Part shown: piece by piece, positions 1-64,000 of the stretch
How the letters are laid out: each line of letters starts with the position of its first letter
How positions within the stretch are numbered: the first letter of the stretch is position 1
Source: an uncultured Calditrichaceae bacterium
GTDB taxonomy: Bacteria > Calditrichota > Calditrichia > Calditrichales > Calditrichaceae
Direction of reading: 5' to 3'
Assembly (NCBI GenBank): GCA_964536685.1
Contig: CAZIBE010000001.1
Coordinates: 62,310 to 126,309 of the forward strand
Length of the DNA stretch: 64,000 nucleotides
Translations under genes and position numbers: made by a program
The notes under the pieces: generated by a model
What the model was told of the DNA's origin: nothing
The model's input: the letters and a program-made list of their open reading frames with translations, nothing else
Databases searched by the model: none

Positions 1-3000
1 TGCGGTACAACCGTTCGCCTCCTTTTTCGGAGAAGGGATGTGGCAGAAAGCGTTCGGCGGTTAAACCGGGACGGTTCAGATAGCCGCGGCTCAGGCCGTC
101 GCCGCTGATAAATATTTCACCGGGAATGCCCTGCGGCGCTAACTGCATGTCTGCATCTAAAATATACACTTGCGCATTCCGGATCGGCCGGCCGATGTTA
201 GGCGGACCGTCGTAACCGTTGATATGAAAGATGGTGGAATCCACCGTACATTCGGTGGGCCCGTAAACGTTATAGAACTGAGTTTGGCCGGCCGATTGTA
301 ATTGCCGCCAGACGTCGCCGTCGATGGCCTCGCCGCCGGGCAGGCAGATTTGCGGCTGCCATTGACCGTCTTCGAACATACCTTCAGCCAAAAGCAGTTT
401 TAGTTGTGAAGGCACGCAGTCCAGCACATCCAATTTGTTTTGGCGGATGAAGGACAACAAAAGATCGCCCGATAAACGCGCATCCTGCGGAATGGGGTAG
501 AGCGTATGCCCTTTTAACAAAAGCACTAATTGCTGCACCGAAGCGTCGAACAAAATGGGCGCGTTTAAACTGGCGCGTAACGGCTGCTCGTCTAAACGGT
601 TGTAGATTTCTTCATAAAGGCCGTCCAAAAGATGCAGCATGGACTGATGCTGAATCACTACGCCTTTAGGCTTGCCGGTGGAGCCGGACGTGTAAATAAC
701 GTACGCGCTGTTTTGCGGCACGGCGCTATTAGCGGGATTTTGTTCACTTTGGCGGCTGATGGCTTCCTGTTCCGCATCAATATAAATCACTTGTGCCTGG
801 TCCTGGGGCAGTTCGGATTTTTTGGTGGAAATAATGGTTTGCAGGCCGGCGTCTTCCACAATAAAGGCCAGCCGCTCTTTGGGATAATTGGGGTCTAAGG
901 GAACGTAAGCCGCGCCGGATTTTAACACGGCCAAAATGGATATAATCATTTCCAACGAGCGGTCCAGATGAATGCCCACAAAGGTTTCCGGTTCCGCGCC
1001 GCGTTGGCGTAAATAGTGCGCCAATTGATTGGCCTTGCGGTTGAGTTGCGCGTAGCTAAGCTGCGTCCCTTCCCAAACCACGGCAGTCCGCTCGGGCGCG
1101 GCGGCCGCCTGTTCCTGAAACAGAAGATGAAAACAGCCTGCCGCGCTTTTGCCGCTAACGCTGTGATTTAATTCATGCAGCAAACGCCGTTCTTCCTGTT
1201 TGCTTAACAGGGCAAGACGGGTGATTTTTTGCGCCGGCTGTTCGCTGATCGCTTTTAACAGATTCTGAAAATGTTCAATGAAGGCGCTAATGGTCGCCGC
1301 GTCAAACAGATCCGTATTGTATTCCCACATGGCGCGAATCGTCGAACGGTCTTCCACCACGGAAAGGGTCATATCGAATTTGGCGCTGCCGCTGTCCATT
1401 TCCAGCGGGCTGATGGAAATACCTTCCATTTCATAACTTTTTTGCGGCGCTTCCTGAAAAGCGAACATCACCTGAAAGATGGGCGTGTAGCTTAAATTCC
1501 GCTCCAGATTCAAGACGTCCACTATTTTTTCGAAGGGCACATCCTGATGCGCATAAGCCTGCTGAACTACTTCCTGCACGCGCGTCATGGCTTCTGTGAA
1601 GCCGGGAGCGCCGGAAAGGTCGCTGCGCAAAACAAGCGTATTTACAAAAAAACCAATCAGCGCTTCGGTTTCGCTGCGGTTGCGCCCGGCGACGGGAATG
1701 CCCACAACGATATCTTCCTGCCGGCTGTAACGGGAAAGGAAAATCTTAAACGCCGTCAGCAAAGTGGTGAACAATGTGCTTTTTTGATCAAGACTGAATT
1801 TTTTAAGCGCGGCGCTGATTTCTGCGGGGATTTCAAAATACTCGCGGCTGCCGTGGAAGGTCTGAACCCTGGGCCGCGGCCGGTCTGTGGGCAGTTGTAT
1901 AAGCGGCGGCGCGCCGCTTAATGTTTCTTTCCAGTAATCTAACTGCTGATTTAATTTTTCACCGTCCAGAAAGCTTCGCTGCCACTGGGCAAAATCAAAA
2001 TATTGAACAGGCAATTCCGGCAGCGGATTGGGTTGCTTATGCAAAAAAGCCTGGTACAAAACGGCCAGCTCTTTGATGAAAATCGAAAGGGAAACGCCGT
2101 CGGAAATGATATGGTGCATATTCAGCACAAACACATGGTCGTCAGGAGCAATCTGCAATAACCGGCAGCGCAGCAAGGGAGCTTGGTCAAGATTGAAGGG
2201 TGTGGCCGCTTCTTTACCGACCAGATTTTCGGCTTTTTGCAGGGCCGTTTGTTCGTCGGCGTCCGACAGAACGCTGAACACAATGGGCAGAGCAACGTTG
2301 TCCGCTATCTGCACTTGCGGCCGGCCTTCGATGGTTGTAAAGGAAGCGCGTAAAATTTCGTGCCGCTGAATGATCGTATTAATGCTTTTTTCCAGGATGG
2401 TTTTATCTAAGGCGCCTTTGATGCGTACGGCCACGGGCATATTGTAAAAAGGGCTGTCCGGCTCCAGTTGATCAAGAAACCAAAGACGCTGCTGCGAAAA
2501 AGAAAGCGGTTTGGGGGCGTCCGCGGGCAGACGCGAGATGTGCCGTATGGAGCGATCGAGCAGACGGCGGATTTCTGTGCGATTTTCGTAGCCGAATGCT
2601 TCGACTAACTCCCAGGCGCTGTCGGACAGATAGTCCTCTTTAAGGCTTTTTTTCCAGTGGTAAGCGCGGTCGGCCGTAATGCCTTTGTGCTCGTGGAAGC
2701 GCACGTCGCCTAACATCTTGGACAAATCATTCAAACCGTCGGTCATGCGCTTTTCTTTATTCTTTTGCGGTTCCAGCATATCCGGATGAATGTCGATATG
2801 TAAAAAGTCGCAGACGCCCTGAACCGTTTTTTGCGGTTCCTGTACAAGGTCCTCGTAAAACAGGCGATACCGGCGCTCGGCGGGAATATTCTCTAAAAAT
2901 TTTAAAATATTCTGGTGGCTGATCAACCAGACCAACTCGGCTAATTGCCGCGAGCTGAAGTTATGTTCGGCGGTAAAAAACGGCGGATAGAATACATGCA

Positions 3001-6000
3001 ATTTGGCTTTTTGAAAAGAGGGAATCACGCCGTAAGGATGGCGGATTAAATGGACGTAGAGCGCGTTGTCAAAATAGGCCTCGGCGCGCTGCAGGATATC
3101 GGGACTGAGGGCATAGTTGGGCGTTTTGTCCACAAACACGCGATCGCCGATCCATTCCTGCATGACGCGGTAAAAATCTTTAACGCTCATATTTTGCGCT
3201 TCGTACTCTTCCATAATTTGCCATGCTTCATCTACGGAGCAATCTTTTATGGCCATGATGGCGCGCACCGTGCCGTCCAGCCAAAAATCGTCGCGGCCGG
3301 TAAGATGCTTTTTGCGTTGCTGCAGGGTGTCGTAATTGAGTAATTGCAATTCGGGCGGCGAAAACAGCTTGGGACTGCCGCCTAAGATAGCGCGCGTTAA
3401 GGTGGAACCGGAACGGGGCGAAGAAATGACAAAGACGGCCTGAGTATTTTTCTGCTGCGCCGCTTCATCTTTGGCCGGGCCGGGAGACCAGATGATTCTA
3501 CGGAAGTGTTCGATATCATCTGTACGGATGCGCGTCTGCTCAAATTGCTGTTGAACTTTTTCGCCGGTGATTTTAAAAACGGACTGCGGATAATCCCGTT
3601 TTAACAGCTCGCACAATTCGGCAATGGTCGGCGCGTCGTACAATGCCACGATGTAAACATATTCGCCCAGAGCATCCTGCAAACGATTAACAAAGGTCGC
3701 CCCCTGGATGGAACTGCCGCCCAGAGCAAAAAAGTTATCGTGAATCCCGATGCGCTCCATTCCCAAAATATCTTTCCACATTTGGTAGATGAATTTTTGC
3801 AGTTTGGTTTGCGGCGGCTGATATTCGGCGGCGCCCGGGCCGGAAGCAACTGCGGAGGCGCTCAACGCTTTACGATTCACCTTGCCCGTAGTGGTTAGCG
3901 GAAAGCTGTCCGGAAAAATATAAACGGCCGGCAGCATATATTCCGGCAGAAGACCGGCAAGATACGCGCGCAACTCCTCTTCCGACGGTTCAGACTGGCT
4001 TTCGGCCAGCACATAGGCGCACAGGAATTTAACGCCATGCTCGTTTTCGGCGGCAACCACCGCGGCCCGGCTAATTTTATTGTGTTTGTTGAGCAGAGCT
4101 TCGATTTCGCCGATTTCGATGCGGAATCCGCGCAGTTTCAATTGATGATCCGCGCGTCCGTCAAATACGATGTTGCCGTCTTCCAAATAATGGGCTAAAT
4201 CGCCGGTTCGGTAAAAGCGCGCATTTTCTTTATCGGAAAAGGGATCGGGAATAAATTTCTCGGCCGTCAGTTCCGGTCGGTTCAGATAACCGCGGGCCAC
4301 GCCTTGCCCGCCGATGTAGATTTCGCCTTTCACACCGGGCGGAACAGGCTGGCGGTTGGCGTCTAAAATATACATGCGCATGTTTTGCATGGGCCGGCCG
4401 ATGGGAATTTTGCCAGCGGGGAAATCCAGCTTGTCCTCGGGATTTATTTGGTAGTAGCAGCTGGTAATGGTCGCTTCGGTCGGGCCGTAAGCATTAATAA
4501 AGCTGAGCGGTCGTTTAGCGTGAGCCCGCATCTGGGCGACTTTTTTAAGCGCGGGAGCTTCGCCGCCCACTACCATAATACGCAGCGATTCCGGAATAGT
4601 AAGCGCGCGCTCTTCTAAAAAATCAACCCAGTTTTGCCACAGAACAACAGGCAGATGCAAAATGGAAATTTGCTGATTTTTAACAATTTGCGAAATATCA
4701 TACGGCGTGATCAGGCTTCCCTTGGGCGGCAAAACCAGCGGAATGCCGCTGAGCAGCGCCGGGTAAATCTCTTCGCCGGCCGCATCAAAACTCAATGAGA
4801 AAAATTGCAGCATGCGGTCAGAAGCGTTTGGCTGGTAAGCGTCCATGGTGGCTAAAGCATGGTTTAACAGGGACTCGTGACGCACGAGCACCGCTTTGGG
4901 CGTTCCGGTTGAGCCCGACGTGTAAATTAAATAGGCCAGCGAATAGGGAGCCATCGGCGCCGTTGGATTGTTTTCTTCCTGATTGTTAAACTCCGCCTCT
5001 TTATCATCAGCTAAAACTATTTCAGCTTTTGCCTTAGAAAATATAGTGTCAAAACGTTTTTGTGTAAGAATAAATCTGGCCTGCGAATCGTCCAGAATCA
5101 GGGCGATACGTTCTTCCGGATAATCCGGGTCTACGGGAATGTAAGCCCCGCCCGCTTTAAGAACGGCTAACAGCGCGATGACCATTTCCGGGGAACGCTC
5201 CATGCTCAAAATGACCAGGTCTTCAGGCTGCAAGCCTTTATTAAGCAGATAATGGGCCAGTTGATTGGCGCGCCGGTTTAATTGGGCATAAGTAAGAATC
5301 TCTGCCGCTTCGTTTGTATTGAGCTGCGGCTGGTAAATAATGGCTGGCTTATCCGCGTTCTTTTGCGCCTGTTGTTCGAAAAGATGGTGCACGCACTGTT
5401 TAGCATATTCTGTTAAAGGCCGCGAGGTGTTATTCCATTCATAAAGAATGCGCTGTTCCTCTTTGGGAGTAAGCAAACGCAGGCCGCTGATGGGCTGCGC
5501 CGGATTTTCGACAATATTTTCCACTAATGTTGTAAAATAACCGATTAATTTCTGAATGGTTTCCCGTTTAAACAGATCCGTATTAAACCCGAAAATGCCG
5601 TTTAACCCATCGCTGGTTTGTTCCATAGAAAGAACGAGATCGAATTTAACGGTTCCGCTCTCTTGCTCGATGATGTCGATTTGCAAATCCGGAAATTCCA
5701 GCGCGGGTCTCGGCGTATTCCTGAAATCGAACAGAACCTGGAACAAAGGGTTGTGGCTGAGCTCGCGCTGCGGATTCAGTTCCTTTACGATCATCTCGAA
5801 AGGCACGTCGTTATTGGAAAAAGCGTCCAGACTGAATGATTTTATATTCTTTAAGAATTCCTCAAAGCTCTGGCTGACTTCCAGGCGGGGACGCATGACT
5901 ACAGTGTTAATAAATAAACCGATCAGGTTTTCGCTGCCTTTATAGTGCCGGTTGGCCAGCGGGGCGCCGATGCCGAAATCGCTTTGCCCGCTGTAGCGAT

Positions 6001-6910
6001 ACAAAAAAACATGATAAACGGCCAGGAGCGTCATAAAAAGAGTTACGCTGTTTTTCTTGCTTAATTCTATGATCTTTTGAGAAAGCGCCGATGACAACTT
6101 AAAAGGAATATGGGCGCCGTGATGGGTTTGCACCGGCGGCCGGGGAAAATCCGTGGGGAGTTCCAGAGCGGACGGCAAATCTTGAAGCGTATCGCGCCAG
6201 AAGGCTAACTGCTTTTGTACGCGATCGCTCTTTAGAAAATTTTCCTGCCAGGCGGCAAAATCAAAATATTGAATGGGCAGTTCCGCAATCGCAAGCGGCG
6301 TTCTCTTAACCAGCGCCGTATAGCGCATGATGATTTCCTGCACAAAAATACCCACTGACCAGGCGTCGGCGATGATATGATGTAAGGTTAACAGCAAAAT
6401 ATGGCGCCGTTCGTTCAGGCGTAACAGTTTGGCGCGCAAAAGCGGAGCTTGCTCGAGATTAAACGGCAGAAGCGCTTCTTCGGAAATCATTTCTTGAGCT
6501 TTGTCCTGCTGTTCTTTAGCCGTTAAAGAGGTCAGGTCTATAAGATGAATTGTCAGTTTTATATCCGCTTGCGGAATTTGCAGCGGCTGGCCGTTATGTG
6601 TTTCAAAATGAACTTGCAGAATCTCATGCCGGGCGATGATTTGGTTCAAGCTTTCCTCAAGCGCGGTAATATTCAAACGGCCGTCAAATTTCAGGGCCGA
6701 GGGGATATTATTTACCGAGCTGCCCTGGTTTAACTGCTCTAAAAACCAAAAGCCTTTTTGTCCGTAAGAAAGCGGACGGTAATCCGGATTGCTCCGTTGC
6801 GGAATATCTTTCACCTGACTGGCGGCAGGTTTGGCTTTTTTTAATTTACTGAGTAGTAATTCGCGTTGTTCCGGCGAAAGGCTCGCCAGACGCTCGTTTA
6901 AATTGGCCAT
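1..6910 (-). CDS. Non-ribosomal peptide synthetase, truncated at its C-terminal end by the left window edge; domain order C-A-T-ST-C-A(partial)
   Basis: Absent from the ORF track because no stop codon lies in the window. Hand translation of the reverse strand from the ATG at 6910-6908 gives MANLNERLASLSPEQRELLLSKLKK.... Motifs read in order: C domain HHIIADAWS; A-domain cores LIYTSGSTG (~4900-4930) and NAYGPTEATIT (~4450-4480); carrier FFALGGSS (~3700-3740); sulfotransferase SSPRSGSTL (~3400-3425); second C domain LSFSQQRLWFLDQLEPDSPFYN and HHIISDGVS; second A domain VIYTSGSTGKPKGV (~670-700). The frame stays open to base 2 (...GERLYR, just before the expected YRTGD core). No minus-strand ORF ending at 6910 is listed, consistent with an uninterrupted frame. 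AGGA lies 6 nt upstream of the ATG. Confidence 0.9.
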   Translation of the reverse strand, partial: MANLNERLASLSPEQRELLLSKLKKAKPAASQVKDIPQRSNPDYRPLSYGQKGFWFLEQLNQGSSVNNIPSALKFDGRLNITALEESLNQIIARHEILQVHFETHNGQPLQIPQADIKLTIHLIDLTSLTAKEQQDKAQEMISEEALLPFNLEQAPLLRAKLLRLNERRHILLLTLHHIIADAWSVGIFVQEIIMRYTALVKRTPLAIAELPIQYFDFAAWQENFLKSDRVQKQLAFWRDTLQDLPSALELPTDFPRPPVQTHHGAHIPFKLSSALSQKIIELSKKNSVTLFMTLLAVYHVFLYRYSGQSDFGIGAPLANRHYKGSENLIGLFINTVVMRPRLEVSQSFEEFLKNIKSFSLDAFSNNDVPFEMIVKELNPQRELSHNPLFQVLFDFRNTPRPALEFPDLQIDIIEQESGTVKFDLVLSMEQTSDGLNGIFGFNTDLFKRETIQKLIGYFTTLVENIVENPAQPISGLRLLTPKEEQRILYEWNNTSRPLTEYAKQCVHHLFEQQAQKNADKPAIIYQPQLNTNEAAEILTYAQLNRRANQLAHYLLNKGLQPEDLVILSMERSPEMVIALLAVLKAGGAYIPVDPDYPEERIALILDDSQARFILTQKRFDTIFSKAKAEIVLADDKEAEFNNQEENNPTAPMAPYSLAYLIYTSGSTGTPKAVLVRHESLLNHALATMDAYQPNASDRMLQFFSLSFDAAGEEIYPALLSGIPLVLPPKGSLITPYDISQIVKNQQISILHLPVVLWQNWVDFLEERALTIPESLRIMVVGGEAPALKKVAQMRAHAKRPLSFINAYGPTEATITSCYYQINPEDKLDFPAGKIPIGRPMQNMRMYILDANRQPVPPGVKGEIYIGGQGVARGYLNRPELTAEKFIPDPFSDKENARFYRTGDLAHYLEDGNIVFDGRADHQLKLRGFRIEIGEIEALLNKHNKISRAAVVAAENEHGVKFLCAYVLAESQSEPSEEELRAYLAGLLPEYMLPAVYIFPDSFPLTTTGKVNRKALSASAVASGPGAAEYQPPQTKLQKFIYQMWKDILGMERIGIHDNFFALGGSSIQGATFVNRLQDALGEYVYIVALYDAPTIAELCELLKRDYPQSVFKITGEKVQQQFEQTRIRTDDIEHFRRIIWSPGPAKDEAAQQKNTQAVFVISSPRSGSTLTRAILGGSPKLFSPPELQLLNYDTLQQRKKHLTGRDDFWLDGTVRAIMAIKDCSVDEAWQIMEEYEAQNMSVKDFYRVMQEWIGDRVFVDKTPNYALSPDILQRAEAYFDNALYVHLIRHPYGVIPSFQKAKLHVFYPPFFTAEHNFSSRQLAELVWLISHQNILKFLENIPAERRYRLFYEDLVQEPQKTVQGVCDFLHIDIHPDMLEPQKNKEKRMTDGLNDLSKMLGDVRFHEHKGITADRAYHWKKSLKEDYLSDSAWELVEAFGYENRTEIRRLLDRSIRHISRLPADAPKPLSFSQQRLWFLDQLEPDSPFYNMPVAVRIKGALDKTILEKSINTIIQRHEILRASFTTIEGRPQVQIADNVALPIVFSVLSDADEQTALQKAENLVGKEAATPFNLDQAPLLRCRLLQIAPDDHVFVLNMHHIISDGVSLSIFIKELAVLYQAFLHKQPNPLPELPVQYFDFAQWQRSFLDGEKLNQQLDYWKETLSGAPPLIQLPTDRPRPRVQTFHGSREYFEIPAEISAALKKFSLDQKSTLFTTLLTAFKIFLSRYSRQEDIVVGIPVAGRNRSETEALIGFFVNTLVLRSDLSGAPGFTEAMTRVQEVVQQAYAHQDVPFEKIVDVLNLERNLSYTPIFQVMFAFQEAPQKSYEMEGISISPLEMDSGSAKFDMTLSVVEDRSTIRAMWEYNTDLFDAATISAFIEHFQNLLKAISEQPAQKITRLALLSKQEERRLLHELNHSVSGKSAAGCFHLLFQEQAAAAPERTAVVWEGTQLSYAQLNRKANQLAHYLRQRGAEPETFVGIHLDRSLEMIISILAVLKSGAAYVPLDPNYPKERLAFIVEDAGLQTIISTKKSELPQDQAQVIYIDAEQEAISRQSEQNPANSAVPQNSAYVIYTSGSTGKPKGVVIQHQSMLHLLDGLYEEIYNRLDEQPLRASLNAPILFDASVQQLVLLLKGHTLYPIPQDARLSGDLLLSFIRQNKLDVLDCVPSQLKLLLAEGMFEDGQWQPQICLPGGEAIDGDVWRQLQSAGQTQFYNVYGPTECTVDSTIFHINGYDGPPNIGRPIRNAQVYILDADMQLAPQGIPGEIFISGDGLSRGYLNRPGLTAERFLPHPFSEKGGERLYR
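2582..3439 (-). other. Embedded sulfotransferase (ST) domain, copy 2, between carrier domain and second condensation domain
   Basis: Hand translation reads AVFVISSPRSGSTLTRAILGGSPKLFSPPELQLLNYDTLQQRKKHLTGRDDFWLDGTVRAIMAIKD...FVDKTPNYALSPDILQRAEAYFDNALYVHLIRHPYGVIPSF...LEPQKNKEKRMTDGLNDLSKMLGDVRFHEHKGITADRAYHWKKSLKEDYLSDSAWELVEAFGYEN. It contains a PAPS 5'-phosphosulfate-loop-like SPRSGST and an R-x7-S 3'-phosphate-like RHPYGVIPS. It is colinear with the ST domain at 11771-12628. Confidence 0.8.
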
Positions 6911-6957
6911 ACTTGTTCCTATGAGCAAATTTGTTGAAATTATGTTATCGGACTACT

Positions 6958-6995
6958 CTCGTTGTAGAAATTTGTACTCACTCGTTGCAGAATTT
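6958..6995. repeat. Two direct repeats CTCGTTGTAGAAATTT / CTCGTTGCAGAATTT in the 210-nt gap between two NRPS genes
   Basis: Read directly: 6958-6973 and 6981-6995 differ by one substitution and one missing A. They lie 48-85 nt upstream (on the minus strand) of the ATG at 6910. Confidence 0.6.
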
Positions 6996-7004
6996 AGCGC
7001 AGCG

Positions 7005-7046
7005 ATCCCCGGAACGTGCAAACCGGGATTGAAGGCATTCAATCCC
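7005..7046 (-). promoter_or_regulatory. Two overlapping, mutually exclusive hairpins in the NRPS intergenic gap
   Basis: ATCCCCGG (7005-7012) can pair with CCGGGAT (7023-7029). GGGATTGAA (7025-7033) pairs perfectly with TTCAATCCC (7038-7046) over a 4-nt loop. The two stems share 7025-7029. No U-run follows on the minus-strand transcript, so this is not a canonical terminator. Function unknown. Confidence 0.3.
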
Positions 7047-7120
7047 TATACGATTCGCCCAATAACCTCTGTTATTCATTTTTTTATATATAAAATTCCA
7101 AAATTATTTGCTTTAATTGT

Positions 7121-10100
7121 TTATTCCAATTCATCCAACAAATCGCTGATTTCATCTTCTCCAAGTTCCACATCCGTAAAGTCGGACGGTGTGTAATTTT
7201 TGCTTTTTACAGAAATACAGTGGGCAATTATATTCTTCAGTTCTTCCATGTAAATCATTAAGATTTTCCGAATCGTTGTCTCTTTATGCAAGGCGCTGCT
7301 ATAAGCGATTTGCAGCAGCAATTGTCCGTTTTTAATGCTGGCGCTAATATCCAGTATAAACTCTCTTTTGTTTTTGGGGCTGCGCTCAGAGCCTGTTAAA
7401 TCGTTGATTGCTTCAAAGGCGCCGGCTTCGTTGAGCTGCCGCTCAAACTGTCCGAGATAGTTGAACACAACCTGAGGTTTATATCGGCTTAGCGCTTTTT
7501 CAATTTCCGGATTGCCGGACAGATAACGGAGCAAACCGTAGCCCAGACCCTTTTGCGGAATCCGGCGAAGATGTTCTTTAACCCGCTTTATGGCCCCGGC
7601 GGGAGTATAAATGCCTGAAAGATTCAGATACACCGGGAAGAGGGAAGTGAACCACCCCACAGTTCTGGAAACATCCGCGCCTTCGATAATATCTTCGCGG
7701 CCATGTCCTTCCAGAGCAACCAGCAAGGCCTCTTTGCCGCTCCAGCGTTTAAAGGCCGCGGCCAGCGCCGTTAGCAAAAGCTCGTTTATTTGCGTATTGT
7801 AAGCATGCGGCGCCTGGTGCAATAATTGGCGGGTTTCCTCTTCGGATAACATATCGCTAACCGTTCCCAGCGTTTTTTCGGTATTCTCCCCGCCGCTAAA
7901 ATCTACAGGAAACGGTGTGCTTTGAGCGGTGATTTGTTGCTTCCAATACTCATAGTCCGCCAGCGCCCGTTTACTGCCGGCAAATTTCGCTAAGCTTTCG
8001 GCCCAATATTTAAACGAAGTGGATTTTGGCGGCAGGCTTATTTGCTGCCCGGAAACAGCCTGCGCGTAAGCTAATTGGATATCCTCGGTTAATATGCGCC
8101 AGGAAACGCCGTCGATGGCCAAATGATGAATGATAATGAGTAAGCGATCGGCGGCCTGACCGCCCAGGCTAAAATAAGCCACGCGCATAATCGGTCCTTC
8201 ATTCAGATCCAAAGCGGCCTGTAATTTTTCAGACTCCCGGGCGATAGCTTTGCGCTGTGCTTCGGGATGGCGATCGCTTAAATCAAAAAACGTAAAGGGC
8301 GTGACGGCTTCTTTCTCCTCGATATAAAGCTGTGTTCCCGAATCGCTTTTTTTAACGCGCAGACGTAAGGCGTCGTGGTGTTCAAGTAGTTTAGCCACAA
8401 CCTGTTTTAGAATATCAGCCTTTAAAGGGTGGTCGGTCTCTAGCATCAGCGATTGATTCCAGTGCTGTTCATTTGCATAGCGCTGTTCAAAGAAATGCCT
8501 TTGGATGGGTGTGGCCGGAAAGCTTCCGCTAACCGTTCCCTGCTCGGCATGAATAGCGGTACGTTCTTCGACAACGGCAGCCAGCCCCTCAATGGTGGGA
8601 TTTTCAAACAACTGGCGCGGGGTTATCTGCAAGCCTTCTCTTTTGGCGCGGGCAATAACCTGAATGCTTAAGATCGAATCGCCGCCCATTTCGAAAAAGT
8701 TGTTATGAATGCCCACCTGCGGTACATGCAGTATCTCCTGCCAGATACGCGCCAGAATTTCTTCTTTTTTGTTGGTCGGCGCTACGTAGGTTGCTTGCGT
8801 CTTTTCCAGATCAATGGCCGGAAGCGGCAGAGCCTTGCGATCAATTTTGCCGTTGGGCGTGAGCGGAAACTCGGTCAGCGGAACAAAGAACACCGGAATC
8901 ATATACTCCGGCATGGATTTTTCCAAAAAACTGCGCAGCGCGCCGCTTTCCGGCGGCTGTTCGTCCTTTGTTAAAAAATAGGCGGTCAATTGCTGATGTC
9001 CCGGCGTATCCTCGCGCACCATAACCAGCGCGTCTTCAACGGCTGCATGCCGGCGCAGGGCGCTTTCTATCTCGCCCAGCTCGATGCGGAAGCCGCGCAG
9101 TTTAACCTGATAGTCCAGGCGACCCTTAAAAGTCAAACTGCCGTCGGCGTTAAAACAGGCCAAATCGCCGGTTTTGTACATGCGCGCGCCACTGATCCCG
9201 CTAAAGGGATCGGGGATGAACTTTTCGGCGGTAAGTTCAGGGCGATTTAAATATCCGCGTCCCAGTCCGTGGCCGGCAATATGCAACTCTCCGGTTACGC
9301 CGACGGGCAGCGGTTGCAGGTTGTCGTCCAATACGTAAAAACGCGTATTAGCCGCCGGCCGGCCGATAGTGGGCTGATCAGGGAAATCCGCTACCGGGCA
9401 CATAGTGGAATCCACGGTGCACTCCGTGGGGCCGTACATATTAAAAAAGTTGATTGTCTTGTCGGACTGCAATTCCTGCCACATTTCATGATCAATGGCT
9501 TCTCCGCCGGGAAGGATGTCTGCCGGCGCCCGGCCGCCGTCAAACAGTCCGGCCTGAATGAGCAGCTTCAATTGCGAAGGCACGCAGTCTAACAGCTCAA
9601 TTTTGTATTTACGGATGAAGTCCAGTAAGGCCTGGCCCTCGTAACGCACATCCTGCGGGATGATCACTAAATGGTGGCCGTGCATCATCATTACGATTTG
9701 CTGGACGGAGGCGTCGAAGGCCAGCGGCGCGTTCAGGCTGATGCGGCGTTTGACGTCGCCGTATTTTTGGTAGATGGTTTTATGAAGGTTGGCGGCCAGA
9801 TTCAGCGGCGAACGATGTTGAATCATCACGCCTTTGGGTTTTCCTGTTGAACCCGACGTGTAAATAATGTACGCCAGATTCTCCGGAAGCAGAGCAATGT
9901 CCGGATTTTCTGCGGGCATTTGCGCCAGATCGTCTGTTATTTTGTCCAGAGCGATTAACGGCGTGTTTATTCCTTTGTCTTCGGAAAAGGCATACTGTGA
10001 ACGGGCAAGCAAAAAGGCCGCACCGGAATCTTCCAGCATATAGGCAACGCGCTCCGGCGGATACGAAGGATCTAGGGGCAGATAAGCGCCGCCGGCTTTT

Positions 10101-19000: not shown

Positions 19001-19464
19001 CCGGTAGCCAAATTAAAAGGTCTAAGAGATTCCTCCACGGCGTGTTGGTGCATCAGGGCCTCGCGCCGCTCTGCCGGCGTATTTTCCAAGTTGATAACGG
19101 AAATGCTCAAAGTAAGCCGCTCAGCGACTATTTGCAGCGCTTCGCCGTTTTCTTCGGTAAAGGTGGTGCGCAGCACCTCGTGCCGCTCGATGATTTTATT
19201 GAAGCTCTTTTCCAGCGCCGCAATATCCAGCGTGCCGTTTAAGCGCAGCACAGCGGGAATGTTGTACAGCGGGCTGCCGGGTTCCAATTTATCTAAAAAC
19301 CACAAACGCTGCTGCGAAAAAGACAGCGGAAATTTATTGTTCTCCCGTGACTGGGGTACGATTAAAACCTGCGACAGATCGACGCCTTGCTCCAAAAGCA
19401 TCATTTCCAACAGTTCGCGCTTTTCCGGCGGCAAGCTGGCGATTTGTTCGTAAATACTACTCAT
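16084..19464 (-). CDS. Non-ribosomal peptide synthetase, single module C-A-T
   Basis: ORF track, 1126 aa. C: LSFSQQRLWFLDKLEPGSPLYN, HHIVSDNWS. A: YTSGSTGQPKGV, NAYGPTEATIT, YKTGD, GRIDFQVKIRGFRIELGEIE, SGKINRHALP. T: FFDLGGHSM. Acidic C-terminal tail ...LDELEGLSEEDIQNLLKDEEE. Hand-extracted specificity residues: DAENIGAITK. Confidence 0.95.
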   Translation of the reverse strand: MSSIYEQIASLPPEKRELLEMMLLEQGVDLSQVLIVPQSRENNKFPLSFSQQRLWFLDKLEPGSPLYNIPAVLRLNGTLDIAALEKSFNKIIERHEVLRTTFTEENGEALQIVAERLTLSISVINLENTPAERREALMHQHAVEESLRPFNLATGPLLRVTLLKFSNNDHVLIVTMHHIVSDNWSTGIFVHEIMQMYSAYVQGRQPQLPKLAVQYADFAAWQRKWFKGKTMDDQVNYWKEQLKGIPPLIDLPLDKQRPAYQTYNGNFKTFHISGEISARLKEISRQQDVTFFMTLLAAYFVLLHRYSGQDDICVGSPIAGRNRKETETMIGFFVNTLVLRGQLHGNPAFSDFLQRVKETTLGAYAHQDLPFENLVEELQPERDMSHSPLFQVMFVLNNAPVDKLELPGMELSVVEIENKTSKFDLILNVLEEDNGLKCKIEYNTDLFVDETIEQFVKHYQNLLEAVAENPQTPIGQLSILKQTEIDALLEQWSRPGKIYNDRRSIVEMFARQAKTTPQALALRVLDAQLTYRELDEQSARLARYLLKKGLKRGQIAGVFADRSPQVIVAFLAALKAGGVYLPLDPSYPKERLEYMLNDSQAAFMLTLSHLKDILPADGRQTIIIDEEQENIAQEAADNPQVTLAAQDTAYIIYTSGSTGQPKGVEITHFALANHSLDMADYYQLTPDDNVLQFAALNFDASIEQIVPPLISGATVCMRDNEIWDSHQLSQKIREYDLTVINPPTAYWAQIVEAWVENPQLIPENRLRLVIVGGDVLHTETLEKWFQTPLKNVRLINAYGPTEATITATTYDIPANFKRWRVPIGRPRANRSVYILDKYGNPAPPLIPGELHIGGNLLAKGYLNRPELTQERFIGNPLFEGSSERLYKTGDRVRFLSDGNLNFMGRIDFQVKIRGFRIELGEIENILLRMPPIKDAVVKAFDTEHRDKVLVAYITSPNKEAPDAQSIRSFLEEHLPDYMIPAVFVPLDEMPMDPSGKINRHALPAPDLSTAQVSTEYVAPRTQSEEFLVDIVKEILHIDRVGIRDSFFDLGGHSMMATQVVSRIREEFDVEISLRTLFEHPTVEGISQAITEAQAAHVDEGELNELLDELEGLSEEDIQNLLKDEEE

Positions 19465-19500
19465 TTATTTCCTTCTTTTGCTGCAATGTTTAAGTTTTAA

Positions 19501-19668
19501 ATTAAGAATTAAGAATTAAGAATTGAGAATTCAATTAAAAACACGCTTTTTATCCATTAAATATTGTGCAAGTTTTACCATCCGTATAGCAAAAGCGTAA
19601 CTCTTTTGCTGAATGAGATTATTATCTTTCATTTTATCATAATTCTTAATTCATAATTCTTAATTATT
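19501..19668. repeat. Inverted arrays of a 7-nt tandem repeat (AAGAATT)n / (AATTCTT)n flanking a ~110-nt spacer between PKS and NRPS genes
   Basis: Left array 19501-19531: ATTAAGA ATTAAGA ATTAAGA ATTGAGA ATT. Right array 19641-19668: AATTCTT AATTCAT AATTCTT AATTATT. The right array overlaps the TAA stop (19660-19662) of the upstream PKS gene. The arrays are reverse complements and could form a long AU-rich stem on the transcript. Confidence 0.7.
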
Positions 19669-22600
19669 TTTCTTCTTTTGTTTTAGAATTTCTTTTGCTT
19701 CATCCTCCGAAAGATTTTCCATTTGCTGCAGAAGATCGGCCACTTTGGTCATATCGCTGTCTTTTTCCTCCTGACGATGGGTTTCGATTATTCTAGCCAC
19801 GCCCGAGATGGTCGGGTCTTCGAACAAGCTGCGCAGAGGCAGCTCAACCTGAAAGGCGTCGCGCAATTCGGAAATGAGCTGTGTGCCCATCAGCGAGTTG
19901 CCGCCTAAATCGAAAAAGTCGTCATAAATGCCGATTTCTGAAATCCCTAACAATTTTTGCCAGGCGGCGGCAACCTCTTTTTGCAGATCGCTCTCCGGAG
20001 CCACATAGGGATTGGGAAGTTCCGGCCGGTCATGGAATTCGCCCGCCGCCGCGCCGCCTTCGCTTGCCTGTTCTGAATCCAGTTTCAGCCATTTATCTAT
20101 GCGGGCCTGTAAATCACCGGTGGAAACGATGATTTGCTGTAAATCGCGATAACTGAAAATACGCTCAAAAGCGGCGATGCCTTCATCGGGCAGGATGGAA
20201 AGCTGAGCGATTTCCGCGCCCAGACCCGAAGCGGAAGCGTTTTCCTCAAAATTCCAGCCGTCCCAGTTTACATCAATCCACTGCGCCCGGTTCTTTTTGT
20301 TTTGCTGATGGGCTAAGGCGTCCAATACGGTATTAGCCGCGGCGTACGCGCCAAATCCCAATCCGCCTAAAATGGAGGACATGGATGATTGCAACAGCAC
20401 AAAATCCGCCTCGATGTCATCTAAAATTTCGGCGATGTGCAGCGCGCCGTACACTTTGGCTGCAAACTGACTTTGCCAGTCCTCTTCTTTGATTTCCGGA
20501 ATGGCTTTAAAGGCGTGCGCACCCACCACGCCGGCGGCATGGATTACTCCGTCGACGCCGCCGAAACTATTTACAATCTCCTTAAACGCCGTTTGCAGCG
20601 TTTCTTTATCGCTTACGTCTGCTTGCAGTACTAATACGTCCGCGCCGGCATGAATCATATTTTGCAGGCGTTTGATCTTGATGCTGGTCAAATCGTCCGC
20701 GCCGTGTTCGTTAAGCCATCCTTCCCATTGTCCTTTGGCCGGAAATTCATACGGCTCAATCAGCGCCAGGCGGGCTTTGACGGTTAACGCCAGATGATGG
20801 GCCAGCTTCAGTCCGATACGCCCCAAACCGCCGGTGATCACATACACGCCCTTTTCTTTTAGGTAACCGCCGGTCTGATGGCTTTCTCTCAGGGGCAGCG
20901 CTTCAAAGGTTTGCACCCAGCGCTGTTTACCGCGGTAGGCTATGGCCAGATGACGTTCTTCGTCGCTAAATTCGCGTAAAATGCGTCCGGCTAAATTTTC
21001 AAGCTCGTCGCCCATGCGCTGAGGCAGGGCCACATCGATATCTTTACAGATGATGTTGGGAAATTCCTGCGGAATTACTTTGCTTAGCCCGCGAATAGTG
21101 GCTAAGGCCGGCTCGATGCGTTCGAAACCGTTGATGTTAAACATATCGTTGGAGACGATGCCGATTTGTATGTGCTGTGTGATATTTTCGGCGGCAAAGG
21201 CCTGCACCAAATATAACAGACTCAAATAAGCGCTCTCTAACGCCTTGTTAAACGGGATAGTTATATTGCGCACCGAAACATTGGCCAGGTGCACAACAAA
21301 ATCCGGCAGTTGTTCCGTTTCTTTTAAGTTGTGAATTACCTGCAGGTAATCTTCCGGAGCGCTGATGCGGATAGCGTAGTGCAAATCATCTTTTTTAGCA
21401 AAGGCCGAACTCTGTTCCAATACAATCACCTGTTGATTATGCTCCTTCAGCAATTCGGTTAGCTGCATGGCCAGCCCGGTTTGATCTTTAAGCACCAGCC
21501 AGGTTTTGCGTTCACTTAGAACGCTTTTAGGGCCAAGCGGCAGTTGGCGCTGTTTCCATGATGGCGTGTAAAACCATTGGGCCAAATCGCTGCGTTTGCC
21601 GATGGCTTCTTGTGTACCGCCTGCGCCGCCGGCCGATAAGGCTTTGCCTTTATGCAGCCAGTAACGCTGCCGCTCAAAGGGATACGTAGGCAGGGGAACG
21701 CGTAAACGCCGTTCTTCGCCGTAATAGTTGTCCCAGTTGATTTCGGCGCCGGCCATCCACAATCGGCCCAAGGTTTTCAAGATAAAAGCTTCGTCTCCGC
21801 TCTCGTCGTTAGGATGGCGCATGGAAGAAAGGATGATTCTGCCCAGCGAATTGGAGGGATGCCGGCGCGCTAAAGTGGTGAGCACTGTGCCCGGGCCTAC
21901 TTCTAACAGCACCGCCTCGGCGTCTTGCAGAAGCTCGTAAACATTATCGGTAAAACGCACACCGTTGCGCAGGTGGCGGGCGTAGTATTCCGGCGAAACA
22001 GCCTCTTCGTCGGTAATCCATGTGCCGCTGGTGTTGGACAAATAGGGCGTCTGCGGTTTATTTAAGGGAACGGCGGCCACGACAGCGGTGAATTCTTCGA
22101 TAATGGGATCCATCATTGAAGAATGAAAGGCGTGCGAAGTGTGCAGCCGGCGGCACTGGATGTTTTTTTTCGCTAATTCTTTTTCCAATTGTTCGATGGC
22201 TTCGAAGGCGCCGGAAACAACAGTAACGCCGGCGCTGTTTAAGGCGCCGATGGTGACCCCATCGCTTAAGTAGGGGTGAATGCTGTTTTCATCCAACTGT
22301 ACGCTGAGCATGGCTCCCGGCGGCATGGATTGCATCAGACGACCGCGGGCCGCGACGATTTTAAGGGCGTCTTTCAGGGAAAACACGCCGGCCAGATGCG
22401 CCGCCACATATTCGCCGATGCTGTGGCCGACCATAGCTGCCGGCTCCACGCCCCAGTGGATCCATAATTTAGCCAAAGCGTACTCGATAACGAACAGGGC
22501 CGGTTGGGTACATTCGGTCTGATTCAGCTTTTTAGCGGCTGCTTCTTCTTCTCCGACAGGCGGATAAATCAGCGCTTGCAAATCCAACTGCGCTTCTTCT

Positions 22601-24312
22601 TTTAAAATAGTAAAGCAGCGTTCCATTTCTTCGCGGAACACGGGTTCGTTGTCGAATAATTCCCGTCCCATATTTACATATTGCGAACCCTGTCCGCTGA
22701 ACATGAAAGCTACCGGCGGCTGGTTAGGATCTTTTTGATGACTGACGGTCAGAATGTGTTTGGGATCGCCTTCGCTAAAGGCGCGCGCTGCTTCGGCAAC
22801 AGAATCGGTTACCAAAATCCGGCGGTGATTAAAGGATTTGCGTCCCACTTGCAGCGTGTAAGCCACATCGGCCAGATTAGCCTCGGGATGTGTTTTTAAA
22901 AATTGTCCCAGATTAGCGGTTTGTTGCTCCAAGGCGTCGGCGCTTTTAGCGGAAATCATCAGTACTTGCGCGGGCCGGGCGGCATCGCCGGGGCTTTGCT
23001 GAGGGGCTTCTTCCAGAATGGCGTGCACATTGGTGCCGCCGATGCCGAAGGAACTGATGCCGGCGCGCCGCAGCGCGCCCTTGACGGGCTGCCAGTCGCG
23101 CAGCTCCGTATTTACAAAGAAGGGACTATTGGTAAAATCAATTTTAGGATTCGGTTTTTCGAAATTGATGCTGGGCGGAATCTGTTTGTGTTGCAGAGCA
23201 AGCGCTGTTTTAATCACGCCGGCCACACCCGCTGCAGCATCCAAATGGCCGATGTTCGTTTTAACCGAACCAACGGCGCAGAACTGTTTTTGTTCGGTGT
23301 GTTCACGGAAAACCTGTGTGAGCGCAGTGATCTCGATGGGGTCGCCTAAAACCGTACCCGTGCCGTGGGTTTCGATATAGCTGATGGTTTCGGGATCGAC
23401 GCCGGCCACGGCCTGTGCATTGGCGATCACTTCAGACTGTCCGTCCACCGAGGGCGCAGTGTAGCCGACACGGTTAGCGCCGTCGTTATTGAAGGCCGAA
23501 CCTTTAATGACGGCGTAAATAAAATCGCCGTTTTCTAAGGCCTCGTCTAAGCGTTTCAGGGCCACCATGCCCACGCCGCTGCCGCTGATGGTGCCGCTGG
23601 CTTTGTGGTCAAAGGCCCGGCAATGACCGTCTTTAGAAAGGATCATGCCTTCCTGATAGTAGTAGCCCTGCTTTTGCGGAATGGTGATGGACACGCCGCC
23701 GGCCAGAGCCATATCGCAGTTGTAATTCAGTAAATTTTGGCAGGCCAGATGAACCGCCACCAGCGAGGTGGAGCAGGCCGTCTGCACATCCACGCTGGGC
23801 CCGGTAAGATTTAATTTGTAGGATACGCGCGTGGTTAAAAAATCCTTATCGTTGCCGATGGAAAGCTGATAGCCTTCGGCGGAACTGATGAAGCCTTTCT
23901 GCGACATTAAATAGGAGTACAGATAGGTATTGAGGCTCACACCGCCGAACAGACCGATCAGTCCGTCGTAATTGTCGGCATGGTAGCCGGCATTTTCCAG
24001 CGCAGTCCAGGCCGTCTCCAAAAAGAGGCGGTGCTGCGGATCCATCATCTCCACTTCGCGCGGGAAGAAATCAAAAAAGCGCGCGTCGAATTTATCTTCA
24101 TCCTTAATAATAGCGCGTGATTTTACGTAGTTGGGATCTTTTACCAGCGCGGGATCGACCCCGGCTTCAATCAGCTCTTCATCGGTAAAAAAAGTTACCG
24201 CTTCCACTCCGTTTTTCAGCAATTCCCAAAATTCTTCGATATTTTCGGCGCCGGGAAATCTTCCGGCCAAACCGATGATGGCAATATCCAATCCTTCATT
24301 TGTGTCGCTCAT
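19660..24312 (-). CDS. Type I polyketide synthase module KS-AT-KR-ACP
   Basis: ORF track, 1550 aa. KS: DIAIIGLAGRFPG, QTACSTSLV, ETHGTGTVLGDP, KTNIGHLDAAAG. AT: FMFSGQGSQY, GHSIGEY, SHAFHS (malonyl-type HAFH). KR: YVITGGLGRIGL, GAYAAANTVLD, with no LDD motif after HAAGV. Carrier: FFDLGGNSLMGTQL. AGGAG lies 8 nt upstream of the ATG. Confidence 0.95.
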   Translation of the reverse strand: MSDTNEGLDIAIIGLAGRFPGAENIEEFWELLKNGVEAVTFFTDEELIEAGVDPALVKDPNYVKSRAIIKDEDKFDARFFDFFPREVEMMDPQHRLFLETAWTALENAGYHADNYDGLIGLFGGVSLNTYLYSYLMSQKGFISSAEGYQLSIGNDKDFLTTRVSYKLNLTGPSVDVQTACSTSLVAVHLACQNLLNYNCDMALAGGVSITIPQKQGYYYQEGMILSKDGHCRAFDHKASGTISGSGVGMVALKRLDEALENGDFIYAVIKGSAFNNDGANRVGYTAPSVDGQSEVIANAQAVAGVDPETISYIETHGTGTVLGDPIEITALTQVFREHTEQKQFCAVGSVKTNIGHLDAAAGVAGVIKTALALQHKQIPPSINFEKPNPKIDFTNSPFFVNTELRDWQPVKGALRRAGISSFGIGGTNVHAILEEAPQQSPGDAARPAQVLMISAKSADALEQQTANLGQFLKTHPEANLADVAYTLQVGRKSFNHRRILVTDSVAEAARAFSEGDPKHILTVSHQKDPNQPPVAFMFSGQGSQYVNMGRELFDNEPVFREEMERCFTILKEEAQLDLQALIYPPVGEEEAAAKKLNQTECTQPALFVIEYALAKLWIHWGVEPAAMVGHSIGEYVAAHLAGVFSLKDALKIVAARGRLMQSMPPGAMLSVQLDENSIHPYLSDGVTIGALNSAGVTVVSGAFEAIEQLEKELAKKNIQCRRLHTSHAFHSSMMDPIIEEFTAVVAAVPLNKPQTPYLSNTSGTWITDEEAVSPEYYARHLRNGVRFTDNVYELLQDAEAVLLEVGPGTVLTTLARRHPSNSLGRIILSSMRHPNDESGDEAFILKTLGRLWMAGAEINWDNYYGEERRLRVPLPTYPFERQRYWLHKGKALSAGGAGGTQEAIGKRSDLAQWFYTPSWKQRQLPLGPKSVLSERKTWLVLKDQTGLAMQLTELLKEHNQQVIVLEQSSAFAKKDDLHYAIRISAPEDYLQVIHNLKETEQLPDFVVHLANVSVRNITIPFNKALESAYLSLLYLVQAFAAENITQHIQIGIVSNDMFNINGFERIEPALATIRGLSKVIPQEFPNIICKDIDVALPQRMGDELENLAGRILREFSDEERHLAIAYRGKQRWVQTFEALPLRESHQTGGYLKEKGVYVITGGLGRIGLKLAHHLALTVKARLALIEPYEFPAKGQWEGWLNEHGADDLTSIKIKRLQNMIHAGADVLVLQADVSDKETLQTAFKEIVNSFGGVDGVIHAAGVVGAHAFKAIPEIKEEDWQSQFAAKVYGALHIAEILDDIEADFVLLQSSMSSILGGLGFGAYAAANTVLDALAHQQNKKNRAQWIDVNWDGWNFEENASASGLGAEIAQLSILPDEGIAAFERIFSYRDLQQIIVSTGDLQARIDKWLKLDSEQASEGGAAAGEFHDRPELPNPYVAPESDLQKEVAAAWQKLLGISEIGIYDDFFDLGGNSLMGTQLISELRDAFQVELPLRSLFEDPTISGVARIIETHRQEEKDSDMTKVADLLQQMENLSEDEAKEILKQKKKNN

Positions 24313-24814
24313 CCAACTTCTCCTGTTACCTCTGTCCTGGTCTACTTTTTATGTCAAAAATGGGCATATCCGAAGCGGCTGCCCAAAATATTCATCAGTG
24401 AATCTAATAATTTTTGAATTACAATTGTAATTTTCTCTAAAAATGAATTTACGATAAAACTAAAAAAAATGCTCCTTTTCTATTTACAGAAACCGTTGGC
24501 AACAGTTTCATAATCATGTCAATTTTTTAGTAGCCCTTAATGTAACCCGTGGGCGAAAATGCGTAATAAATGTATCAAAAACGTTTTAACGTTTTGAAAC
24601 GCCTTATTAAAGTGAACTCAAAAATTATGGAATTGTCTTTTATTGTCAATCTGCTGACGGTCACATGCCTTCGGCCGGAACTCTGGATGCCCCCTTTCAA
24701 TTTTCTTCTTAACAAAAGGGGCTGCCGAATACGGCGAAAACATCCAATTTAGAGCCAACTTCTCAAAATGTCGTTTTATCAACCAGCTAAGAATTTACCT
24801 AAACAAAACATCTT

Positions 24815-27800
24815 TCAGCGTTTCCTCCTGCGCTGCATGCGCTGCTGCTGAATTTTAGTCGCTTCGCGCTGGCGTGTGGCCCGCGTTTGCGATTTTTGAA
24901 TGGTCTCTTTCGTGCTGGATTCATCGCCTAAAAATTTAGCCAGCGAGCGAATGGTAGGATATTTGAACATATCCACCACGTTCAAATCTTTGTCAAATAC
25001 TTCTTTGATTTTGCCCTGTACCTGCACGATGCCCAGCGAATGGCCGCCCAATTCAAAAAAACTGTCGTTCACGCCGAACTGATCGGTGCCTAAAATACCC
25101 TTCCAGATTTCCGCAATCTTTTGTTCGATTTCGCTGCCCGGTTTGACCAGCTTACGGGCGGTTTGCTGTGCGTCGGGATCGGGTAGTTTTTTGCGATCGA
25201 GCTTGCCGTTTTGCGTTAATGGCAGCGCCGCCATTTTCACAAAGGCAGTGGGAATCATGTAATCGGGCAAATGTTGCAACAGACAGTTTTTAAGTTCCCC
25301 GATATTCAGCGATGTATCGTTTTCATTCACAAGATAGGCGATCAGGCGGATTTCGCCGGCGATGTGGCGGGCGTCCACCGCTGCTTCGCGAATGCCGGGA
25401 CAGGTGTGCAGCGCCGCTTCGATTTCTCCCAACTCGATGCGGAAACCGCGGATTTTAACCTGCTGATCCACGCGATCCAAAAATTCCAGATTACCGTCCG
25501 GCAGAAAACGCACCAGGTCGCCGGTGCGGTACATACGCGCGCCTTGTTCATCTCCGTAGGGATCGGGCAGGAAACGTTCGGCGGTTAATTCCGGCCGATT
25601 GTAATAGCCGCGCGCCAAACCTTCGCCGCAAATGTACATCTCGCCGGGAACGCCGACGGGCACGGGATTCAACTGCCCATCCAAAACATAGATGCGGGCG
25701 TTTTTAACCGGTTTACCGATGGGTACGATGTGCAGGTCAAAATCATCCGGCGCTTCAAAGGAAGTGGTACAGATGGTGGCTTCGGTGGGGCCGTAGCCGT
25801 TGATGAAATAGCGGCCTTTACTCCAGCGGCGGGCGATCTCCGGCGTGCATTTTTCGCCCGCAGAAACCACCGATTGCAGCGAAGAGAAGTCTTCCGGCTG
25901 CAAAACACTCAACACCGAAGGCGGCAGCGTGATGTTGGTGATTTGCCGCTGTTTAAGCAGCGTTTTCAAATCCGGTAAAGAGAGCAGTGTTTCTTTTTTA
26001 ACTAACACCAGCGTCGCTCCGGCGCTGAGCGTACTGAAAATTTCTTCCACCGAAGCGTCAAAGCTGAAAGAAGCAAACTGCAGCGTGCGGGAATCCGCTT
26101 GCATATAATAATTTTCACGCGTGGAATAGAGCGCGTTAACCAACCCTCTGTGGCGTAGCATGGCGCCTTTGGGTTTGCCGGTGGAGCCGGATGTGTAAAT
26201 CAAATAGGCCAGATTGTCCGCAGATACCGCTGTTTGCGGGTTGCCGTCATCCGACTGAAAGATATCGCCGGCGTCATCCAACAGAATGAGCTGTCGTCCT
26301 TCGTCGTGCACCTTGTTAACCAAATCGCCGGTAGTTATGATAAATTTCAGTTCGGCGTCATGAATCATATAGCGAATGCGCTCCGGCGGGTAAGTGGGAT
26401 CAATGGGCAAGTAGGCTCCGCCGGCTTTTAGCACGGCCAGCATGGCAACGACCATTTCGATGGAGCGGTCCACAGAAATGCCCACGATGGTTTCCACCTT
26501 AACGCCTAATTTTATCAGATGGCGCGCCAATTGATTAGCGCGGCGGTTAAGCTGATCATAACTCAACTGCTGTTCTTCGAAAATCAGGGCGGTTTTCTGC
26601 GGCTGTTGCGCGGCATGCTCTTCAATTATCCGGTGAATGCATTTTATTTCCGCAAAGGCTTCCGGATGTTGGTTCCATTCATGCAGCACGAGCCTGCGTT
26701 CTTCGTCGGGAAGAAACTCCAGCAAGCCCAGCGGTTTTTGCGGATTTTTTAGGATCGATTCTAACAGGGTGATGTAATGCGTCAGCATTCGCTGAACGGT
26801 GGAGGCGTCGAACAGATCGATGTTGTAGCCTAGCGATGCGGCCAGTCCGCTGCCGGATTCTACGGCCATCATGGTTAGGTCAAAAGGCGCCACGCCCTGT
26901 TCCAGGGTCATGGATTCGATGGTTAAACCGCCCAAATCCATGGTAGCCCCTTCGCGGCTGAGGGCGAATTTGGACAACCCCTGATCGTGCATCAGATGTG
27001 CGCGTTCCAAAATAAACATGGTCTGGAAAAGCGGGGTGCGGCTGGTGTCTCGTTCGGGCTGTAATTTTTCAACCATCAGCGCTAACGGATAATCCATGTG
27101 GTCAAAGGCTTCTAACACGGTTTGCTGAACCTGATTCAGAAAATCATTGAACGTTTGGCCGGCGTTTAATTGGGTGCGGAAAGGCACTGGATTTACAAAA
27201 TAGCCGATGGTACGTTCAAATTCGCGTTTACTGCGTCCGGCAGTAGGCGAGCCCACAACGATATCATTCTGACCGGTGTAGCGGTTCAGCAGGATGTAGT
27301 AAGCCGTTAACAGGACCGTAAATACCGTTATCCCTTGTTGTTCGCTAAACCGATGAATTTGCTGCGATAATTCAGCCGGGAACCAGATAGTTTCGGTGCT
27401 GCCCTTAAAAGTTTGCACCGCAGGCCGCGGCCGGTCAGTGGGAATGTTCAGTAAGGGCAGGTCGCCGTGCAGCTTTTTCTTCCAGTAACTAAACAGTTTC
27501 TGTTCGCTCTCGCCGCTAAGCAACCGGTCCTGCCAGCGGATAAAATCGGTGTAATCGTGAACTACAGGCGACAGCGTTGTGGTAACGCCGCCGTTGGCAA
27601 AGATCTGGCTCAGCTCGTCTAGCAAGACGGCCTGCGACCAAATATCGGTAATGATGTGGTGCATGACGAACAACAACACATGGTCGTGCGCTCCTTTCTG
27701 GAACAGAAATACACGCAGCAGCGGGCCATTTTCGAGATCAAAGTGATTGAGCACTTCTTCATCCAACCGGCTGTGCAGTTGCTCTTCGCTCCATGAGCGG

Positions 27801-30800
27801 GAGTCTTCTTCGATGAAAAAGGCCGGCATTTGCGGATGAATGCGCTGTATAGGCTCGCTGTTTTTGATATGGAAGGTTGTTCTCAACGAAGGATGACGAT
27901 CGATCAGTTCCTGAAAAGAAGCGCGCAGCGTTTCTTTATCAAAATCCGAACGAATGCGCACAGCATACGCCAGATTGAAAATACTGTCCGGATTCATCAT
28001 ATGTTGGAAGAACATGGCCTTTTGGCCGTAGGAAAGTTTAAATTCGCGTATTTCCGTATCATGAATTGGCTGCAGCGGTTGTTCTTCTTTGGCAGTTGCC
28101 AGTGAGGCTTCTTCCAATTGTTCCATAAATTCATGGCTCAAATCGTTGACCGACGGTCCTTTAAGCAAGGCGGCGATGGGCAGTTGCAGGCCCAGCTTAC
28201 TTTCTACCATATTTTTTAACTCGATGGCCATTAAGGAATCGATGCCCAGGGTGGTTAGCGCCTGATCGCGCCGGATTTTAGCTGCCGGCACTTTTACGAC
28301 GCGGGCAATCTCCGCGGAGAGATAACTTTCCAGCAATTTTTTGCGCTCGGCCGGCGCTAAGGCAATAAGCTCGGCGCGGCTGATTTCTTCGGCCGGACTC
28401 TCTTCTTCTGCGGCGTCTTTTTGGGAATAGGTATTCACCAGCCCGCGATACAACCCGGGAATTTTTTCCTGCGGCAATTTGGATGCCATACTCTGCCAGT
28501 CGGCTTCGGTGATGATAAAATCGCCCTGACGGCGAAAGACCAGCTCGCTAAGGATGTTCCAGCGTATCAGGGCTTTCTTCATATCGTCAGGAACGTTGCC
28601 GCCCAATTGCAGATGCATGGCCGGCAAGACGTCCTGTTCGCGACGGCGGTTTAGAGCGCGGATAAAGTGAGCTAAATTCAGTAGTTTATGTCCGTATTTT
28701 TCCGTTTTTAGCAGATTAAAGTGAGAAATGGTTGTGAAATATTCCAACTCATTTTCGGCCAGCGCATCATAAACGTTTTTAATCTGTGCAATCACTTTTT
28801 GCGGATGCCGGACGCCACTCAGCGATGACAGACTAATGAAAGCGCCTTTAACATCTTTGAAGTCTTCGGCATTCTTCCCTTCGATAATGCGAATTTTGAT
28901 TTTATTACCGGTATGCTTCAAAAAGCGTTCAACCGCTTTTTGCGTAACCGCAGGCGTTTCATCTAACGTTAACAGGGCGATATTCTGTGCACCCCGGCGG
29001 GCCATCCACAGCGCCAGAGCCAAATCGTTCACGCTGCTTGTTCCGGCTATTAAATATTTGGACGAAACGTCAAATATGCGGGCGTGGTTCTTTTCGGAAA
29101 TCTGTGTATCATCCGGCGTAACCACGATTTTGCCAAATTTGAGATTATGTTCTACCTGTCTGAACAACACCGGCAGATGCGCTATTCCGGAACTGTGTGC
29201 GGGTGTCAGACGGTAAGTGCCGTCGGATAGGCGCGTTACGATTTCGCCGAATAAACGTTGGAATAACTTTTGTTGATCCTGACTCATATGCAGAATATCC
29301 ACGGCGAAAAAGGCAATATTACGGCGCAGGTTGTGGTAAACAATGGGTTGATCGAAGGTGTCCTGCGTGTTCAGTTCCACAAAACGGCCAAATTCCTTAA
29401 GGATGGAAAAGCTGTTGGAAACATGGTCGTTGCGCACCGTATTGACGATCACATCCACGCCTTCGTTAGAAGTGAGGCTGTTGATGCGATCGATGAAATC
29501 CAGATTGCGGTCGTCGAACACATGTTTCACGCCCAAATCGCGCACTAAGTCGCGATGCTCGGCATTTAGGACTGTAGCGTAAATGCGCGCTTTTAAGCTC
29601 TGGGCAACCATGAGATTGGCCAGGCCTTCCGGCGTGTCGGCATCTAAAATTAAAACGCTTTCGCCGGCATTCAGATGCGCCAGATAGGTTAGGGCATAGT
29701 GGGCGGCGATGTAATTCAAAGGAATGGCCGCGGCTTCCTCGAAAGTTAGCTTTTCGGGCTTGGGCACAGCTAAATTGGCGGAGGTGGCCACATATTTATT
29801 AAAGCAGCCTCTGGCCACGGCAAGCACTTCGTCGCCTTCCTTAAAAGCGGTTACTTTTTTACCGGCCCGTACGACTACGCCGGCGCATTCGAAACCGAGC
29901 TTATCCGGAACGTTTTGACTGCTCTGGCGCACATCAAGCAGATTGAGGCCGGTTGCCTTTACTTCAATCTCAATTTCATTTTCGGCGGGCAGGGCGTGTT
30001 TACTGGAAAGCAGCGGGAAAATTTCGCTGATTACGGGCGATTGCTGCATCAGGCTGGCATGTTTCATCCTGGGCACAAAAACCGCTTTATGGCGTATCGC
30101 TAAATGTTTTTCATGGGTCGGCAAAAGCAGATAATTGAACAATCCTTTATGCGGCCGGTCGGTATCCAGCAGGCGTATATCCAGTTCGCTGAAAAGCGAT
30201 TGCAGGCGCAGCGCCATATCCCAACATAAAGCGGCCTCGCCATTTGGGTCGCTGTGTAATTGGGGGAATGACAAGGCGTTCTGCGTTACGATCCACAACT
30301 GTTCCGGCAAAACGCTTGATTGGCCGAGCGCATGTTCCAGCGCGGCAAAGTTTGTCAGAGCCTGCTCTTCATCCCAAAGCGCAAACAGCACCACCGCCGA
30401 CTCTGCGCTGATAATCTTTGCAAACAAATCCGTGAGACTCTCTTTATCCCTAAAAGAAATTTCGCCGGCGTCTTCTGCCGTTAAGAGGTTTTCTTCTCCC
30501 GGTATTAAAGAAATCACGGTACGCCGTTTTTGCCGAAGCCTGGAAACTAAATGATCCGCTTCGCCGATGACGACCCACTGCGTGGGTAAATCGATGATCG
30601 TCGAAGCCGGCGCCTCTAATTTTTCCCAGTCAATTTCATATAAAAGATCGGCAATAGCCTCGCTAAAAGGCACTTCCTGCAGGCGGAAATTATTGGCGCG
30701 CAAAATCGGCTGGCCTTCGGTGTCGAACAAGTGAATATTGCTTTTGAAAATAACCGAAGAACCGCTGTCCCGTTCAATTTTAATATGCGCCCAAAATTCT

Positions 30801-33800
30801 TTGTTCAGCGATTTAATAAATTCGAATTTTTCCAGAGAACGCGGTTTGTAAATAAGCGGCCGCGGGCTGCCGCTCTGGGCGATGAGCGTCATTAAGCGGA
30901 CGATATTATTTAATACGATGGGATGGATATGATAGCTGTCCCAGTCCTGAATATGATTGCCGGTAAAACTGAATTTGACTAACAACTCGTCCTGATTGTG
31001 CCAAAAATCACCTCCGGAAATAAAGAAATTGCTGTAAAAATTTCCGTTCGGGACATGATGCCCCTTAAGCTGCTCCGGCGATTCCAGCTTTTGCATGCGC
31101 TGTTTAAGTTCGTCGATGGACACTGCCGGCAGGGACTGCTCGGCGGGCCTCTCTGCGCTGATAATAGAACCCAAGCTATGTGTAATCCAGCGTGATTTAC
31201 CGGAAGACAACCGCTTTTTGCTGTGCGCCTGAAAATAGCTTTTGGAAGTGGAAACCGGCGTAAGCGTGAAATGCAGCTCGCGGAAGTTATCTCCGCGCAG
31301 ATTGAGCGTATTTTTGAATATAATATCCTGTAAAACAGCAGAAGTATCGGGGAATGCCTGGACCGAAGCAGCCAGCGCCATTTCCAGATAGGCAGATTCG
31401 GGCAAGATCGTGTGCCGTTCTCCCTGACCGGTATTCAGATAGGCCACGTAATCGGATTTCAACTGCACCGTCCACGAAGAATTGTTCGGCAGCATGGCCG
31501 CTGATTGTTCTTTGCCTAACAGCGGATGCAAGGAAGGACCGGTCTCCGTTGCGGAGCTTGTCTCTTTGGTATCGATCCAGAAGCGTTCTCTTTGGAACGG
31601 ATAGAGCGGCAGATTCAAAAAAGCGGCATTTTTCGGGAACAGTTTATTCCAGTTTATGGGATAGCCGGCGATGTAAAGTTTTGCCAAAGTGCTTAACATG
31701 CCTTTGCGCTCGGCCTCTTTACGGCGCAGGGAAGGCAGGATATGAGCGGATTTGCCTGAATCCTGCAAGTTCTGACGAATGTAATTTTTAAGAACGGGAT
31801 GCGGGCCGATTTCAATAAATACATTAAATCCCGTGGAAATCAGCGAATCGATGGTCTCGGAAAAGCGCACCCGTTCGCGAATATTATTTGCCCAGTATTG
31901 CGGACCGTAATCGTCTTTTTCGGCCACTTTCCCGGTAACGGTCGAATAGAGCGGAATGTGCATGGGCTGCAATTCCAGGCCCTGCAAGGCCTCTTTTAAT
32001 TCGTTTTTAAACGGCTCCATGGTCGGGCTGTGAAAAGCGTAGTTTACGGGCAGCTTTTTATGGAAGGCGTCGCGGCCTTCCAATTTGGCAAAGACGGCGT
32101 CCAGCGCCTGTTCATCGCCGGAAAGCACGTACGAGGTGTGGCTGTTGTGTGCGCCGATGGATAGTTTGTCTTCATAGCCGGCGATCAGTTCTTTTAATTC
32201 ATCGAAGGGCAGGTCGATAGCCGCCATTTTGCCTAAACCGGTAGCTTTTTGCATCAGACGGCTGCGGTGGTAAATAACCTTAACCGCGTCTTTTAGAGTG
32301 AGTCTTCCCGAAACGTAGGAGGCGGCGACTTCGCCTACGCTGTGGCCGGTTACGGCGTCCGGAATAACGCCCCAACTGCGCCAGAGTTCTGCTAATGCCA
32401 CCTGAATGGCGAACAACGCCGGTTGAGCCACTTCTGTCTGGTCTAAGCGGGTTTCTTGTTCGGATGCAGACAGTTCGTCTATTAAAGACCAGCCGGTATA
32501 TTCCTTTAAAAGGGCAGAGATGTGTTCAACGGCAGAGCGAAATGCGGGTTCTTCCTGCATTAATTCGCGTCCCATGGCCCACCACTGCGGCCCCTGACCG
32601 GAAAAAACAAAAGCGGCCTTGGCTTGAAAACCCGCATCACGCAATCCTCTGTGAATGAGAGGATCGTCTTCGTTTTTCAGGGTAGTTGTTATTTTTTCAC
32701 TGAAATCCTTTTTGTTCTCGGCAACGACGGCCAGTCTGTAATCCAGATGATTTCGCTTTAGAGCAGAATCAGCAGCCAGCGAATAAAACGAAAAAGCGCC
32801 GTCGGCTAACTGTTTTTCTGCAAAATGACCATAGGCTTCTGCCAGTTCGTTTAACGAGTTTTCGCTTTGGGCGGAAAGTACCACTAACTGGGCTTGTTCG
32901 TCGTAGGCATCCTCTGCTTTGGCTTCAAACCAGGGCTGCTCCGGCGCCTGTTCTAAGATTATGTGAGCGTTGGTTCCGCCAAAGCCAAAAGCGCTGACGC
33001 CGGCCAGATGTTTTTTCTTGTTCGCAGGAAAGTCGGTCAATTGCGTCGGAATAACAATAGGCAATTCATCCAATGAGATGTGCGGATTAATTTTCTGAAA
33101 ATGCAAATGGGGCGGAATCTGTCCGTTTTTTAACGATAAGATAGTTTTAATAATTCCGGCTACGCCGGCGGCCGCTTCCAGATGGCCAATATTGGTTTTA
33201 ACCGAACCCAGATAACAGGGACTTTCTTTGGAGCGGTCTTTCATGACCATGCCCAAAGCCTGCACCTCGATGGGATCGCCTAAAATAGTGCCGGTTCCGT
33301 GGGCTTCGATATAATCGATATCTTCGGCTTTTACGCCGGCATTTTTTAAGGCTGTGCGTATGACCTTTTGCTGGGCCAAACTGTTAGGAGCGGTTAAGCC
33401 GTTGCTTTTTCCGTCCTGATTTACGGCTGAGCCGCGAATTACGGACAGAATATGATTTTTATCGCGTATGGCGTCGGATAAGCGTTTGAGCACGATAATG
33501 CCCACGCCTTCGCCGCGCACATACCCGTCGGCGCTGGCGTCGAAAGTGCGGCAGCGTCCGCTGGGGGACATCATTTGCGCCTGCGAGAAGGTAACGGTCA
33601 GTTCCGGAGAGAGAATAAGTCCTGCGCCGCCGGCCAGCGCCAAATCCGATTCATGGGTGCGCAAACTTTGACAGGCGTAGTGTGTAGCCACCAACGAAGA
33701 GGAACAGGCTGTATCGATGGACAGGCTGGGACCCTCCAGATCAAAAGTGTAAGAGATGCGGTTTGCGGCAATGGAAAAGGCGTTGCCGATGCCGGTGTAG

Positions 33801-34324
33801 GCGTCGATCTTTCTTAAATCGTTTCCCTGAATATGCGAGTAGTCGTTGTTGCTAATCCCTATAAACACGCCGGTTCTGGTTTTCGATAATTGCGGCAAAA
33901 CAATACCGGCATTTTCCAGCGCCTGCCAGGTAACCTCTAAAAGCAAGCGCTGCTGCGGGTCCATCTTGTAGGCTTCTCTGGGCGAGATGCCAAAGAACTG
34001 GGGGTCGAATTTGTCTACTTCTTCGATGAATCCGCCCCATTTGGTGATGATTTTACCCGGTTTGCCCGGCTCCGGATCGTAGAGTTGATCGGCGTCCCAG
34101 CGCTCCGGCGGCACTTCGCTGATGCCGTCCACGCCGTTTTTGAGCAGCTGCCAGAACTCCTCCGGATTCCGCGCTCCGGGCAAACGGCAGCCCAGCCCGA
34201 TAACGGCAATCGGTTCGTTTTTTTCCTTTTGCAGGGTTTTTAGTTTGCCTTTCATTTCTTCCAGGGCAACTAAGGCGCGTTTTAAAGGCGATAAATTATC
34301 CAGCCGCTTTTTGCTATCACTCAT
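24815..34324 (-). CDS. Hybrid PKS-NRPS: KS-AT-DH*-ER*-KR*-ACP-C-A-T (* = apparently degenerate)
   Basis: ORF track, 3169 aa. KS: EPIAVIGLGCRLPG, DTACSSSLV, EAHGTGTILGDP, KTNIGHLEAAAG. AT: FVFSGQGPQWW, GHSVGEV, NYAFHS. DH-like, ER-like and KR-like regions are colinear with those of the upstream PKS. ACP: LGIDSLMAIELKN. C: KLSYGQKAMFFQHMMNP, HHIITDIWS. A: YTSGSTGKPKGA, NGYGPTEATIC, YRTGD, NGKLDRKKLP. T: FFELGGHSL. The start overlaps the upstream gene's stop by 4 nt (ATGA). Hand-extracted specificity residues: DAETVAGICK. Confidence 0.95.
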   Translation of the reverse strand: MSDSKKRLDNLSPLKRALVALEEMKGKLKTLQKEKNEPIAVIGLGCRLPGARNPEEFWQLLKNGVDGISEVPPERWDADQLYDPEPGKPGKIITKWGGFIEEVDKFDPQFFGISPREAYKMDPQQRLLLEVTWQALENAGIVLPQLSKTRTGVFIGISNNDYSHIQGNDLRKIDAYTGIGNAFSIAANRISYTFDLEGPSLSIDTACSSSLVATHYACQSLRTHESDLALAGGAGLILSPELTVTFSQAQMMSPSGRCRTFDASADGYVRGEGVGIIVLKRLSDAIRDKNHILSVIRGSAVNQDGKSNGLTAPNSLAQQKVIRTALKNAGVKAEDIDYIEAHGTGTILGDPIEVQALGMVMKDRSKESPCYLGSVKTNIGHLEAAAGVAGIIKTILSLKNGQIPPHLHFQKINPHISLDELPIVIPTQLTDFPANKKKHLAGVSAFGFGGTNAHIILEQAPEQPWFEAKAEDAYDEQAQLVVLSAQSENSLNELAEAYGHFAEKQLADGAFSFYSLAADSALKRNHLDYRLAVVAENKKDFSEKITTTLKNEDDPLIHRGLRDAGFQAKAAFVFSGQGPQWWAMGRELMQEEPAFRSAVEHISALLKEYTGWSLIDELSASEQETRLDQTEVAQPALFAIQVALAELWRSWGVIPDAVTGHSVGEVAASYVSGRLTLKDAVKVIYHRSRLMQKATGLGKMAAIDLPFDELKELIAGYEDKLSIGAHNSHTSYVLSGDEQALDAVFAKLEGRDAFHKKLPVNYAFHSPTMEPFKNELKEALQGLELQPMHIPLYSTVTGKVAEKDDYGPQYWANNIRERVRFSETIDSLISTGFNVFIEIGPHPVLKNYIRQNLQDSGKSAHILPSLRRKEAERKGMLSTLAKLYIAGYPINWNKLFPKNAAFLNLPLYPFQRERFWIDTKETSSATETGPSLHPLLGKEQSAAMLPNNSSWTVQLKSDYVAYLNTGQGERHTILPESAYLEMALAASVQAFPDTSAVLQDIIFKNTLNLRGDNFRELHFTLTPVSTSKSYFQAHSKKRLSSGKSRWITHSLGSIISAERPAEQSLPAVSIDELKQRMQKLESPEQLKGHHVPNGNFYSNFFISGGDFWHNQDELLVKFSFTGNHIQDWDSYHIHPIVLNNIVRLMTLIAQSGSPRPLIYKPRSLEKFEFIKSLNKEFWAHIKIERDSGSSVIFKSNIHLFDTEGQPILRANNFRLQEVPFSEAIADLLYEIDWEKLEAPASTIIDLPTQWVVIGEADHLVSRLRQKRRTVISLIPGEENLLTAEDAGEISFRDKESLTDLFAKIISAESAVVLFALWDEEQALTNFAALEHALGQSSVLPEQLWIVTQNALSFPQLHSDPNGEAALCWDMALRLQSLFSELDIRLLDTDRPHKGLFNYLLLPTHEKHLAIRHKAVFVPRMKHASLMQQSPVISEIFPLLSSKHALPAENEIEIEVKATGLNLLDVRQSSQNVPDKLGFECAGVVVRAGKKVTAFKEGDEVLAVARGCFNKYVATSANLAVPKPEKLTFEEAAAIPLNYIAAHYALTYLAHLNAGESVLILDADTPEGLANLMVAQSLKARIYATVLNAEHRDLVRDLGVKHVFDDRNLDFIDRINSLTSNEGVDVIVNTVRNDHVSNSFSILKEFGRFVELNTQDTFDQPIVYHNLRRNIAFFAVDILHMSQDQQKLFQRLFGEIVTRLSDGTYRLTPAHSSGIAHLPVLFRQVEHNLKFGKIVVTPDDTQISEKNHARIFDVSSKYLIAGTSSVNDLALALWMARRGAQNIALLTLDETPAVTQKAVERFLKHTGNKIKIRIIEGKNAEDFKDVKGAFISLSSLSGVRHPQKVIAQIKNVYDALAENELEYFTTISHFNLLKTEKYGHKLLNLAHFIRALNRRREQDVLPAMHLQLGGNVPDDMKKALIRWNILSELVFRRQGDFIITEADWQSMASKLPQEKIPGLYRGLVNTYSQKDAAEEESPAEEISRAELIALAPAERKKLLESYLSAEIARVVKVPAAKIRRDQALTTLGIDSLMAIELKNMVESKLGLQLPIAALLKGPSVNDLSHEFMEQLEEASLATAKEEQPLQPIHDTEIREFKLSYGQKAMFFQHMMNPDSIFNLAYAVRIRSDFDKETLRASFQELIDRHPSLRTTFHIKNSEPIQRIHPQMPAFFIEEDSRSWSEEQLHSRLDEEVLNHFDLENGPLLRVFLFQKGAHDHVLLFVMHHIITDIWSQAVLLDELSQIFANGGVTTTLSPVVHDYTDFIRWQDRLLSGESEQKLFSYWKKKLHGDLPLLNIPTDRPRPAVQTFKGSTETIWFPAELSQQIHRFSEQQGITVFTVLLTAYYILLNRYTGQNDIVVGSPTAGRSKREFERTIGYFVNPVPFRTQLNAGQTFNDFLNQVQQTVLEAFDHMDYPLALMVEKLQPERDTSRTPLFQTMFILERAHLMHDQGLSKFALSREGATMDLGGLTIESMTLEQGVAPFDLTMMAVESGSGLAASLGYNIDLFDASTVQRMLTHYITLLESILKNPQKPLGLLEFLPDEERRLVLHEWNQHPEAFAEIKCIHRIIEEHAAQQPQKTALIFEEQQLSYDQLNRRANQLARHLIKLGVKVETIVGISVDRSIEMVVAMLAVLKAGGAYLPIDPTYPPERIRYMIHDAELKFIITTGDLVNKVHDEGRQLILLDDAGDIFQSDDGNPQTAVSADNLAYLIYTSGSTGKPKGAMLRHRGLVNALYSTRENYYMQADSRTLQFASFSFDASVEEIFSTLSAGATLVLVKKETLLSLPDLKTLLKQRQITNITLPPSVLSVLQPEDFSSLQSVVSAGEKCTPEIARRWSKGRYFINGYGPTEATICTTSFEAPDDFDLHIVPIGKPVKNARIYVLDGQLNPVPVGVPGEMYICGEGLARGYYNRPELTAERFLPDPYGDEQGARMYRTGDLVRFLPDGNLEFLDRVDQQVKIRGFRIELGEIEAALHTCPGIREAAVDARHIAGEIRLIAYLVNENDTSLNIGELKNCLLQHLPDYMIPTAFVKMAALPLTQNGKLDRKKLPDPDAQQTARKLVKPGSEIEQKIAEIWKGILGTDQFGVNDSFFELGGHSLGIVQVQGKIKEVFDKDLNVVDMFKYPTIRSLAKFLGDESSTKETIQKSQTRATRQREATKIQQQRMQRRRKR
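28500..31540 (-). other. Beta-processing loop (DH-psiKR-ER-KR) with key catalytic/cofactor motifs lost
   Basis: Compared position by position with the intact loop of the neighbouring PKS (34321-43116). The DH Asp motif HPALLDAGFQ becomes HPIVLNNIVR (~30900-30930), and GFNYGPVF becomes NGNFYSNFF. The ER NADPH motif HVASGGVGQAA becomes LDADTPEGLAN (~29600-29662). The KR Rossmann motif YLITGGAGALG becomes YLIAGTSSVND (~29011-29062), and GNYAAANAF becomes EKYGHKLLN. Confidence 0.65.
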
Positions 34325-37300
34325 AATATATCCTCGTCTGACTCCCCGGAGTCGTCCATGTCTTCTTCCAGCTTTTGCAGTAAAAGCGCTTCCGCTTCTT
34401 CATCTGAAAGATTCTCAATTTCATCAATTGTTTTATCTAATTGATCTTCCTTGCTTTCTTTCGCTTCTTCCTCCGGCTCTTCTGTTCCGGAGCCAAACGA
34501 GAGCACATCCGTTAACAGATAACCGGTTAGAGCCTCGATTGTGGGATAGTTGAAGACCATGGTAGCCGGCAGTTTTTTACCGATAGCGCGGTCTAAAGCG
34601 TTCTTCATCTCGATGGCCATCAGCGAGTCCAATCCCATTTCGCTTAAGGGCTTCTTGATATCTAATGAAGAATCATTTTCCAGCCCCAAGATTTTTGCCG
34701 TACGTTTGCGCAAAAACCCGGTGATGATTTGCCTGCGGTTTTCCGGTTCGGCTTCTTCCAACTGGAGAACCAATTCCGGCTTTTCAGCTTCGGCTGCGGG
34801 CTGCGCGCCTTGAGAAACGGAAAAATTCCTCAGCACGGCGGGTACGTCGAATCCCTCAAAACGTTTTAGAAACGCTTTCCAGCGGATGGGTAAAACGGCC
34901 ATATTCACTTCGGAAGTCTGCAATATTTTATCTAATAAAGCCAGCCCCTGCTCTGGTAAAATAGCGCCCAATCCGTTCCGGAATCGTTTTAATGCAGGAT
35001 CGGTATCTGCCGCCATACCGGAGCCGCTCCACGGTCCCCAATTAATACTGACCGCGGGTTGCTTAAGTGTCGCGCGATATTGGGCTAAGGAATCCAAAAA
35101 AGCATTAGCCGCGGCGTAGTTGCCTTGGCCGGGCGAGCCTAACAGGGAAGCCATGGAAGAAAAGTAGACCACAAAATCCAGGTCCATGCCGGCTGTAGCC
35201 CGGTGCAGATTCCAAGCTCCGTGCATCTTGGGCCGGAATACTTTTTGGAAGCGCTCGCGGGTTTGCTGCAGCAGATGACCGTCGTCGAGCACACCAGCGG
35301 CGTGGATAATTCCGCCAAGAGCATTGCCGTTTTGCGAGCCATAGGTTTTAATGAGGGCATTGACCTGTTCAAAATCACTCACATCGGCTGTTTTGAAGCT
35401 GACTTGCGCGCCTTTTTGTTTAAGAGTATTGATGCGTTCCAATGCGTTTCCCTGCGGTTCGTGCCGGCCGGTGAGCGCTATATGTTTGGCGCCGTTACGA
35501 ACCAGCCATTCGGCTACGGTTAAGCCCAGCGCGCCTGCTCCGCCGGTAATCAGATAAACGGCTTCAGGGCGGATGGACAACGAAGGAACTTGTACTTCGT
35601 TTTTGCTTACGTCTTGTGTAATGACCACTTTGCCGATGTGCTTGGCCTGCTGCATATAACGGAAAGCCGAGAGGGCGTCCTCGATGGCATAGGTGCGCAG
35701 GGGCAGCGGTTGTAAGCGGCCGGATGCGAACAGTTCCATTAATTCCCGAAACATGGATTGAATCAGTTCCGGCTGCTCTTTGGAAAGGTCGTCCAGCGCG
35801 ATGGCGTGGTAAGCCACATCCGGCCGTTTGGCCTGCATCTTTTCCGCATCCCAGATGCCCACTTTGCCGATCTCCAAAAAACGCCCGCCCGTTTGCAGAA
35901 TGGACAGACCCTTTGGAATGTAATCATCCGTTAAGGAATTTAACAGTACGTTCACGCCTTCGCCGTTAGTGATTTGCATAACTTCGTCGGCAAAATCCAG
36001 CGAACGGGAGTTCATGACGTGTTTAATGCCCTGATTGCGCAGGAAGGCGCGTTTTTCATCGCTGCCGGCTGTGGCAAAGATTTCGGCGTTTTTCAGTTTG
36101 GCCAACTGAATGGCCGCCTGTCCCACGCCGCCGGAAGCCACATGGATAAAAACCCGTTCCCCCTCGTCCAGATTAGCCAGCCGGTACAGAGCATAGTAAG
36201 CCGTCAAAAAAGTAATGGGAATGGTCGCCGCTTCGGCAAAGGAAATATTTTGCGGTTTTTTTACGGCTAAATCGGCGTAAGTGGTCACATAGTCGGCAAA
36301 ACTACCGGCGGCAATGGCAATCACCTCGTCGCCGACCTGCAGGTGCGTTACCTCCGGGCCCACAGCCACAACGGCGCCGGCGCATTCGCCGCCCAGGGGA
36401 CCGGGATCGCCGGGATATAAATCCAAAGCATTCAGGACATCGCGGAAATTCAGCCCTGTAGCCTGCACGCGGATTTCAACCTGGCCTGTGCCGGGCGGGA
36501 TGCGCTGCATGGGTTTCATTTGCAGGTTGTCCAGCATGCCTTTCTGTTCGATGACTAACTGTTCCGACGTTTGCTGTGCAGCGCTTAAATCGTCGTTAAC
36601 CTGCGTCAAACGGGCTACAAAACGTTGATTAGCGCGCAACGCCACTTGATCTTCTTGGCCGGATTCGGCTAATTCGGCGGCCAGCGCCGGCCACAAGCCG
36701 TCTGCTTTTTGCAGGTTAATATCCACGCGCACGCAAGATACATCCGGATGATCCAGAACGATGACCTTGCCCAGGCCCCATAAAGGAGCGTTTGCCGGAT
36801 TGGGCCGGTCGCCGGCGTGAACCATCTGAGACTGGTTTGTCACCAGCCAAAGCCGCGGCATATTGCTGCGTCCGGGCGCGGCTAAGGTTTGCAGCAGGTA
36901 CAGAACGCTTTCCGTGCTGAATTTCTGAGCTTCCATCAGTTTATCCGCAGACCAGTCGTCCTGCGCCTGCGCCGCGATGCTCCATAAATGCACAATGCCG
37001 CGCAAAGGTTCGCTTGTTTCCTGCTCGATTTCGCTCAGAAGCCGTCGATAATCTTCGGTGAAATCCGCTCGGATTTTCCAGCTTTGCTCTTCTCTGGCAA
37101 ATTGTTCCGCCGGCAGAACCGTAATAACCGAACCGCTGTTCTTTTCGATTTCTTCCTTTAGCAAACGTCCTTGCTGCGTCTCATCCATAAACAACAGCCA
37201 TCGGCCGCTAAGATCGACTTTTTCTGCGGACGGCGCCTGGCTTTCCCACTGGAGCCGGTACAGCCATTTGGATGATTCGCTGTCCAACAAGGCCATTAAA

Positions 37301-40300
37301 GTTGATTTGCGCGTTCTGCTTAAATGCAGCTTTTTAGCAACGGCCAAAAGCTTGCCGTCTTCGCCGAAAAATTGCAGATCGGCGCTCAAACTGTTTTGAT
37401 CAGATAAATGGCTGTTTAGAGTAATATGAGCCCACAGCGGCTGAGTGGGCTCTTCAAATAAAACAAACTCTTCCATTCCGTCGGGCAGATAGATAAATTG
37501 TTCTGCCTGATTCTGTAAATTGCGGGGCAAAATGGCGGCCAACAACTGAAAACCGGCGTCCAACAGAGCCGGATGGAAATGGTAAAAAGTATTTGTTGTT
37601 TGCGCTTTTTCCGGCAGTTCGATTTTTCCCAGCGCTTCGCCCTGTCCGCTGTGAATTTCCCGCAGGGACCGAAAAACCGGACCATAATTGAAACCTTGTC
37701 CGTTCAACTCGGCATAGAAGGGTTCCGCTTTGATAGTTTCCGTGCAGCGCGTTAAAATTTCTTCGGGGCTTTCCGTGGAATTTTCCGTCGTTTGATCGCT
37801 CGTAAGCACATGCGCGCTGGCATGAAGAACCCATTCCGAGAAGTGCTCATCCTCATCGCTGTCGGCGTCTGTAAATTGGCTGTAAATTTTAATTTTCAGC
37901 CCGTCTGCGTCGTTTTCTGCAGGAGTAAGTATGGTTTGCAGGCTGCCTATTCCTTCTTCCGGCAGCTTGAGAGGCGCGTTGATTTTAAAATCTCTCAGCA
38001 CGGACAAATGCTCTCCGTCATATTCACGGGCGGCGGCCAGACACATCTCGATGAAACCGGTAGCAGGCAAAAGCGCCATATTCATAATGCGATGGTCGGA
38101 TAATTCCTGCACGGATTTCATGGAAATAAACGCTTCGAATACGCTGTTTTTTAACGCCGGAGACTGTAGGCGACGTCCCAGTAAGCGGTGACGGACGTAC
38201 TTAAAGGCAGCGGGCAGACCGGCCATGGAAACGCTTTCCGGCGTTTCTTCCGCATCTTCGAACCAGTAGCGTTTGCGCTGGAAAGGATAGCCCGGCAGGG
38301 GGAGGAGGTTACGGTTGTACTCTTTATCGAAGGCTTCCCAGTTTATGGAGGCATTATTGACAAAAAGCGCGGCCACACTGTTTAACAGCACCGGCCAATC
38401 CTCTTTTTTACGGTTTAACGAAGGCAGCCAAACGGCTTCTGATTCCGGCAAGCAATGGCGACCCATGCCTAAAAGGGTTGGATGCGGGCCGGTTTCAAGG
38501 AAAATATCGACATTTTCAGCGGATAGGGTTTTCATGCCGTCATCGAACAACACAGCCTGACGGATATGCGCGCGCCAGTAAGCCGCGTCGGGAATCTGAA
38601 GGTCGTCTAATAATTTACCGCTCAGATTGGAAACGATGGGAATTTGCGGAAGGCGGTAGTCGACCTCTTTGGCGATGGTTTCGAATTCATCCAAAATGGG
38701 ATCCATTAAGGGCGAATGAAAGGCGTGCGATACGGTAAGATAGGTTACTTTTATGTTTTGTCCTTCGAATTGCCCGGCTACCTGCCGCACGGCTGCCTTT
38801 TCGCCGGAGATGACCGTATTGCTGGGACCGTTCACGCCGGCAAGAGAAATTTTGTCTTCCAGGCCGGACAGAGCCTTTTCCACTTCGCTGCGCTGGGCGA
38901 AAATGGCCGCCATAGCGCCGTTTTGCGGTAAGGATTGCATCAGCCGTCCGCGGGCGGAAATCAATTTCATGCCTTCTTCCAAGCTAAAAACGCCGGAGAT
39001 GACCGCAGCCACATATTCGCCGACACTGTGTCCGATAAGCACATCCGGCTGAACGCCCCATGATTGCCAGAGTTTAGCCAAAGCATATTCAACGGCAAAC
39101 AGGGCCGGCTGCGTGTATTGGGTTTCATTGATCCTGGCGCTGTTTTCATCTTCGGGAAAGATGACGCTTAACAGCGGCTCGGGCAAATATTCGGCCGATA
39201 TAGCGCTGCAGCGATTCATTGCCGCACGGAAAGTGGGCTGTGTTTCGTAGAGGTTTTTGCCCATATTTACATACTGGGCGCCCTGACCGGTAAACAGAAA
39301 GGCAATCTTGGGCGGAGAAGTTCTATTGTTTGTACGAACAAAAATATCCTCATTTTCTTCATTATTTTTTATTGCGGTTAATTTTTCCGACAAATCATTC
39401 AGATCGTGTACCACGGCGGCGGCGCGCTGTTCAAAATGCGTCCGGCGGCTGTTCATGGTATAGCACACATCGCCGATGGAAAGCTGCGGATTCTCGTTAA
39501 AGTAGGAAAAAAGATTTCCGGCGTATTCGCTCAATGCCGCCTCGTTTTTGGCTGAAAGCGTAAATACGTGTTCTTTGCGCTCCGCTGGATTGGCGCGAGC
39601 GGTTTTCTCCGGCGCTTCTTCCAAAATAAGATGGGCGTTTGTGCCGCCAAAACCGAAAGCGCTGATAGCCGCGTAACGTTTCCGATCAGCATGGGGCCAG
39701 GGCAGGTTTTCCGTAACCACTTTGATGGGAACATCGTCCAATTTGATGTAGGGATTAAGCTTTTTAAAATGTAAATGAGACGGAATCTCTTCGTTTTTTA
39801 AAGATAATACGGTTTTAATCAGCCCGGCAACACCCGCGGCGGATTCCAGATGCCCAATATTGGTTTTGACGGAGCCGATGTACAAAGGCTTTTCTTTGGA
39901 ACGTTCCTGCAGCATGGTCTTTTTGATAGATTCGATCTCGATGGGATCGCCCAAAGGCGTGCCCGTGCCGTGTGTTTCCAGATACTGGATTTCATCCGGA
40001 GCCAGATCGGCGTTTTCCAGAGCGTCGTTAATCACCGCTTGCTGGGCTAAACTGTTTGGCGCGGTGAGGCCGTTGCTGCGGCCATCCTGATTTACCGCGG
40101 AACCGCGGATTACCGCCAAAATATTATCGCCGTCCTTAACGGCTTCCGAAAGGCGTTTAAGCACAACCAGACCGGCGCCTTCGCCGCGGCCGTAACCGTC
40201 GGCGCTGGCGTCAAACGTTTTGCAGCGGCCGTCGGCGGACATCATGCGCGCCTGTGAAAAGGTGATAGTTACTTCTGGAGAGAGAATCAGATTTACGCCT

Positions 40301-43116
40301 CCGGCCAAAGCCAGATCGCAGTCGCCGTCCCGTAAACTCTGACAGGCGTTGTGCACGGAAACCAGCGAAGATGAGCAGGCGGTGTCGATGGACATGCTGG
40401 GTCCGTGAAAATTGTAAAAATAAGATATTCGGTTCGAGGCGATACTAAAGGCATTGCCTGTGCCGGAATAAGGATTAAGGCTGGCAATGGCTCCCATTTG
40501 CAGGCGTGAGTAATCGTTGGAACTGATGCCGATAAAAACGCCGGTGCGCGTGTCGGCTACTTTTTCGTAAGGTAAACCGGCCGATTCCAGAGCTTCCCAA
40601 CTCACTTCCAGCAGCAGCCGCTGCTGGGGATCGACCTGTCCGGCTTCGCGGGGCGAGATGCCGAAAAAATCGGCGTCGAACATATCCACCTGATCGACAA
40701 ATCCGCCTTCTTTGGTAATCATTTTACCCGGTTTGGCCGGATCGGGGTCGTAATAGCGATCGGCGTCCCAGCGATTGGGCGGCACTTCGCTGATGCCGTC
40801 CACGCCGTTCTTGAGCAGCTGCCAGAACTCCCTTGTATTGTTTGCTCCGGGGAAGCGGGAACCCAAACCGATGATGGCAATCGGTTCGTATTCGGCCGTG
40901 CGCTTACGGCTAACGCGTGCGGTTGGAGCAACGCCCGTTTCTTCGCTGGCTAAATAAAAGGCTAAAGCTTCGATGGTGGGGTAGTCCCAGATGAGCGTAG
41001 GCGGCAAAGTACGGTTCAGCCACTCTTCCAAATCGCCGGCCAGGCCTACGGCCTGCGCCGAATCGAGGCCAAAGCTGGCAAACGGTTGATGGAGATCGAT
41101 TTCCTTCGCCGGCATACCCAGGCTTGCCGAAAGCTGATCTACCAGCCATTTTTCGATTGCTTTTACCTGCTCGCTTTTGGCGGCCAGCGCTGCAGGAGGC
41201 GGAGCGACTGTTTGTTCTTCTTCTGTTTTCGGCGGGACGGTTAAATCGCTGCCGGCCATTTGCCACCGGGCAACCACGGCCAACTTCTCATCCAGATAGG
41301 CCGATTTCGTAGCGCGGCGCATGATTTTGCCGCTGGAGGTTTTTAAAATCGAACGGGCTTTAATCAACACAACCGCAGACGTTTGTAAATCGTGATTCAG
41401 TGTTACGGCCTGACGAATGGCGTCGATGATTTCGTCAAAGGGCAGGTTTTTACTTTGCCGGACTTCGGCGACCACTACCAACTGTTCAGTGGCTCCTTCG
41501 TCGATGGTAAAAGCGGCGCTGCAACCTTTGCGCAAAGCCGGATGGGATTCTTCAACGGTTAATTCAATATCTTGCGGGTAATGATTAGTACCCCGGACGA
41601 TAATCAGATCTTTCACGCGGCCGGCAACAAACAAATTGTCGTCTATTATAAAACCCAAATCCCCGGTGCGCAGGTACGGGCCGTCGCCGCTGTCTGCCAG
41701 ATAATTCTGAAAGGTCTCTTTGGTCGCTTCTTCCCGCTTATAGTAACCGCGGGAGACGCTGGGACCTTTAACCCATATTTCACCGATGTCGCCGGGTTTA
41801 CATTCTAAAAAGGTCTCGGTATTGACGATGATGGTTTTTTGCCCTTTGGGATTGTGACCGGAACTGACCAGTGTTTGGCTGTTGGGGTCGTCCTCAGGAA
41901 CTTTGATTACACTATTCTTTTTAAGGGCCGCTTTATCAACCGTGAGCGTTACCGGCGGTTTGTATAGTTCGGACCCGGTTACCAGCAGAGTAGCCTCGGC
42001 CAAACCGTACGCCGGAAAGAAGGCCTCTTTGCGAAAACCGGCTGGTTTAAAGACCTCGGAAAAACGTTCGATGGTCTGAGCGCGCACCGGTTCGGCTCCG
42101 CTCAGCGCCATTTCCCAGCGGCTTAAATCCAATTGAGCGATTTTTTCCGGCGTAGCTTTTTTGACGCAGAGATCATAAGCAAAATTAGGCGCCGCCGAGC
42201 CGGCCACAAATTCTTCGGGAAGGCGGCTGATAGCATTTAGCCAGCGCAGGGGGCGCTGCAAAAAGGCAATGGGCGACATGAGTAAACTGGGGCAGCCGGA
42301 ATACAGCGGCTGTAAAACCCCGCCGATTAAACCCATGTCGTGATAAATAGGCAACCAAAATACTCCGACGGTGTTCTTCTTGTAGCCCAGTTCTTCGTAA
42401 ATAATTTTGGAATTGGCTAATAAGTTGCTGTGTGTTAAAATAACGCCTTTGGGATTGCCGGTGGAGCCGGAAGTATACTGTAAAAATGAAATGGTTTCCG
42501 AATCAATACGCGGTTCTTTCCAGCCTTCCGCTAAGCCCGAAGCGATGCCGTCGGTGGAAAGCCATTGCAAATCTCCTAATTCCCTGGATTCGGCCACGGC
42601 GCGTCTGCCGGAGGAGAAGTATTTCATAGATGTTTGAAACTTGCGCATAAAGGGCACTTTTTCCAGAGCGCTGGTTAACTTGTTGCCAAGCTTCAGCATT
42701 TGGATCATGTACAAAATGGAATCCGAAGTCAGGGCCACGGTTGCGCCGGCGTCGTTAACGATGGCCTGCAAGCGGGGCAGGGAACGGTTTAGGCGATTGG
42801 GATCGGGCGGATAAGCCGGTACGGCGATCACGCCGGCATACAGACAGCCAAAAAAACCGCTGATGTAGTCCAATCCCGGCGGATAGAGCAGTAAAGCCCG
42901 TTCGCCAGTTAGTCCCTTGCTCATTAATGAAGCGGCAATAGCTCGCGCGCGCCGATCCAACTCGCCATAAGAAAGGCGAATTTCTTTCTTTTCGCCGTCT
43001 TTGAGATATGTGTATGCAATTTTATCCGGTTCGGTGAGCGCTCGCCAGCGTAGTAACTGCACCAGGGTTGCAGGAGAAAAATTAGGATCTGTGTAATCAA
43101 TCTGTTTTTTGGACAT
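34321..43116 (-). CDS. Loading/first extension PKS: FAAL-ACP-KS-AT-DH-ER-KR-ACP
   Basis: ORF track, 2931 aa. The N-terminal adenylating domain has no preceding C domain: LSYGELDRRARAIAASL, FLQYTSGSTGNPKGV, YLRTGDLGF, KTSSGKIMRR. ACP: FGLDSAQAV. KS: EPIAIIGLGSRFPG, DTACSSSLV, ETHGTGTPLGDP, KTNIGHLESAAG. AT: FLFTGQGAQY, GHSVGEY, SHAFHS. DH: HRLLGRRLQSP, GFNYGPVF, HPALLDAGFQ. ER: LNFRDV, HVASGGVGQAAIQLA. KR: YLITGGAGALG, HAAGVLDD, NYAAANAFLD. ACP: MGLDSLMAIEMKN. Long acidic C-terminal tail. Confidence 0.95.
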   Translation of the reverse strand: MSKKQIDYTDPNFSPATLVQLLRWRALTEPDKIAYTYLKDGEKKEIRLSYGELDRRARAIAASLMSKGLTGERALLLYPPGLDYISGFFGCLYAGVIAVPAYPPDPNRLNRSLPRLQAIVNDAGATVALTSDSILYMIQMLKLGNKLTSALEKVPFMRKFQTSMKYFSSGRRAVAESRELGDLQWLSTDGIASGLAEGWKEPRIDSETISFLQYTSGSTGNPKGVILTHSNLLANSKIIYEELGYKKNTVGVFWLPIYHDMGLIGGVLQPLYSGCPSLLMSPIAFLQRPLRWLNAISRLPEEFVAGSAAPNFAYDLCVKKATPEKIAQLDLSRWEMALSGAEPVRAQTIERFSEVFKPAGFRKEAFFPAYGLAEATLLVTGSELYKPPVTLTVDKAALKKNSVIKVPEDDPNSQTLVSSGHNPKGQKTIIVNTETFLECKPGDIGEIWVKGPSVSRGYYKREEATKETFQNYLADSGDGPYLRTGDLGFIIDDNLFVAGRVKDLIIVRGTNHYPQDIELTVEESHPALRKGCSAAFTIDEGATEQLVVVAEVRQSKNLPFDEIIDAIRQAVTLNHDLQTSAVVLIKARSILKTSSGKIMRRATKSAYLDEKLAVVARWQMAGSDLTVPPKTEEEQTVAPPPAALAAKSEQVKAIEKWLVDQLSASLGMPAKEIDLHQPFASFGLDSAQAVGLAGDLEEWLNRTLPPTLIWDYPTIEALAFYLASEETGVAPTARVSRKRTAEYEPIAIIGLGSRFPGANNTREFWQLLKNGVDGISEVPPNRWDADRYYDPDPAKPGKMITKEGGFVDQVDMFDADFFGISPREAGQVDPQQRLLLEVSWEALESAGLPYEKVADTRTGVFIGISSNDYSRLQMGAIASLNPYSGTGNAFSIASNRISYFYNFHGPSMSIDTACSSSLVSVHNACQSLRDGDCDLALAGGVNLILSPEVTITFSQARMMSADGRCKTFDASADGYGRGEGAGLVVLKRLSEAVKDGDNILAVIRGSAVNQDGRSNGLTAPNSLAQQAVINDALENADLAPDEIQYLETHGTGTPLGDPIEIESIKKTMLQERSKEKPLYIGSVKTNIGHLESAAGVAGLIKTVLSLKNEEIPSHLHFKKLNPYIKLDDVPIKVVTENLPWPHADRKRYAAISAFGFGGTNAHLILEEAPEKTARANPAERKEHVFTLSAKNEAALSEYAGNLFSYFNENPQLSIGDVCYTMNSRRTHFEQRAAAVVHDLNDLSEKLTAIKNNEENEDIFVRTNNRTSPPKIAFLFTGQGAQYVNMGKNLYETQPTFRAAMNRCSAISAEYLPEPLLSVIFPEDENSARINETQYTQPALFAVEYALAKLWQSWGVQPDVLIGHSVGEYVAAVISGVFSLEEGMKLISARGRLMQSLPQNGAMAAIFAQRSEVEKALSGLEDKISLAGVNGPSNTVISGEKAAVRQVAGQFEGQNIKVTYLTVSHAFHSPLMDPILDEFETIAKEVDYRLPQIPIVSNLSGKLLDDLQIPDAAYWRAHIRQAVLFDDGMKTLSAENVDIFLETGPHPTLLGMGRHCLPESEAVWLPSLNRKKEDWPVLLNSVAALFVNNASINWEAFDKEYNRNLLPLPGYPFQRKRYWFEDAEETPESVSMAGLPAAFKYVRHRLLGRRLQSPALKNSVFEAFISMKSVQELSDHRIMNMALLPATGFIEMCLAAAREYDGEHLSVLRDFKINAPLKLPEEGIGSLQTILTPAENDADGLKIKIYSQFTDADSDEDEHFSEWVLHASAHVLTSDQTTENSTESPEEILTRCTETIKAEPFYAELNGQGFNYGPVFRSLREIHSGQGEALGKIELPEKAQTTNTFYHFHPALLDAGFQLLAAILPRNLQNQAEQFIYLPDGMEEFVLFEEPTQPLWAHITLNSHLSDQNSLSADLQFFGEDGKLLAVAKKLHLSRTRKSTLMALLDSESSKWLYRLQWESQAPSAEKVDLSGRWLLFMDETQQGRLLKEEIEKNSGSVITVLPAEQFAREEQSWKIRADFTEDYRRLLSEIEQETSEPLRGIVHLWSIAAQAQDDWSADKLMEAQKFSTESVLYLLQTLAAPGRSNMPRLWLVTNQSQMVHAGDRPNPANAPLWGLGKVIVLDHPDVSCVRVDINLQKADGLWPALAAELAESGQEDQVALRANQRFVARLTQVNDDLSAAQQTSEQLVIEQKGMLDNLQMKPMQRIPPGTGQVEIRVQATGLNFRDVLNALDLYPGDPGPLGGECAGAVVAVGPEVTHLQVGDEVIAIAAGSFADYVTTYADLAVKKPQNISFAEAATIPITFLTAYYALYRLANLDEGERVFIHVASGGVGQAAIQLAKLKNAEIFATAGSDEKRAFLRNQGIKHVMNSRSLDFADEVMQITNGEGVNVLLNSLTDDYIPKGLSILQTGGRFLEIGKVGIWDAEKMQAKRPDVAYHAIALDDLSKEQPELIQSMFRELMELFASGRLQPLPLRTYAIEDALSAFRYMQQAKHIGKVVITQDVSKNEVQVPSLSIRPEAVYLITGGAGALGLTVAEWLVRNGAKHIALTGRHEPQGNALERINTLKQKGAQVSFKTADVSDFEQVNALIKTYGSQNGNALGGIIHAAGVLDDGHLLQQTRERFQKVFRPKMHGAWNLHRATAGMDLDFVVYFSSMASLLGSPGQGNYAAANAFLDSLAQYRATLKQPAVSINWGPWSGSGMAADTDPALKRFRNGLGAILPEQGLALLDKILQTSEVNMAVLPIRWKAFLKRFEGFDVPAVLRNFSVSQGAQPAAEAEKPELVLQLEEAEPENRRQIITGFLRKRTAKILGLENDSSLDIKKPLSEMGLDSLMAIEMKNALDRAIGKKLPATMVFNYPTIEALTGYLLTDVLSFGSGTEEPEEEAKESKEDQLDKTIDEIENLSDEEAEALLLQKLEEDMDDSGESDEDIL
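41270..43116 (-). other. Fatty acyl-AMP ligase (FAAL)-type starter adenylation domain
   Basis: The N-terminus (TLVQLLRWRALTEPDKIAYTYLKDGEKKEIRLSYGELDRRARAIAASL) and cores (YTSGSTGNPKGV, GLAEAT, YLRTGDLGF, GRVKDLIIVRGTNHYPQDIE, SSGKIMRR) are typical of FAAL/FadD32-like loading domains. It is followed directly by an ACP rather than being CoA-dependent. The FAAL-specific insertion was not verified. Confidence 0.7.
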
Positions 43117-43118
43117 AA

Positions 43119-43874
43119 CTAACTCTTGTTGGTTAAATCAGTAGTTTTTTTGATTAACTGTTGCCAAGACTGGCCGTGCCGTGTTTTAAAAGAGCGGCTA
43201 AAAGCGGAAATATTTTTGTAGTCCAGTACGTCAAATATTTCTTTTGGTTTCAAGTTTCGCTGGAAGAGCAATTCGCTTTCATAATGGTACAAAACTTTTT
43301 GTTTGAAATTGCGGAAGCTCATTAAAAATGCCTTTCTGAATTCCGCCCGAAAATGACTTTCAGAAATATTTAAATAATCGGCTATATGATTAGAAGTGAA
43401 ATTCTTTACCGGATGTGTCTCGATAAGATTAATAATCATCTGGTCGCGGGAAGAGAGGGGAAAGGCTTTTTCCGGAATGATGTTCAGCGGGATACGTTTC
43501 CAGTGATTCTGCCAGAGCTCGCGCAACACTTTGATGAGATGAAACTGACGGGCGTCGCCGATAACGCAGTAATCCACTCCGGCCAGATATAAATGGGCGA
43601 ATTCTTCGCTTTTCATCTGCGAATTGTAGAAAATAATCCGGACCAGAGGAAAAGTGCGGCGCAAAGCGGAAAGTTGTTTTAGGGAAGATTCATGAAGGTC
43701 CTGCGAATAGAGAACAAAGTAAAAATCCGATTCGGCAACGAAGTGGATGAGAGCCTCAGGAGAGGAGTGGTTGTTGCCGGAAAAGGATATAGTCCAGCCC
43801 TGTAATTGGTTTAAAACTTCCTCTTTTTCTATAAAGGAAGTTTCGGAGTTGTCAACTACCAGCAGATTAGACAA
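43119..43874 (-). CDS. Transcriptional regulator: N-terminal receiver-like domain plus C-terminal AraC/XylS-type HTH
   Basis: ORF track, 251 aa. The C-terminus reads NHIADYLNISESHFRAEFRKAFLMSFRNFKQKVLYHYESELLF...PKEIFDVLDYKNISAFSRSFKTRHGQSW, the two-HTH AraC pattern. The N-terminus LLVVDNSE...YFVLYSQDLHE...VRIIFYNS resembles a CheY-like fold with atypical acidic-pocket residues. TTG start at 43874-43872. Its stop lies 2 nt before the FAAL-PKS start. Confidence 0.8.
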   Translation of the reverse strand: MSNLLVVDNSETSFIEKEEVLNQLQGWTISFSGNNHSSPEALIHFVAESDFYFVLYSQDLHESSLKQLSALRRTFPLVRIIFYNSQMKSEEFAHLYLAGVDYCVIGDARQFHLIKVLRELWQNHWKRIPLNIIPEKAFPLSSRDQMIINLIETHPVKNFTSNHIADYLNISESHFRAEFRKAFLMSFRNFKQKVLYHYESELLFQRNLKPKEIFDVLDYKNISAFSRSFKTRHGQSWQQLIKKTTDLTNKS

Positions 43875-43879
43875 TATAT

Positions 43880-43886
43880 TCCTCCT
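43880..43886 (-). promoter_or_regulatory. Shine-Dalgarno AGGAGGA for the regulator gene
   Basis: Plus-strand TCCTCCT at 43880-43886 is AGGAGGA on the minus strand, 5 nt upstream of the TTG start. Confidence 0.6.
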
Positions 43887-44562
43887 TGAAAAATACTTTT
43901 CCGCTGATCTTCACAATCTGTTTTTCCTTGTCTGAATACCGTCGAAGTTTCATACATTTAGGATAGAAAACAAGCTCTAATTAAGAAAAATCTATACCTT
44001 ACTTACCGATAGTGGTATTTAAAAAAAAACGGAAAATTCCATTGTGATTTAAGTCACGCCTGATTTTATTTGTTTTGCACTCGTTAAAATTGTTAAAATA
44101 GACGATGCATTAGTTTTACTTTACGACGCTATGATAATAATTTTAAGCGGACGGTTAATCACTTGCAATATTTCATGATTGTGAAAGAACAAATTGTTTA
44201 AATTTCTTTGAAAAAGATTCGGCAGAAAAGGCTAAAACCTAAGGGCAACAGTTAACTTACTTTAGCGATTCACTGCTGCTGTGAATGCCTTTTTAATATT
44301 GGTATGGACTGGATTCTACCAAAGTGTAGCATAGAGCCGGAATACAGTGTTAATGCCAGGGCGGAGAAAAAGAATCTTGTTTTGCTCAGGTAAAAACCGA
44401 ATCGTTTTAATAAATAAATATAACCCCGTATTCTTTGATTACCGCAGGTAAAAATCACAATTTACCTGTTGCGCGTATAAATTACTGCGAGTGTGCAAAA
44501 ATCGCCACAAGAATTTAGCAAAGTTGTACATTTTTTCGTCTGTTGTTAACCTGCTATTTTTC

Positions 44563-44591
44563 TTGCCATTAATAGAAAAGAAAACTATATT
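44563..44591 (+). promoter_or_regulatory. Candidate sigma-70-type promoter for gltX (TTGCCA-17 nt-TATATT)
   Basis: TTGCCA at 44563-44568 and TATATT at 44586-44591 with a 17-nt spacer, ~49 nt upstream of the GTG start at 44640. Sequence match only. Confidence 0.35.
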
Positions 44592-44639
44592 AGATAATAT
44601 TTCTGGTTTAGTTCATCTCTAAAATGTGAAAAGTTAGTA

Positions 44640-46103
44640 GTGGGAGATATATTGAGTCCCGTTTATCGTTTTGCGCCAAGTCCGACCGGTTATTTACATA
44701 TCGGCGGGGCACGCACGGCTGTTTTTAACTGGCTTCTGGCTCGAAAATCAAACGGGAAATTTTTGTTGCGTATCGAAGATACCGACCGCAAGCGGTCAAC
44801 TTCTGCTGCCATACGGCAAATTCAGGACAGTTTAGAATGGTTGGGATTAGATTGGGATGACGGCGTTTATTTTCAAAGCAGGCATATTGAACGGCACCGA
44901 CAAATTGCTTCCTTATTATTAGAGCGGGGGAAAGCCTACCGCTGTTTTTGCACCAAAGAAGAACTGGAAGAAAAACGCAAAAAGGCGGAGCAACTAAAAA
45001 TAAACCAGCGCTACGATGGAACCTGCCGCCGGCTCTCTGAAGACGAAATCCAGGCTAATCTCAAAGCGGGAAAACCCTTTGCCATCCGTTTTAAGGTGGC
45101 AGAAGGAGTTGTTGCGTTTGACGATTTAATTCACGGCCCGACTCAAATCAGTAACGACACTTTGGATGATTTTATTATTTTACGCTCCGACAATACGCCG
45201 GTTTACCAGTTGGCGGTCGTGGCCGACGATCACGATATGGGCGTTACCTGTGTTATTCGCGGAGATGATCACATTGCCAATACCAATAAACAAATTTTAA
45301 TTTACCATGCTTTAGGCTGGCCGGTGCCGGATTTTGGCCACGTACCGTTGATTTTAGGCGCCGATAAACAGCGCCTTTCCAAGCGCCACGGAGCTACTTC
45401 TGTGGAAGAATATCAACGACAGGGTATTTTACCCGAAGCGCTGTTTAACTATCTGTGCCTGTTAGGCTGGGCCAGCGGCGGCGACCGCGAGCTATATTCG
45501 CAGGAAGAGTTAATAAAGGCCTTCTCCGTCGAGCGTATTCATCATACGCCGGCGGTCTTTGACGAACAGAAACTGCTGTGGATGAACGGAAAGTATTTAG
45601 CTGCACTAAGCGCGCCGGATTTAATGAACAAGCTGCGAACGCGCTTTGCAGAGCGGGGCTTCCAGGTAAAGCAGGAAGAACAGCACAAGTTTTTTATGCT
45701 GTTAGACCTGCTGAAAATCCGCGCCAAAACGTTGAATGAATTAAGCGCTTTATGTGAGTTTTATTTTAAAGATCCTGAGAATTATGAAGAAAAAGGCGTA
45801 AAAAAACATTTTGCCAAAACAGGAACATATGAGTTGCTGCAGGCATTTGCGCAACTGTTTAATGGTAAAGATCAGCTTCCGGATAGCCCTGATTCCATCG
45901 AAGCGTTTGTACGGAATTTTGCCGAAGCAAAGGGCGTCTCTGCGGCCAAACTGATTCATCCGTTGCGGCTGTCTTTAACCGGTAAAACCGCCAGCCCCGG
46001 TATATTTGAAGTTTTGTATGTGCTGGGCTGGTCTACGGTTGTCAGGCGAATTGCCAACGCTCTGACCTATATAAAAAAAATTAGTGAAACTCATGACAAC
46101 TAA
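44640..46103 (+). CDS. gltX: Glutamyl-tRNA synthetase
   Basis: 487 aa. N-terminus YRFAPSPTGYLHIGGARTAVFNWLLAR (HIGH motif). Also DTDRKRS, IRGDDHIANT and RLSKRHG (KMSKS-equivalent). GTG start as given by the ORF track. Confidence 0.9.
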   Translation: MGDILSPVYRFAPSPTGYLHIGGARTAVFNWLLARKSNGKFLLRIEDTDRKRSTSAAIRQIQDSLEWLGLDWDDGVYFQSRHIERHRQIASLLLERGKAYRCFCTKEELEEKRKKAEQLKINQRYDGTCRRLSEDEIQANLKAGKPFAIRFKVAEGVVAFDDLIHGPTQISNDTLDDFIILRSDNTPVYQLAVVADDHDMGVTCVIRGDDHIANTNKQILIYHALGWPVPDFGHVPLILGADKQRLSKRHGATSVEEYQRQGILPEALFNYLCLLGWASGGDRELYSQEELIKAFSVERIHHTPAVFDEQKLLWMNGKYLAALSAPDLMNKLRTRFAERGFQVKQEEQHKFFMLLDLLKIRAKTLNELSALCEFYFKDPENYEEKGVKKHFAKTGTYELLQAFAQLFNGKDQLPDSPDSIEAFVRNFAEAKGVSAAKLIHPLRLSLTGKTASPGIFEVLYVLGWSTVVRRIANALTYIKKISETHDN

Positions 46104-47544
46104 TCCATTACAAATACTTTGCTGGGACCACAATTCAGAATATGCCAGACTGGTAGCAAGCGTTTTTTCATTAATTCCGTACGAATTGCTCCGGGTGGAG
46201 GAGGACAAAAATGAGTTTTTCAGCTTAATCCAACAGAATGATTTTGATTTAATCATCGTCGATAATACGATTGCCGGATTGCAGCCGGCGAATTTTAAAC
46301 AGATGGAAATCAGTAATCCGGCAATAGATATTCTTTTAATAGAAAATGGTTATGAACGGGCGGCCGATTTCCATGGTTTCGGCAATATTCGCTTTTTATC
46401 AAAAGATGATGTGGTGTTGAAGCTGGCGCCGCTTTTAAGCGAGATGTATTCGCGAATTTCCGATAGAATTTACAATGGCCTAAACTACCAAAAACTTTTG
46501 CAGCAGACCCTGGAACACATCAATTGTATGGTGCTAACGGTAAATTCCGAAGGCCGGGTAGTGTTTATGAATCAGACCGCCAGTAAAAAACTGGCCATCG
46601 AAGACGCGCTGAATTCGGAAGTATTCATCCAGAATATTTTAGCAGACGGCGCTAAAATCTGGAAGTTTATCCAGAATTATTTGGCAGATAAAAATAAACC
46701 GCTGCAAAACTATCAGGTGCAGTTTGTAGATGCGCATAATCAAAAGCATACTAAGCTGATGAATTTCAGAAACATTGCCATCGATAAGAAGTATGTGTTG
46801 ATCGATGAAAATATCCAGCAAAAAATTGAGCCATTAGCTACCGAAGTACAGGACCTGAGCATCATTCAACGTTTTTCCGAGTCTATTTCCAATGAATTGC
46901 TCAATCCGGTTAATGTAATTTTCGGGCGCATACAACTGCTAAAACAAAGTATGCCGCAGGAAGCCATACTGCAAAAACACATCGGCGGCCTGGAAAAGCA
47001 GGTGGAACGCATCAATGAAACCATAAAACGCTTAGTTACTTTTGCCAGCATGCGTCCCGATGCCGTACCGCAAAAAGTGCATTTAAATGAACTGCTGGAA
47101 AGGCTGAAAATTGATCCGGCGGCGCACAATCGCCTAAATAGCTTTATGGATCGCATCATCTTTGAACCGGGCAAGGACATACCCGTTTTGCCTGGTCTGC
47201 TTTCCCATTTTGATATGCTCATCAAAAATATTTTAGAGATGGTTTTCGAATGTGCGGGCAACTCGGGGAAAGTAGTGGTTTCTACCAAACACATCATGAG
47301 CAGGGATAACAATGAGCAGGTTCAATTAACCTTTGCGATTGATTACAATAAGCCGATTTTCGGTGACGCCCGCTCGCTTAGCAATCAGCTAAAAGAAGAG
47401 CGCACCATCGAAGGAAGCATTGTTAAATATATCATTCGTAGTTACAGCGGCGCCTATCAGATAAAAAACGATACCACACAATCGGAAAAGTTAGAAATAT
47501 TTTTCCCTGTCTTAGACCCATATAACAAGGCGGAGGCTAAATGA
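46084..47544 (+). CDS. Histidine-kinase-like signalling protein with degenerate phosphoacceptor and ATP-binding motifs (receiver-like N-terminus, PAS-like middle)
   Basis: 486 aa. The H-box position reads FSESISNELLNPV (Asn at 46891-46893 where SHELRTP-type kinases carry His). The G1/G2 glycine-rich boxes are not recognisable (FAIDYNKPIFGD, EGSIVKYIIRSYSG). Overlaps gltX by 20 nt and the downstream regulator by 4 nt. Confidence 0.6.
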   Translation: MKLMTTNPLQILCWDHNSEYARLVASVFSLIPYELLRVEEDKNEFFSLIQQNDFDLIIVDNTIAGLQPANFKQMEISNPAIDILLIENGYERAADFHGFGNIRFLSKDDVVLKLAPLLSEMYSRISDRIYNGLNYQKLLQQTLEHINCMVLTVNSEGRVVFMNQTASKKLAIEDALNSEVFIQNILADGAKIWKFIQNYLADKNKPLQNYQVQFVDAHNQKHTKLMNFRNIAIDKKYVLIDENIQQKIEPLATEVQDLSIIQRFSESISNELLNPVNVIFGRIQLLKQSMPQEAILQKHIGGLEKQVERINETIKRLVTFASMRPDAVPQKVHLNELLERLKIDPAAHNRLNSFMDRIIFEPGKDIPVLPGLLSHFDMLIKNILEMVFECAGNSGKVVVSTKHIMSRDNNEQVQLTFAIDYNKPIFGDARSLSNQLKEERTIEGSIVKYIIRSYSGAYQIKNDTTQSEKLEIFFPVLDPYNKAEAK

Positions 47545-48902
47545 AATCCCATGTTTTAATCGTTGACGACGATTTTGATGCTTTGGAAATGATGAAAGAG
47601 CTGTTCGACAGCAAAGGGTATGTCCCCGATACGGCCGCCAACGGCATCGAAGCGTTAACGAAAATCAAAAATCAGGAGCCCGATATTGTCCTTTCGGATA
47701 TTCGTATGCCCGAGATGGACGGCATGGAACTGTTGCGCGTTTTAACCAAGGATTATGCGCACATTCCGGTAATTATGATTACGGCTCACGGTACAGTAAA
47801 TACCGCGGTCGACGCCATGAAAATGGGCGCCAAGGATTACATCCTGAAACCTCTGAGTTTGGATGAAATCCTGGCTAAGGTAGAACGCATCACGCAGCTT
47901 AATTCTTTGATTAAGGAAAATGAATATCTGCTGACTAAATTACAGCAGACCTACGATTTTACCAATATGATCGGCAAAACGGACAAGATTCAGGAAATTT
48001 TTCGCTTGGTCAAAGATGTAGCGCCCACAAACACCACCATACTAATCGGCGGAGAAAGCGGCGTGGGTAAAGAATTAATCGCCAATGCCATTCATTATAA
48101 CAGCCCGCGCGTTAAAAAACCCTTTGTTAAAGTAAACTGCGGTGTGCTGGCGGAAAGCTTGTTGGAAAGCGAATTGTTTGGCCATGTGCGCGGCGCATTT
48201 ACCGGCGCCATTAAGGATAAAATCGGCCGCTTTGAGATGGCTAACGGCGGTACGCTGTTCCTTGATGAAATCGGCGATATTTCACTGAATATGCAGCTCA
48301 AGCTTTTACGTGTGTTACAGGAGGGCGAGTTCGAACGCGTTGGCGGCACGGAAACACTGAAAGTAGATGTGCGTATCATTGCCGCCACAAATAAGGATCT
48401 GAAAAAACAGATCAAAGAAGACAAGTTCCGCGAAGATTTGTATTACCGCTTGAATGTCATTCCAATCACCGTGCCGCCGTTGCGTGAACGCCGCGAAGAT
48501 ATCAAATATTTGGTAAATCATTTTATCGAAAAATATAACCGCGTTTACGGGAAGTCCATTACGGATGTTGAACCCAAAGCCATGGATTTAATGGAACAGT
48601 ATGAATATCCCGGGAATATTCGTGAGTTAGAAAATTTGATTGAACGGATTGTCGTACTCAATAAAACGGGACTGATAACCCTTGATGATTTGCCGTCATA
48701 TATTCGCCAGATGAGTGAAGAAAATATTCCGGAAAACATTGATTTTGAACAGGGGCTTTCCAAATTAGTAGATGCTTATGAGCGCAATTTAATTTTAAAA
48801 GCACTGGAAAAGAATAATTTTAATAAATTTCAGACAGCGCGGATGCTCAAAACAAATCGCAGTACGTTTAATTCCAAACTAAAAAAATATGGCATAAAAT
48901 AA
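47541..48902 (+). CDS. Sigma-54-dependent response regulator (NtrC family): REC-AAA+-Fis-type HTH
   Basis: 453 aa. Receiver: VLIVDDD...DIVLSDIRMPEMDG...ITAHG. AAA+: GESGVGKE (Walker A), GAFTGA (sigma-54 contact), LFLDEIG (Walker B), RVIAATN, FREDLYYRL. C-terminal HTH: QTARMLKTNRSTFNSKLKKYGI. Confidence 0.9.
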   Translation: MKSHVLIVDDDFDALEMMKELFDSKGYVPDTAANGIEALTKIKNQEPDIVLSDIRMPEMDGMELLRVLTKDYAHIPVIMITAHGTVNTAVDAMKMGAKDYILKPLSLDEILAKVERITQLNSLIKENEYLLTKLQQTYDFTNMIGKTDKIQEIFRLVKDVAPTNTTILIGGESGVGKELIANAIHYNSPRVKKPFVKVNCGVLAESLLESELFGHVRGAFTGAIKDKIGRFEMANGGTLFLDEIGDISLNMQLKLLRVLQEGEFERVGGTETLKVDVRIIAATNKDLKKQIKEDKFREDLYYRLNVIPITVPPLRERREDIKYLVNHFIEKYNRVYGKSITDVEPKAMDLMEQYEYPGNIRELENLIERIVVLNKTGLITLDDLPSYIRQMSEENIPENIDFEQGLSKLVDAYERNLILKALEKNNFNKFQTARMLKTNRSTFNSKLKKYGIK

Positions 48903-49273
48903 TGGTTAGTGCAGAACAACCTGTTTCGGCTCGTGTTGTGTTCTGTACCGTCCCCGACAGTGAAACAGCGGAAAAGTTGGCCAGGCACATCGTAGAAGAG
49001 GGGCTGGCCGCTTGTTGCAGTATTGTTTCCGGTCTGAAATCAATCTATCGCTGGCAGGGAAAGATTCAGAAGGACGACGAGCATCTGTTAATCATTAAAA
49101 CGACGACGGCTGCCTACGAAGCGCTGCAGGCGTTAATCGTAAAACTTCATCCCTATGAAACACCGGAAATCATCTCTCTGCCGATTGACAGAGGGCTGCA
49201 GGAATATTTGAACTGGCTGGAACAAAATACAGGGGTAGGTAATGCAAAATTTGCTGCAAGAAATACTCAGTGA
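48902..49273 (+). CDS. cutA: Divalent-cation tolerance protein CutA
   Basis: 123 aa. VVFCTVPDSETAEKLARHIVEEGLAACCSIVSGLKSIYRWQGKIQKDDEHLLIIKTT...HPYETPEIISLPI is the typical CutA1 pattern. Confidence 0.8.
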   Translation: MVSAEQPVSARVVFCTVPDSETAEKLARHIVEEGLAACCSIVSGLKSIYRWQGKIQKDDEHLLIIKTTTAAYEALQALIVKLHPYETPEIISLPIDRGLQEYLNWLEQNTGVGNAKFAARNTQ

Positions 49274-50135
49274 CAACCATTCAGGTTCCTTGACGTTGGC
49301 TTACAAGGAACTGGATTTGTATGAAACCATAGTAGCTGAAGCGCAAAAAACGCAAAGCGATCTCGAAAAGTTGCATAATAAGATTCATGACACAGGCAAA
49401 ATTATCATTAAGGCTCAGCCGAATATGGTCATCCTGCGCCGCGTGAGCAATCACTTACAAAATCATTACAAACGGCTGGTTAAGGCAGAAAAGCCGGGCA
49501 GTGAAATCTATTCGGCTCTGCTGGAAAAAATTGAGCAGATACGTAGGGAATTCAAACAGAATGTGGGAAAAATCGCCCAAATGGGCGCAAAAGTGATCGC
49601 CACTTCAAACAAGGTGATGACCATTAGCAACAGCACATTGGTCAGGGAAATCTTCTGTAAAACGCACGCTCAGAAACGGCGTTTTGAGGTGTTTAATCTT
49701 AAAAGCCATCCTCCGGATGAAGGCATTCTTTTTGCCGAAGACTTAGCCGAAAAGGGCATTCGCAGTACCGTAATCGCCGACTCTCAGATGGGCGTGTTTT
49801 TACCGGAGATGAATCTGGTGTTCGTTGGCGCCGACCGGATTTTTGAAAACGGCTTTATTAACAAAGCCGGCACGCTGCCGCTTTGCCTGGCCGCCCGTCA
49901 TTACAATGTTCCGGTTTACCTTGCCGTAGAAACCATAAAAATACTTACCACGCGTGAACGTTCCATTAAAGTTCAAAATATGAATCCGGATGAAGTGTAC
50001 CGGCCTAAAAACGATAAAATTTCCGTTGAAAATTCTTACTTCGAGAGCATCCCCCTTGATTTGGTACACAAAGTAATTTGTGAGGATGGGGTTTTTGAGA
50101 CGTTTGAATTTGTCAATTGGTATTTAAAGGAGTAA
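49242..50135 (+). CDS. eIF-2B alpha/beta/delta-family protein (sugar-phosphate isomerase-like)
   Basis: 297 aa. Central/C-terminal pattern VMTISNSTLV...RFEVFNLKSHPPDEG...LAEKGIRSTVIADSQMG...VFVGADRIFENGFINKAGTLPLCLAARHYNVPVYLAVETIK matches the IF-2B family layout. Overlaps cutA by 32 nt, so the true start may be further downstream. Confidence 0.65.
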   Translation: MQNLLQEILSDNHSGSLTLAYKELDLYETIVAEAQKTQSDLEKLHNKIHDTGKIIIKAQPNMVILRRVSNHLQNHYKRLVKAEKPGSEIYSALLEKIEQIRREFKQNVGKIAQMGAKVIATSNKVMTISNSTLVREIFCKTHAQKRRFEVFNLKSHPPDEGILFAEDLAEKGIRSTVIADSQMGVFLPEMNLVFVGADRIFENGFINKAGTLPLCLAARHYNVPVYLAVETIKILTTRERSIKVQNMNPDEVYRPKNDKISVENSYFESIPLDLVHKVICEDGVFETFEFVNWYLKE

Positions 50136-50138
50136 CTT

Positions 50139-50348
50139 ATGCCCACAGGTACGTTTATCACCGAATTACTCGGCGATGATAATAAAATAGAAATCCCGGC
50201 GGAAGTGGTTCAGCGCCTCAAGTTAGAAGAAGGAGATAAAATCGAAGTGCTGGTTAAAAAAATCCGTTCCCACCGTTTGGATATACGGATTTCTAAAAAT
50301 CCGCTGTATAAACTGTTGACGCTGGTTAAGACGGGGAATAGCAAATGA
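50139..50348 (+). CDS. vapB: AbrB/SpoVT-fold antitoxin (VapB-type)
   Basis: 69 aa. The IEIPAEVVQRLKLEEGDKIEVLVKK swapped-hairpin motif. 4-nt overlap with the PIN gene. Confidence 0.7.
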   Translation: MPTGTFITELLGDDNKIEIPAEVVQRLKLEEGDKIEVLVKKIRSHRLDIRISKNPLYKLLTLVKTGNSK

Positions 50349-50785
50349 AAATTATGACCTGTTTTATCGACGCTTCGGCCTGGGTGGCCATTGTCGATGC
50401 TCATCATGAGCATCACAACGAAGCCGCAGACTATTTCCGTGAACTACTGGAAAACAACGCCAAAATAGTTTCCAACAACATAGCGATCGACAATGCCTTG
50501 CGGCAAATCAACCGTACGCTGGGATTAAAAGCTGCACGCGATTTCTGGAAAATCATCGATGAAAGCATTCTTACCATAAATTTACGTATGGATTGGATTT
50601 CGCGTCGTGTGCGCCGTAACGCTATCGGTCATTATCTAAAAAAAACGAATGACGAATTGCAACTGGAACATTATTTTTTATTGGAAACCGTCAAGCGTAA
50701 AAAAGTGGATATTATTTTCAGTTTCGATAAAAACGTACGCCATCTGGGGCTGCCCATAATGCCCCAGAGCGGGGAAGAAATATGA
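50345..50785 (+). CDS. vapC: PIN-domain toxin (VapC-type ribonuclease)
   Basis: 146 aa. N-terminal CFIDASAWVAIVD (first PIN acidic residue) and C-terminal IIFSFDKNVRHLG (conserved Asp). The size and antitoxin-first gene order are typical of VapBC. Confidence 0.7.
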   Translation: MKIMTCFIDASAWVAIVDAHHEHHNEAADYFRELLENNAKIVSNNIAIDNALRQINRTLGLKAARDFWKIIDESILTINLRMDWISRRVRRNAIGHYLKKTNDELQLEHYFLLETVKRKKVDIIFSFDKNVRHLGLPIMPQSGEEI

Positions 50786-51474
50786 GCACGCTGTTTTATT
50801 CTACTTTAAAATTAGGCGAGCATTCTCAAGTTTTTATCTGGGGAGAAAAATCGGCCCACGCCCTACTTTGCCTTCTTTCCGCTGAGACCAGGCGCAGCGG
50901 CCGGATAGCTTTGGTTTTGTCCGATGACCTGCAAGTTTACCCCATTGAAGGTAAGGTTCTGGTAAGCCCGGAAACCGATCTGTTAAAAGATTTGTTGAAA
51001 ACGGAACCGGCGGAAGTGATTCATTTGGCCCGTTCCGTAAAAAACGACATTTTGCAGCCCTATGCCAGCAAAGATATTAAAAAAATTCTGGCGCAGAGTG
51101 AGGATCCCATTCTGCCTTTTTTATATGTAAAAAAGAACGGCCAAAATTTAAAACAAATAATACAGTCCAGCGCCAAGCCGTTGTGCCTGTGCGTGATCAA
51201 CTATCAAAATGCCGGGCAGGAGTTGCTGGACAGCGCCAGGCGTCCCAGTGTTAGTGATAAAACAGTTAATCGTAAGATTCTTCAGATCATAACGGCGCAT
51301 TGCGAGGGTTTTAACGAAATGGAGTGTGCGGAAAACAACGTTCTCTTTATCGATCAGGTAAAAACCATTTTAGAGGAAAATAAACTGCTTTCTGTTTTGC
51401 GCAAATTTAATGAACAATTTGCCGGCAGAATTTTTTTAGGCAACACCACCCAATACCGGATTAAAGAAATTTAG
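50782..51474 (+). CDS. Hypothetical protein, translationally coupled to vapC (possible very divergent YqeC-like fold)
   Basis: 230 aa with no clear motif. The ATGA overlap with the PIN gene is read directly. The N-terminal layout VFIWGEKSAHALLCLLSAETRRSGRIALVLSDD loosely parallels the P-loop/strand layout of YqeC-family proteins, but the GxxGxGK[ST] consensus is not conserved. Confidence 0.5.
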   Translation: MSTLFYSTLKLGEHSQVFIWGEKSAHALLCLLSAETRRSGRIALVLSDDLQVYPIEGKVLVSPETDLLKDLLKTEPAEVIHLARSVKNDILQPYASKDIKKILAQSEDPILPFLYVKKNGQNLKQIIQSSAKPLCLCVINYQNAGQELLDSARRPSVSDKTVNRKILQIITAHCEGFNEMECAENNVLFIDQVKTILEENKLLSVLRKFNEQFAGRIFLGNTTQYRIKEI

Positions 51475-51483
51475 GGGCAGGGG

Positions 51484-52311
51484 ATGGCCAAGCGCATTAT
51501 GATTTTAGGCGCCGGAGACGCCGGCACGGCCACAGCGCTGCGTTTGTACCGCGCCGGTTTTAAACCGTTCATTGTAGAAGAAAATATCCCGCGCGACCTT
51601 TACCATCGCCGAAATTTTTGCCAAGCCATGTTCAGCGGACATAAAACTGTAAACGGTCTTACGGCGCGTACTCTGCCCGGCGCTATCGAAAGGGGCGATG
51701 TTCCGTCCGATATTTCCCTCAAAGAGTTCCTTAAATTGCAGGCCGCTAATCGTGAAATTCCCCTTATTACCTTTGACGACCTGCCGCAATTGAAAAACGA
51801 ACCAATCGATGTTGTTTTTGTGGCCCAAAATACTTTGTGGCCGCAGGCGGCCCCTTTTATTGCAGATGAAACCGTACGTATTGGCCTGCATAGCCTTGAG
51901 GACGCGGACAGTATAAATTTTCGAATCGCCGACCATCCGCCCTATCTGGGTCAGGTGCTCTATCCTTTTGAAGAATATTATTATCTGACTTCGCCGCTTC
52001 CTGCAACGGAGAAACCGGCTAAATATGCGGTAAAGGCGCCTCTGGAAGGTGTGTTTACGGCCACTAAAAATCCCGATGAAGCAGTGTTGGAAAAAGAAGA
52101 AATCGGTCGCATTAACGAGATACCCATTTTAGCGCCGGTGCACGGTAAAATAAGCGGTATCCTGAACAGCGGTCTGATTGTGCCGCAGGGGGCGGTTTTT
52201 GCCGAAATAGACCTTCATCCCAAAGCGTTGCCTGCCGCGGTTATTCCGGAGAAATATTTTAATATTGCCGGCGGTGTGTTAGAAGCCATCTTGTACCACC
52301 TGCATTTGTAA
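51484..52311 (+). CDS. Rossmann-like protein, possibly YqeB/EF2563 family (molybdenum-hydroxylase accessory-like)
   Basis: 275 aa. N-terminus RIMILGAGDAGTATALRLYRAGFKPFIVEENIPRDLYHRRNFCQAMFSGHKTVNGLTAR resembles, from memory, the N-terminus of short YqeB-family proteins. The family assignment is unverified. Confidence 0.45.
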   Translation: MAKRIMILGAGDAGTATALRLYRAGFKPFIVEENIPRDLYHRRNFCQAMFSGHKTVNGLTARTLPGAIERGDVPSDISLKEFLKLQAANREIPLITFDDLPQLKNEPIDVVFVAQNTLWPQAAPFIADETVRIGLHSLEDADSINFRIADHPPYLGQVLYPFEEYYYLTSPLPATEKPAKYAVKAPLEGVFTATKNPDEAVLEKEEIGRINEIPILAPVHGKISGILNSGLIVPQGAVFAEIDLHPKALPAAVIPEKYFNIAGGVLEAILYHLHL

Positions 52312-52392
52312 CTTCTCCGGCTGGATATTGGATGTGGATTTTTTCCCCGCGACAATCCAAAACAATAATCAATTGCGGATCTTGGCGGAATT

Positions 52393-52640
52393 CAATGTAT
52401 GAGTTCACTCTAAAAAGGTCTCTCACTGTCATTTTCCCACCACGAAGTGGTTCCTTTCCCGTAGGGATCACTCCGTGGCGGAAAACGGGACGGCCTTTGC
52501 CGCGAGGAGCAGGGCGACGAGAAATCTATTGTTTTTTTGAAGATATAAGATTTCTCATCCCGATGAATCGGGATCGCCACGAAAGTGGTCCCGTTGGGAA
52601 AATGACAAAAACTGGTTTTTAGAGCAGACTCATGTATTGA
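52393..52640. repeat. ~248-nt imperfect palindrome / multi-hairpin element (MITE-like or structured RNA), flanked by a ~30-nt direct repeat
   Basis: Terminal arms 52393-52417 (TCAATGTATGAGTTCACTCTAAAAA) and 52616-52640 (TTTTTAGAGCAGACTCATGTATTGA) pair with 20 Watson-Crick pairs, 3 G-T pairs and 2 mismatches. An inner perfect 12-bp pair joins GTCATTTTCCCA (52428-52439) and TGGGAAAATGAC (52595-52606). Internal hairpins: CCAC-GAAA-GTGG, GAGAAATCT...AGATTTCTC, and ATCCCGAT-GA-ATCGGGAT. GGATATTGGAT is repeated outside the element at 52323-52333 and 52689-52699. Confidence 0.6.
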
Positions 52641-52828
52641 ATCCTTACATACAAAAGGCGGAATGTTGGAAATCGGACATTCCTGGCCGGATATTGGATA
52701 TTCTTCCCCCTCTCTGTTACATCTTGTTACAATTCTGAAATTTTTTATTTACATTTATGTTCTAAATTGCGAACAAACAAAAAACATGGGATTGTTCAGG
52801 TTTTAAAATACATAAACCGGAAAAATAA

Positions 52829-53524
52829 ATGAAACCAAGCATTTTACTCATCGATGATGATGAAAAACTCAACGCCCTGCTGATTGAGTATTTAGCCAAA
52901 TTCGATTTTGCCGTGACAGCCGCAACCCATCCTGAGGAAGGATTAAAACGGATAGAACAACTCAAACCGGATTTAATCATTTTAGATGTAATGCTGCCTT
53001 CCATGGACGGTTTTGAGGTCCTGCGCACGATTCGTAAATCGAATGCCACACCGGTGATTATGTTAACTGCCCGCGGCGAAGTTACCGACCGCATTGTAGG
53101 GCTGGAAATAGGCGCCGATGATTATATTCCCAAACCGTTCGAACCGCGCGAGCTGGTGGCGCGCATTCAAACTGTGCTGCGCCGCGGTCAGGCTGCCCCG
53201 ACTAAAACGGTAAAACACTTCGGTGCGCTGCAAGTGAATTTTGACAAAAAAGCGGCTTTGTTAAACGATCAGAATTGCGATTTGACTACGGCAGAATTTG
53301 AACTATTGTCCCTTTTTATCCGCAACAAAGGCAAAGTGCTGGATCGCGATCAGATAATGGACGCCATGCGCGGTATTGAATGGGAAGCCTTTAACCGCTC
53401 AGTGGATGTGCTGGTCAGCCGTCTGCGGCAAAAACTACACGACGATCCCAAAGCGCCGCAATTTATTAAAACGGTCTGGGGAAGCGGCTATTTGTTTATT
53501 GGAGATTCCGGCCATGCAGATTAA
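52829..53524 (+). CDS. OmpR/PhoB-family response regulator
   Basis: 231 aa. Receiver: ILLIDDDE...DLIILDVMLPSMDG...MLTARG. Winged-helix C-terminus: LTTAEFELLSLFIRNKGKVLDRDQIMD...VDVLVSRLRQKL...IKTVWGSGY. Confidence 0.9.
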   Translation: MKPSILLIDDDEKLNALLIEYLAKFDFAVTAATHPEEGLKRIEQLKPDLIILDVMLPSMDGFEVLRTIRKSNATPVIMLTARGEVTDRIVGLEIGADDYIPKPFEPRELVARIQTVLRRGQAAPTKTVKHFGALQVNFDKKAALLNDQNCDLTTAEFELLSLFIRNKGKVLDRDQIMDAMRGIEWEAFNRSVDVLVSRLRQKLHDDPKAPQFIKTVWGSGYLFIGDSGHAD

Positions 53525-54824
53525 GGAACGCATCCGACATTCCCTGTTTCTTAAAATCATTTTGATTTTTTTAGCGGCACATTTAACCATCGCCGCCGTC
53601 GGCTATACCATGCATAAATATTTTGCATCCCAGCCGCATCTCCAGAATATGGATAAAAACATGGCTCAATATAGCGCCTATCTTATTAACGAAATAGGTG
53701 TTCCGCCGGATACGGCCAGAGCCGGAGCGCTGGCCGACAGCCTGCATCTGGCCATAAAATTTACCTCGCAAAAAATAAATTGGGCCAGCGAGTCAATAGA
53801 ATTTGGGGATGTAGCCCCGCAATGGCAAAACGTTCCCGGGAAAAAACAATATTCAATTGCTTTTACCCAAAACGGTTTGCTGGTAAAAAATGAAACTCCG
53901 CAGGGAATTTATCTTTTGCTTTTTAAAAGCAAGGTATGGGACAACAGTTCGGACGCGCAGTGGCGTATTTTAACGATGGTGCTTTTTATGATGTTTATTT
54001 TAACCATCATTTACTTCATCATTCGTCGTTTACTGCAGCCCATCGAGCAATTGGATGAAGCCACCAAACAATTAAGCGCCGGTAATCTAAATTACAAACT
54101 GGCCACCACGCGCAAAGACGAGTTAGGCGATTTGGTGCAATCTTTTAATTTGATGACCACGCGTATCAAAGAAATGTTAAAGGCGCGCGATCAGTTACTT
54201 TTAGATGCCAGCCACGAACTGCGTTCGCCGTTAACACGCATCAAAGTAGCTCTGGAATTTATTGATGACGGCAACGCCAAGGAAAACATCCGCAGCGATA
54301 TAACCGATATGGAAACCATGATTGCCGAGTTGCTGGAAAAAGAACGGCTGGACAGTCCCTACGGCGGTTTGCACAAAACAACGCTTAATCTTAACGAGAT
54401 TATACGTAAAGTATGCGCCGGTTATGTACACCAGAAGCCGGGAATCGCGCTAAACTTACCGGAGCTTCCCATTGAGATGCAAGCCGACGGCGAACGTTTG
54501 CGTATGGCTCTGAATAATCTGATACAGAATGCGCTTAAATTTTCGGCGCCGGACAGTAGCGCCGTGCGAGTAAATGTAAGCCAGGTTAACAATGAAATAA
54601 ACATTACAGTACGCGATTTTGGTCAGGGCATCCCGCTGAAGGAAATCCCCTATATTTTTGAGCCGTTTTACCGGGTGGACAAATCACGTTCCAAACAAAC
54701 GGGCGGCTATGGTCTGGGCATGAGTCTGGTTAAAAAAATCATTGAGATGCACAAAGGCCGGATAGAGGTGGATAGCACGCCGGACCGAGGGACGACGGTG
54801 CGCATCCTATTAAAGATGAATTAA
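53514..54824 (+). CDS. Sensor histidine kinase (two TM segments, HAMP, HisKA, HATPase_c)
   Basis: The start is reassigned to the in-frame ATG at 53514 (MQIKERIRHSLFLKIILIFLAAHL...), which overlaps the regulator stop by 11 nt. The track start at 53376 would lie deep inside the regulator gene. Motifs: HAMP-like QLSAGNLNYKLATTRKDELGDLVQSFN, H-box DASHELRSPLT, N-box LNNLIQNALKFS, G-boxes RDFGQGIP and GGYGLGMSL. Confidence 0.85.
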   Translation: MQIKERIRHSLFLKIILIFLAAHLTIAAVGYTMHKYFASQPHLQNMDKNMAQYSAYLINEIGVPPDTARAGALADSLHLAIKFTSQKINWASESIEFGDVAPQWQNVPGKKQYSIAFTQNGLLVKNETPQGIYLLLFKSKVWDNSSDAQWRILTMVLFMMFILTIIYFIIRRLLQPIEQLDEATKQLSAGNLNYKLATTRKDELGDLVQSFNLMTTRIKEMLKARDQLLLDASHELRSPLTRIKVALEFIDDGNAKENIRSDITDMETMIAELLEKERLDSPYGGLHKTTLNLNEIIRKVCAGYVHQKPGIALNLPELPIEMQADGERLRMALNNLIQNALKFSAPDSSAVRVNVSQVNNEINITVRDFGQGIPLKEIPYIFEPFYRVDKSRSKQTGGYGLGMSLVKKIIEMHKGRIEVDSTPDRGTTVRILLKMN

Positions 54825-54831
54825 AAATTAG

Positions 54832-54902
54832 GAACCGGGAATTAGAAAATAGAAGTCAGAAATTAGGTAAAAGGTAAGTGTAGTTAGGACAATTCCCGGT
54901 TC
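54832..54902. promoter_or_regulatory. 12-bp perfect inverted repeat (GAACCGGGAATT / AATTCCCGGTTC) enclosing phased (A/G)TTAG(G/A) boxes, between the two-component pair and the efflux operon
   Basis: Arms at 54832-54843 and 54891-54902. ATTAGG/ATTAGA/ATTAGG/GTTAGG boxes start at 54827, 54841, 54862 and 54883 (spacing 14, 21, 21 nt). A TAAGGAG Shine-Dalgarno precedes the adaptor gene at 54964. Confidence 0.35.
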
Positions 54903-54963
54903 ATCGTAGTACTTTGAAGATAAATGGAAAAATTAAGAAAAATATAGTTCTAAGGAGTTTCAA

Positions 54964-56067
54964 ATGAAGAACAAAGTGTTGAGCCTTGGTCTGGCTTTGG
55001 TGATCATTATCGCCGGCTTCCTGATAGCGGGTGCGCTGAGTAAAACAAAGGAAATGCCGCGGAACAGCAAAACGACGCAAACACATAAGCTGTTTAATTT
55101 TAAAATCGTTAAAAGCCAGAAAATCCCGGTAACCATTACCGTCGGCGGCCATTTACAGGCCTATCATAAAATCACGCTTTTTGCGGAAGTGTCCGGTATT
55201 TTGCACGAAGGGCAAACATCGTTCCGTGCGGGCAATCTGTTTAAAAAGAATCAAGCCGTATTGCATATTGACGACAGTGTGTATCGTAATAACGTCCTGG
55301 CGCAAAAGAGCAGTTTGCTGAACCAGCTTACACTGTTCCTGCCTGATTTTGCCATCGATTTTCCGGCCAGCGCTAAAAAATGGCAACAATATCTTGCCGA
55401 ATTCCGGCTCGATGAGCGCCTTAAACCTCTGCCCCGGGCAGCGAACAGCAAAGAACAATATTTTATCGCTTCGCGTAATATTTACAATCTGTATTACTCG
55501 GTAAAAAGCATGGAAGCGCTTCTGGCCAAGTACACTATTCGCGCTCCCTTTGACGGCGTGGTTACCGAAGCCGATATAACGCCGGGTTCGCTGGTACGTG
55601 CCGGACAAAAATTAGGCGAATTCACCAGTACCGACCTTTTTGAACTGGAAGTTCCCGTCAATATTGCCGACCTGCCCTTTATCCGTAAAGGCGACCGCGT
55701 AACACTTTCTTCTGACGATGTAGACGGTTTATTCAGCGGCCGCATTAAACGCATTAACGCCAAAATCGACCGCGCTTCGCAGACCGTTAAGGCATATATT
55801 ATCATCAATAATGCCCGGTTAAAAGACGGTATGTACCTGACTGCCCGCATCACATCAGGACATAACTTTCAGGGATTTAGGATTCCGGCTGTATGGCTAA
55901 TCGGTAACGATCAGCTTTACGTTAAAAAGGACTCCCGTCTGGTATTGACTAAAGTGCATATCGTGCGTAATGACAACGATTATGTGATCGTTAACGGCTT
56001 AAGCGATGGAACGCAGATCCTGGCTCAGGAAATTTCCGGCCGGGCCAAAACTATCCAACTGGACTAA
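54964..56067 (+). CDS. RND efflux periplasmic adaptor (membrane fusion protein, HlyD/AcrA family)
   Basis: 367 aa. N-terminal membrane anchor, with the typical IRAPFDGVVTE lipoyl-like motif and a beta-barrel region. Lies directly upstream of an RND pump. Confidence 0.8.
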   Translation: MKNKVLSLGLALVIIIAGFLIAGALSKTKEMPRNSKTTQTHKLFNFKIVKSQKIPVTITVGGHLQAYHKITLFAEVSGILHEGQTSFRAGNLFKKNQAVLHIDDSVYRNNVLAQKSSLLNQLTLFLPDFAIDFPASAKKWQQYLAEFRLDERLKPLPRAANSKEQYFIASRNIYNLYYSVKSMEALLAKYTIRAPFDGVVTEADITPGSLVRAGQKLGEFTSTDLFELEVPVNIADLPFIRKGDRVTLSSDDVDGLFSGRIKRINAKIDRASQTVKAYIIINNARLKDGMYLTARITSGHNFQGFRIPAVWLIGNDQLYVKKDSRLVLTKVHIVRNDNDYVIVNGLSDGTQILAQEISGRAKTIQLD

Positions 56068-56295
56068 TGAAATATCCATGAAGTACACGAATGATTAATT
56101 TAAAGCATGGTTACCCGGAAGATTACAAATTTAATGTCCCAAACACCAATGAATAACTCCACTGTATTGCCAAAGAGCGGACTGATTTTAAACCCGAACC
56201 TCCACCTATGCTTTGAAATTAATAAATATTTTTATTCGTGTTTATTCATATAATTCGAGAATGATAATACAAACGAATCAGTAACAAACTTTGAG

Positions 56296-59200
56296 ATGAT
56301 TATGAAAGAAATGATTGCTAAATTTATCCGCTATCCGGTACTGGGCAATGTTATTGTTGTAACGCTGCTTATTTTCGGCTATTTCGGATTATCCAGTTTA
56401 AAAACCACCTTTTTCCCGCAGATTCCCAGTAAAATAATTATCATTCAGGCCATCTATCCGGGAGCGTCGCCTAAGGAAATCGAAGAAGGCATCGTGCTGA
56501 AAATCGAAGATAATTTAAAGGGCGTTACCGGCATCGACCGCGTGACGTCGGTTTCCAGCGAAAATTCCGGAATAATTACTGTAGAACTGCGCACCGGTTA
56601 CAATATTGATGTGGCTCTGCAGGACGTAAAAAATGCCGTGGACAAGATCAGTTATTTTCCGGTAGGCATGGAAAAGCCGGTCATCTACAAGCAGGAGATG
56701 ATGGATTTCGCCATTAATTTTGCCATCCACGGCGATGTGGATTTAAAAACGCTTAAAAAATATGCCCGGCTCATTGAACGGGATTTACTTGAAGTAGACG
56801 GCATTTCCAAAATAACGCTCAGCGGCTTCCCCAAAGAAGAAATAGAAATCGGTTTGCGCGAAGACGATCTGCGCAAGTACCAATTAACCTTTGCCCAGAT
56901 CAGCGCCGCAGTGCAAAAAGCCAACCTGCGCCTAACCGGCGGCCGGATTAAAGGCAAAAAGGAAGAACTTCTGATTCGCGCCGATTCCAAAGGTTACTAT
57001 GCCGGCGAACTGAAAGATATCGTTGTCAAAAGTACGGCAGATGGCGCCGTTGTGCGCCTGAAGGATGTGGCCGATTTGCGCGACCGCTGGGAAGAAAATC
57101 CCAATCGCGCTTATTTTAACGGTAAACCGGCTGTGGAGATCGACATTACCACCACCAATAATGAAGATTTGTTTTTTACCGTAAACTATGTAACAAAATA
57201 TTTAAAGGAATTTAATGCCAAACATCACGATGTTCAGGCAAGCGTTATTCGGGACGGTTCCAAGATCATTCAGGAACGTATCGACATTTTAACCAAAAAT
57301 GGCATAATGGGCATGATTCTGGTACTGCTGTTTTTGTCGATTTTTCTGAACGGCCGATTATCTTTCTGGGTGGCCATCAGTATCCCCATCGCCTTTGCCG
57401 GCATGTTTGCTCTTGCGCCTTTTGTGGGCATTACCATAAATGTTATGTCGCTGCTGGGCATGATAATCGTGATTGGTATGTTGGTTGATGACGGCATCGT
57501 GATTGCGGAGAATATCTACCAGCACTACGAACGCGGCGAAACGCCTTATAAGGCGGCGGTTAACGGCACGCTGGAAGTGCTTCCTTCCGTTGTTTCCGCC
57601 GTGTTGACTACCGTGGTTATTTTTTCCACCTTTTTCTTTTTGGAAGGCGGCATGGGCGACCGCACCAAAGATTTGGCTTATGTGGTTATTGCCGCCCTGC
57701 TTTTTTCCGTTGTGGAGGCTACCTTTATTTTACCCGCTCATGTGGGACATTCCAAAGCGCTCAAAGTAAAACCGGGGCAAAAGAACTGGTTTGAGCGTAA
57801 TTCTGAAAAACTGCTCATATGGATGCGCGAAAAGTTGTACGCGCCGCAATTGCGCTTTGTACTCAAACACTCCCTGCTGGCTCTCAGCATTCCCCTGGCG
57901 CTGCTGATTATCACTATTGGTGCACTAAAGGGCAGTTTTGTTAAAACCACTTTTTTTCCCAATATTGAGATGGACAATACAACCATTAGCCTGGACCTTC
58001 CGGCCGGAACAAGTACGACTGTTACCGATAGTCTGCTGCGAAAAATTGAGCATTCCGTTTGGCAGGTAAACGATCATTATAAAAAAGAACACGACGGAGA
58101 GATTAACATCATCACCGGTGTATCCCGCAAAATCGGTCCGGAAACCAACAAAGGTAAAGTAAACGTCAACTTCATACGGGGGGAACAGCGGGATGTTTCC
58201 AGTATTGGAATCACCGATCTTATCCGGAGAGCCACCGGTCCCATTCCGGAAGCAAACAATCTGGAATTTGGCCGTAGCAGCCACTGGGGCAAGCCGGTTT
58301 CCATTGCCATCATCGGCGATAATTTACAGGAAGTGCGTGCAGCCAAAGAGGATTTAAAAAAGGAATTACGCAAAATCCAGGCTTTGAAAGATGTAATAGA
58401 CAACGATCCCCCGGGATTGCGTGAGGTGAGCGTTACACTCAAACCAAAAGCGCTGGCTCTGGGACTAACCCCGCTGGACGTGATGAATCAGGTACGCTCC
58501 GGCTTTTTTGGAGCCGAAGCCCAGCGCATTCAGCGCGGTATTGACGAAGTGCGGATTTATGTGCGCTACAAGGAATCGGAACGCGCTACCATCAACCAAC
58601 TGGCTAATATGCGCATCCGCATGCCCAACAATCAGGAATATCCTTTGCAGGAAATCGCCACCTTGACCGTAAAGCGCGGCATTATGAGCATCAACCATCT
58701 GAACACACGGCGTGTGATTAAGGTAGAGGCGGACGTGTCCGATCCCAAGGAATCGGTTACGGATTTAAACGCCAACCTGCGCGCCGATATCTTGCCCGTA
58801 TTAAAAGACCGTTATCCCGATGTGGAATTTAATTTTGAAGGGCAAAGCCGGGAATCGAACAAAACAAAACGGGCCACCATGCGTGTGCTGCCACCGATTT
58901 TACTGCTGATGTTTATCATTGTAGTAATTAATTTCCGTTCTTTCCTGCAGGCCATTATCGTCTTTATATTAATTCCTTTCGGCCTGGTGGGTATCGTCTG
59001 GGGACACTATATTCAGGGTTACATCATTAGCGTGTTGTCCATGTTTGGCATGATTGCCCTGGCCGGCATCATGGTTAACGACGCCCTGGTGCTGGTCAGC
59101 GCCATGAATCAACGCCTTAAAGAAGGGCAGGGTTTTAAAACGGCGCTGTACGAAGCCGGAATCAGCCGCTTTCGGCCGATTTTGCTCACCTCGCTGACCA

Positions 59201-59448
59201 CCATTGCCGGTTTGGGGCCATTGATTTTTGAGACCAGCTTTCAGGCCCAGTTTCTTTCGCCCATGGCAATCTCGGTCGCTTATGGTTTGCTCTTCGCCAC
59301 AGCGCTCAATCTGTTAATGTTACCGGCCTTGTTGAATTTATTCAATAAACTGAAGGTGTATGTATTCTGGATGCTAAAACATGAAAGACCAGCCGCAGAG
59401 ATGGTGGAACCGGCCGTGAGGGAAGATATTTTTATTAAAGGGCTTTGA
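56296..59448 (+). CDS. RND-family efflux pump, inner-membrane permease (AcrB/HAE-like)
   Basis: 1050 aa. 12-TM/two-large-loop layout. N-terminus FIRYPVLGNVIVVTLLIFG, and a TM4 motif GMLVDDGIVIAENI (the VDD type seen in hydrophobe/amphiphile exporters rather than the heavy-metal type). C-terminal half: GIMVNDALVLV. Confidence 0.9.
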   Translation: MIMKEMIAKFIRYPVLGNVIVVTLLIFGYFGLSSLKTTFFPQIPSKIIIIQAIYPGASPKEIEEGIVLKIEDNLKGVTGIDRVTSVSSENSGIITVELRTGYNIDVALQDVKNAVDKISYFPVGMEKPVIYKQEMMDFAINFAIHGDVDLKTLKKYARLIERDLLEVDGISKITLSGFPKEEIEIGLREDDLRKYQLTFAQISAAVQKANLRLTGGRIKGKKEELLIRADSKGYYAGELKDIVVKSTADGAVVRLKDVADLRDRWEENPNRAYFNGKPAVEIDITTTNNEDLFFTVNYVTKYLKEFNAKHHDVQASVIRDGSKIIQERIDILTKNGIMGMILVLLFLSIFLNGRLSFWVAISIPIAFAGMFALAPFVGITINVMSLLGMIIVIGMLVDDGIVIAENIYQHYERGETPYKAAVNGTLEVLPSVVSAVLTTVVIFSTFFFLEGGMGDRTKDLAYVVIAALLFSVVEATFILPAHVGHSKALKVKPGQKNWFERNSEKLLIWMREKLYAPQLRFVLKHSLLALSIPLALLIITIGALKGSFVKTTFFPNIEMDNTTISLDLPAGTSTTVTDSLLRKIEHSVWQVNDHYKKEHDGEINIITGVSRKIGPETNKGKVNVNFIRGEQRDVSSIGITDLIRRATGPIPEANNLEFGRSSHWGKPVSIAIIGDNLQEVRAAKEDLKKELRKIQALKDVIDNDPPGLREVSVTLKPKALALGLTPLDVMNQVRSGFFGAEAQRIQRGIDEVRIYVRYKESERATINQLANMRIRMPNNQEYPLQEIATLTVKRGIMSINHLNTRRVIKVEADVSDPKESVTDLNANLRADILPVLKDRYPDVEFNFEGQSRESNKTKRATMRVLPPILLLMFIIVVINFRSFLQAIIVFILIPFGLVGIVWGHYIQGYIISVLSMFGMIALAGIMVNDALVLVSAMNQRLKEGQGFKTALYEAGISRFRPILLTSLTTIAGLGPLIFETSFQAQFLSPMAISVAYGLLFATALNLLMLPALLNLFNKLKVYVFWMLKHERPAAEMVEPAVREDIFIKGL

Positions 59449-59604
59449 TCTGTCAATAATCGGCTATCGAGCAGCGGGTATCAGTTGCCAGGAATCAGTA
59501 AACAGGAATTAGTTGTTTGTTAAGCGTTATTCGTCATTAACAACTGATAACTAAAATTTTCAGTTGTTAGAAACTGAAAAAACTTGAAAACTAAGGATAG
59601 AGGC

Positions 59605-60906
59605 ATGAAAGAAAAAAAAATTATTATTTTGTTCAGTTTGCTGATGGCAACGCTCAGCTCGCTGTATGCACAGGAACTATTGAAGCTGGATGAAGCCATT
59701 GCCATCGCTTTGCAAAAAAATCATCAGATTAAAATCAACCGCAACACGGCCCGGATTAGTAAAAACAATGCCCATATCGGCAATGCCGGCTTTTTGCCCA
59801 AGGTGGATGTGCTGACCGCTGCTAACTATAGCGACCAGGCATTGCAGACGCCGGCCGGAGAGAGTAAAGAAAAATCCACTTTAAATTTGGCGCAGATATC
59901 CCTGAGCTATAATTTATTTAACGGCTTGGGTGGGTACTTTACTTTGAAAAATTTGCGCGCTCAGGCCGAAGGCGGCGAACTGGCCGCCCGGCAGAATATC
60001 GAACTTACCCTTACGCAGGTCATCGCCGCCTACTATAATGTGGCTGCTGCCGAAGAGGCGCTGCAAATTCGCCGGGATGCCTTACAGATTTCACGCGAAC
60101 GCTTACAGCGAATCGATAAAAAAGCCGCCTACGGTCAGGCCAACAAAATCGATGTGTTAAATGCCAAAGTGGATTTTAATGCGGACACAACCGCCTATCT
60201 GAATGCCCGCTTGCAATTAACCGAAGCGCGGCGCAATCTCAATTTACTGTTAGGCCGCGATGTAAATCAGGATTATACCGTGGATACGCAGGTGCCGTTT
60301 ACTACGATAGCCTCACGGGATGAATTAAAAGAAGGCGCTTTTCGGAACAATGCGTCTTATTTACTGGCTCAGAGTAATTTAAAACAGGCAAACTATGCTC
60401 TGCGCCAGTCGCAATCCGTTTATTATCCAAGATTAGACGTGACCTCGGCCTACGGCCATTCACAAAACGAGGCGAATTTAAACATCGCCCTGGACAATCC
60501 CAATCGCAGCCTTTCAGCCGGACTCTCGTTGAGCCTGAATCTGTTTAATGGCTTTAAGAACAAAATTCAAACCCAAAATGCTCTCATCAGCTTAAAAAAT
60601 CAGCAAATTCTTTTGGATAAAGCGCGGCTCAGTCTGGAAAAAGATTTGGACAACGCTTACACAGCCTACCAAAATCAGCGCTATATTCTAAAACTGGAAC
60701 AAACTAATTTAGATGCCGCCGAATTGAATTTTAAGCGCTCGCAGGAATTGTACAATCTGGGACATTTAACGGCTACGGACTTCAGAGCCGCGCAATTAAA
60801 TTTAATTCAGGCGCGCTATCGTTTATCGCAGGCTAAATTTCAGGCCAAAACAGCGGAGACGGAGCTGCTACGATTGAGCGGGAGATTGCTTGTAAAAACT
60901 AATTAA
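59605..60906 (+). CDS. TolC-family outer-membrane efflux protein
   Basis: I prefer the ATG at 59605 (MKEKKIIILFSLLMATLSSLYAQE, a signal-peptide-like N-terminus) over the in-frame TTG at 59584 given in the track. Two repeated coiled-coil halves with the characteristic L.LD.AI..AL..N and LNLFNG... patterns. Confidence 0.85.
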   Translation: MKEKKIIILFSLLMATLSSLYAQELLKLDEAIAIALQKNHQIKINRNTARISKNNAHIGNAGFLPKVDVLTAANYSDQALQTPAGESKEKSTLNLAQISLSYNLFNGLGGYFTLKNLRAQAEGGELAARQNIELTLTQVIAAYYNVAAAEEALQIRRDALQISRERLQRIDKKAAYGQANKIDVLNAKVDFNADTTAYLNARLQLTEARRNLNLLLGRDVNQDYTVDTQVPFTTIASRDELKEGAFRNNASYLLAQSNLKQANYALRQSQSVYYPRLDVTSAYGHSQNEANLNIALDNPNRSLSAGLSLSLNLFNGFKNKIQTQNALISLKNQQILLDKARLSLEKDLDNAYTAYQNQRYILKLEQTNLDAAELNFKRSQELYNLGHLTATDFRAAQLNLIQARYRLSQAKFQAKTAETELLRLSGRLLVKTN

Positions 60907-61108
60907 TGGCTGTAACAAAAATAGCCAGGATGATTTGCTGACGTATCTCCGAAGACGCAAATTGTCTTCAGCCCCTCGCGATATCTCTTCCTTCCGGGGA
61001 TTCTTAAACAAAAAGCAAGAAATGGGTGTATCCATCGGGTAATGTTTTCTTTTTTCTTTTATCTTTTTTTCTTATATTGTGGTGTACGAAAATACACTAA
61101 GTATAAAC

Positions 61109-64000
61109 ATGAAAACATTTGTCCATTTACATACACACAGTTATTACAGTCTGTTGGACGGCATTCCTTCTCCGGAAGAGCTGGTTCTGGCCGCAAAACA
61201 AAACGGCATGCCGGCGCTGGCCCTGACCGATCACAACGCCTTGTACGGCGCGGTTGAATTCTTCCTGAAGGCGCGCGAACACGGTCTGAAAGCGATCATC
61301 GGCGCCGAGCTCACGCTGAGTGATGGTTTCAATTTGATTTTGCTGGTGAAAGACGACAGCGGCTACCGTAATCTGTGCCAGTTGATCACCCGCGGCCGGC
61401 TGCAGGGCGGGCATAATCGCTTTCGCTTAAAGGCAAACGAACTGACAAATTTGACCGGCGGACTCATAGCGCTCTCCGGTGGACAAAAAGGTGCGATTAA
61501 CGCTTTGCTGGCCAAACGCCGCTACGACGAGGCCGTTAAGCAGGCCGTACATTTTCAGCACGTGTTTGACGGCGCTTTTTATTTGGAACTGCAGCGGTTT
61601 TCCGCCCAGGATACGCTGCTTAATTTACGCCTGCGCGATCTGTCCGTGGAATACCATATTCCGCTGGCAGCCAGCAACGACGTGCACTTTATCAGCAGTA
61701 ACGACTGGCCCTTGCGCCGCCTCATGCACGCCATCGATGACAACACGACTATAGAAACCGTACAAAGCGCCGGCAGTTCGGAACACGATTTCAAATCCTC
61801 CGCCCAAATGCACGAGCTGTTCCGCGTTTTTCCGCAGGCGGCTGTCAATACGCTTAAAATCGCCCGCCAGTGCCACTTCGAATTCCGCGTGGGAAAACCC
61901 ATCTTTCCTTCGGTGGAACTGCCGCCGCAGGAAAGCAGCTTTTCCTGTCTCTGGAAAAAGAGTTTCGAAGGCGCCACGCAGCGTTACAAGCCGCTGACCA
62001 GCCGCGTCATCAAACGGTTGGAGTACGAGCTGCAAACCATCCACGATTTGGGATTTGCCGAATACTTTTTAATCGTCAAGGATATTGCCGATTTTTGTCG
62101 CCGTGAGCATATTCCCTGCGTGGGGCGCGGTTCGGCGGCGGACAGTCTGGTGGCCTATGTTCTGCAAATAACCCAGGCCGATCCCATGCGCCACAATCTG
62201 TATTTTGAGCGTTTTCTCAATCCCGGCCGTAGCGATCCGCCGGACATCGACCTGGATATCTGCTGGAAAAACCGCGACCGTGTGTTAAAATATGTCTACC
62301 AAAAATACGGCGCCGAACGCACGGCCATGATATGCACTTTTAATACGTTTCAAAACCGCTCCGCCATCCGCGATGTGGCCGGGGCCTTTGGCATTCCGGA
62401 AGATGAAATCTCCAGAATCACCAAATATCTGCCGCACTACCACAGCCATCAGCTGGAGGAGACCATTCGGAGTCTGCCGGAATTAAAAGCGCTGCGGCTG
62501 AATTTGAACCAGTACCGCGAAATTCTGGATATGGCCCGGCGTATCAGCGATTTTCCGCGCCATTTGTCCATTCATCCCGGCGGCGTGATTATCGTCCCCG
62601 ATCGCCTGAGTTTTTACACCCCTTTAGAAGCGGCCGGCAAAGATATTGTGATCGCCCAGTACGATATGTATTCCATCGAAAAACTGGGACTGGTAAAAAT
62701 GGATTTGCTGGGCGTGCGTTCGCTGAGCGTTATCAGCGACACGTTAACATCCATTAGCCAAAGCGCAACGGACGGCGAACAAAAAAAGCGCGCCCGACAG
62801 TTGCTTAAAAAAAGCAAGGAACTGTCGCCCCTGGATTTGCGCGCCATTCCCGAAGACGACGCCGGGGTAACCGCTTTCATCCGTTCCGGTCAAACCATGG
62901 GCTGTTTTCAACTGGAAAGTCCGGCCATGCGCGGTTTGCTGAAGAAAATGCAGATCGAATCGGTGGACGATGTCATCACGGCCGTGGCGCTGATCCGGCC
63001 GGGCGCTTCCGGCAGCGGCATGAAAGAGGTCTACATCCGCCGCCGCGCCGGGCTGGAAAAAGCCTCGTATGCGCATCCCGCTCTAAAGGAAGCTTTGGAA
63101 GAAACCTTCGGCGTAATCATTTATCAGGAGCAGGTGCTGCGGGTAGCCCATTTGGTGGCCGGGCTTTCGCTGGCTCAGGCCGATTTGCTGCGCCGCGCCA
63201 TGACCAAATCGCGCACTAAAAAGGAGTTTTTTAAACTACACGATGATTTTATGCAGGGCGCGCAAAACAACGGATTGAGCGGGGAGCAGGCTGAAACCGT
63301 GTGGAAGTTTTTGGCGCAGTTTGTAGGCTACGGATTCAACAAGGCGCACTCGGCCACTTACGGCGCCATAGCCTATCAAACGGCATTTCTAAAGCGCTAT
63401 TTTCCGCAGCAGTACATGTGCGCCGTACTCAACAATCAGGGCGGTTTCTATTCGCCGATGGCTTATATGGAAGAAGCGCGGCGTATGGGCGTCCCGTTGC
63501 TGCCGCCCGATGTGAACCGCTCGCAGAAGGAATTCACCTGCGAAGGGGAAGCCTTGCGCGTGGGCTTGCAGGCGGTGCGCGATCTCACCCAGCGCACCAT
63601 TACGGCGATTCTGCAGGAACGCCGGCAGCGGCCGTTTAGTGATTTATTCGATTTTATCCGCCGGACGCGGACCGGCGAAAAGGAAGTACAGCATCTGATC
63701 AAAGTCGGCGCCCTGAGCGCCCTGCATCCCAGCGCCCCGCAGTTGCTGCTGCACTGCCAGATTTTTTTTAAAAACAAGAAAAAGGCAGCGCTTACGGAAT
63801 ATCTGACCGCCGGTATCGATTTGCCGCCCTTTAATCTCTTCCAAAAAATCATGAACGAACTGGATTTGCTGGGCTTTGCCGTTTCGGCGCATCCGTTGAC
63901 GCTGTTTCAGGATCAGTTGCGGGAGCGGCCGCTGATTTCGTCGGCCGAACTGGAGCGCCACAAAAACAAACGCGTCCGTCTGGCCGGCTGGCTGGTTACC
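61109..64000 (+). CDS. dnaE: DNA polymerase III alpha-subunit family protein (DnaE2/ImuC-like signatures), 3' end beyond the window
   Basis: Not in the ORF track (no stop in the window). The ATG at 61109 gives MKTFVHLHTHSYYSLLDGIPSPEELVLAAKQNGMPALALTDHNALYGAVEF (PHP domain). The frame is open for 964 codons to base 64000. Later motifs: VGRGSAADSLVAYVLQIT, FERFLNPGRSDPPDIDLD, PRHLSIHPGGVII, VKMDLLGVRSL, ALIRPGASGSGM, IYQEQV, GYGFNKAHS. Confidence 0.85.
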   Translation, partial: MKTFVHLHTHSYYSLLDGIPSPEELVLAAKQNGMPALALTDHNALYGAVEFFLKAREHGLKAIIGAELTLSDGFNLILLVKDDSGYRNLCQLITRGRLQGGHNRFRLKANELTNLTGGLIALSGGQKGAINALLAKRRYDEAVKQAVHFQHVFDGAFYLELQRFSAQDTLLNLRLRDLSVEYHIPLAASNDVHFISSNDWPLRRLMHAIDDNTTIETVQSAGSSEHDFKSSAQMHELFRVFPQAAVNTLKIARQCHFEFRVGKPIFPSVELPPQESSFSCLWKKSFEGATQRYKPLTSRVIKRLEYELQTIHDLGFAEYFLIVKDIADFCRREHIPCVGRGSAADSLVAYVLQITQADPMRHNLYFERFLNPGRSDPPDIDLDICWKNRDRVLKYVYQKYGAERTAMICTFNTFQNRSAIRDVAGAFGIPEDEISRITKYLPHYHSHQLEETIRSLPELKALRLNLNQYREILDMARRISDFPRHLSIHPGGVIIVPDRLSFYTPLEAAGKDIVIAQYDMYSIEKLGLVKMDLLGVRSLSVISDTLTSISQSATDGEQKKRARQLLKKSKELSPLDLRAIPEDDAGVTAFIRSGQTMGCFQLESPAMRGLLKKMQIESVDDVITAVALIRPGASGSGMKEVYIRRRAGLEKASYAHPALKEALEETFGVIIYQEQVLRVAHLVAGLSLAQADLLRRAMTKSRTKKEFFKLHDDFMQGAQNNGLSGEQAETVWKFLAQFVGYGFNKAHSATYGAIAYQTAFLKRYFPQQYMCAVLNNQGGFYSPMAYMEEARRMGVPLLPPDVNRSQKEFTCEGEALRVGLQAVRDLTQRTITAILQERRQRPFSDLFDFIRRTRTGEKEVQHLIKVGALSALHPSAPQLLLHCQIFFKNKKKAALTEYLTAGIDLPPFNLFQKIMNELDLLGFAVSAHPLTLFQDQLRERPLISSAELERHKNKRVRLAGWLVT

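What the first reader, a model, noticed from the sequence alone, without database searches (positions are those of the whole stretch)
1..43874. FAAL-primed hybrid PKS/NRPS assembly line with in-line sulfotransferases: candidate for an undescribed (sulfated?) lipopeptide
Seen: seven co-directional genes lie head-to-tail on the minus strand, separated by a 4-nt overlap or by gaps of 2, 14, 195, 210 and 502 nt. Read colinearly they predict the following sequence. A fatty acyl starter is loaded by FAAL-ACP. One fully reducing malonyl extension follows, then one extension whose reductive loop looks dead. Next comes amino acid 1 (code DAETVAGICK), then a malonyl extension with KR only, then amino acid 2 (DAENIGAITK). 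Then a Val-like residue (DALWLGGTFK), ST, a Gln-like residue (DAQDLGMVDK) that is epimerized, amino acid 5 (DAEHVGAITK), ST, Gln (DAQDLGVVD-), and more beyond the edge. Established: FAAL loading plus mixed PKS/NRPS modules is the standard logic for lipopeptides. Inference: I do not recognise this domain string from any characterised pathway. No release domain, PPTase, MbtH-like gene, transporter or PAPS-supply gene is visible on the right side, so the rest of the cluster must lie to the left of base 1.
Basis: partly seen in the sequence, partly recalled or inferred. Interest (0 to 1): 0.7.

Follow-up and report, generated by a model that had tools for sequence, protein, structure and literature searches.

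The report
Calditrichota lipopeptide synthetase with built-in sulfotransferases
The window holds the first half of an intact, roughly 90-kb enzyme assembly line from a little-studied bacterial phylum that should build a 16-residue fatty-acid-capped peptide. It carries two sulfate-transferring domains wired into peptide-elongation modules, an arrangement that is common in metagenomes but for which I found no characterised example.

Summary
Seven intact co-directional minus-strand genes have exactly the stated spacings, and all domains and specificity codes reproduce. Three corrections apply. The first gene is an AraC-type regulator. The host belongs to Calditrichota, not cyanobacteria. An RND efflux pump does lie on the right flank.

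A 99.98 %-identical metagenome contig, a 96 %-identical MAG and Caldithrix abyssi DSM 13497 confirm this. They show ten more NRPS modules ending in a thioesterase, then an MFS transporter, MbtH, type II thioesterase, PPTase and one or two stand-alone sulfotransferases.

The in-line sulfotransferases are close homologues of the CurM/OLS "activating" enzymes (E = 5e-66). They form two orthologous types and are the most conserved part of their proteins (78 % identity against 40–51 %; dN/dS 0.09). They follow Val- and Arg-like modules, so the acceptor hydroxyl is unresolved.

A sulfated lipopeptide is the best reading. Sulfate acting as a leaving group is the main rival. I found no described product or matching literature. 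Verdict: genuine, orphan, a new variant of a known kind.

The parts
43119..43874 (-). g1: AraC-family transcriptional regulator (251 aa). It ends 2 nt upstream of g2 and is probably the pathway regulator.
   Evidence: Pfam HTH_18 at aa 164-239. NCBIfam gives only AraC-like hits.
34321..43116 (-). g2: FAAL-ACP loading module plus fully reducing PKS module (KS-AT-DH-ER-KR-ACP), 2931 aa.
   Evidence: Pfam. NCBIfam fatty-acyl-AMP-ligase models are the top specific hits. KS Cys/His/His, AT GHSVG/HAFH, ER GGVG, KR GGAGALG/YAAAN and DH HPALLD motifs are all intact.
41275..43050 (-). FAAL domain of g2.
   Evidence: AMP-binding plus DIP2-like C-terminal domain. FAAL NCBIfam models score E = 1e-110 to 1e-133.
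24815..34324 (-). g3: PKS module with inactive reductive loop (KS-AT-DH*-ER*-KR*-ACP) fused to NRPS module 1 (C-A-T; code DAETVAGICK, aromatic/Tyr-like).
   Evidence: Pfam, motif inspection, code. The nearest published codes are Tyr DASTVAAVCK and Phe DAWTIAGVCK.
28355..31528 (-). Degenerate DH-ER-KR loop of g3 (predicted inactive, so the beta-keto group is retained).
   Evidence: Full-length homology to the g2 loop at 25.6 % identity (E = 1.6e-100). The DH Asp is replaced by Asn, the ER GGVG and KR GxGxxG motifs are lost, and there is no Pfam KR hit.
19660..24312 (-). g4: PKS module KS-AT-KR-carrier. It extends amino acid 1 to a gamma-amino-beta-hydroxy (statine-type) unit.
   Evidence: Pfam. 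Active-site TACS, HGTGT, HAFH, GGLGRIG and YAAAN motifs are present.
16084..19464 (-). g5: NRPS module 2, C-A-T. Code DAENIGAITK is an exact match to a published Arg code.
   Evidence: Pfam, code. Arg(9) DAENIGAITK in PMC12283262 Table S12.
7121..16069 (-). g6: NRPS modules 3-4, C-A(Val, DALWLGGTFK)-T-ST1-C-A(Gln/Glu, DAQDLGMVDK)-T-E.
   Evidence: Pfam, codes. Val-type pattern DAxWLGGTFK. E domain by TIGR01720.
11750..12625 (-). ST1: in-line PAPS-dependent sulfotransferase domain of g6 (CurM/OLS family, type 1).
   Evidence: PDB hits CurM ST 4gbm (E = 5.3e-66) and OLS ST 4gox (E = 2.4e-65). PRSGSTLLRVMLAG, SPPEL, VDKTPSY and LVRHPY motifs are conserved. Clade analysis.
2..6910 (-). g7 (truncated by the window edge; full length 2989 aa = P0001): NRPS modules 5-6, C-A(Arg-like, DAEHVGAITK)-T-ST2-C-A(Gln/Glu, DAQDLGVVDK)-[T-E].
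   Evidence: Pfam, 100 % match to P0001, full gene seen on L003, codes.
2576..3439 (-). ST2: in-line sulfotransferase domain of g7 (CurM/OLS family, type 2). Together with its carrier domain (3602-3790) it is the most conserved segment of the protein.
   Evidence: 78 % identical to the C. abyssi ST2 against 40-51 % for the C, A and E domains. dN/dS is 0.085 for ST and 0 for T1, against 0.19 for the gene.
43875..44639 (.). AT-rich (33 % GC) 765-nt divergent intergenic region between g1 and gltX. It is the probable promoter region and the right-hand cluster boundary.
   Evidence: The next gene to the right is a housekeeping GluRS.

Best explanation
Shown: the locus. The window contains the regulator, loading module, three PKS modules and the first six NRPS modules of an intact assembly line of about 90 kb in a Calditrichota bacterium.

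Inferred by colinearity: the product.
1. The FAAL adenylates a fatty acid and loads it on an ACP.
2. One malonyl extension is fully reduced.
3. A second extension keeps its beta-keto group because its reductive loop is dead.
4. An aromatic (Tyr-like) amino acid is condensed on.
5. That residue is extended by a KR-only PKS module to a statine-type gamma-amino-beta-hydroxy acid.
6. The chain then receives Arg, Val, D-Gln/Glu, an Arg-like residue and D-Gln/Glu.
7. In near-identical relatives the line continues with ten more residues (x, Phe, Glu, D-Lys, x, Phe, x, Asn, Tyr, Tyr-like). A C-terminal thioesterase releases the chain.

Inferred: the sulfotransferase step. Two CurM-family, PAPS-dependent sulfotransferase domains are each fused to a specialised carrier domain. 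They transfer sulfonate onto a hydroxyl of the carrier-tethered intermediate while it waits at modules 3 and 5. The two domains are distinct, conserved orthologous types, which implies two distinct conserved acceptor sites. Because the amino acid loaded by the type-1 module varies freely among relatives, the type-1 acceptor is more likely a conserved upstream hydroxyl (the statine beta-OH or the Tyr-like phenol) than the module's own side chain.

Expected product. Together with the stand-alone sulfotransferases in the cluster tail of relatives, the mature product is most likely a multiply O-sulfated, Arg/Lys-containing lipopeptide exported by the cluster's MFS transporter.
For: Gene and domain anatomy, with catalytic motifs intact.

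Specificity codes and published matches: codes; published tables.

ST homology: CurM/OLS ST with PAPS-binding and PPEL motifs retained.

Continuation and tail of the cluster:
- L003, 99.975 % identical to window 1-7916.
- Dive96 Calditrichota MAG, 96.6 % identical in g7.
- C. abyssi.
- Together these show a TE-terminated 4523/4516-aa NRPS, then MFS, MbtH, TEII, PPTase and 1-2 stand-alone Sulfotransfer_3 genes.

Selection on the ST: T1 86 % and ST 78 % identity against 40-51 % for the other domains. dN/dS is 0.085 for ST and 0.19 for the whole gene.

Two ST orthogroups.

Variable A1 code within the ST1 clade (Val/Ile, Ser, Tyr-like, Arg-like, Asp-like).

Precedent for retained sulfate from an in-line NRPS ST: OciA and DysB (PMC2533009, PMC6520454).

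Recovery: an identical g5 protein occurs in four independent datasets.
Against: - No acceptor hydroxyl is evident on the residues loaded by the ST modules (Val, Arg-like).
- No hydroxylase gene was seen in any fetched part of the cluster.
- The closest characterised relatives of these STs (CurM, OLS) install sulfate only to expel it.
- The TE, MbtH, PPTase, MFS and stand-alone ST genes were seen only in relatives, not on the window's own contig beyond L003.
- No PAPS-synthesis genes are nearby.
- No product has been observed.
- A-domain codes are predictions. DAQDLGVVDK is listed for both Gln and Glu.
- The N-terminal part of the C. abyssi cluster differs: a carnitine-acyltransferase-family gene sits where g3 would be.
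Confidence: 0.6

Rival explanations
1. Activation, not decoration. As in CurM/OLS, the in-line STs sulfonate a hydroxyl on the carrier-bound chain only to make it a leaving group. Elimination or intramolecular displacement would follow. Possible outcomes are a vinylogous Tyr from the statine unit, a dehydro-amino acid, or a cyclic guanidine from a beta-hydroxy-Arg. The final product would then lack sulfate at these positions.
For: - The domains are close homologues of the only biochemically defined 'activating' STs. PMC3903477 summarises their role.
- g4 has a KR but no DH, so KR plus ST could substitute for a dehydratase.
- In the wider family, about 40 % of in-line NRPS STs follow Ser- or Thr-activating domains, whose beta-O-sulfonated thioesters would eliminate easily.
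- 15 of the 149 closest representatives end A-T-ST-TE, the NRPS counterpart of CurM's ACP-ST-TE.
Against: - The C domains after the STs are ordinary. They are no closer to each other (45 %) than to a non-ST C domain (44-48 %).
- No dedicated CurM-type TE follows the ST.
- The ST acts one or two modules after the KR-derived hydroxyl has become part of an amide, where elimination is harder.
- In-line NRPS STs with known products (OciA, DysB) retain the sulfate.
- Stand-alone STs in the same clusters argue for a sulfated end product.
Confidence: 0.25
2. N-sulfonation. ST2 always follows an Arg-like (DAEH) module, and the C. abyssi ST1 follows an Arg module. These domains might sulfonate the guanidino or amino side chain to give a sulfamate, comparable to SulN acting on Dap in sulfazecin.
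For: - Strict association of the ST2 clade with DAEH codes.
- The DAENIGAITK Arg module carries ST1 in C. abyssi.
- SulN precedent for in-trans N-sulfonation of a carrier-bound peptide (PMC11298585, listed; the paper was not opened).
Against: - CurM-family STs are known only as O-sulfotransferases.
- ST1 in the window follows Val, and in the MAG an Ile/Val-type module.
- Within the ST1 clade the residue varies widely.
Confidence: 0.1
3. Relic or silent cluster. The ST domains, like the reductive loop of g3, are inactive remnants and the locus no longer makes a product.
For: - One reductive loop is clearly dead.
- In the 96 % relative two NRPS genes are split into fragments.
- There are no expression data.
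Against: - All seven window ORFs are uninterrupted over 43.9 kb.
- Catalytic motifs of the KS, AT, C, A, T, E and ST domains are intact.
- dN/dS is 0.19 for g7 and 0.085 for the ST.
- The ST is the best-conserved domain across the family.
- The cluster is conserved across Calditrichota, including a cultured strain.
Confidence: 0.04
4. Already known. The cluster makes a compound family that has been described, and a MIBiG entry with the same domain order exists.
For: None was found. MIBiG could not be queried with these tools, and the paper library lacks most subscription journals.
Against: - The best named homologues are generic NRPSs at 37-46 % identity.
- Same-architecture proteins carry only generic NRPS annotations, in Calditrichota genomes and unannotated metagenome contigs.
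- Ten full-text searches found no Caldithrix or Calditrichota natural product and no in-line ST in an NRPS elongation module.
Confidence: 0.06

Closest known systems
CurM (curacin A) and OLS (Synechococcus olefin synthase) ACP-ST-TE termination modules
   Same: The ST domain is the same family (E about 1e-65, roughly 45-50 % identity). PAPS-binding loops and the PPEL catalytic motif are conserved. The ST sits immediately after a carrier domain and acts in cis on a tethered substrate.
   Different: Here the ST follows an NRPS T domain loaded with Val or an Arg-like residue and is followed by a C domain, not a TE. There is no beta-hydroxyacyl thioester made by an adjacent KR, and no decarboxylative chain release. 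Two STs sit in mid-line elongation modules. The 149 closest representative STs are all in NRPS context, and CurM/OLS cluster apart from them.
OciA (Planktothrix cyanopeptolin-1138/oscillapeptin E) and DysB (dysinosin) NRPS loading modules with a sulfotransferase domain
   Same: An ST domain is built into an NRPS, and sulfate is retained in the product (PMC2533009, PMC6520454).
   Different: Those STs sit in initiation modules with a glyceric-acid (FkbH-type) loading domain and sulfate glyceric acid. Here there is no FkbH or GA domain, and the STs are in amino-acid elongation modules. Sequence relatedness to OciA/DysB was not tested.
FAAL-primed cyanobacterial and Bacillus lipopeptide pathways (puwainaphycin/minutissamide, hassallidin, mycosubtilin/iturin, microginin)
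   Same: FAAL plus ACP loading of a fatty acid, followed by PKS extension and a multimodular NRPS, with MbtH, PPTase and TEII accessories. This comparison rests on my own knowledge of these families.
   Different: This cluster has no aminotransferase domain (no beta-amino fatty acid), a different phylum, a dead reductive loop, an internal NRPS-to-PKS(KR) statine-forming step, in-line STs and 16 residues. No sequence-level match to these pathways was seen among named homologues.
Statine or isostatine-forming NRPS-to-PKS(KS-AT-KR-ACP) steps, e.g. didemnin B
   Same: An amino acid thioester is extended by a KR-only PKS module to a gamma-amino-beta-hydroxy acid (g3 module followed by g4). This comparison rests on my own knowledge.
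   Different: The context is a long lipopeptide with downstream ST domains. Stereochemistry and the identity of the aromatic residue are unknown.
SulN/SulM (sulfazecin)
   Same: PAPS-dependent sulfonation of a carrier-bound peptide before release (PMC11298585, listed; the paper was not opened).
   Different: SulN is a stand-alone enzyme that N-sulfonates Dap and enables beta-lactam formation. Here the STs are fused domains of the CurM family.

Membership tests
Hybrid FAAL-PKS-NRPS lipopeptide assembly line | Fatty acyl-AMP ligase fused or adjacent to an ACP at the start of the line | tested here: met
   g2 aa 23-614 AMP-binding plus DIP2-like C-domain, then PP-binding at 657-719. FAAL NCBIfam models are the top specific hits.
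Hybrid FAAL-PKS-NRPS lipopeptide assembly line | PKS modules with catalytic KS (Cys-His-His), AT (GHSxG) and carrier Ser | tested here: met
   Motifs are present in g2, g3 and g4.
Hybrid FAAL-PKS-NRPS lipopeptide assembly line | NRPS C-A-T modules with HHxxxD, A-domain core motifs and carrier Ser | tested here: met
Hybrid FAAL-PKS-NRPS lipopeptide assembly line | Chain-release domain plus PPTase, MbtH and exporter accessories | tested here: inconclusive
   Absent from the window. Present downstream in the 96 %-identical MAG (L040) and in C. abyssi (L041): TE-terminated NRPS, MFS, MbtH, TEII and PPTase. The window's own contig could be followed only about 12 kb leftwards (L003).
CurM/OLS-type activating sulfotransferase | Sequence membership of the CurM ST family with PAPS-binding loops and the PPEL Glu motif | tested here: met
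   E = 5.3e-66 (4gbm) and 2.4e-65 (4gox), with motifs aligned. The catalytic role of the Glu is from my recollection of McCarthy et al. 2012; that paper is not held.
CurM/OLS-type activating sulfotransferase | Follows the ACP of a KS-AT-KR module that presents a beta-hydroxyacyl thioester | tested here: not met
   Both STs follow NRPS A-T pairs (Val; Arg-like).
CurM/OLS-type activating sulfotransferase | Followed by a dedicated TE that hydrolyses, decarboxylates and eliminates sulfate | tested here: not met
   Both STs are followed by C domains. The only TE domain lies about 10 modules downstream in relatives.
OciA/DysB-type NRPS loading-module sulfotransferase | ST combined with an FkbH-like glyceric-acid loading domain in the initiation module | tested here: not met
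   No FkbH or GA domain occurs in any window protein, and the STs are in elongation modules 3 and 5. Family features are taken from PMC2533009 and PMC6520454.
Any characterised (MIBiG) cluster | Same domain order and high protein identity to a cluster with a known product | not testable with these tools
   No MIBiG or antiSMASH is available. Indirectly, there are no informatively named close homologues and no literature.

The most novel reading that the evidence does not exclude
The carrier-ST-condensation arrangement is a general, uncharacterised NRPS tailoring logic in which a CurM-type sulfotransferase acts on carrier-bound peptide intermediates. In this Calditrichota family it may serve as an on-line 'chemical activation' step. 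Sulfonation of the statine or a beta-hydroxyl, followed by elimination or cyclisation, would give vinylogous or dehydro residues or a cyclic guanidine without a dehydratase or oxygen-dependent chemistry. The domain family has 1127 representative clusters at E <= 1e-30, and the 149 closest representatives examined are all embedded in NRPSs, so a mechanism shown here would annotate many orphan clusters.
Probability: 0.25. Interest if true: 0.8.

Novelty: new variant of a known kind. Interest (0 to 1): 0.58.

Why it matters
I know of no natural product from the phylum Calditrichota, and ten literature searches found none. This cluster family is conserved across the phylum, including the cultured Caldithrix abyssi DSM 13497, so the prediction can be tested directly by mass spectrometry.

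The T-ST-C module type has no biochemically characterised example that I could find, yet it is abundant in metagenomes. Defining its acceptor, and whether the sulfate is kept or expelled, would add a tailoring rule to NRPS structure prediction.

The predicted product combines a statine-type unit (a protease-inhibitor pharmacophore), cationic residues and several sulfates on a lipid anchor. That is an unusual chemotype.

Tried and rejected
Rejected ideas.
- Cyanobacterial origin. Ruled out by a sigma-54 NtrC-type activator in the flank and 96.6-99.98 % DNA identity to Calditrichota or metagenome contigs.
- The ST modifies its own module's side chain. This holds for many distant NRPSs (Thr, Ser and Tyr codes). 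It is unlikely for ST1 because A1 varies within the ST1 clade.
- A specialised post-ST C-domain subtype. None is evident.

Look-ups and searches that failed.
- Exact look-ups of g6 and P0001 returned 'not on record'.
- A homologue search with a partial 1136-aa query missed the true orthologue, because only targets up to 1.75x the query length appear to be listed.
- Full-text searches for Stachelhaus strings found nothing. The codes were located only by reading supplementary tables of PMC12283262.
- The CurM ST structure paper (PMC3528841) is not held.

Negative results in the window and nearby loci.
- There is no MbtH-like motif in any frame, and the four intergenic gaps hold only short open stretches with no obvious gene.
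- Promoter and terminator consensus matches are not above shuffled expectation.
- There are no tRNA or Rfam hits.
- The 309-aa ORF between NRPS genes on L003 has no Pfam, NCBIfam or PDB match.


Full report
**Observation**

The window carries seven co-directional minus-strand ORFs: 43119-43874, 34321-43116, 24815-34324, 19660-24312, 16084-19464, 7121-16069, and 2-6910, which is cut by the window edge.

Pfam gives these domain strings:
- g1: an AraC-type HTH only
- g2: FAAL-ACP-KS-AT-DH-ER-KR-ACP
- g3: KS-AT-(weak DH and ER, no KR)-ACP-C-A-T
- g4: KS-AT-KR-carrier
- g5: C-A-T
- g6: C-A-T-ST-C-A-T-E
- g7: C-A-T-ST-C-A...

NCBIfam places the g2 N-terminus among fatty acyl-AMP ligases. It identifies the g6 C-terminus as an epimerisation-type domain, with TIGR01720 above its cut-off.

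I re-derived all Stachelhaus codes against GrsA-PheA (control code DAWTIAAICK).

The 'dead reductive loop' of g3 is real. It aligns end to end with the intact g2 loop at 25.6 % identity (E = 1.6e-100). However, the DH Asp motif reads HPIVLNNIVR, the ER nucleotide motif reads DADTPEGL in place of GGVG, and the KR Rossmann motif reads IAGTSSVND. All KS, AT, C and carrier motifs are intact.

Two small corrections apply. The first 'gene' is a regulator rather than part of the loading module. The right flank does contain a transporter, a HlyD/AcrB/OEP RND pump at 54964-60906. It lies 11 kb away, behind gltX and two-component genes.

**Organism and authenticity**

The flank encodes a sigma-54 NtrC-type activator. 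To my knowledge cyanobacteria lack sigma-54, so this argues against a cyanobacterial origin.

- The truncated g7 is 100 % identical to a 2989-aa protein (P0001) from a 157-kb NCBI contig.
- A JGI metagenome contig (L003) is 99.975 % identical to window 1-7916.
- A 'Calditrichota bacterium' MAG (JAJRSO010000063.1) is 96.6 % identical across g7.
- Proteins with the same C-A-T-ST-C-A-T-E architecture and length occur in Caldithrix abyssi DSM 13497 and several Calditrichota MAGs.
- An identical g5 protein is present on contigs from four independent datasets.

The locus is therefore genuine and belongs to Calditrichota.

**The rest of the cluster**

L003 extends the window's own population by about 12 kb. 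It shows:
- full-length g7
- a 2159-aa C-A-T-C-A-T gene (codes DAAIGAGVSK and DAWTVAAVCK, the latter an exact Phe code)
- a 309-aa orphan ORF and a HAD-IIA phosphatase
- the start of a 2628-aa NRPS

In the 96 % MAG the line continues as follows:
1. C-A(Glu-like)-T-C-A(Lys-like)-T-E
2. a T9SS-sorted protein
3. a dimodular NRPS
4. a 4523-aa tetramodular NRPS ending in a thioesterase (codes: unread, Asn DATKVGEVGK, Tyr DASTVAAVCK, DAETVAGVCK)
5. an MFS transporter, MbtH, a type II thioesterase, a PPTase and two stand-alone Sulfotransfer_3 genes

C. abyssi has the same tail with one stand-alone ST.

The complete system is therefore about 90 kb: a FAAL starter, three malonyl extensions and 16 amino acids. 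The window's own contig could not be followed that far.

**Predicted product**

Published signature tables (PMC12283262 supplement) support these assignments:

| Position | Code | Assignment | Basis |
|---|---|---|---|
| g5 | DAENIGAITK | Arg | exact published code |
| g7-A1 | DAEHVGAITK | Arg-like | 8/10 match to Arg codes |
| g6-A1 | DALWLGGTFK | Val | DAxWLGGTFK pattern |
| g6-A2, g7-A2 | DAQDLG[MV]VDK | Gln or Glu | listed for both |
| g3-A | DAETVAGICK | aromatic, Tyr-like | nearest Tyr/Phe codes |

By colinearity the N-terminus would be a 3-oxo-acyl group, because of the dead loop. It is attached to an aromatic residue that g4 (KR only) converts to a statine-type gamma-amino-beta-hydroxy acid. 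The chain continues Arg-Val-D-Gln/Glu-Arg-like-D-Gln/Glu and onward. These steps are inferences.

**The sulfotransferase domains**

The g6 ST matches the crystal-structure sequences of CurM ST (4gbm, E = 5.3e-66) and the OLS ST (4gox, E = 2.4e-65). The PRSGSTLLRVMLAG, SPPEL, VDKTPSY and LVRHPY motifs are conserved. These are the 'activating' STs that sulfonate a beta-hydroxyacyl-ACP before TE-mediated decarboxylative elimination (summarised in PMC3903477).

Here the context differs: an NRPS carrier lies upstream and a C domain downstream.

The two STs are only 49 % identical to each other, but each has an orthologue in C. abyssi. ST2 is 78 % identical and ST1 54 %.

In the g7 family the carrier-ST pair is by far the most conserved segment. 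T1 is 86 % and ST 78 % identical, against 40-51 % for the C, A and E domains. Against the 96 % MAG, dN/dS is 0.085 for ST, 0 for T1 and 0.19 for the gene. The domains are under strong purifying selection and are not relics.

**Breadth of the arrangement**

A phmmer search of the g6 ST against 1.84 billion representative proteins found 3071 hits at E <= 1e-3 and 1127 at E <= 1e-30. The 149 closest representatives all sit in NRPS context where the context is readable:
- 60 are A...ST followed by C
- 31 end after the ST
- 15 are followed by a TE
- none follows PKS domains

The A domain just upstream is most often Thr (about 21) or Ser (about 20). It is also Val/Ile-type (about 12-14), Tyr (about 8), Arg/Lys-like (about 7) or an unknown code, DIWExTADDK (7).

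For the Ser and Thr cases the beta-hydroxyl of the tethered residue is the obvious acceptor, analogous to the CurM substrate.

Clustering the ST sequences puts g6-ST in a clade made mostly of ~2950-3000-aa C-A-T-ST-C-A-T-E proteins (where full length). Their A1 code varies: mostly Val/Ile, but also Ser, Tyr-like, Arg-like and Asp-like. g7-ST falls in a clade that, where the code is readable, follows DAEH Arg-like modules.

I read this as follows. ST1 most likely recognises something constant in the upstream chain, with the statine hydroxyl or the aromatic residue as candidates. ST2 may recognise either a second constant site or the Arg-like residue. This is inference. Co-inheritance of whole modules could produce part of the pattern.

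**Retained sulfate or leaving group?**

For retention:
- The in-line NRPS STs with known products, OciA and DysB, give sulfated glyceric acid.
- The clusters also encode stand-alone STs. These are unrelated at BLAST level to the in-line domains and weakly resemble two PDB entries annotated only as 'putative uncharacterized protein' (2z6v, 2zq5).
- The post-ST C domains are unremarkable.

For activation:
- The homology is to CurM/OLS.
- g4 lacks a DH.
- Ser/Thr-ST modules are frequent elsewhere.
- A-T-ST-TE termini exist.

I put about 0.6 on a sulfated product with on-line O-sulfonation, about 0.25 on the leaving-group logic, about 0.1 on N-sulfonation of Arg-like residues, and about 0.04 on inactivity.

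**Comparison with known systems and novelty**

The system works like a FAAL-primed PKS/NRPS lipopeptide line. All features testable in the window are met, and the release and accessory genes are seen in relatives.

The ST domains belong to the CurM family by sequence. They fail two contextual criteria of the CurM/OLS termination module: there is no KR-ACP upstream and no TE downstream. They also lack the glyceric-acid loading context of OciA/DysB.

I found no close named homologue. I also found no literature on a Calditrichota natural product or on an ST in an NRPS elongation module. MIBiG could not be queried, and the library lacks most subscription journals.

I therefore rate the locus a new variant of a known kind. 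It is an orphan cluster from an unexplored phylum with an uncharacterised but widespread tailoring arrangement. It is testable in the cultured C. abyssi DSM 13497.

**Limits**

- No product is known.
- A-domain codes are predictions.
- The acceptor sites are unresolved.
- The cluster tail is documented only in relatives.
- The 5' part of the C. abyssi cluster differs: a carnitine-acyltransferase-family gene lies upstream of its g4 homologue.
- In the 96 % MAG the g5/g6 region is only 65-69 % identical at DNA level and two NRPS genes are fragmented. This points to module-level recombination or assembly errors in that MAG.

Noticed in passing
window 52829-60906 (+): An OmpR-type response regulator and histidine kinase are followed by a complete HlyD/AcrB/OEP RND efflux system, 9-11 kb right of the cluster. 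Whether this pump serves the lipopeptide is unknown.
   Followed up: partly
window 46084-48902 (+): A histidine kinase plus a sigma-54-dependent NtrC-type activator sit next to gltX. This was the first clue that the host is not a cyanobacterium. C. abyssi also has a sigma-54 activator just past its cluster tail (L041 29245-30741).
   Followed up: partly
window 50139-50785 (+); L002 19069-19664: A PIN-domain (VapC-like) gene with a 69-aa upstream partner lies in the window flank. In C. abyssi a VapB/PIN pair is inserted between two NRPS genes of the orthologous cluster.
   Followed up: no
window 61109-64000 (+): A long ORF with a PHP-type N-terminus (HLHTHSYYSLLDG) looks like DNA polymerase III alpha (assigned by eye, not tested) and runs off the right edge. 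Local GC rises to 0.55, against 0.42-0.47 in the neighbouring flank.
   Followed up: partly
L001 1-10000 versus window 7121-19464: The cluster is a mosaic. The Calditrichota MAG is 96.6 % identical to the window in g7 but only 65-69 % in the g5/g6 region. Its g6 homologue activates an Ile/Val-type residue (DAFFMGVTFK) and is split into 1998-aa and 973-aa ORFs. This suggests module-level recombination within the family.
   Followed up: partly
L003 17052-18772: A 309-aa ORF with no Pfam, NCBIfam or PDB match and a HAD-IIA phosphatase sit between two NRPS genes in the window's own lineage. Both are absent at that position in the 96 % MAG. A role for the phosphatase in PAP or PAPS turnover is pure speculation.
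   Followed up: partly
L040 2077-3432; L041 382-2310: A secreted protein with Ig/cadherin-like domains (cadherin-like in the C. abyssi copy) and a type IX secretion sorting tail is conserved between NRPS genes of the cluster in both the MAG and C. abyssi. This is an odd passenger for a biosynthetic operon.
   Followed up: no
L002 1-490: In C. abyssi a choline/carnitine acyltransferase-family gene (603 aa) lies directly upstream of the KS-AT-KR-ACP gene, where the window has g3. The start of the C. abyssi pathway may therefore differ.
   Followed up: no
representative proteins P0275-P0394: Fifteen of the 149 closest ST representatives end A-T-ST-TE, the NRPS counterpart of CurM's ACP-ST-TE. Some follow Thr, Ser or Tyr modules, which suggests sulfonation-coupled release in peptides.
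   Followed up: partly
window 51484-52311 (+): A 275-aa protein resembles the selenium-dependent molybdenum-hydroxylase maturation factor YqeB (NCBIfam E = 6e-25, below the cut-off). It is preceded by a 230-aa ORF with no family match.
   Followed up: no
window 1-44000 versus 44000-60000: The biosynthetic genes average about 0.50 GC against about 0.44 in the adjacent housekeeping flank. Whether this reflects horizontal acquisition or NRPS codon composition was not tested.
   Followed up: no

What the first reader, a model, noticed from the sequence alone, without database searches (positions are those of the whole stretch)
2582..3439. Second ST copy: the unit [A-T-ST-C-A(Gln)] recurs in two consecutive NRPS genes
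Seen: the edge-truncated NRPS has a second ST (SSPRSGSTLTRAIL...LFSPPELQLL...FVDKTPNYAL...LIRHPYGVIPSF...MTDGLNDLSKMLGDVRFHEHKGI...YHWKK). It sits in the same position, after the first carrier and before the second C domain. In both genes the module after the ST carries a Gln-type code by my hand extraction (DAQDLGMVDK and DAQDLGVVD-). The module before the ST differs between the two (DALWLGGTFK versus DAEHVGAITK). Both copies keep the PAPS motifs, which argues for selection on function rather than a decaying insertion. Inference: the constant partner is the downstream Gln module, not the upstream residue. The ST may therefore act together with the following condensation step or on something common to both positions. 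It also suggests a module-pair duplication.
Basis: partly seen in the sequence, partly recalled or inferred. Interest (0 to 1): 0.7.

Follow-up and report, generated by a model that had tools for sequence, protein, structure and literature searches.

The report
In-line sulfotransferase domains in an NRPS
Two peptide-assembly genes in a Calditrichota lipopeptide cluster each carry a built-in, apparently working sulfate-transfer domain, and comparison with about 100 relatives shows that it goes with the amino acid of its own module (usually Thr, Ser or Tyr), not with the glutamine module that follows.

Summary
Window 2582-3439 (minus strand) encodes a complete CurM-type sulfotransferase (ST) domain. 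It sits between the first carrier domain and the second condensation domain of the edge-truncated NRPS, and a second copy lies at 11768-12625 in the neighbouring gene. All four hand-read adenylation codes reproduce exactly. Both copies keep every family-conserved residue. Copy 2 is under strong purifying selection (dN/dS 0.05-0.09).

The main inference is not supported.
- In 75 related genome loci the A-T-ST-C arrangement is common in Calditrichota, Acidobacteriota and Chloroflexota.
- ST clades follow the upstream A-domain code. Thr, Ser or Tyr codes make up 57 of 90 ST-bearing modules, against 3 of 123 modules without an ST.
- The downstream code is Gln-type in only 4 of 65 cases.
- The two window copies belong to different deep ST clades (51% identity, dS saturated), so no recent module-pair duplication is visible.

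Most likely each ST uses PAPS to sulfonate the residue tethered on its own module's carrier domain, before the next condensation. The acceptor in this window is unclear: copy 2 follows an Arg-like code with Asp278 replaced by His, and copy 1 follows a Val-like code. Whether the sulfate is kept or eliminated is also unresolved. I found no paper describing this elongation-module architecture.

The parts
2582..3439 (-). ST copy 2. CurM-type PAPS sulfotransferase domain of the edge-truncated NRPS (residues about 1158-1443). Key residues by codon: Arg1166 (3413-3415), Glu1187 (3350-3352), Lys1262 (3125-3127), Arg1290-His1291 (3038-3043), Ser1298 (3017-3019).
3593..3805 (-). T1, the carrier domain immediately upstream of ST copy 2. 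It carries a GGSS phosphopantetheine site and is the presumed presenter of the ST substrate.
3875..5398 (-). A1 of the edge gene, code DAEHVGAITK. It matches the published Arg consensus at 9 of 10 positions, with Asp278 replaced by His. This is the module partner of ST copy 2.
5426..6805 (-). C1 of the edge gene. It follows the E domain of the preceding gene. The gene starts at ATG 6910.
1166..2524 (-). C2, the condensation domain directly after ST copy 2. HHIISDG is intact. The closest solved relatives are ordinary C domains (teixobactin Txo1/Txo2).
2..1138 (-). A2 of the edge gene, cut off by the window end. Code DAQDLGVVD- (Gln/Glu type). The 96.6% identical orthologue in L001 continues as A-T-E, giving a gene of 2984 aa.
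11768..12625 (-). ST copy 1, in gene 7121-16069. Key residues by codon: Arg1158 (12596-12598), Glu1179 (12533-12535), Lys1255 (12305-12307).
7121..16069 (-). NRPS gene g2 (2982 aa): C-A(DALWLGGTFK)-T-ST-C-A(DAQDLGMVDK)-T-E.
16084..43116 (-). Upstream part of the same assembly line. g6 is FAAL-ACP-KS-AT-DH-ER-KR-ACP. g5 is KS-AT-DH-ER-ACP-C-A-T. g4 is KS-AT-KR-ACP. g3 is C-A(DAENIGAITK)-T.

Best explanation
Each ST is a working, cis-acting, PAPS-dependent sulfotransferase domain of the CurM/OLS structural family, built into an NRPS elongation module between its carrier (T) domain and the next condensation (C) domain. It sulfonates a nucleophilic group on the residue loaded by its own module's A domain while that residue, or the peptidyl chain ending in it, hangs on the preceding T domain. 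The next C domain then passes the modified intermediate on.

In most relatives the acceptor is the side-chain hydroxyl of Thr, Ser or Tyr, and I take the default outcome to be a sulfate ester kept in the peptide. In this window the partners are an Arg-like A domain with Asp278 replaced by His (copy 2) and a Val-like A domain (copy 1). The acceptor group here is therefore inferred, not shown. It could be a hydroxylated derivative or a side-chain nitrogen.

The two copies are old paralogues that mark two separate sulfonation positions in a lipopeptide. They are not a recent module-pair duplication. The downstream Gln/Glu module is a lineage-specific neighbour, not the functional partner.

Shown: domain identity, fold, conserved catalytic and PAPS-binding residues, purifying selection, the architecture, and the co-variation of the ST with the upstream A code. 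Inferred: PAPS use, action on the T-bound substrate, the acceptor atom, and the fate of the sulfate.
For: Domain identity and fold:
- Pfam Sulfotransfer_3 at E=1.8e-28.
- CurM ST 4gbm at E=1.3e-58.
- AF2 model at pLDDT 91.5, TM 0.91 to 4gbm and 0.88 to 4gox. The next-best structures are peptide tyrosine sulfotransferases.

Catalytic competence:
- Arg39, Glu60, Lys133 (CurM numbering, recalled from the 4gbm paper) and the RHP...S motif are invariant in 104 embedded STs. Both window copies have them.

Selection:
- dN/dS is 0.085 and 0.045 for copy 2.
- ST is the best conserved domain between g2 and its divergent L001 orthologue.

Architecture:
- T-ST-C is present in nearly all of the 75 genome loci, often in 2-3 consecutive modules. 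Pfam confirms it on L041.
- 1078 clusters at 50% identity match at E<=1e-30, and the best hits are mostly proteins of 1000-7660 aa.

Partner residue:
- Thr, Ser or Tyr codes account for 57 of 90 A domains followed by T-ST, against 3 of 123 A domains not followed by ST in the same loci.
- All 28 Ser- or Tyr-coded modules carry an ST.
- ST clades follow the upstream code even inside a single protein. In L044, for example, the Tyr-module STs and the Thr-module ST fall in different clades.
- Downstream codes are diverse.

Precedents for sulfonating carrier-tethered intermediates:
- CurM/OLS (PMC3903477).
- SulN, which N-sulfonates a T-bound tripeptide (PMC11298585).
- The ST domains of OciA and DysB, which give sulfated glyceric acid (PMC2533009; PMC6520454).

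The post-ST C domains look like ordinary LCL condensation domains. Txo1/Txo2 are the best matches, and the dehydrating AmbE domain is a distant match.
Against: - The two window partners are not hydroxy-amino-acid codes. DALWLGGTFK is 9 of 10 identical to the commonest Val code. DAEHVGAITK is 9 of 10 identical to the Arg consensus. So a side-chain OH is not evident here.
- No hydroxylase or PAPS-synthesis gene is visible in the window. The flank beyond the AraC regulator is housekeeping, and the other end of the cluster lies outside the window.
- The upstream association could partly reflect tighter physical linkage of A-T-ST than of ST-C-A. The enrichment test is also not corrected for phylogeny, since the Thr, Ser and Tyr clades represent only a few independent origins.
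- The closest characterised relatives (CurM, OLS) install sulfate as a leaving group, not as a final decoration.
- There are no biochemical data at all.
Confidence: 0.6

Rival explanations
1. Activation for elimination. The ST sulfonates a beta-hydroxyl of the T-bound residue: Ser or Thr directly, or beta-hydroxy-Val and beta-hydroxy-Arg made by a hydroxylase acting in trans. The sulfate then leaves, giving an alpha,beta-dehydro residue (Dha, Dhb, dehydrovaline or dehydroarginine) before or during the next condensation. In the T-ST-TE termination modules the outcome would be decarboxylative elimination, as in CurM.
For: - The nearest characterised homologues are the 'activating' STs CurM and OLS (PMC3903477).
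- The beta-OH of Ser and Thr occupies the same C3 position as the CurM substrate hydroxyl (chemistry, inference).
- NRPS termination modules with Thr or Ser codes end in T-ST-TE, copying the CurM tridomain.
- STs also follow Val-, Leu- and Ile-like codes, which only make sense if those residues are beta-hydroxylated.
- Val-type codes are reported for dehydrovaline and beta-OH-Val positions, and dehydro-Arg is a known NRP residue (PMC12283262).
- Position 278 of the window codes is His or Asn, the same residues found at 278 in the Ser and Thr codes (inference).
Against: - About 20 ST-bearing modules have the Tyr code, and Tyr has no beta-OH. The acceptor set is exactly the three proteinogenic hydroxy amino acids, not the residues that are usually beta-hydroxylated.
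- Post-ST C domains resemble ordinary LCL domains, not the dehydrating AmbE type.
- No hydroxylase is visible in the available sequence.
Confidence: 0.25
2. The ST's functional partner is the downstream Gln module, either by acting on Gln or by working together with the following condensation step. The unit T-ST-C-A(Gln) spread by a module-pair duplication.
For: - Both window genes have ST-C-A with a DAQDLG[VM]VD(K) code.
- In the small copy-1 clade 3 of 4 members have a Gln-type code downstream, while the upstream A varies.
- The two genes have the same architecture and nearly the same length, 2982 and 2984 aa.
Against: - The downstream code is Gln-type in 4 of 65 junctions.
- In copy 2's clade the downstream code is mostly DAEH-type, while the upstream code is DAEH-type in 15 of the 16 members with a readable upstream code.
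- STs occur before TE domains with no downstream module at all.
- The two STs lie in different deep clades at 51% identity, and equivalent domains of the two genes are no more alike than non-equivalent ones.
Confidence: 0.04
3. The STs act on a remote hydroxyl of the growing chain, for example the beta-hydroxyl left by the KS-AT-KR-ACP module g4, and not on the residue of their own module.
For: - The window partners lack an obvious OH.
- Module g4 leaves a beta-hydroxy group two to four residues upstream.
- In L016 an ST directly follows a KR-ACP.
Against: - There are two STs but only one KR-derived hydroxyl after the last fully reducing module.
- ST clades track the own-module A code across phyla.
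- Most ST-bearing loci have no nearby KR.
Confidence: 0.07
4. One or both STs are inactive relics or structural spacers, in particular copy 1 after its A domain was exchanged for a Val-type one.
For: - Copy 1 follows a Val-like A, whereas the L001 counterpart has an ...IAK-type (DAEH-like) A.
- Copy 1 departs from the family consensus at three columns that are at least 93% conserved.
Against: - All PAPS-binding and catalytic residues are retained in both copies.
- ST is the best conserved domain between g2 and its L001 counterpart at 66%.
- Copy 2 has dN/dS of 0.05-0.09.
Confidence: 0.04

Closest known systems
CurM ST (curacin A PKS, PDB 4gbm) and olefin synthase ST (PDB 4gox), the 'activating' sulfotransferases in ACP-ST-TE tridomains
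   Same: - Same fold: TM 0.91 and 0.88.
- Clear sequence homology (phmmer E=1.3e-58 and 4.1e-51); 36% and 33% identity in the structural superposition.
- Same PRSGST loop, PPEL glutamate and VDK lysine.
- Placed directly after a carrier domain.
   Different: - Here the ST is followed by a condensation domain, not a thioesterase.
- The carrier belongs to an amino-acid module, not to a KR-containing PKS module.
- The residue at the CurM His62 position is Gln in copy 2 and Asp in copy 1.
- The sulfate may be retained rather than eliminated.
ST domains in the NRPS loading regions of cyanopeptolin OciA (Planktothrix) and dysinosin DysB
   Same: An ST built into an NRPS protein that gives a sulfated building block in the final peptide (PMC2533009; PMC6520454).
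   Different: - Those act on a glyceric acid starter unit loaded by an FkbH-type or glycerate-activating region.
- They occur once per pathway, not in A-T-ST-C elongation modules.
- Their sequence relationship to the window STs was not tested here.
SulN of sulfazecin biosynthesis
   Same: PAPS-dependent sulfonation of an NRPS intermediate while it is tethered to a T domain. This shows that a side-chain nitrogen can be the acceptor (PMC11298585).
   Different: - It is a stand-alone enzyme acting in trans.
- It N-sulfonates Dap.
- The sulfamate directs beta-lactam formation by the TE.
Stand-alone ACP-ST didomain proteins of about 430 aa (for example Anabaena sp. PCC 7108 P0003 and Thiothrix nivea P0018)
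   Same: 49-54% identical to the window STs, with a carrier domain fused upstream.
   Different: - They are not part of a megasynthase.
- In Anabaena the gene sits next to an alpha/beta hydrolase, a second sulfotransferase and an APS kinase.
- Their function is uncharacterised.
Tyrosylprotein sulfotransferases (TPST1 and TPST2)
   Same: They are the next-best structural matches (TM about 0.6), and they sulfate a Tyr hydroxyl in a peptide.
   Different: Only 15-19% identity. They are eukaryotic Golgi enzymes that act on free proteins.

Membership tests
CurM/OLS-type sulfotransferase domain (Pfam Sulfotransfer_3) | Sulfotransferase fold with significant sequence and structure similarity to 4gbm and 4gox | tested here: met
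   Pfam E=1.8e-28. PDB phmmer E=1.3e-58 and 4e-51. Foldseek TM 0.91 and 0.88 on a model with pLDDT 91.5.
CurM/OLS-type sulfotransferase domain (Pfam Sulfotransfer_3) | PAPS-binding motifs: the 5'-phosphosulfate loop PRSGST and the 3'-phosphate motif RHP...S | tested here: met
   Both copies carry them, and they are invariant in 104 embedded STs. Assigning these motifs to PAPS binding rests on general sulfotransferase knowledge.
CurM/OLS-type sulfotransferase domain (Pfam Sulfotransfer_3) | Catalytic Glu60 and Lys133 (CurM numbering, recalled from the 4gbm paper, which could not be opened) | tested here: met
   Glu1187 and Lys1262 in copy 2. Glu1179 and Lys1255 in copy 1.
CurM/OLS-type sulfotransferase domain (Pfam Sulfotransfer_3) | His62 next to the catalytic Glu, as in CurM and OLS | tested here: not met
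   Gln in copy 2 and Asp in copy 1. It is Glu in the Thr, Ser and Tyr clades, so the position is clade-specific.
ACP-ST-TE decarboxylative off-loading tridomain (CurM, OLS, haliamide type) | A carrier domain immediately upstream of the ST | tested here: met
   T1 lies about 50 residues upstream in both genes.
ACP-ST-TE decarboxylative off-loading tridomain (CurM, OLS, haliamide type) | A thioesterase immediately downstream of the ST | tested here: not met
   A condensation domain follows in both window genes. Some relatives (L017-L028, L052, L056, L059) do have T-ST-TE.
ACP-ST-TE decarboxylative off-loading tridomain (CurM, OLS, haliamide type) | A beta-hydroxyacyl substrate made by a KR in the same module | tested here: not met
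   The modules are C-A-T amino-acid modules with no KR.
NRPS elongation module | C, A and T domains with an intact HHxxxDG motif, A core motifs and a Ser attachment site | tested here: met
Gln-activating A domain (Stachelhaus code DAQDLGVVDK) | A ten-residue code identical or nearly identical to DAQDLGVVDK | tested here: met
   DAQDLGVVD- and DAQDLGMVDK. The same code is reported for both Glu and Gln (PMC12283262), so the substrate is Gln or Glu.
Recent tandem module-pair duplication | The two units are each other's closest relatives, with a clearly higher identity inside a defined block | tested here: not met
   A flat identity of about 42% along 2300 aa. ST copies are 51% identical and lie in different clades. 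C2-C2 is 46%, below the 48% of edge_C2 against g3_C.
PAPS-dependent sulfotransferase activity on a T-bound substrate | Demonstrated transfer of sulfate to a carrier-tethered residue | not testable with these tools
   This needs biochemistry: Ppant-ejection MS after incubation with PAPS.

The most novel reading that the evidence does not exclude
In-line CurM-type STs form a widespread, so far uncharacterised NRPS tailoring domain that marks the hydroxyl of its own module's residue. In some modules the sulfate would serve as a leaving group. That would be a sulfation-elimination route to dehydro-amino acids (Dha, Dhb, and in this cluster dehydrovaline or dehydroarginine). In the T-ST-TE termination modules it would give C-terminal enamides by decarboxylative elimination. 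This would be a second, condensation-domain-independent way for NRPSs to make dehydro residues. It would also predict hundreds of sulfated or dehydrated peptides in Acidobacteriota, Chloroflexota and Calditrichota.
Probability: 0.25. Interest if true: 0.8.

Novelty: new variant of a known kind. Interest (0 to 1): 0.6.

Why it matters
Sulfotransferase domains inside assembly lines are known from PKS off-loading (CurM, OLS) and from glyceric-acid loading modules. I found no description of STs inserted between T and C of ordinary amino-acid elongation modules.

The comparative data give a simple, testable rule: the ST goes with its own module's residue, and that residue is mostly Thr, Ser or Tyr. 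The rule would let genome miners predict sulfated, or possibly dehydrated, positions in more than 1000 sequence clusters of megasynthases from poorly cultured phyla. For this cluster it predicts two modified positions in a Calditrichota lipopeptide. It also flags an unassigned Arg-like A-domain code (DAEH/DAEN) whose substrate is worth determining.

Tried and rejected
I used close orthologues instead.
- Exact-protein look-up of the g2 product: not on record.
- First word-indexed protein search with the ST: it returned mostly short fragments and ACP-ST didomains and missed the long megasynthases. The exhaustive representative search corrected this.
- Walking to the unseen end of the cluster to look for hydroxylase, PAPS or TE genes. 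The metagenome scan with the last L001 module gave only a 64% relative whose contig ends about 2 kb after the match, plus generic NRPS loci. A second protein search gave only generic NRPS hits.
- Literature: 10 searches found no paper on A-T-ST-C modules and no hit for the codes DAEHVGAITK, DAENIGAITK or DALWLGGTFK. The CurM ST structure paper (PMC3528841) is not held, so the CurM residue roles are from memory.
- A specialised dehydrating C domain after the ST: rejected on present evidence. The post-ST C domains match ordinary C domains best, and AmbE is a distant match. The nearest-neighbour clustering of post-ST C domains (63 of 82) is probably just orthology.
- An early BLAST that seemed to show an edge-like duplicate in L001 was an artefact of a multi-record query file. 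I redid it with L001 alone.
- An alternative gene on the other strand: only a 97-aa antisense ORF at 3050-3343, judged spurious.

Full report
**1. What is at the coordinates**

The window carries a large hybrid PKS/NRPS cluster on the minus strand.
- An AraC-type regulator lies at 43119-43874.
- g6 (34321-43116) is FAAL-ACP-KS-AT-DH-ER-KR-ACP.
- g5 (24815-34324) is KS-AT-DH-ER-ACP-C-A-T.
- g4 (19660-24312) is KS-AT-KR-ACP.
- g3 (16084-19464) is C-A-T.
- g2 (7121-16069, 2982 aa) is C-A-T-ST-C-A-T-E.
- An ORF open from 6952 to base 2, with an ATG at 6910, reads C-A-T-ST-C-A and is cut by the window edge.

The plus-strand genes beyond 44640 are housekeeping: gltX, a sigma-54 two-component system and RND efflux.

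The only other ORF in that stretch is a 97-aa antisense ORF.

**2. Identity of the domain**

- Pfam Sulfotransfer_3 matches at E=1.8e-28 for copy 2 and 1e-25 for copy 1.
- The only solved sequence relatives are CurM ST (4gbm, E=1.3e-58) and the olefin-synthase ST (4gox, E=4e-51).
- An AlphaFold model built on a 47-sequence alignment has mean pLDDT 91.5. It superposes on 4gbm at TM 0.91 and on 4gox at TM 0.88. The next matches are tyrosylprotein sulfotransferases at TM about 0.6.
- In an alignment of 104 megasynthase-embedded STs, both window copies keep the invariant PRSGST loop, the PPEL glutamate, the VDK lysine and RHP...S. I equate these with CurM Arg39, Glu60 and Lys133 from memory of the 4gbm paper, which could not be opened.
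- The position of CurM His62 is clade-specific. It is Glu in the Thr, Ser and Tyr clades, Gln in copy 2's clade and Asp in copy 1's clade.

**3.

I used a PheA fragment as the anchor. It returns its own published code, DAWTIAAICK. The codes are as follows.

| A domain | Code |
|---|---|
| edge A1 | DAEHVGAITK |
| edge A2 | DAQDLGVVD- |
| g2 A1 | DALWLGGTFK |
| g2 A2 | DAQDLGMVDK |
| g3 A | DAENIGAITK |
| g5 A | DAETVAGICK |

A 2025 survey of 2051 A domains (PMC12283262) helps interpret them.
- DAQDLGVVDK is used for both Glu and Gln.
- DALWIGGTFK is the commonest Val code. Val-like codes also occur at beta-OH-Val and dehydrovaline positions.
- The Arg consensus is D-[AV]-E-D-[IVL]-G-A-[VI]-[TD]-K.

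So DAEHVGAITK and DAENIGAITK are Arg-like at 9 of 10 positions, with Asp278 replaced by His or Asn. Their substrate is unknown.

**4. Selection and duplication**

The closest relative is L001, a Calditrichota MAG. It is 96.6% identical in nucleotides to window 1-6877.
- Against L001, copy 2 has dN/dS 0.085. This is the lowest of the large domains; the C and A domains range from 0.15 to 0.31.
- Against L002 (89% aa), copy 2 has dN/dS 0.045.

The two window genes are collinear, but identity is a flat 42% or so over 2300 aa. Equivalent domains are no more alike than non-equivalent ones.
- C2-C2 is 46%, while edge_C2 against g3_C is 48%.
- T1-T1 is 36%.
- Only A2-A2, at 49%, stands out slightly, as expected for a shared specificity.

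The two STs are 51% identical, with dS about 2. In a neighbour-joining tree they sit in different deep clades.
- Copy 2 groups with other Calditrichota STs and with Chloroflexota STs (60% to L013).
- Copy 1 groups with STs that follow DAENIGAITK modules in related clusters (59% to L004_4261).

The two ST positions are therefore old paralogues shared across the Calditrichota cluster family. They are not a duplication in this lineage.

**5. Comparative anatomy**

One scan of species-representative genomes found 401 relatives, of which 75 loci were kept. I built profile HMMs from the window's own domains and used them to lay out the architectures.
- Almost every ST is embedded as A-T-ST-C, often in two or three consecutive modules (L032, L041, L071).
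- Some STs end a protein as A-T-ST-TE. Pfam confirms this for L052 and L017, and confirms T-ST-C for L041.
- One ST follows a PKS KR-ACP (L016).
- An exhaustive search of 1.84 billion representative proteins found 1078 clusters at E<=1e-30. The best hits are mostly 1000-7660 aa long, with the ST in an internal position.

**6. Which neighbour is the partner?**

I extracted codes for 284 A domains.
- Of 90 fully coded A domains followed by T-ST, 57 carry the canonical Thr (DFWN[IV]GMVHK), Tyr (DA[SA]T[VI]AAVCK) or Ser (DVWH[VI]SLVWK) codes. A further 18 are the DAE[HN] type and 8 are DGFFHGE-type.
- Of 123 A domains in the same loci that are not followed by an ST, only 3 are Thr and none is Ser or Tyr (Fisher p = 2e-24). 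This test is not corrected for phylogeny, and the loci were chosen because they contain an ST.
- Downstream of ST-C the codes are mixed: Gly 11, DAE[HN] 11, Thr 8, Tyr 8, Gln 4, Ser 2 and other 21.

The ST tree sorts by the upstream code, even within single proteins. Within copy 2's clade the upstream code is DAEH-type in 15 of the 16 members whose upstream code could be read, while the downstream code is Gln-type only in the window, L001 and L009.

There is one caveat. In the four-member copy-1 clade the downstream code is Gln-type in three. The upstream A is Val-like in two (window and L009) and ...IAK-type in L001. That suggests an A-domain exchange upstream of a retained ST.

**7. Mechanism**

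The best-supported reading is a cis-acting, PAPS-dependent sulfonation of the residue held on the module's own T domain, before the next condensation. Three precedents exist.
- CurM and OLS STs act on ACP-bound intermediates (PMC3903477).
- SulN N-sulfonates a T-bound tripeptide in trans (PMC11298585).
- NRPS-embedded STs in OciA and DysB give sulfated glyceric acid (PMC2533009; PMC6520454).

The acceptor set across the family is exactly Thr, Ser and Tyr, and Tyr cannot undergo beta-elimination. The post-ST C domains also look ordinary: Txo1/Txo2 are the best matches and the dehydrating AmbE domain is distant. For these reasons I take retention of the sulfate ester as the default.

The main rival is sulfation followed by elimination to a dehydro residue. 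It is supported by the CurM ancestry, by the T-ST-TE termini on Thr and Ser modules, and by STs that follow Val-, Leu- and Ile-like codes, which would need beta-hydroxylation. It would fit this window's Val-like and Arg-like partners if a hydroxylase is encoded in the unseen part of the cluster. I could not reach that part.

**8. Novelty**

Ten full-text searches found no description of ST domains in amino-acid elongation modules. The library is limited to open-access papers and preprints. I therefore rate this as a new variant of a known kind. The domain family and the idea of on-line sulfonation are known. The A-T-ST-C placement, its breadth, and the own-module Thr/Ser/Tyr rule appear to be undescribed.

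**9. Verdict**

Interest is moderate to high because of the general rule that emerges and because the acceptor in this cluster is still unresolved.

Noticed in passing
window 1-6910 against 7121-16069, compared with L001: Mosaic relationship to the closest genome. L001 is 96.6% identical in nucleotides over the whole edge gene (window 1-6877), but its upstream gene, the g2 counterpart, is only 65-68% identical in nucleotides (44-66% aa per domain). The break falls at the gene boundary. The window also has a gap of about 210 nt between the two genes, where they abut in L001. This suggests gene-level recombination inside the cluster, or a chimeric MAG contig.
   Followed up: partly
L017-L028, L052, L056, L059, L072 (about 9998-11800 in each): NRPS termination modules that end in T-ST-TE. 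The A codes are Thr (L052, L056), Ser (L059), Tyr-like (L072) or DGFFHGEIWK (Pyrinomonadaceae). This is the CurM/OLS off-loading tridomain on an aminoacyl terminus, and it would predict C-terminal enamides if the chemistry is conserved.
   Followed up: partly
L016 about 1083-1940: An ST directly after a PKS KR-ACP and before a C domain (KR-ACP-ST-C). This ST groups with the olefin-synthase ST in the tree.
   Followed up: no
L004, L005, L010, L012, and window g3 (16084-19464): Related Calditrichota clusters have tandem carriers and an ST (A[DAENIGAITK]-T-T-ST). The window's g3 has the same A code but a single T and no ST.
   Followed up: no
window 3344-3346 and 12527-12529: The residue two positions after the catalytic Glu (the CurM His62 position) is clade-specific: Glu in the Thr, Ser and Tyr clades, Gln in copy 2's clade, Asp in copy 1's clade. 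It is a candidate acceptor-specificity determinant.
   Followed up: partly
window 24815-34324 (g5, residues about 1740-1995): g5 has DH and ER domains but no KR hit in Pfam or with my KR profile. About 250 unassigned residues lie before the ACP.
   Followed up: no
L076 5846-12217 (Anabaena sp. PCC 7108): The stand-alone ACP-ST protein P0003 lies next to an alpha/beta hydrolase, a second Sulfotransfer_3 gene and an APS kinase. This looks like a split ACP-ST plus hydrolase system of unknown function.
   Followed up: no
window 43119-64000: The cluster ends at an AraC-type regulator (43119-43874). G+C then drops from about 0.50 to about 0.44 in the housekeeping flank (gltX, sigma-54 two-component system, RND efflux).
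   Followed up: no
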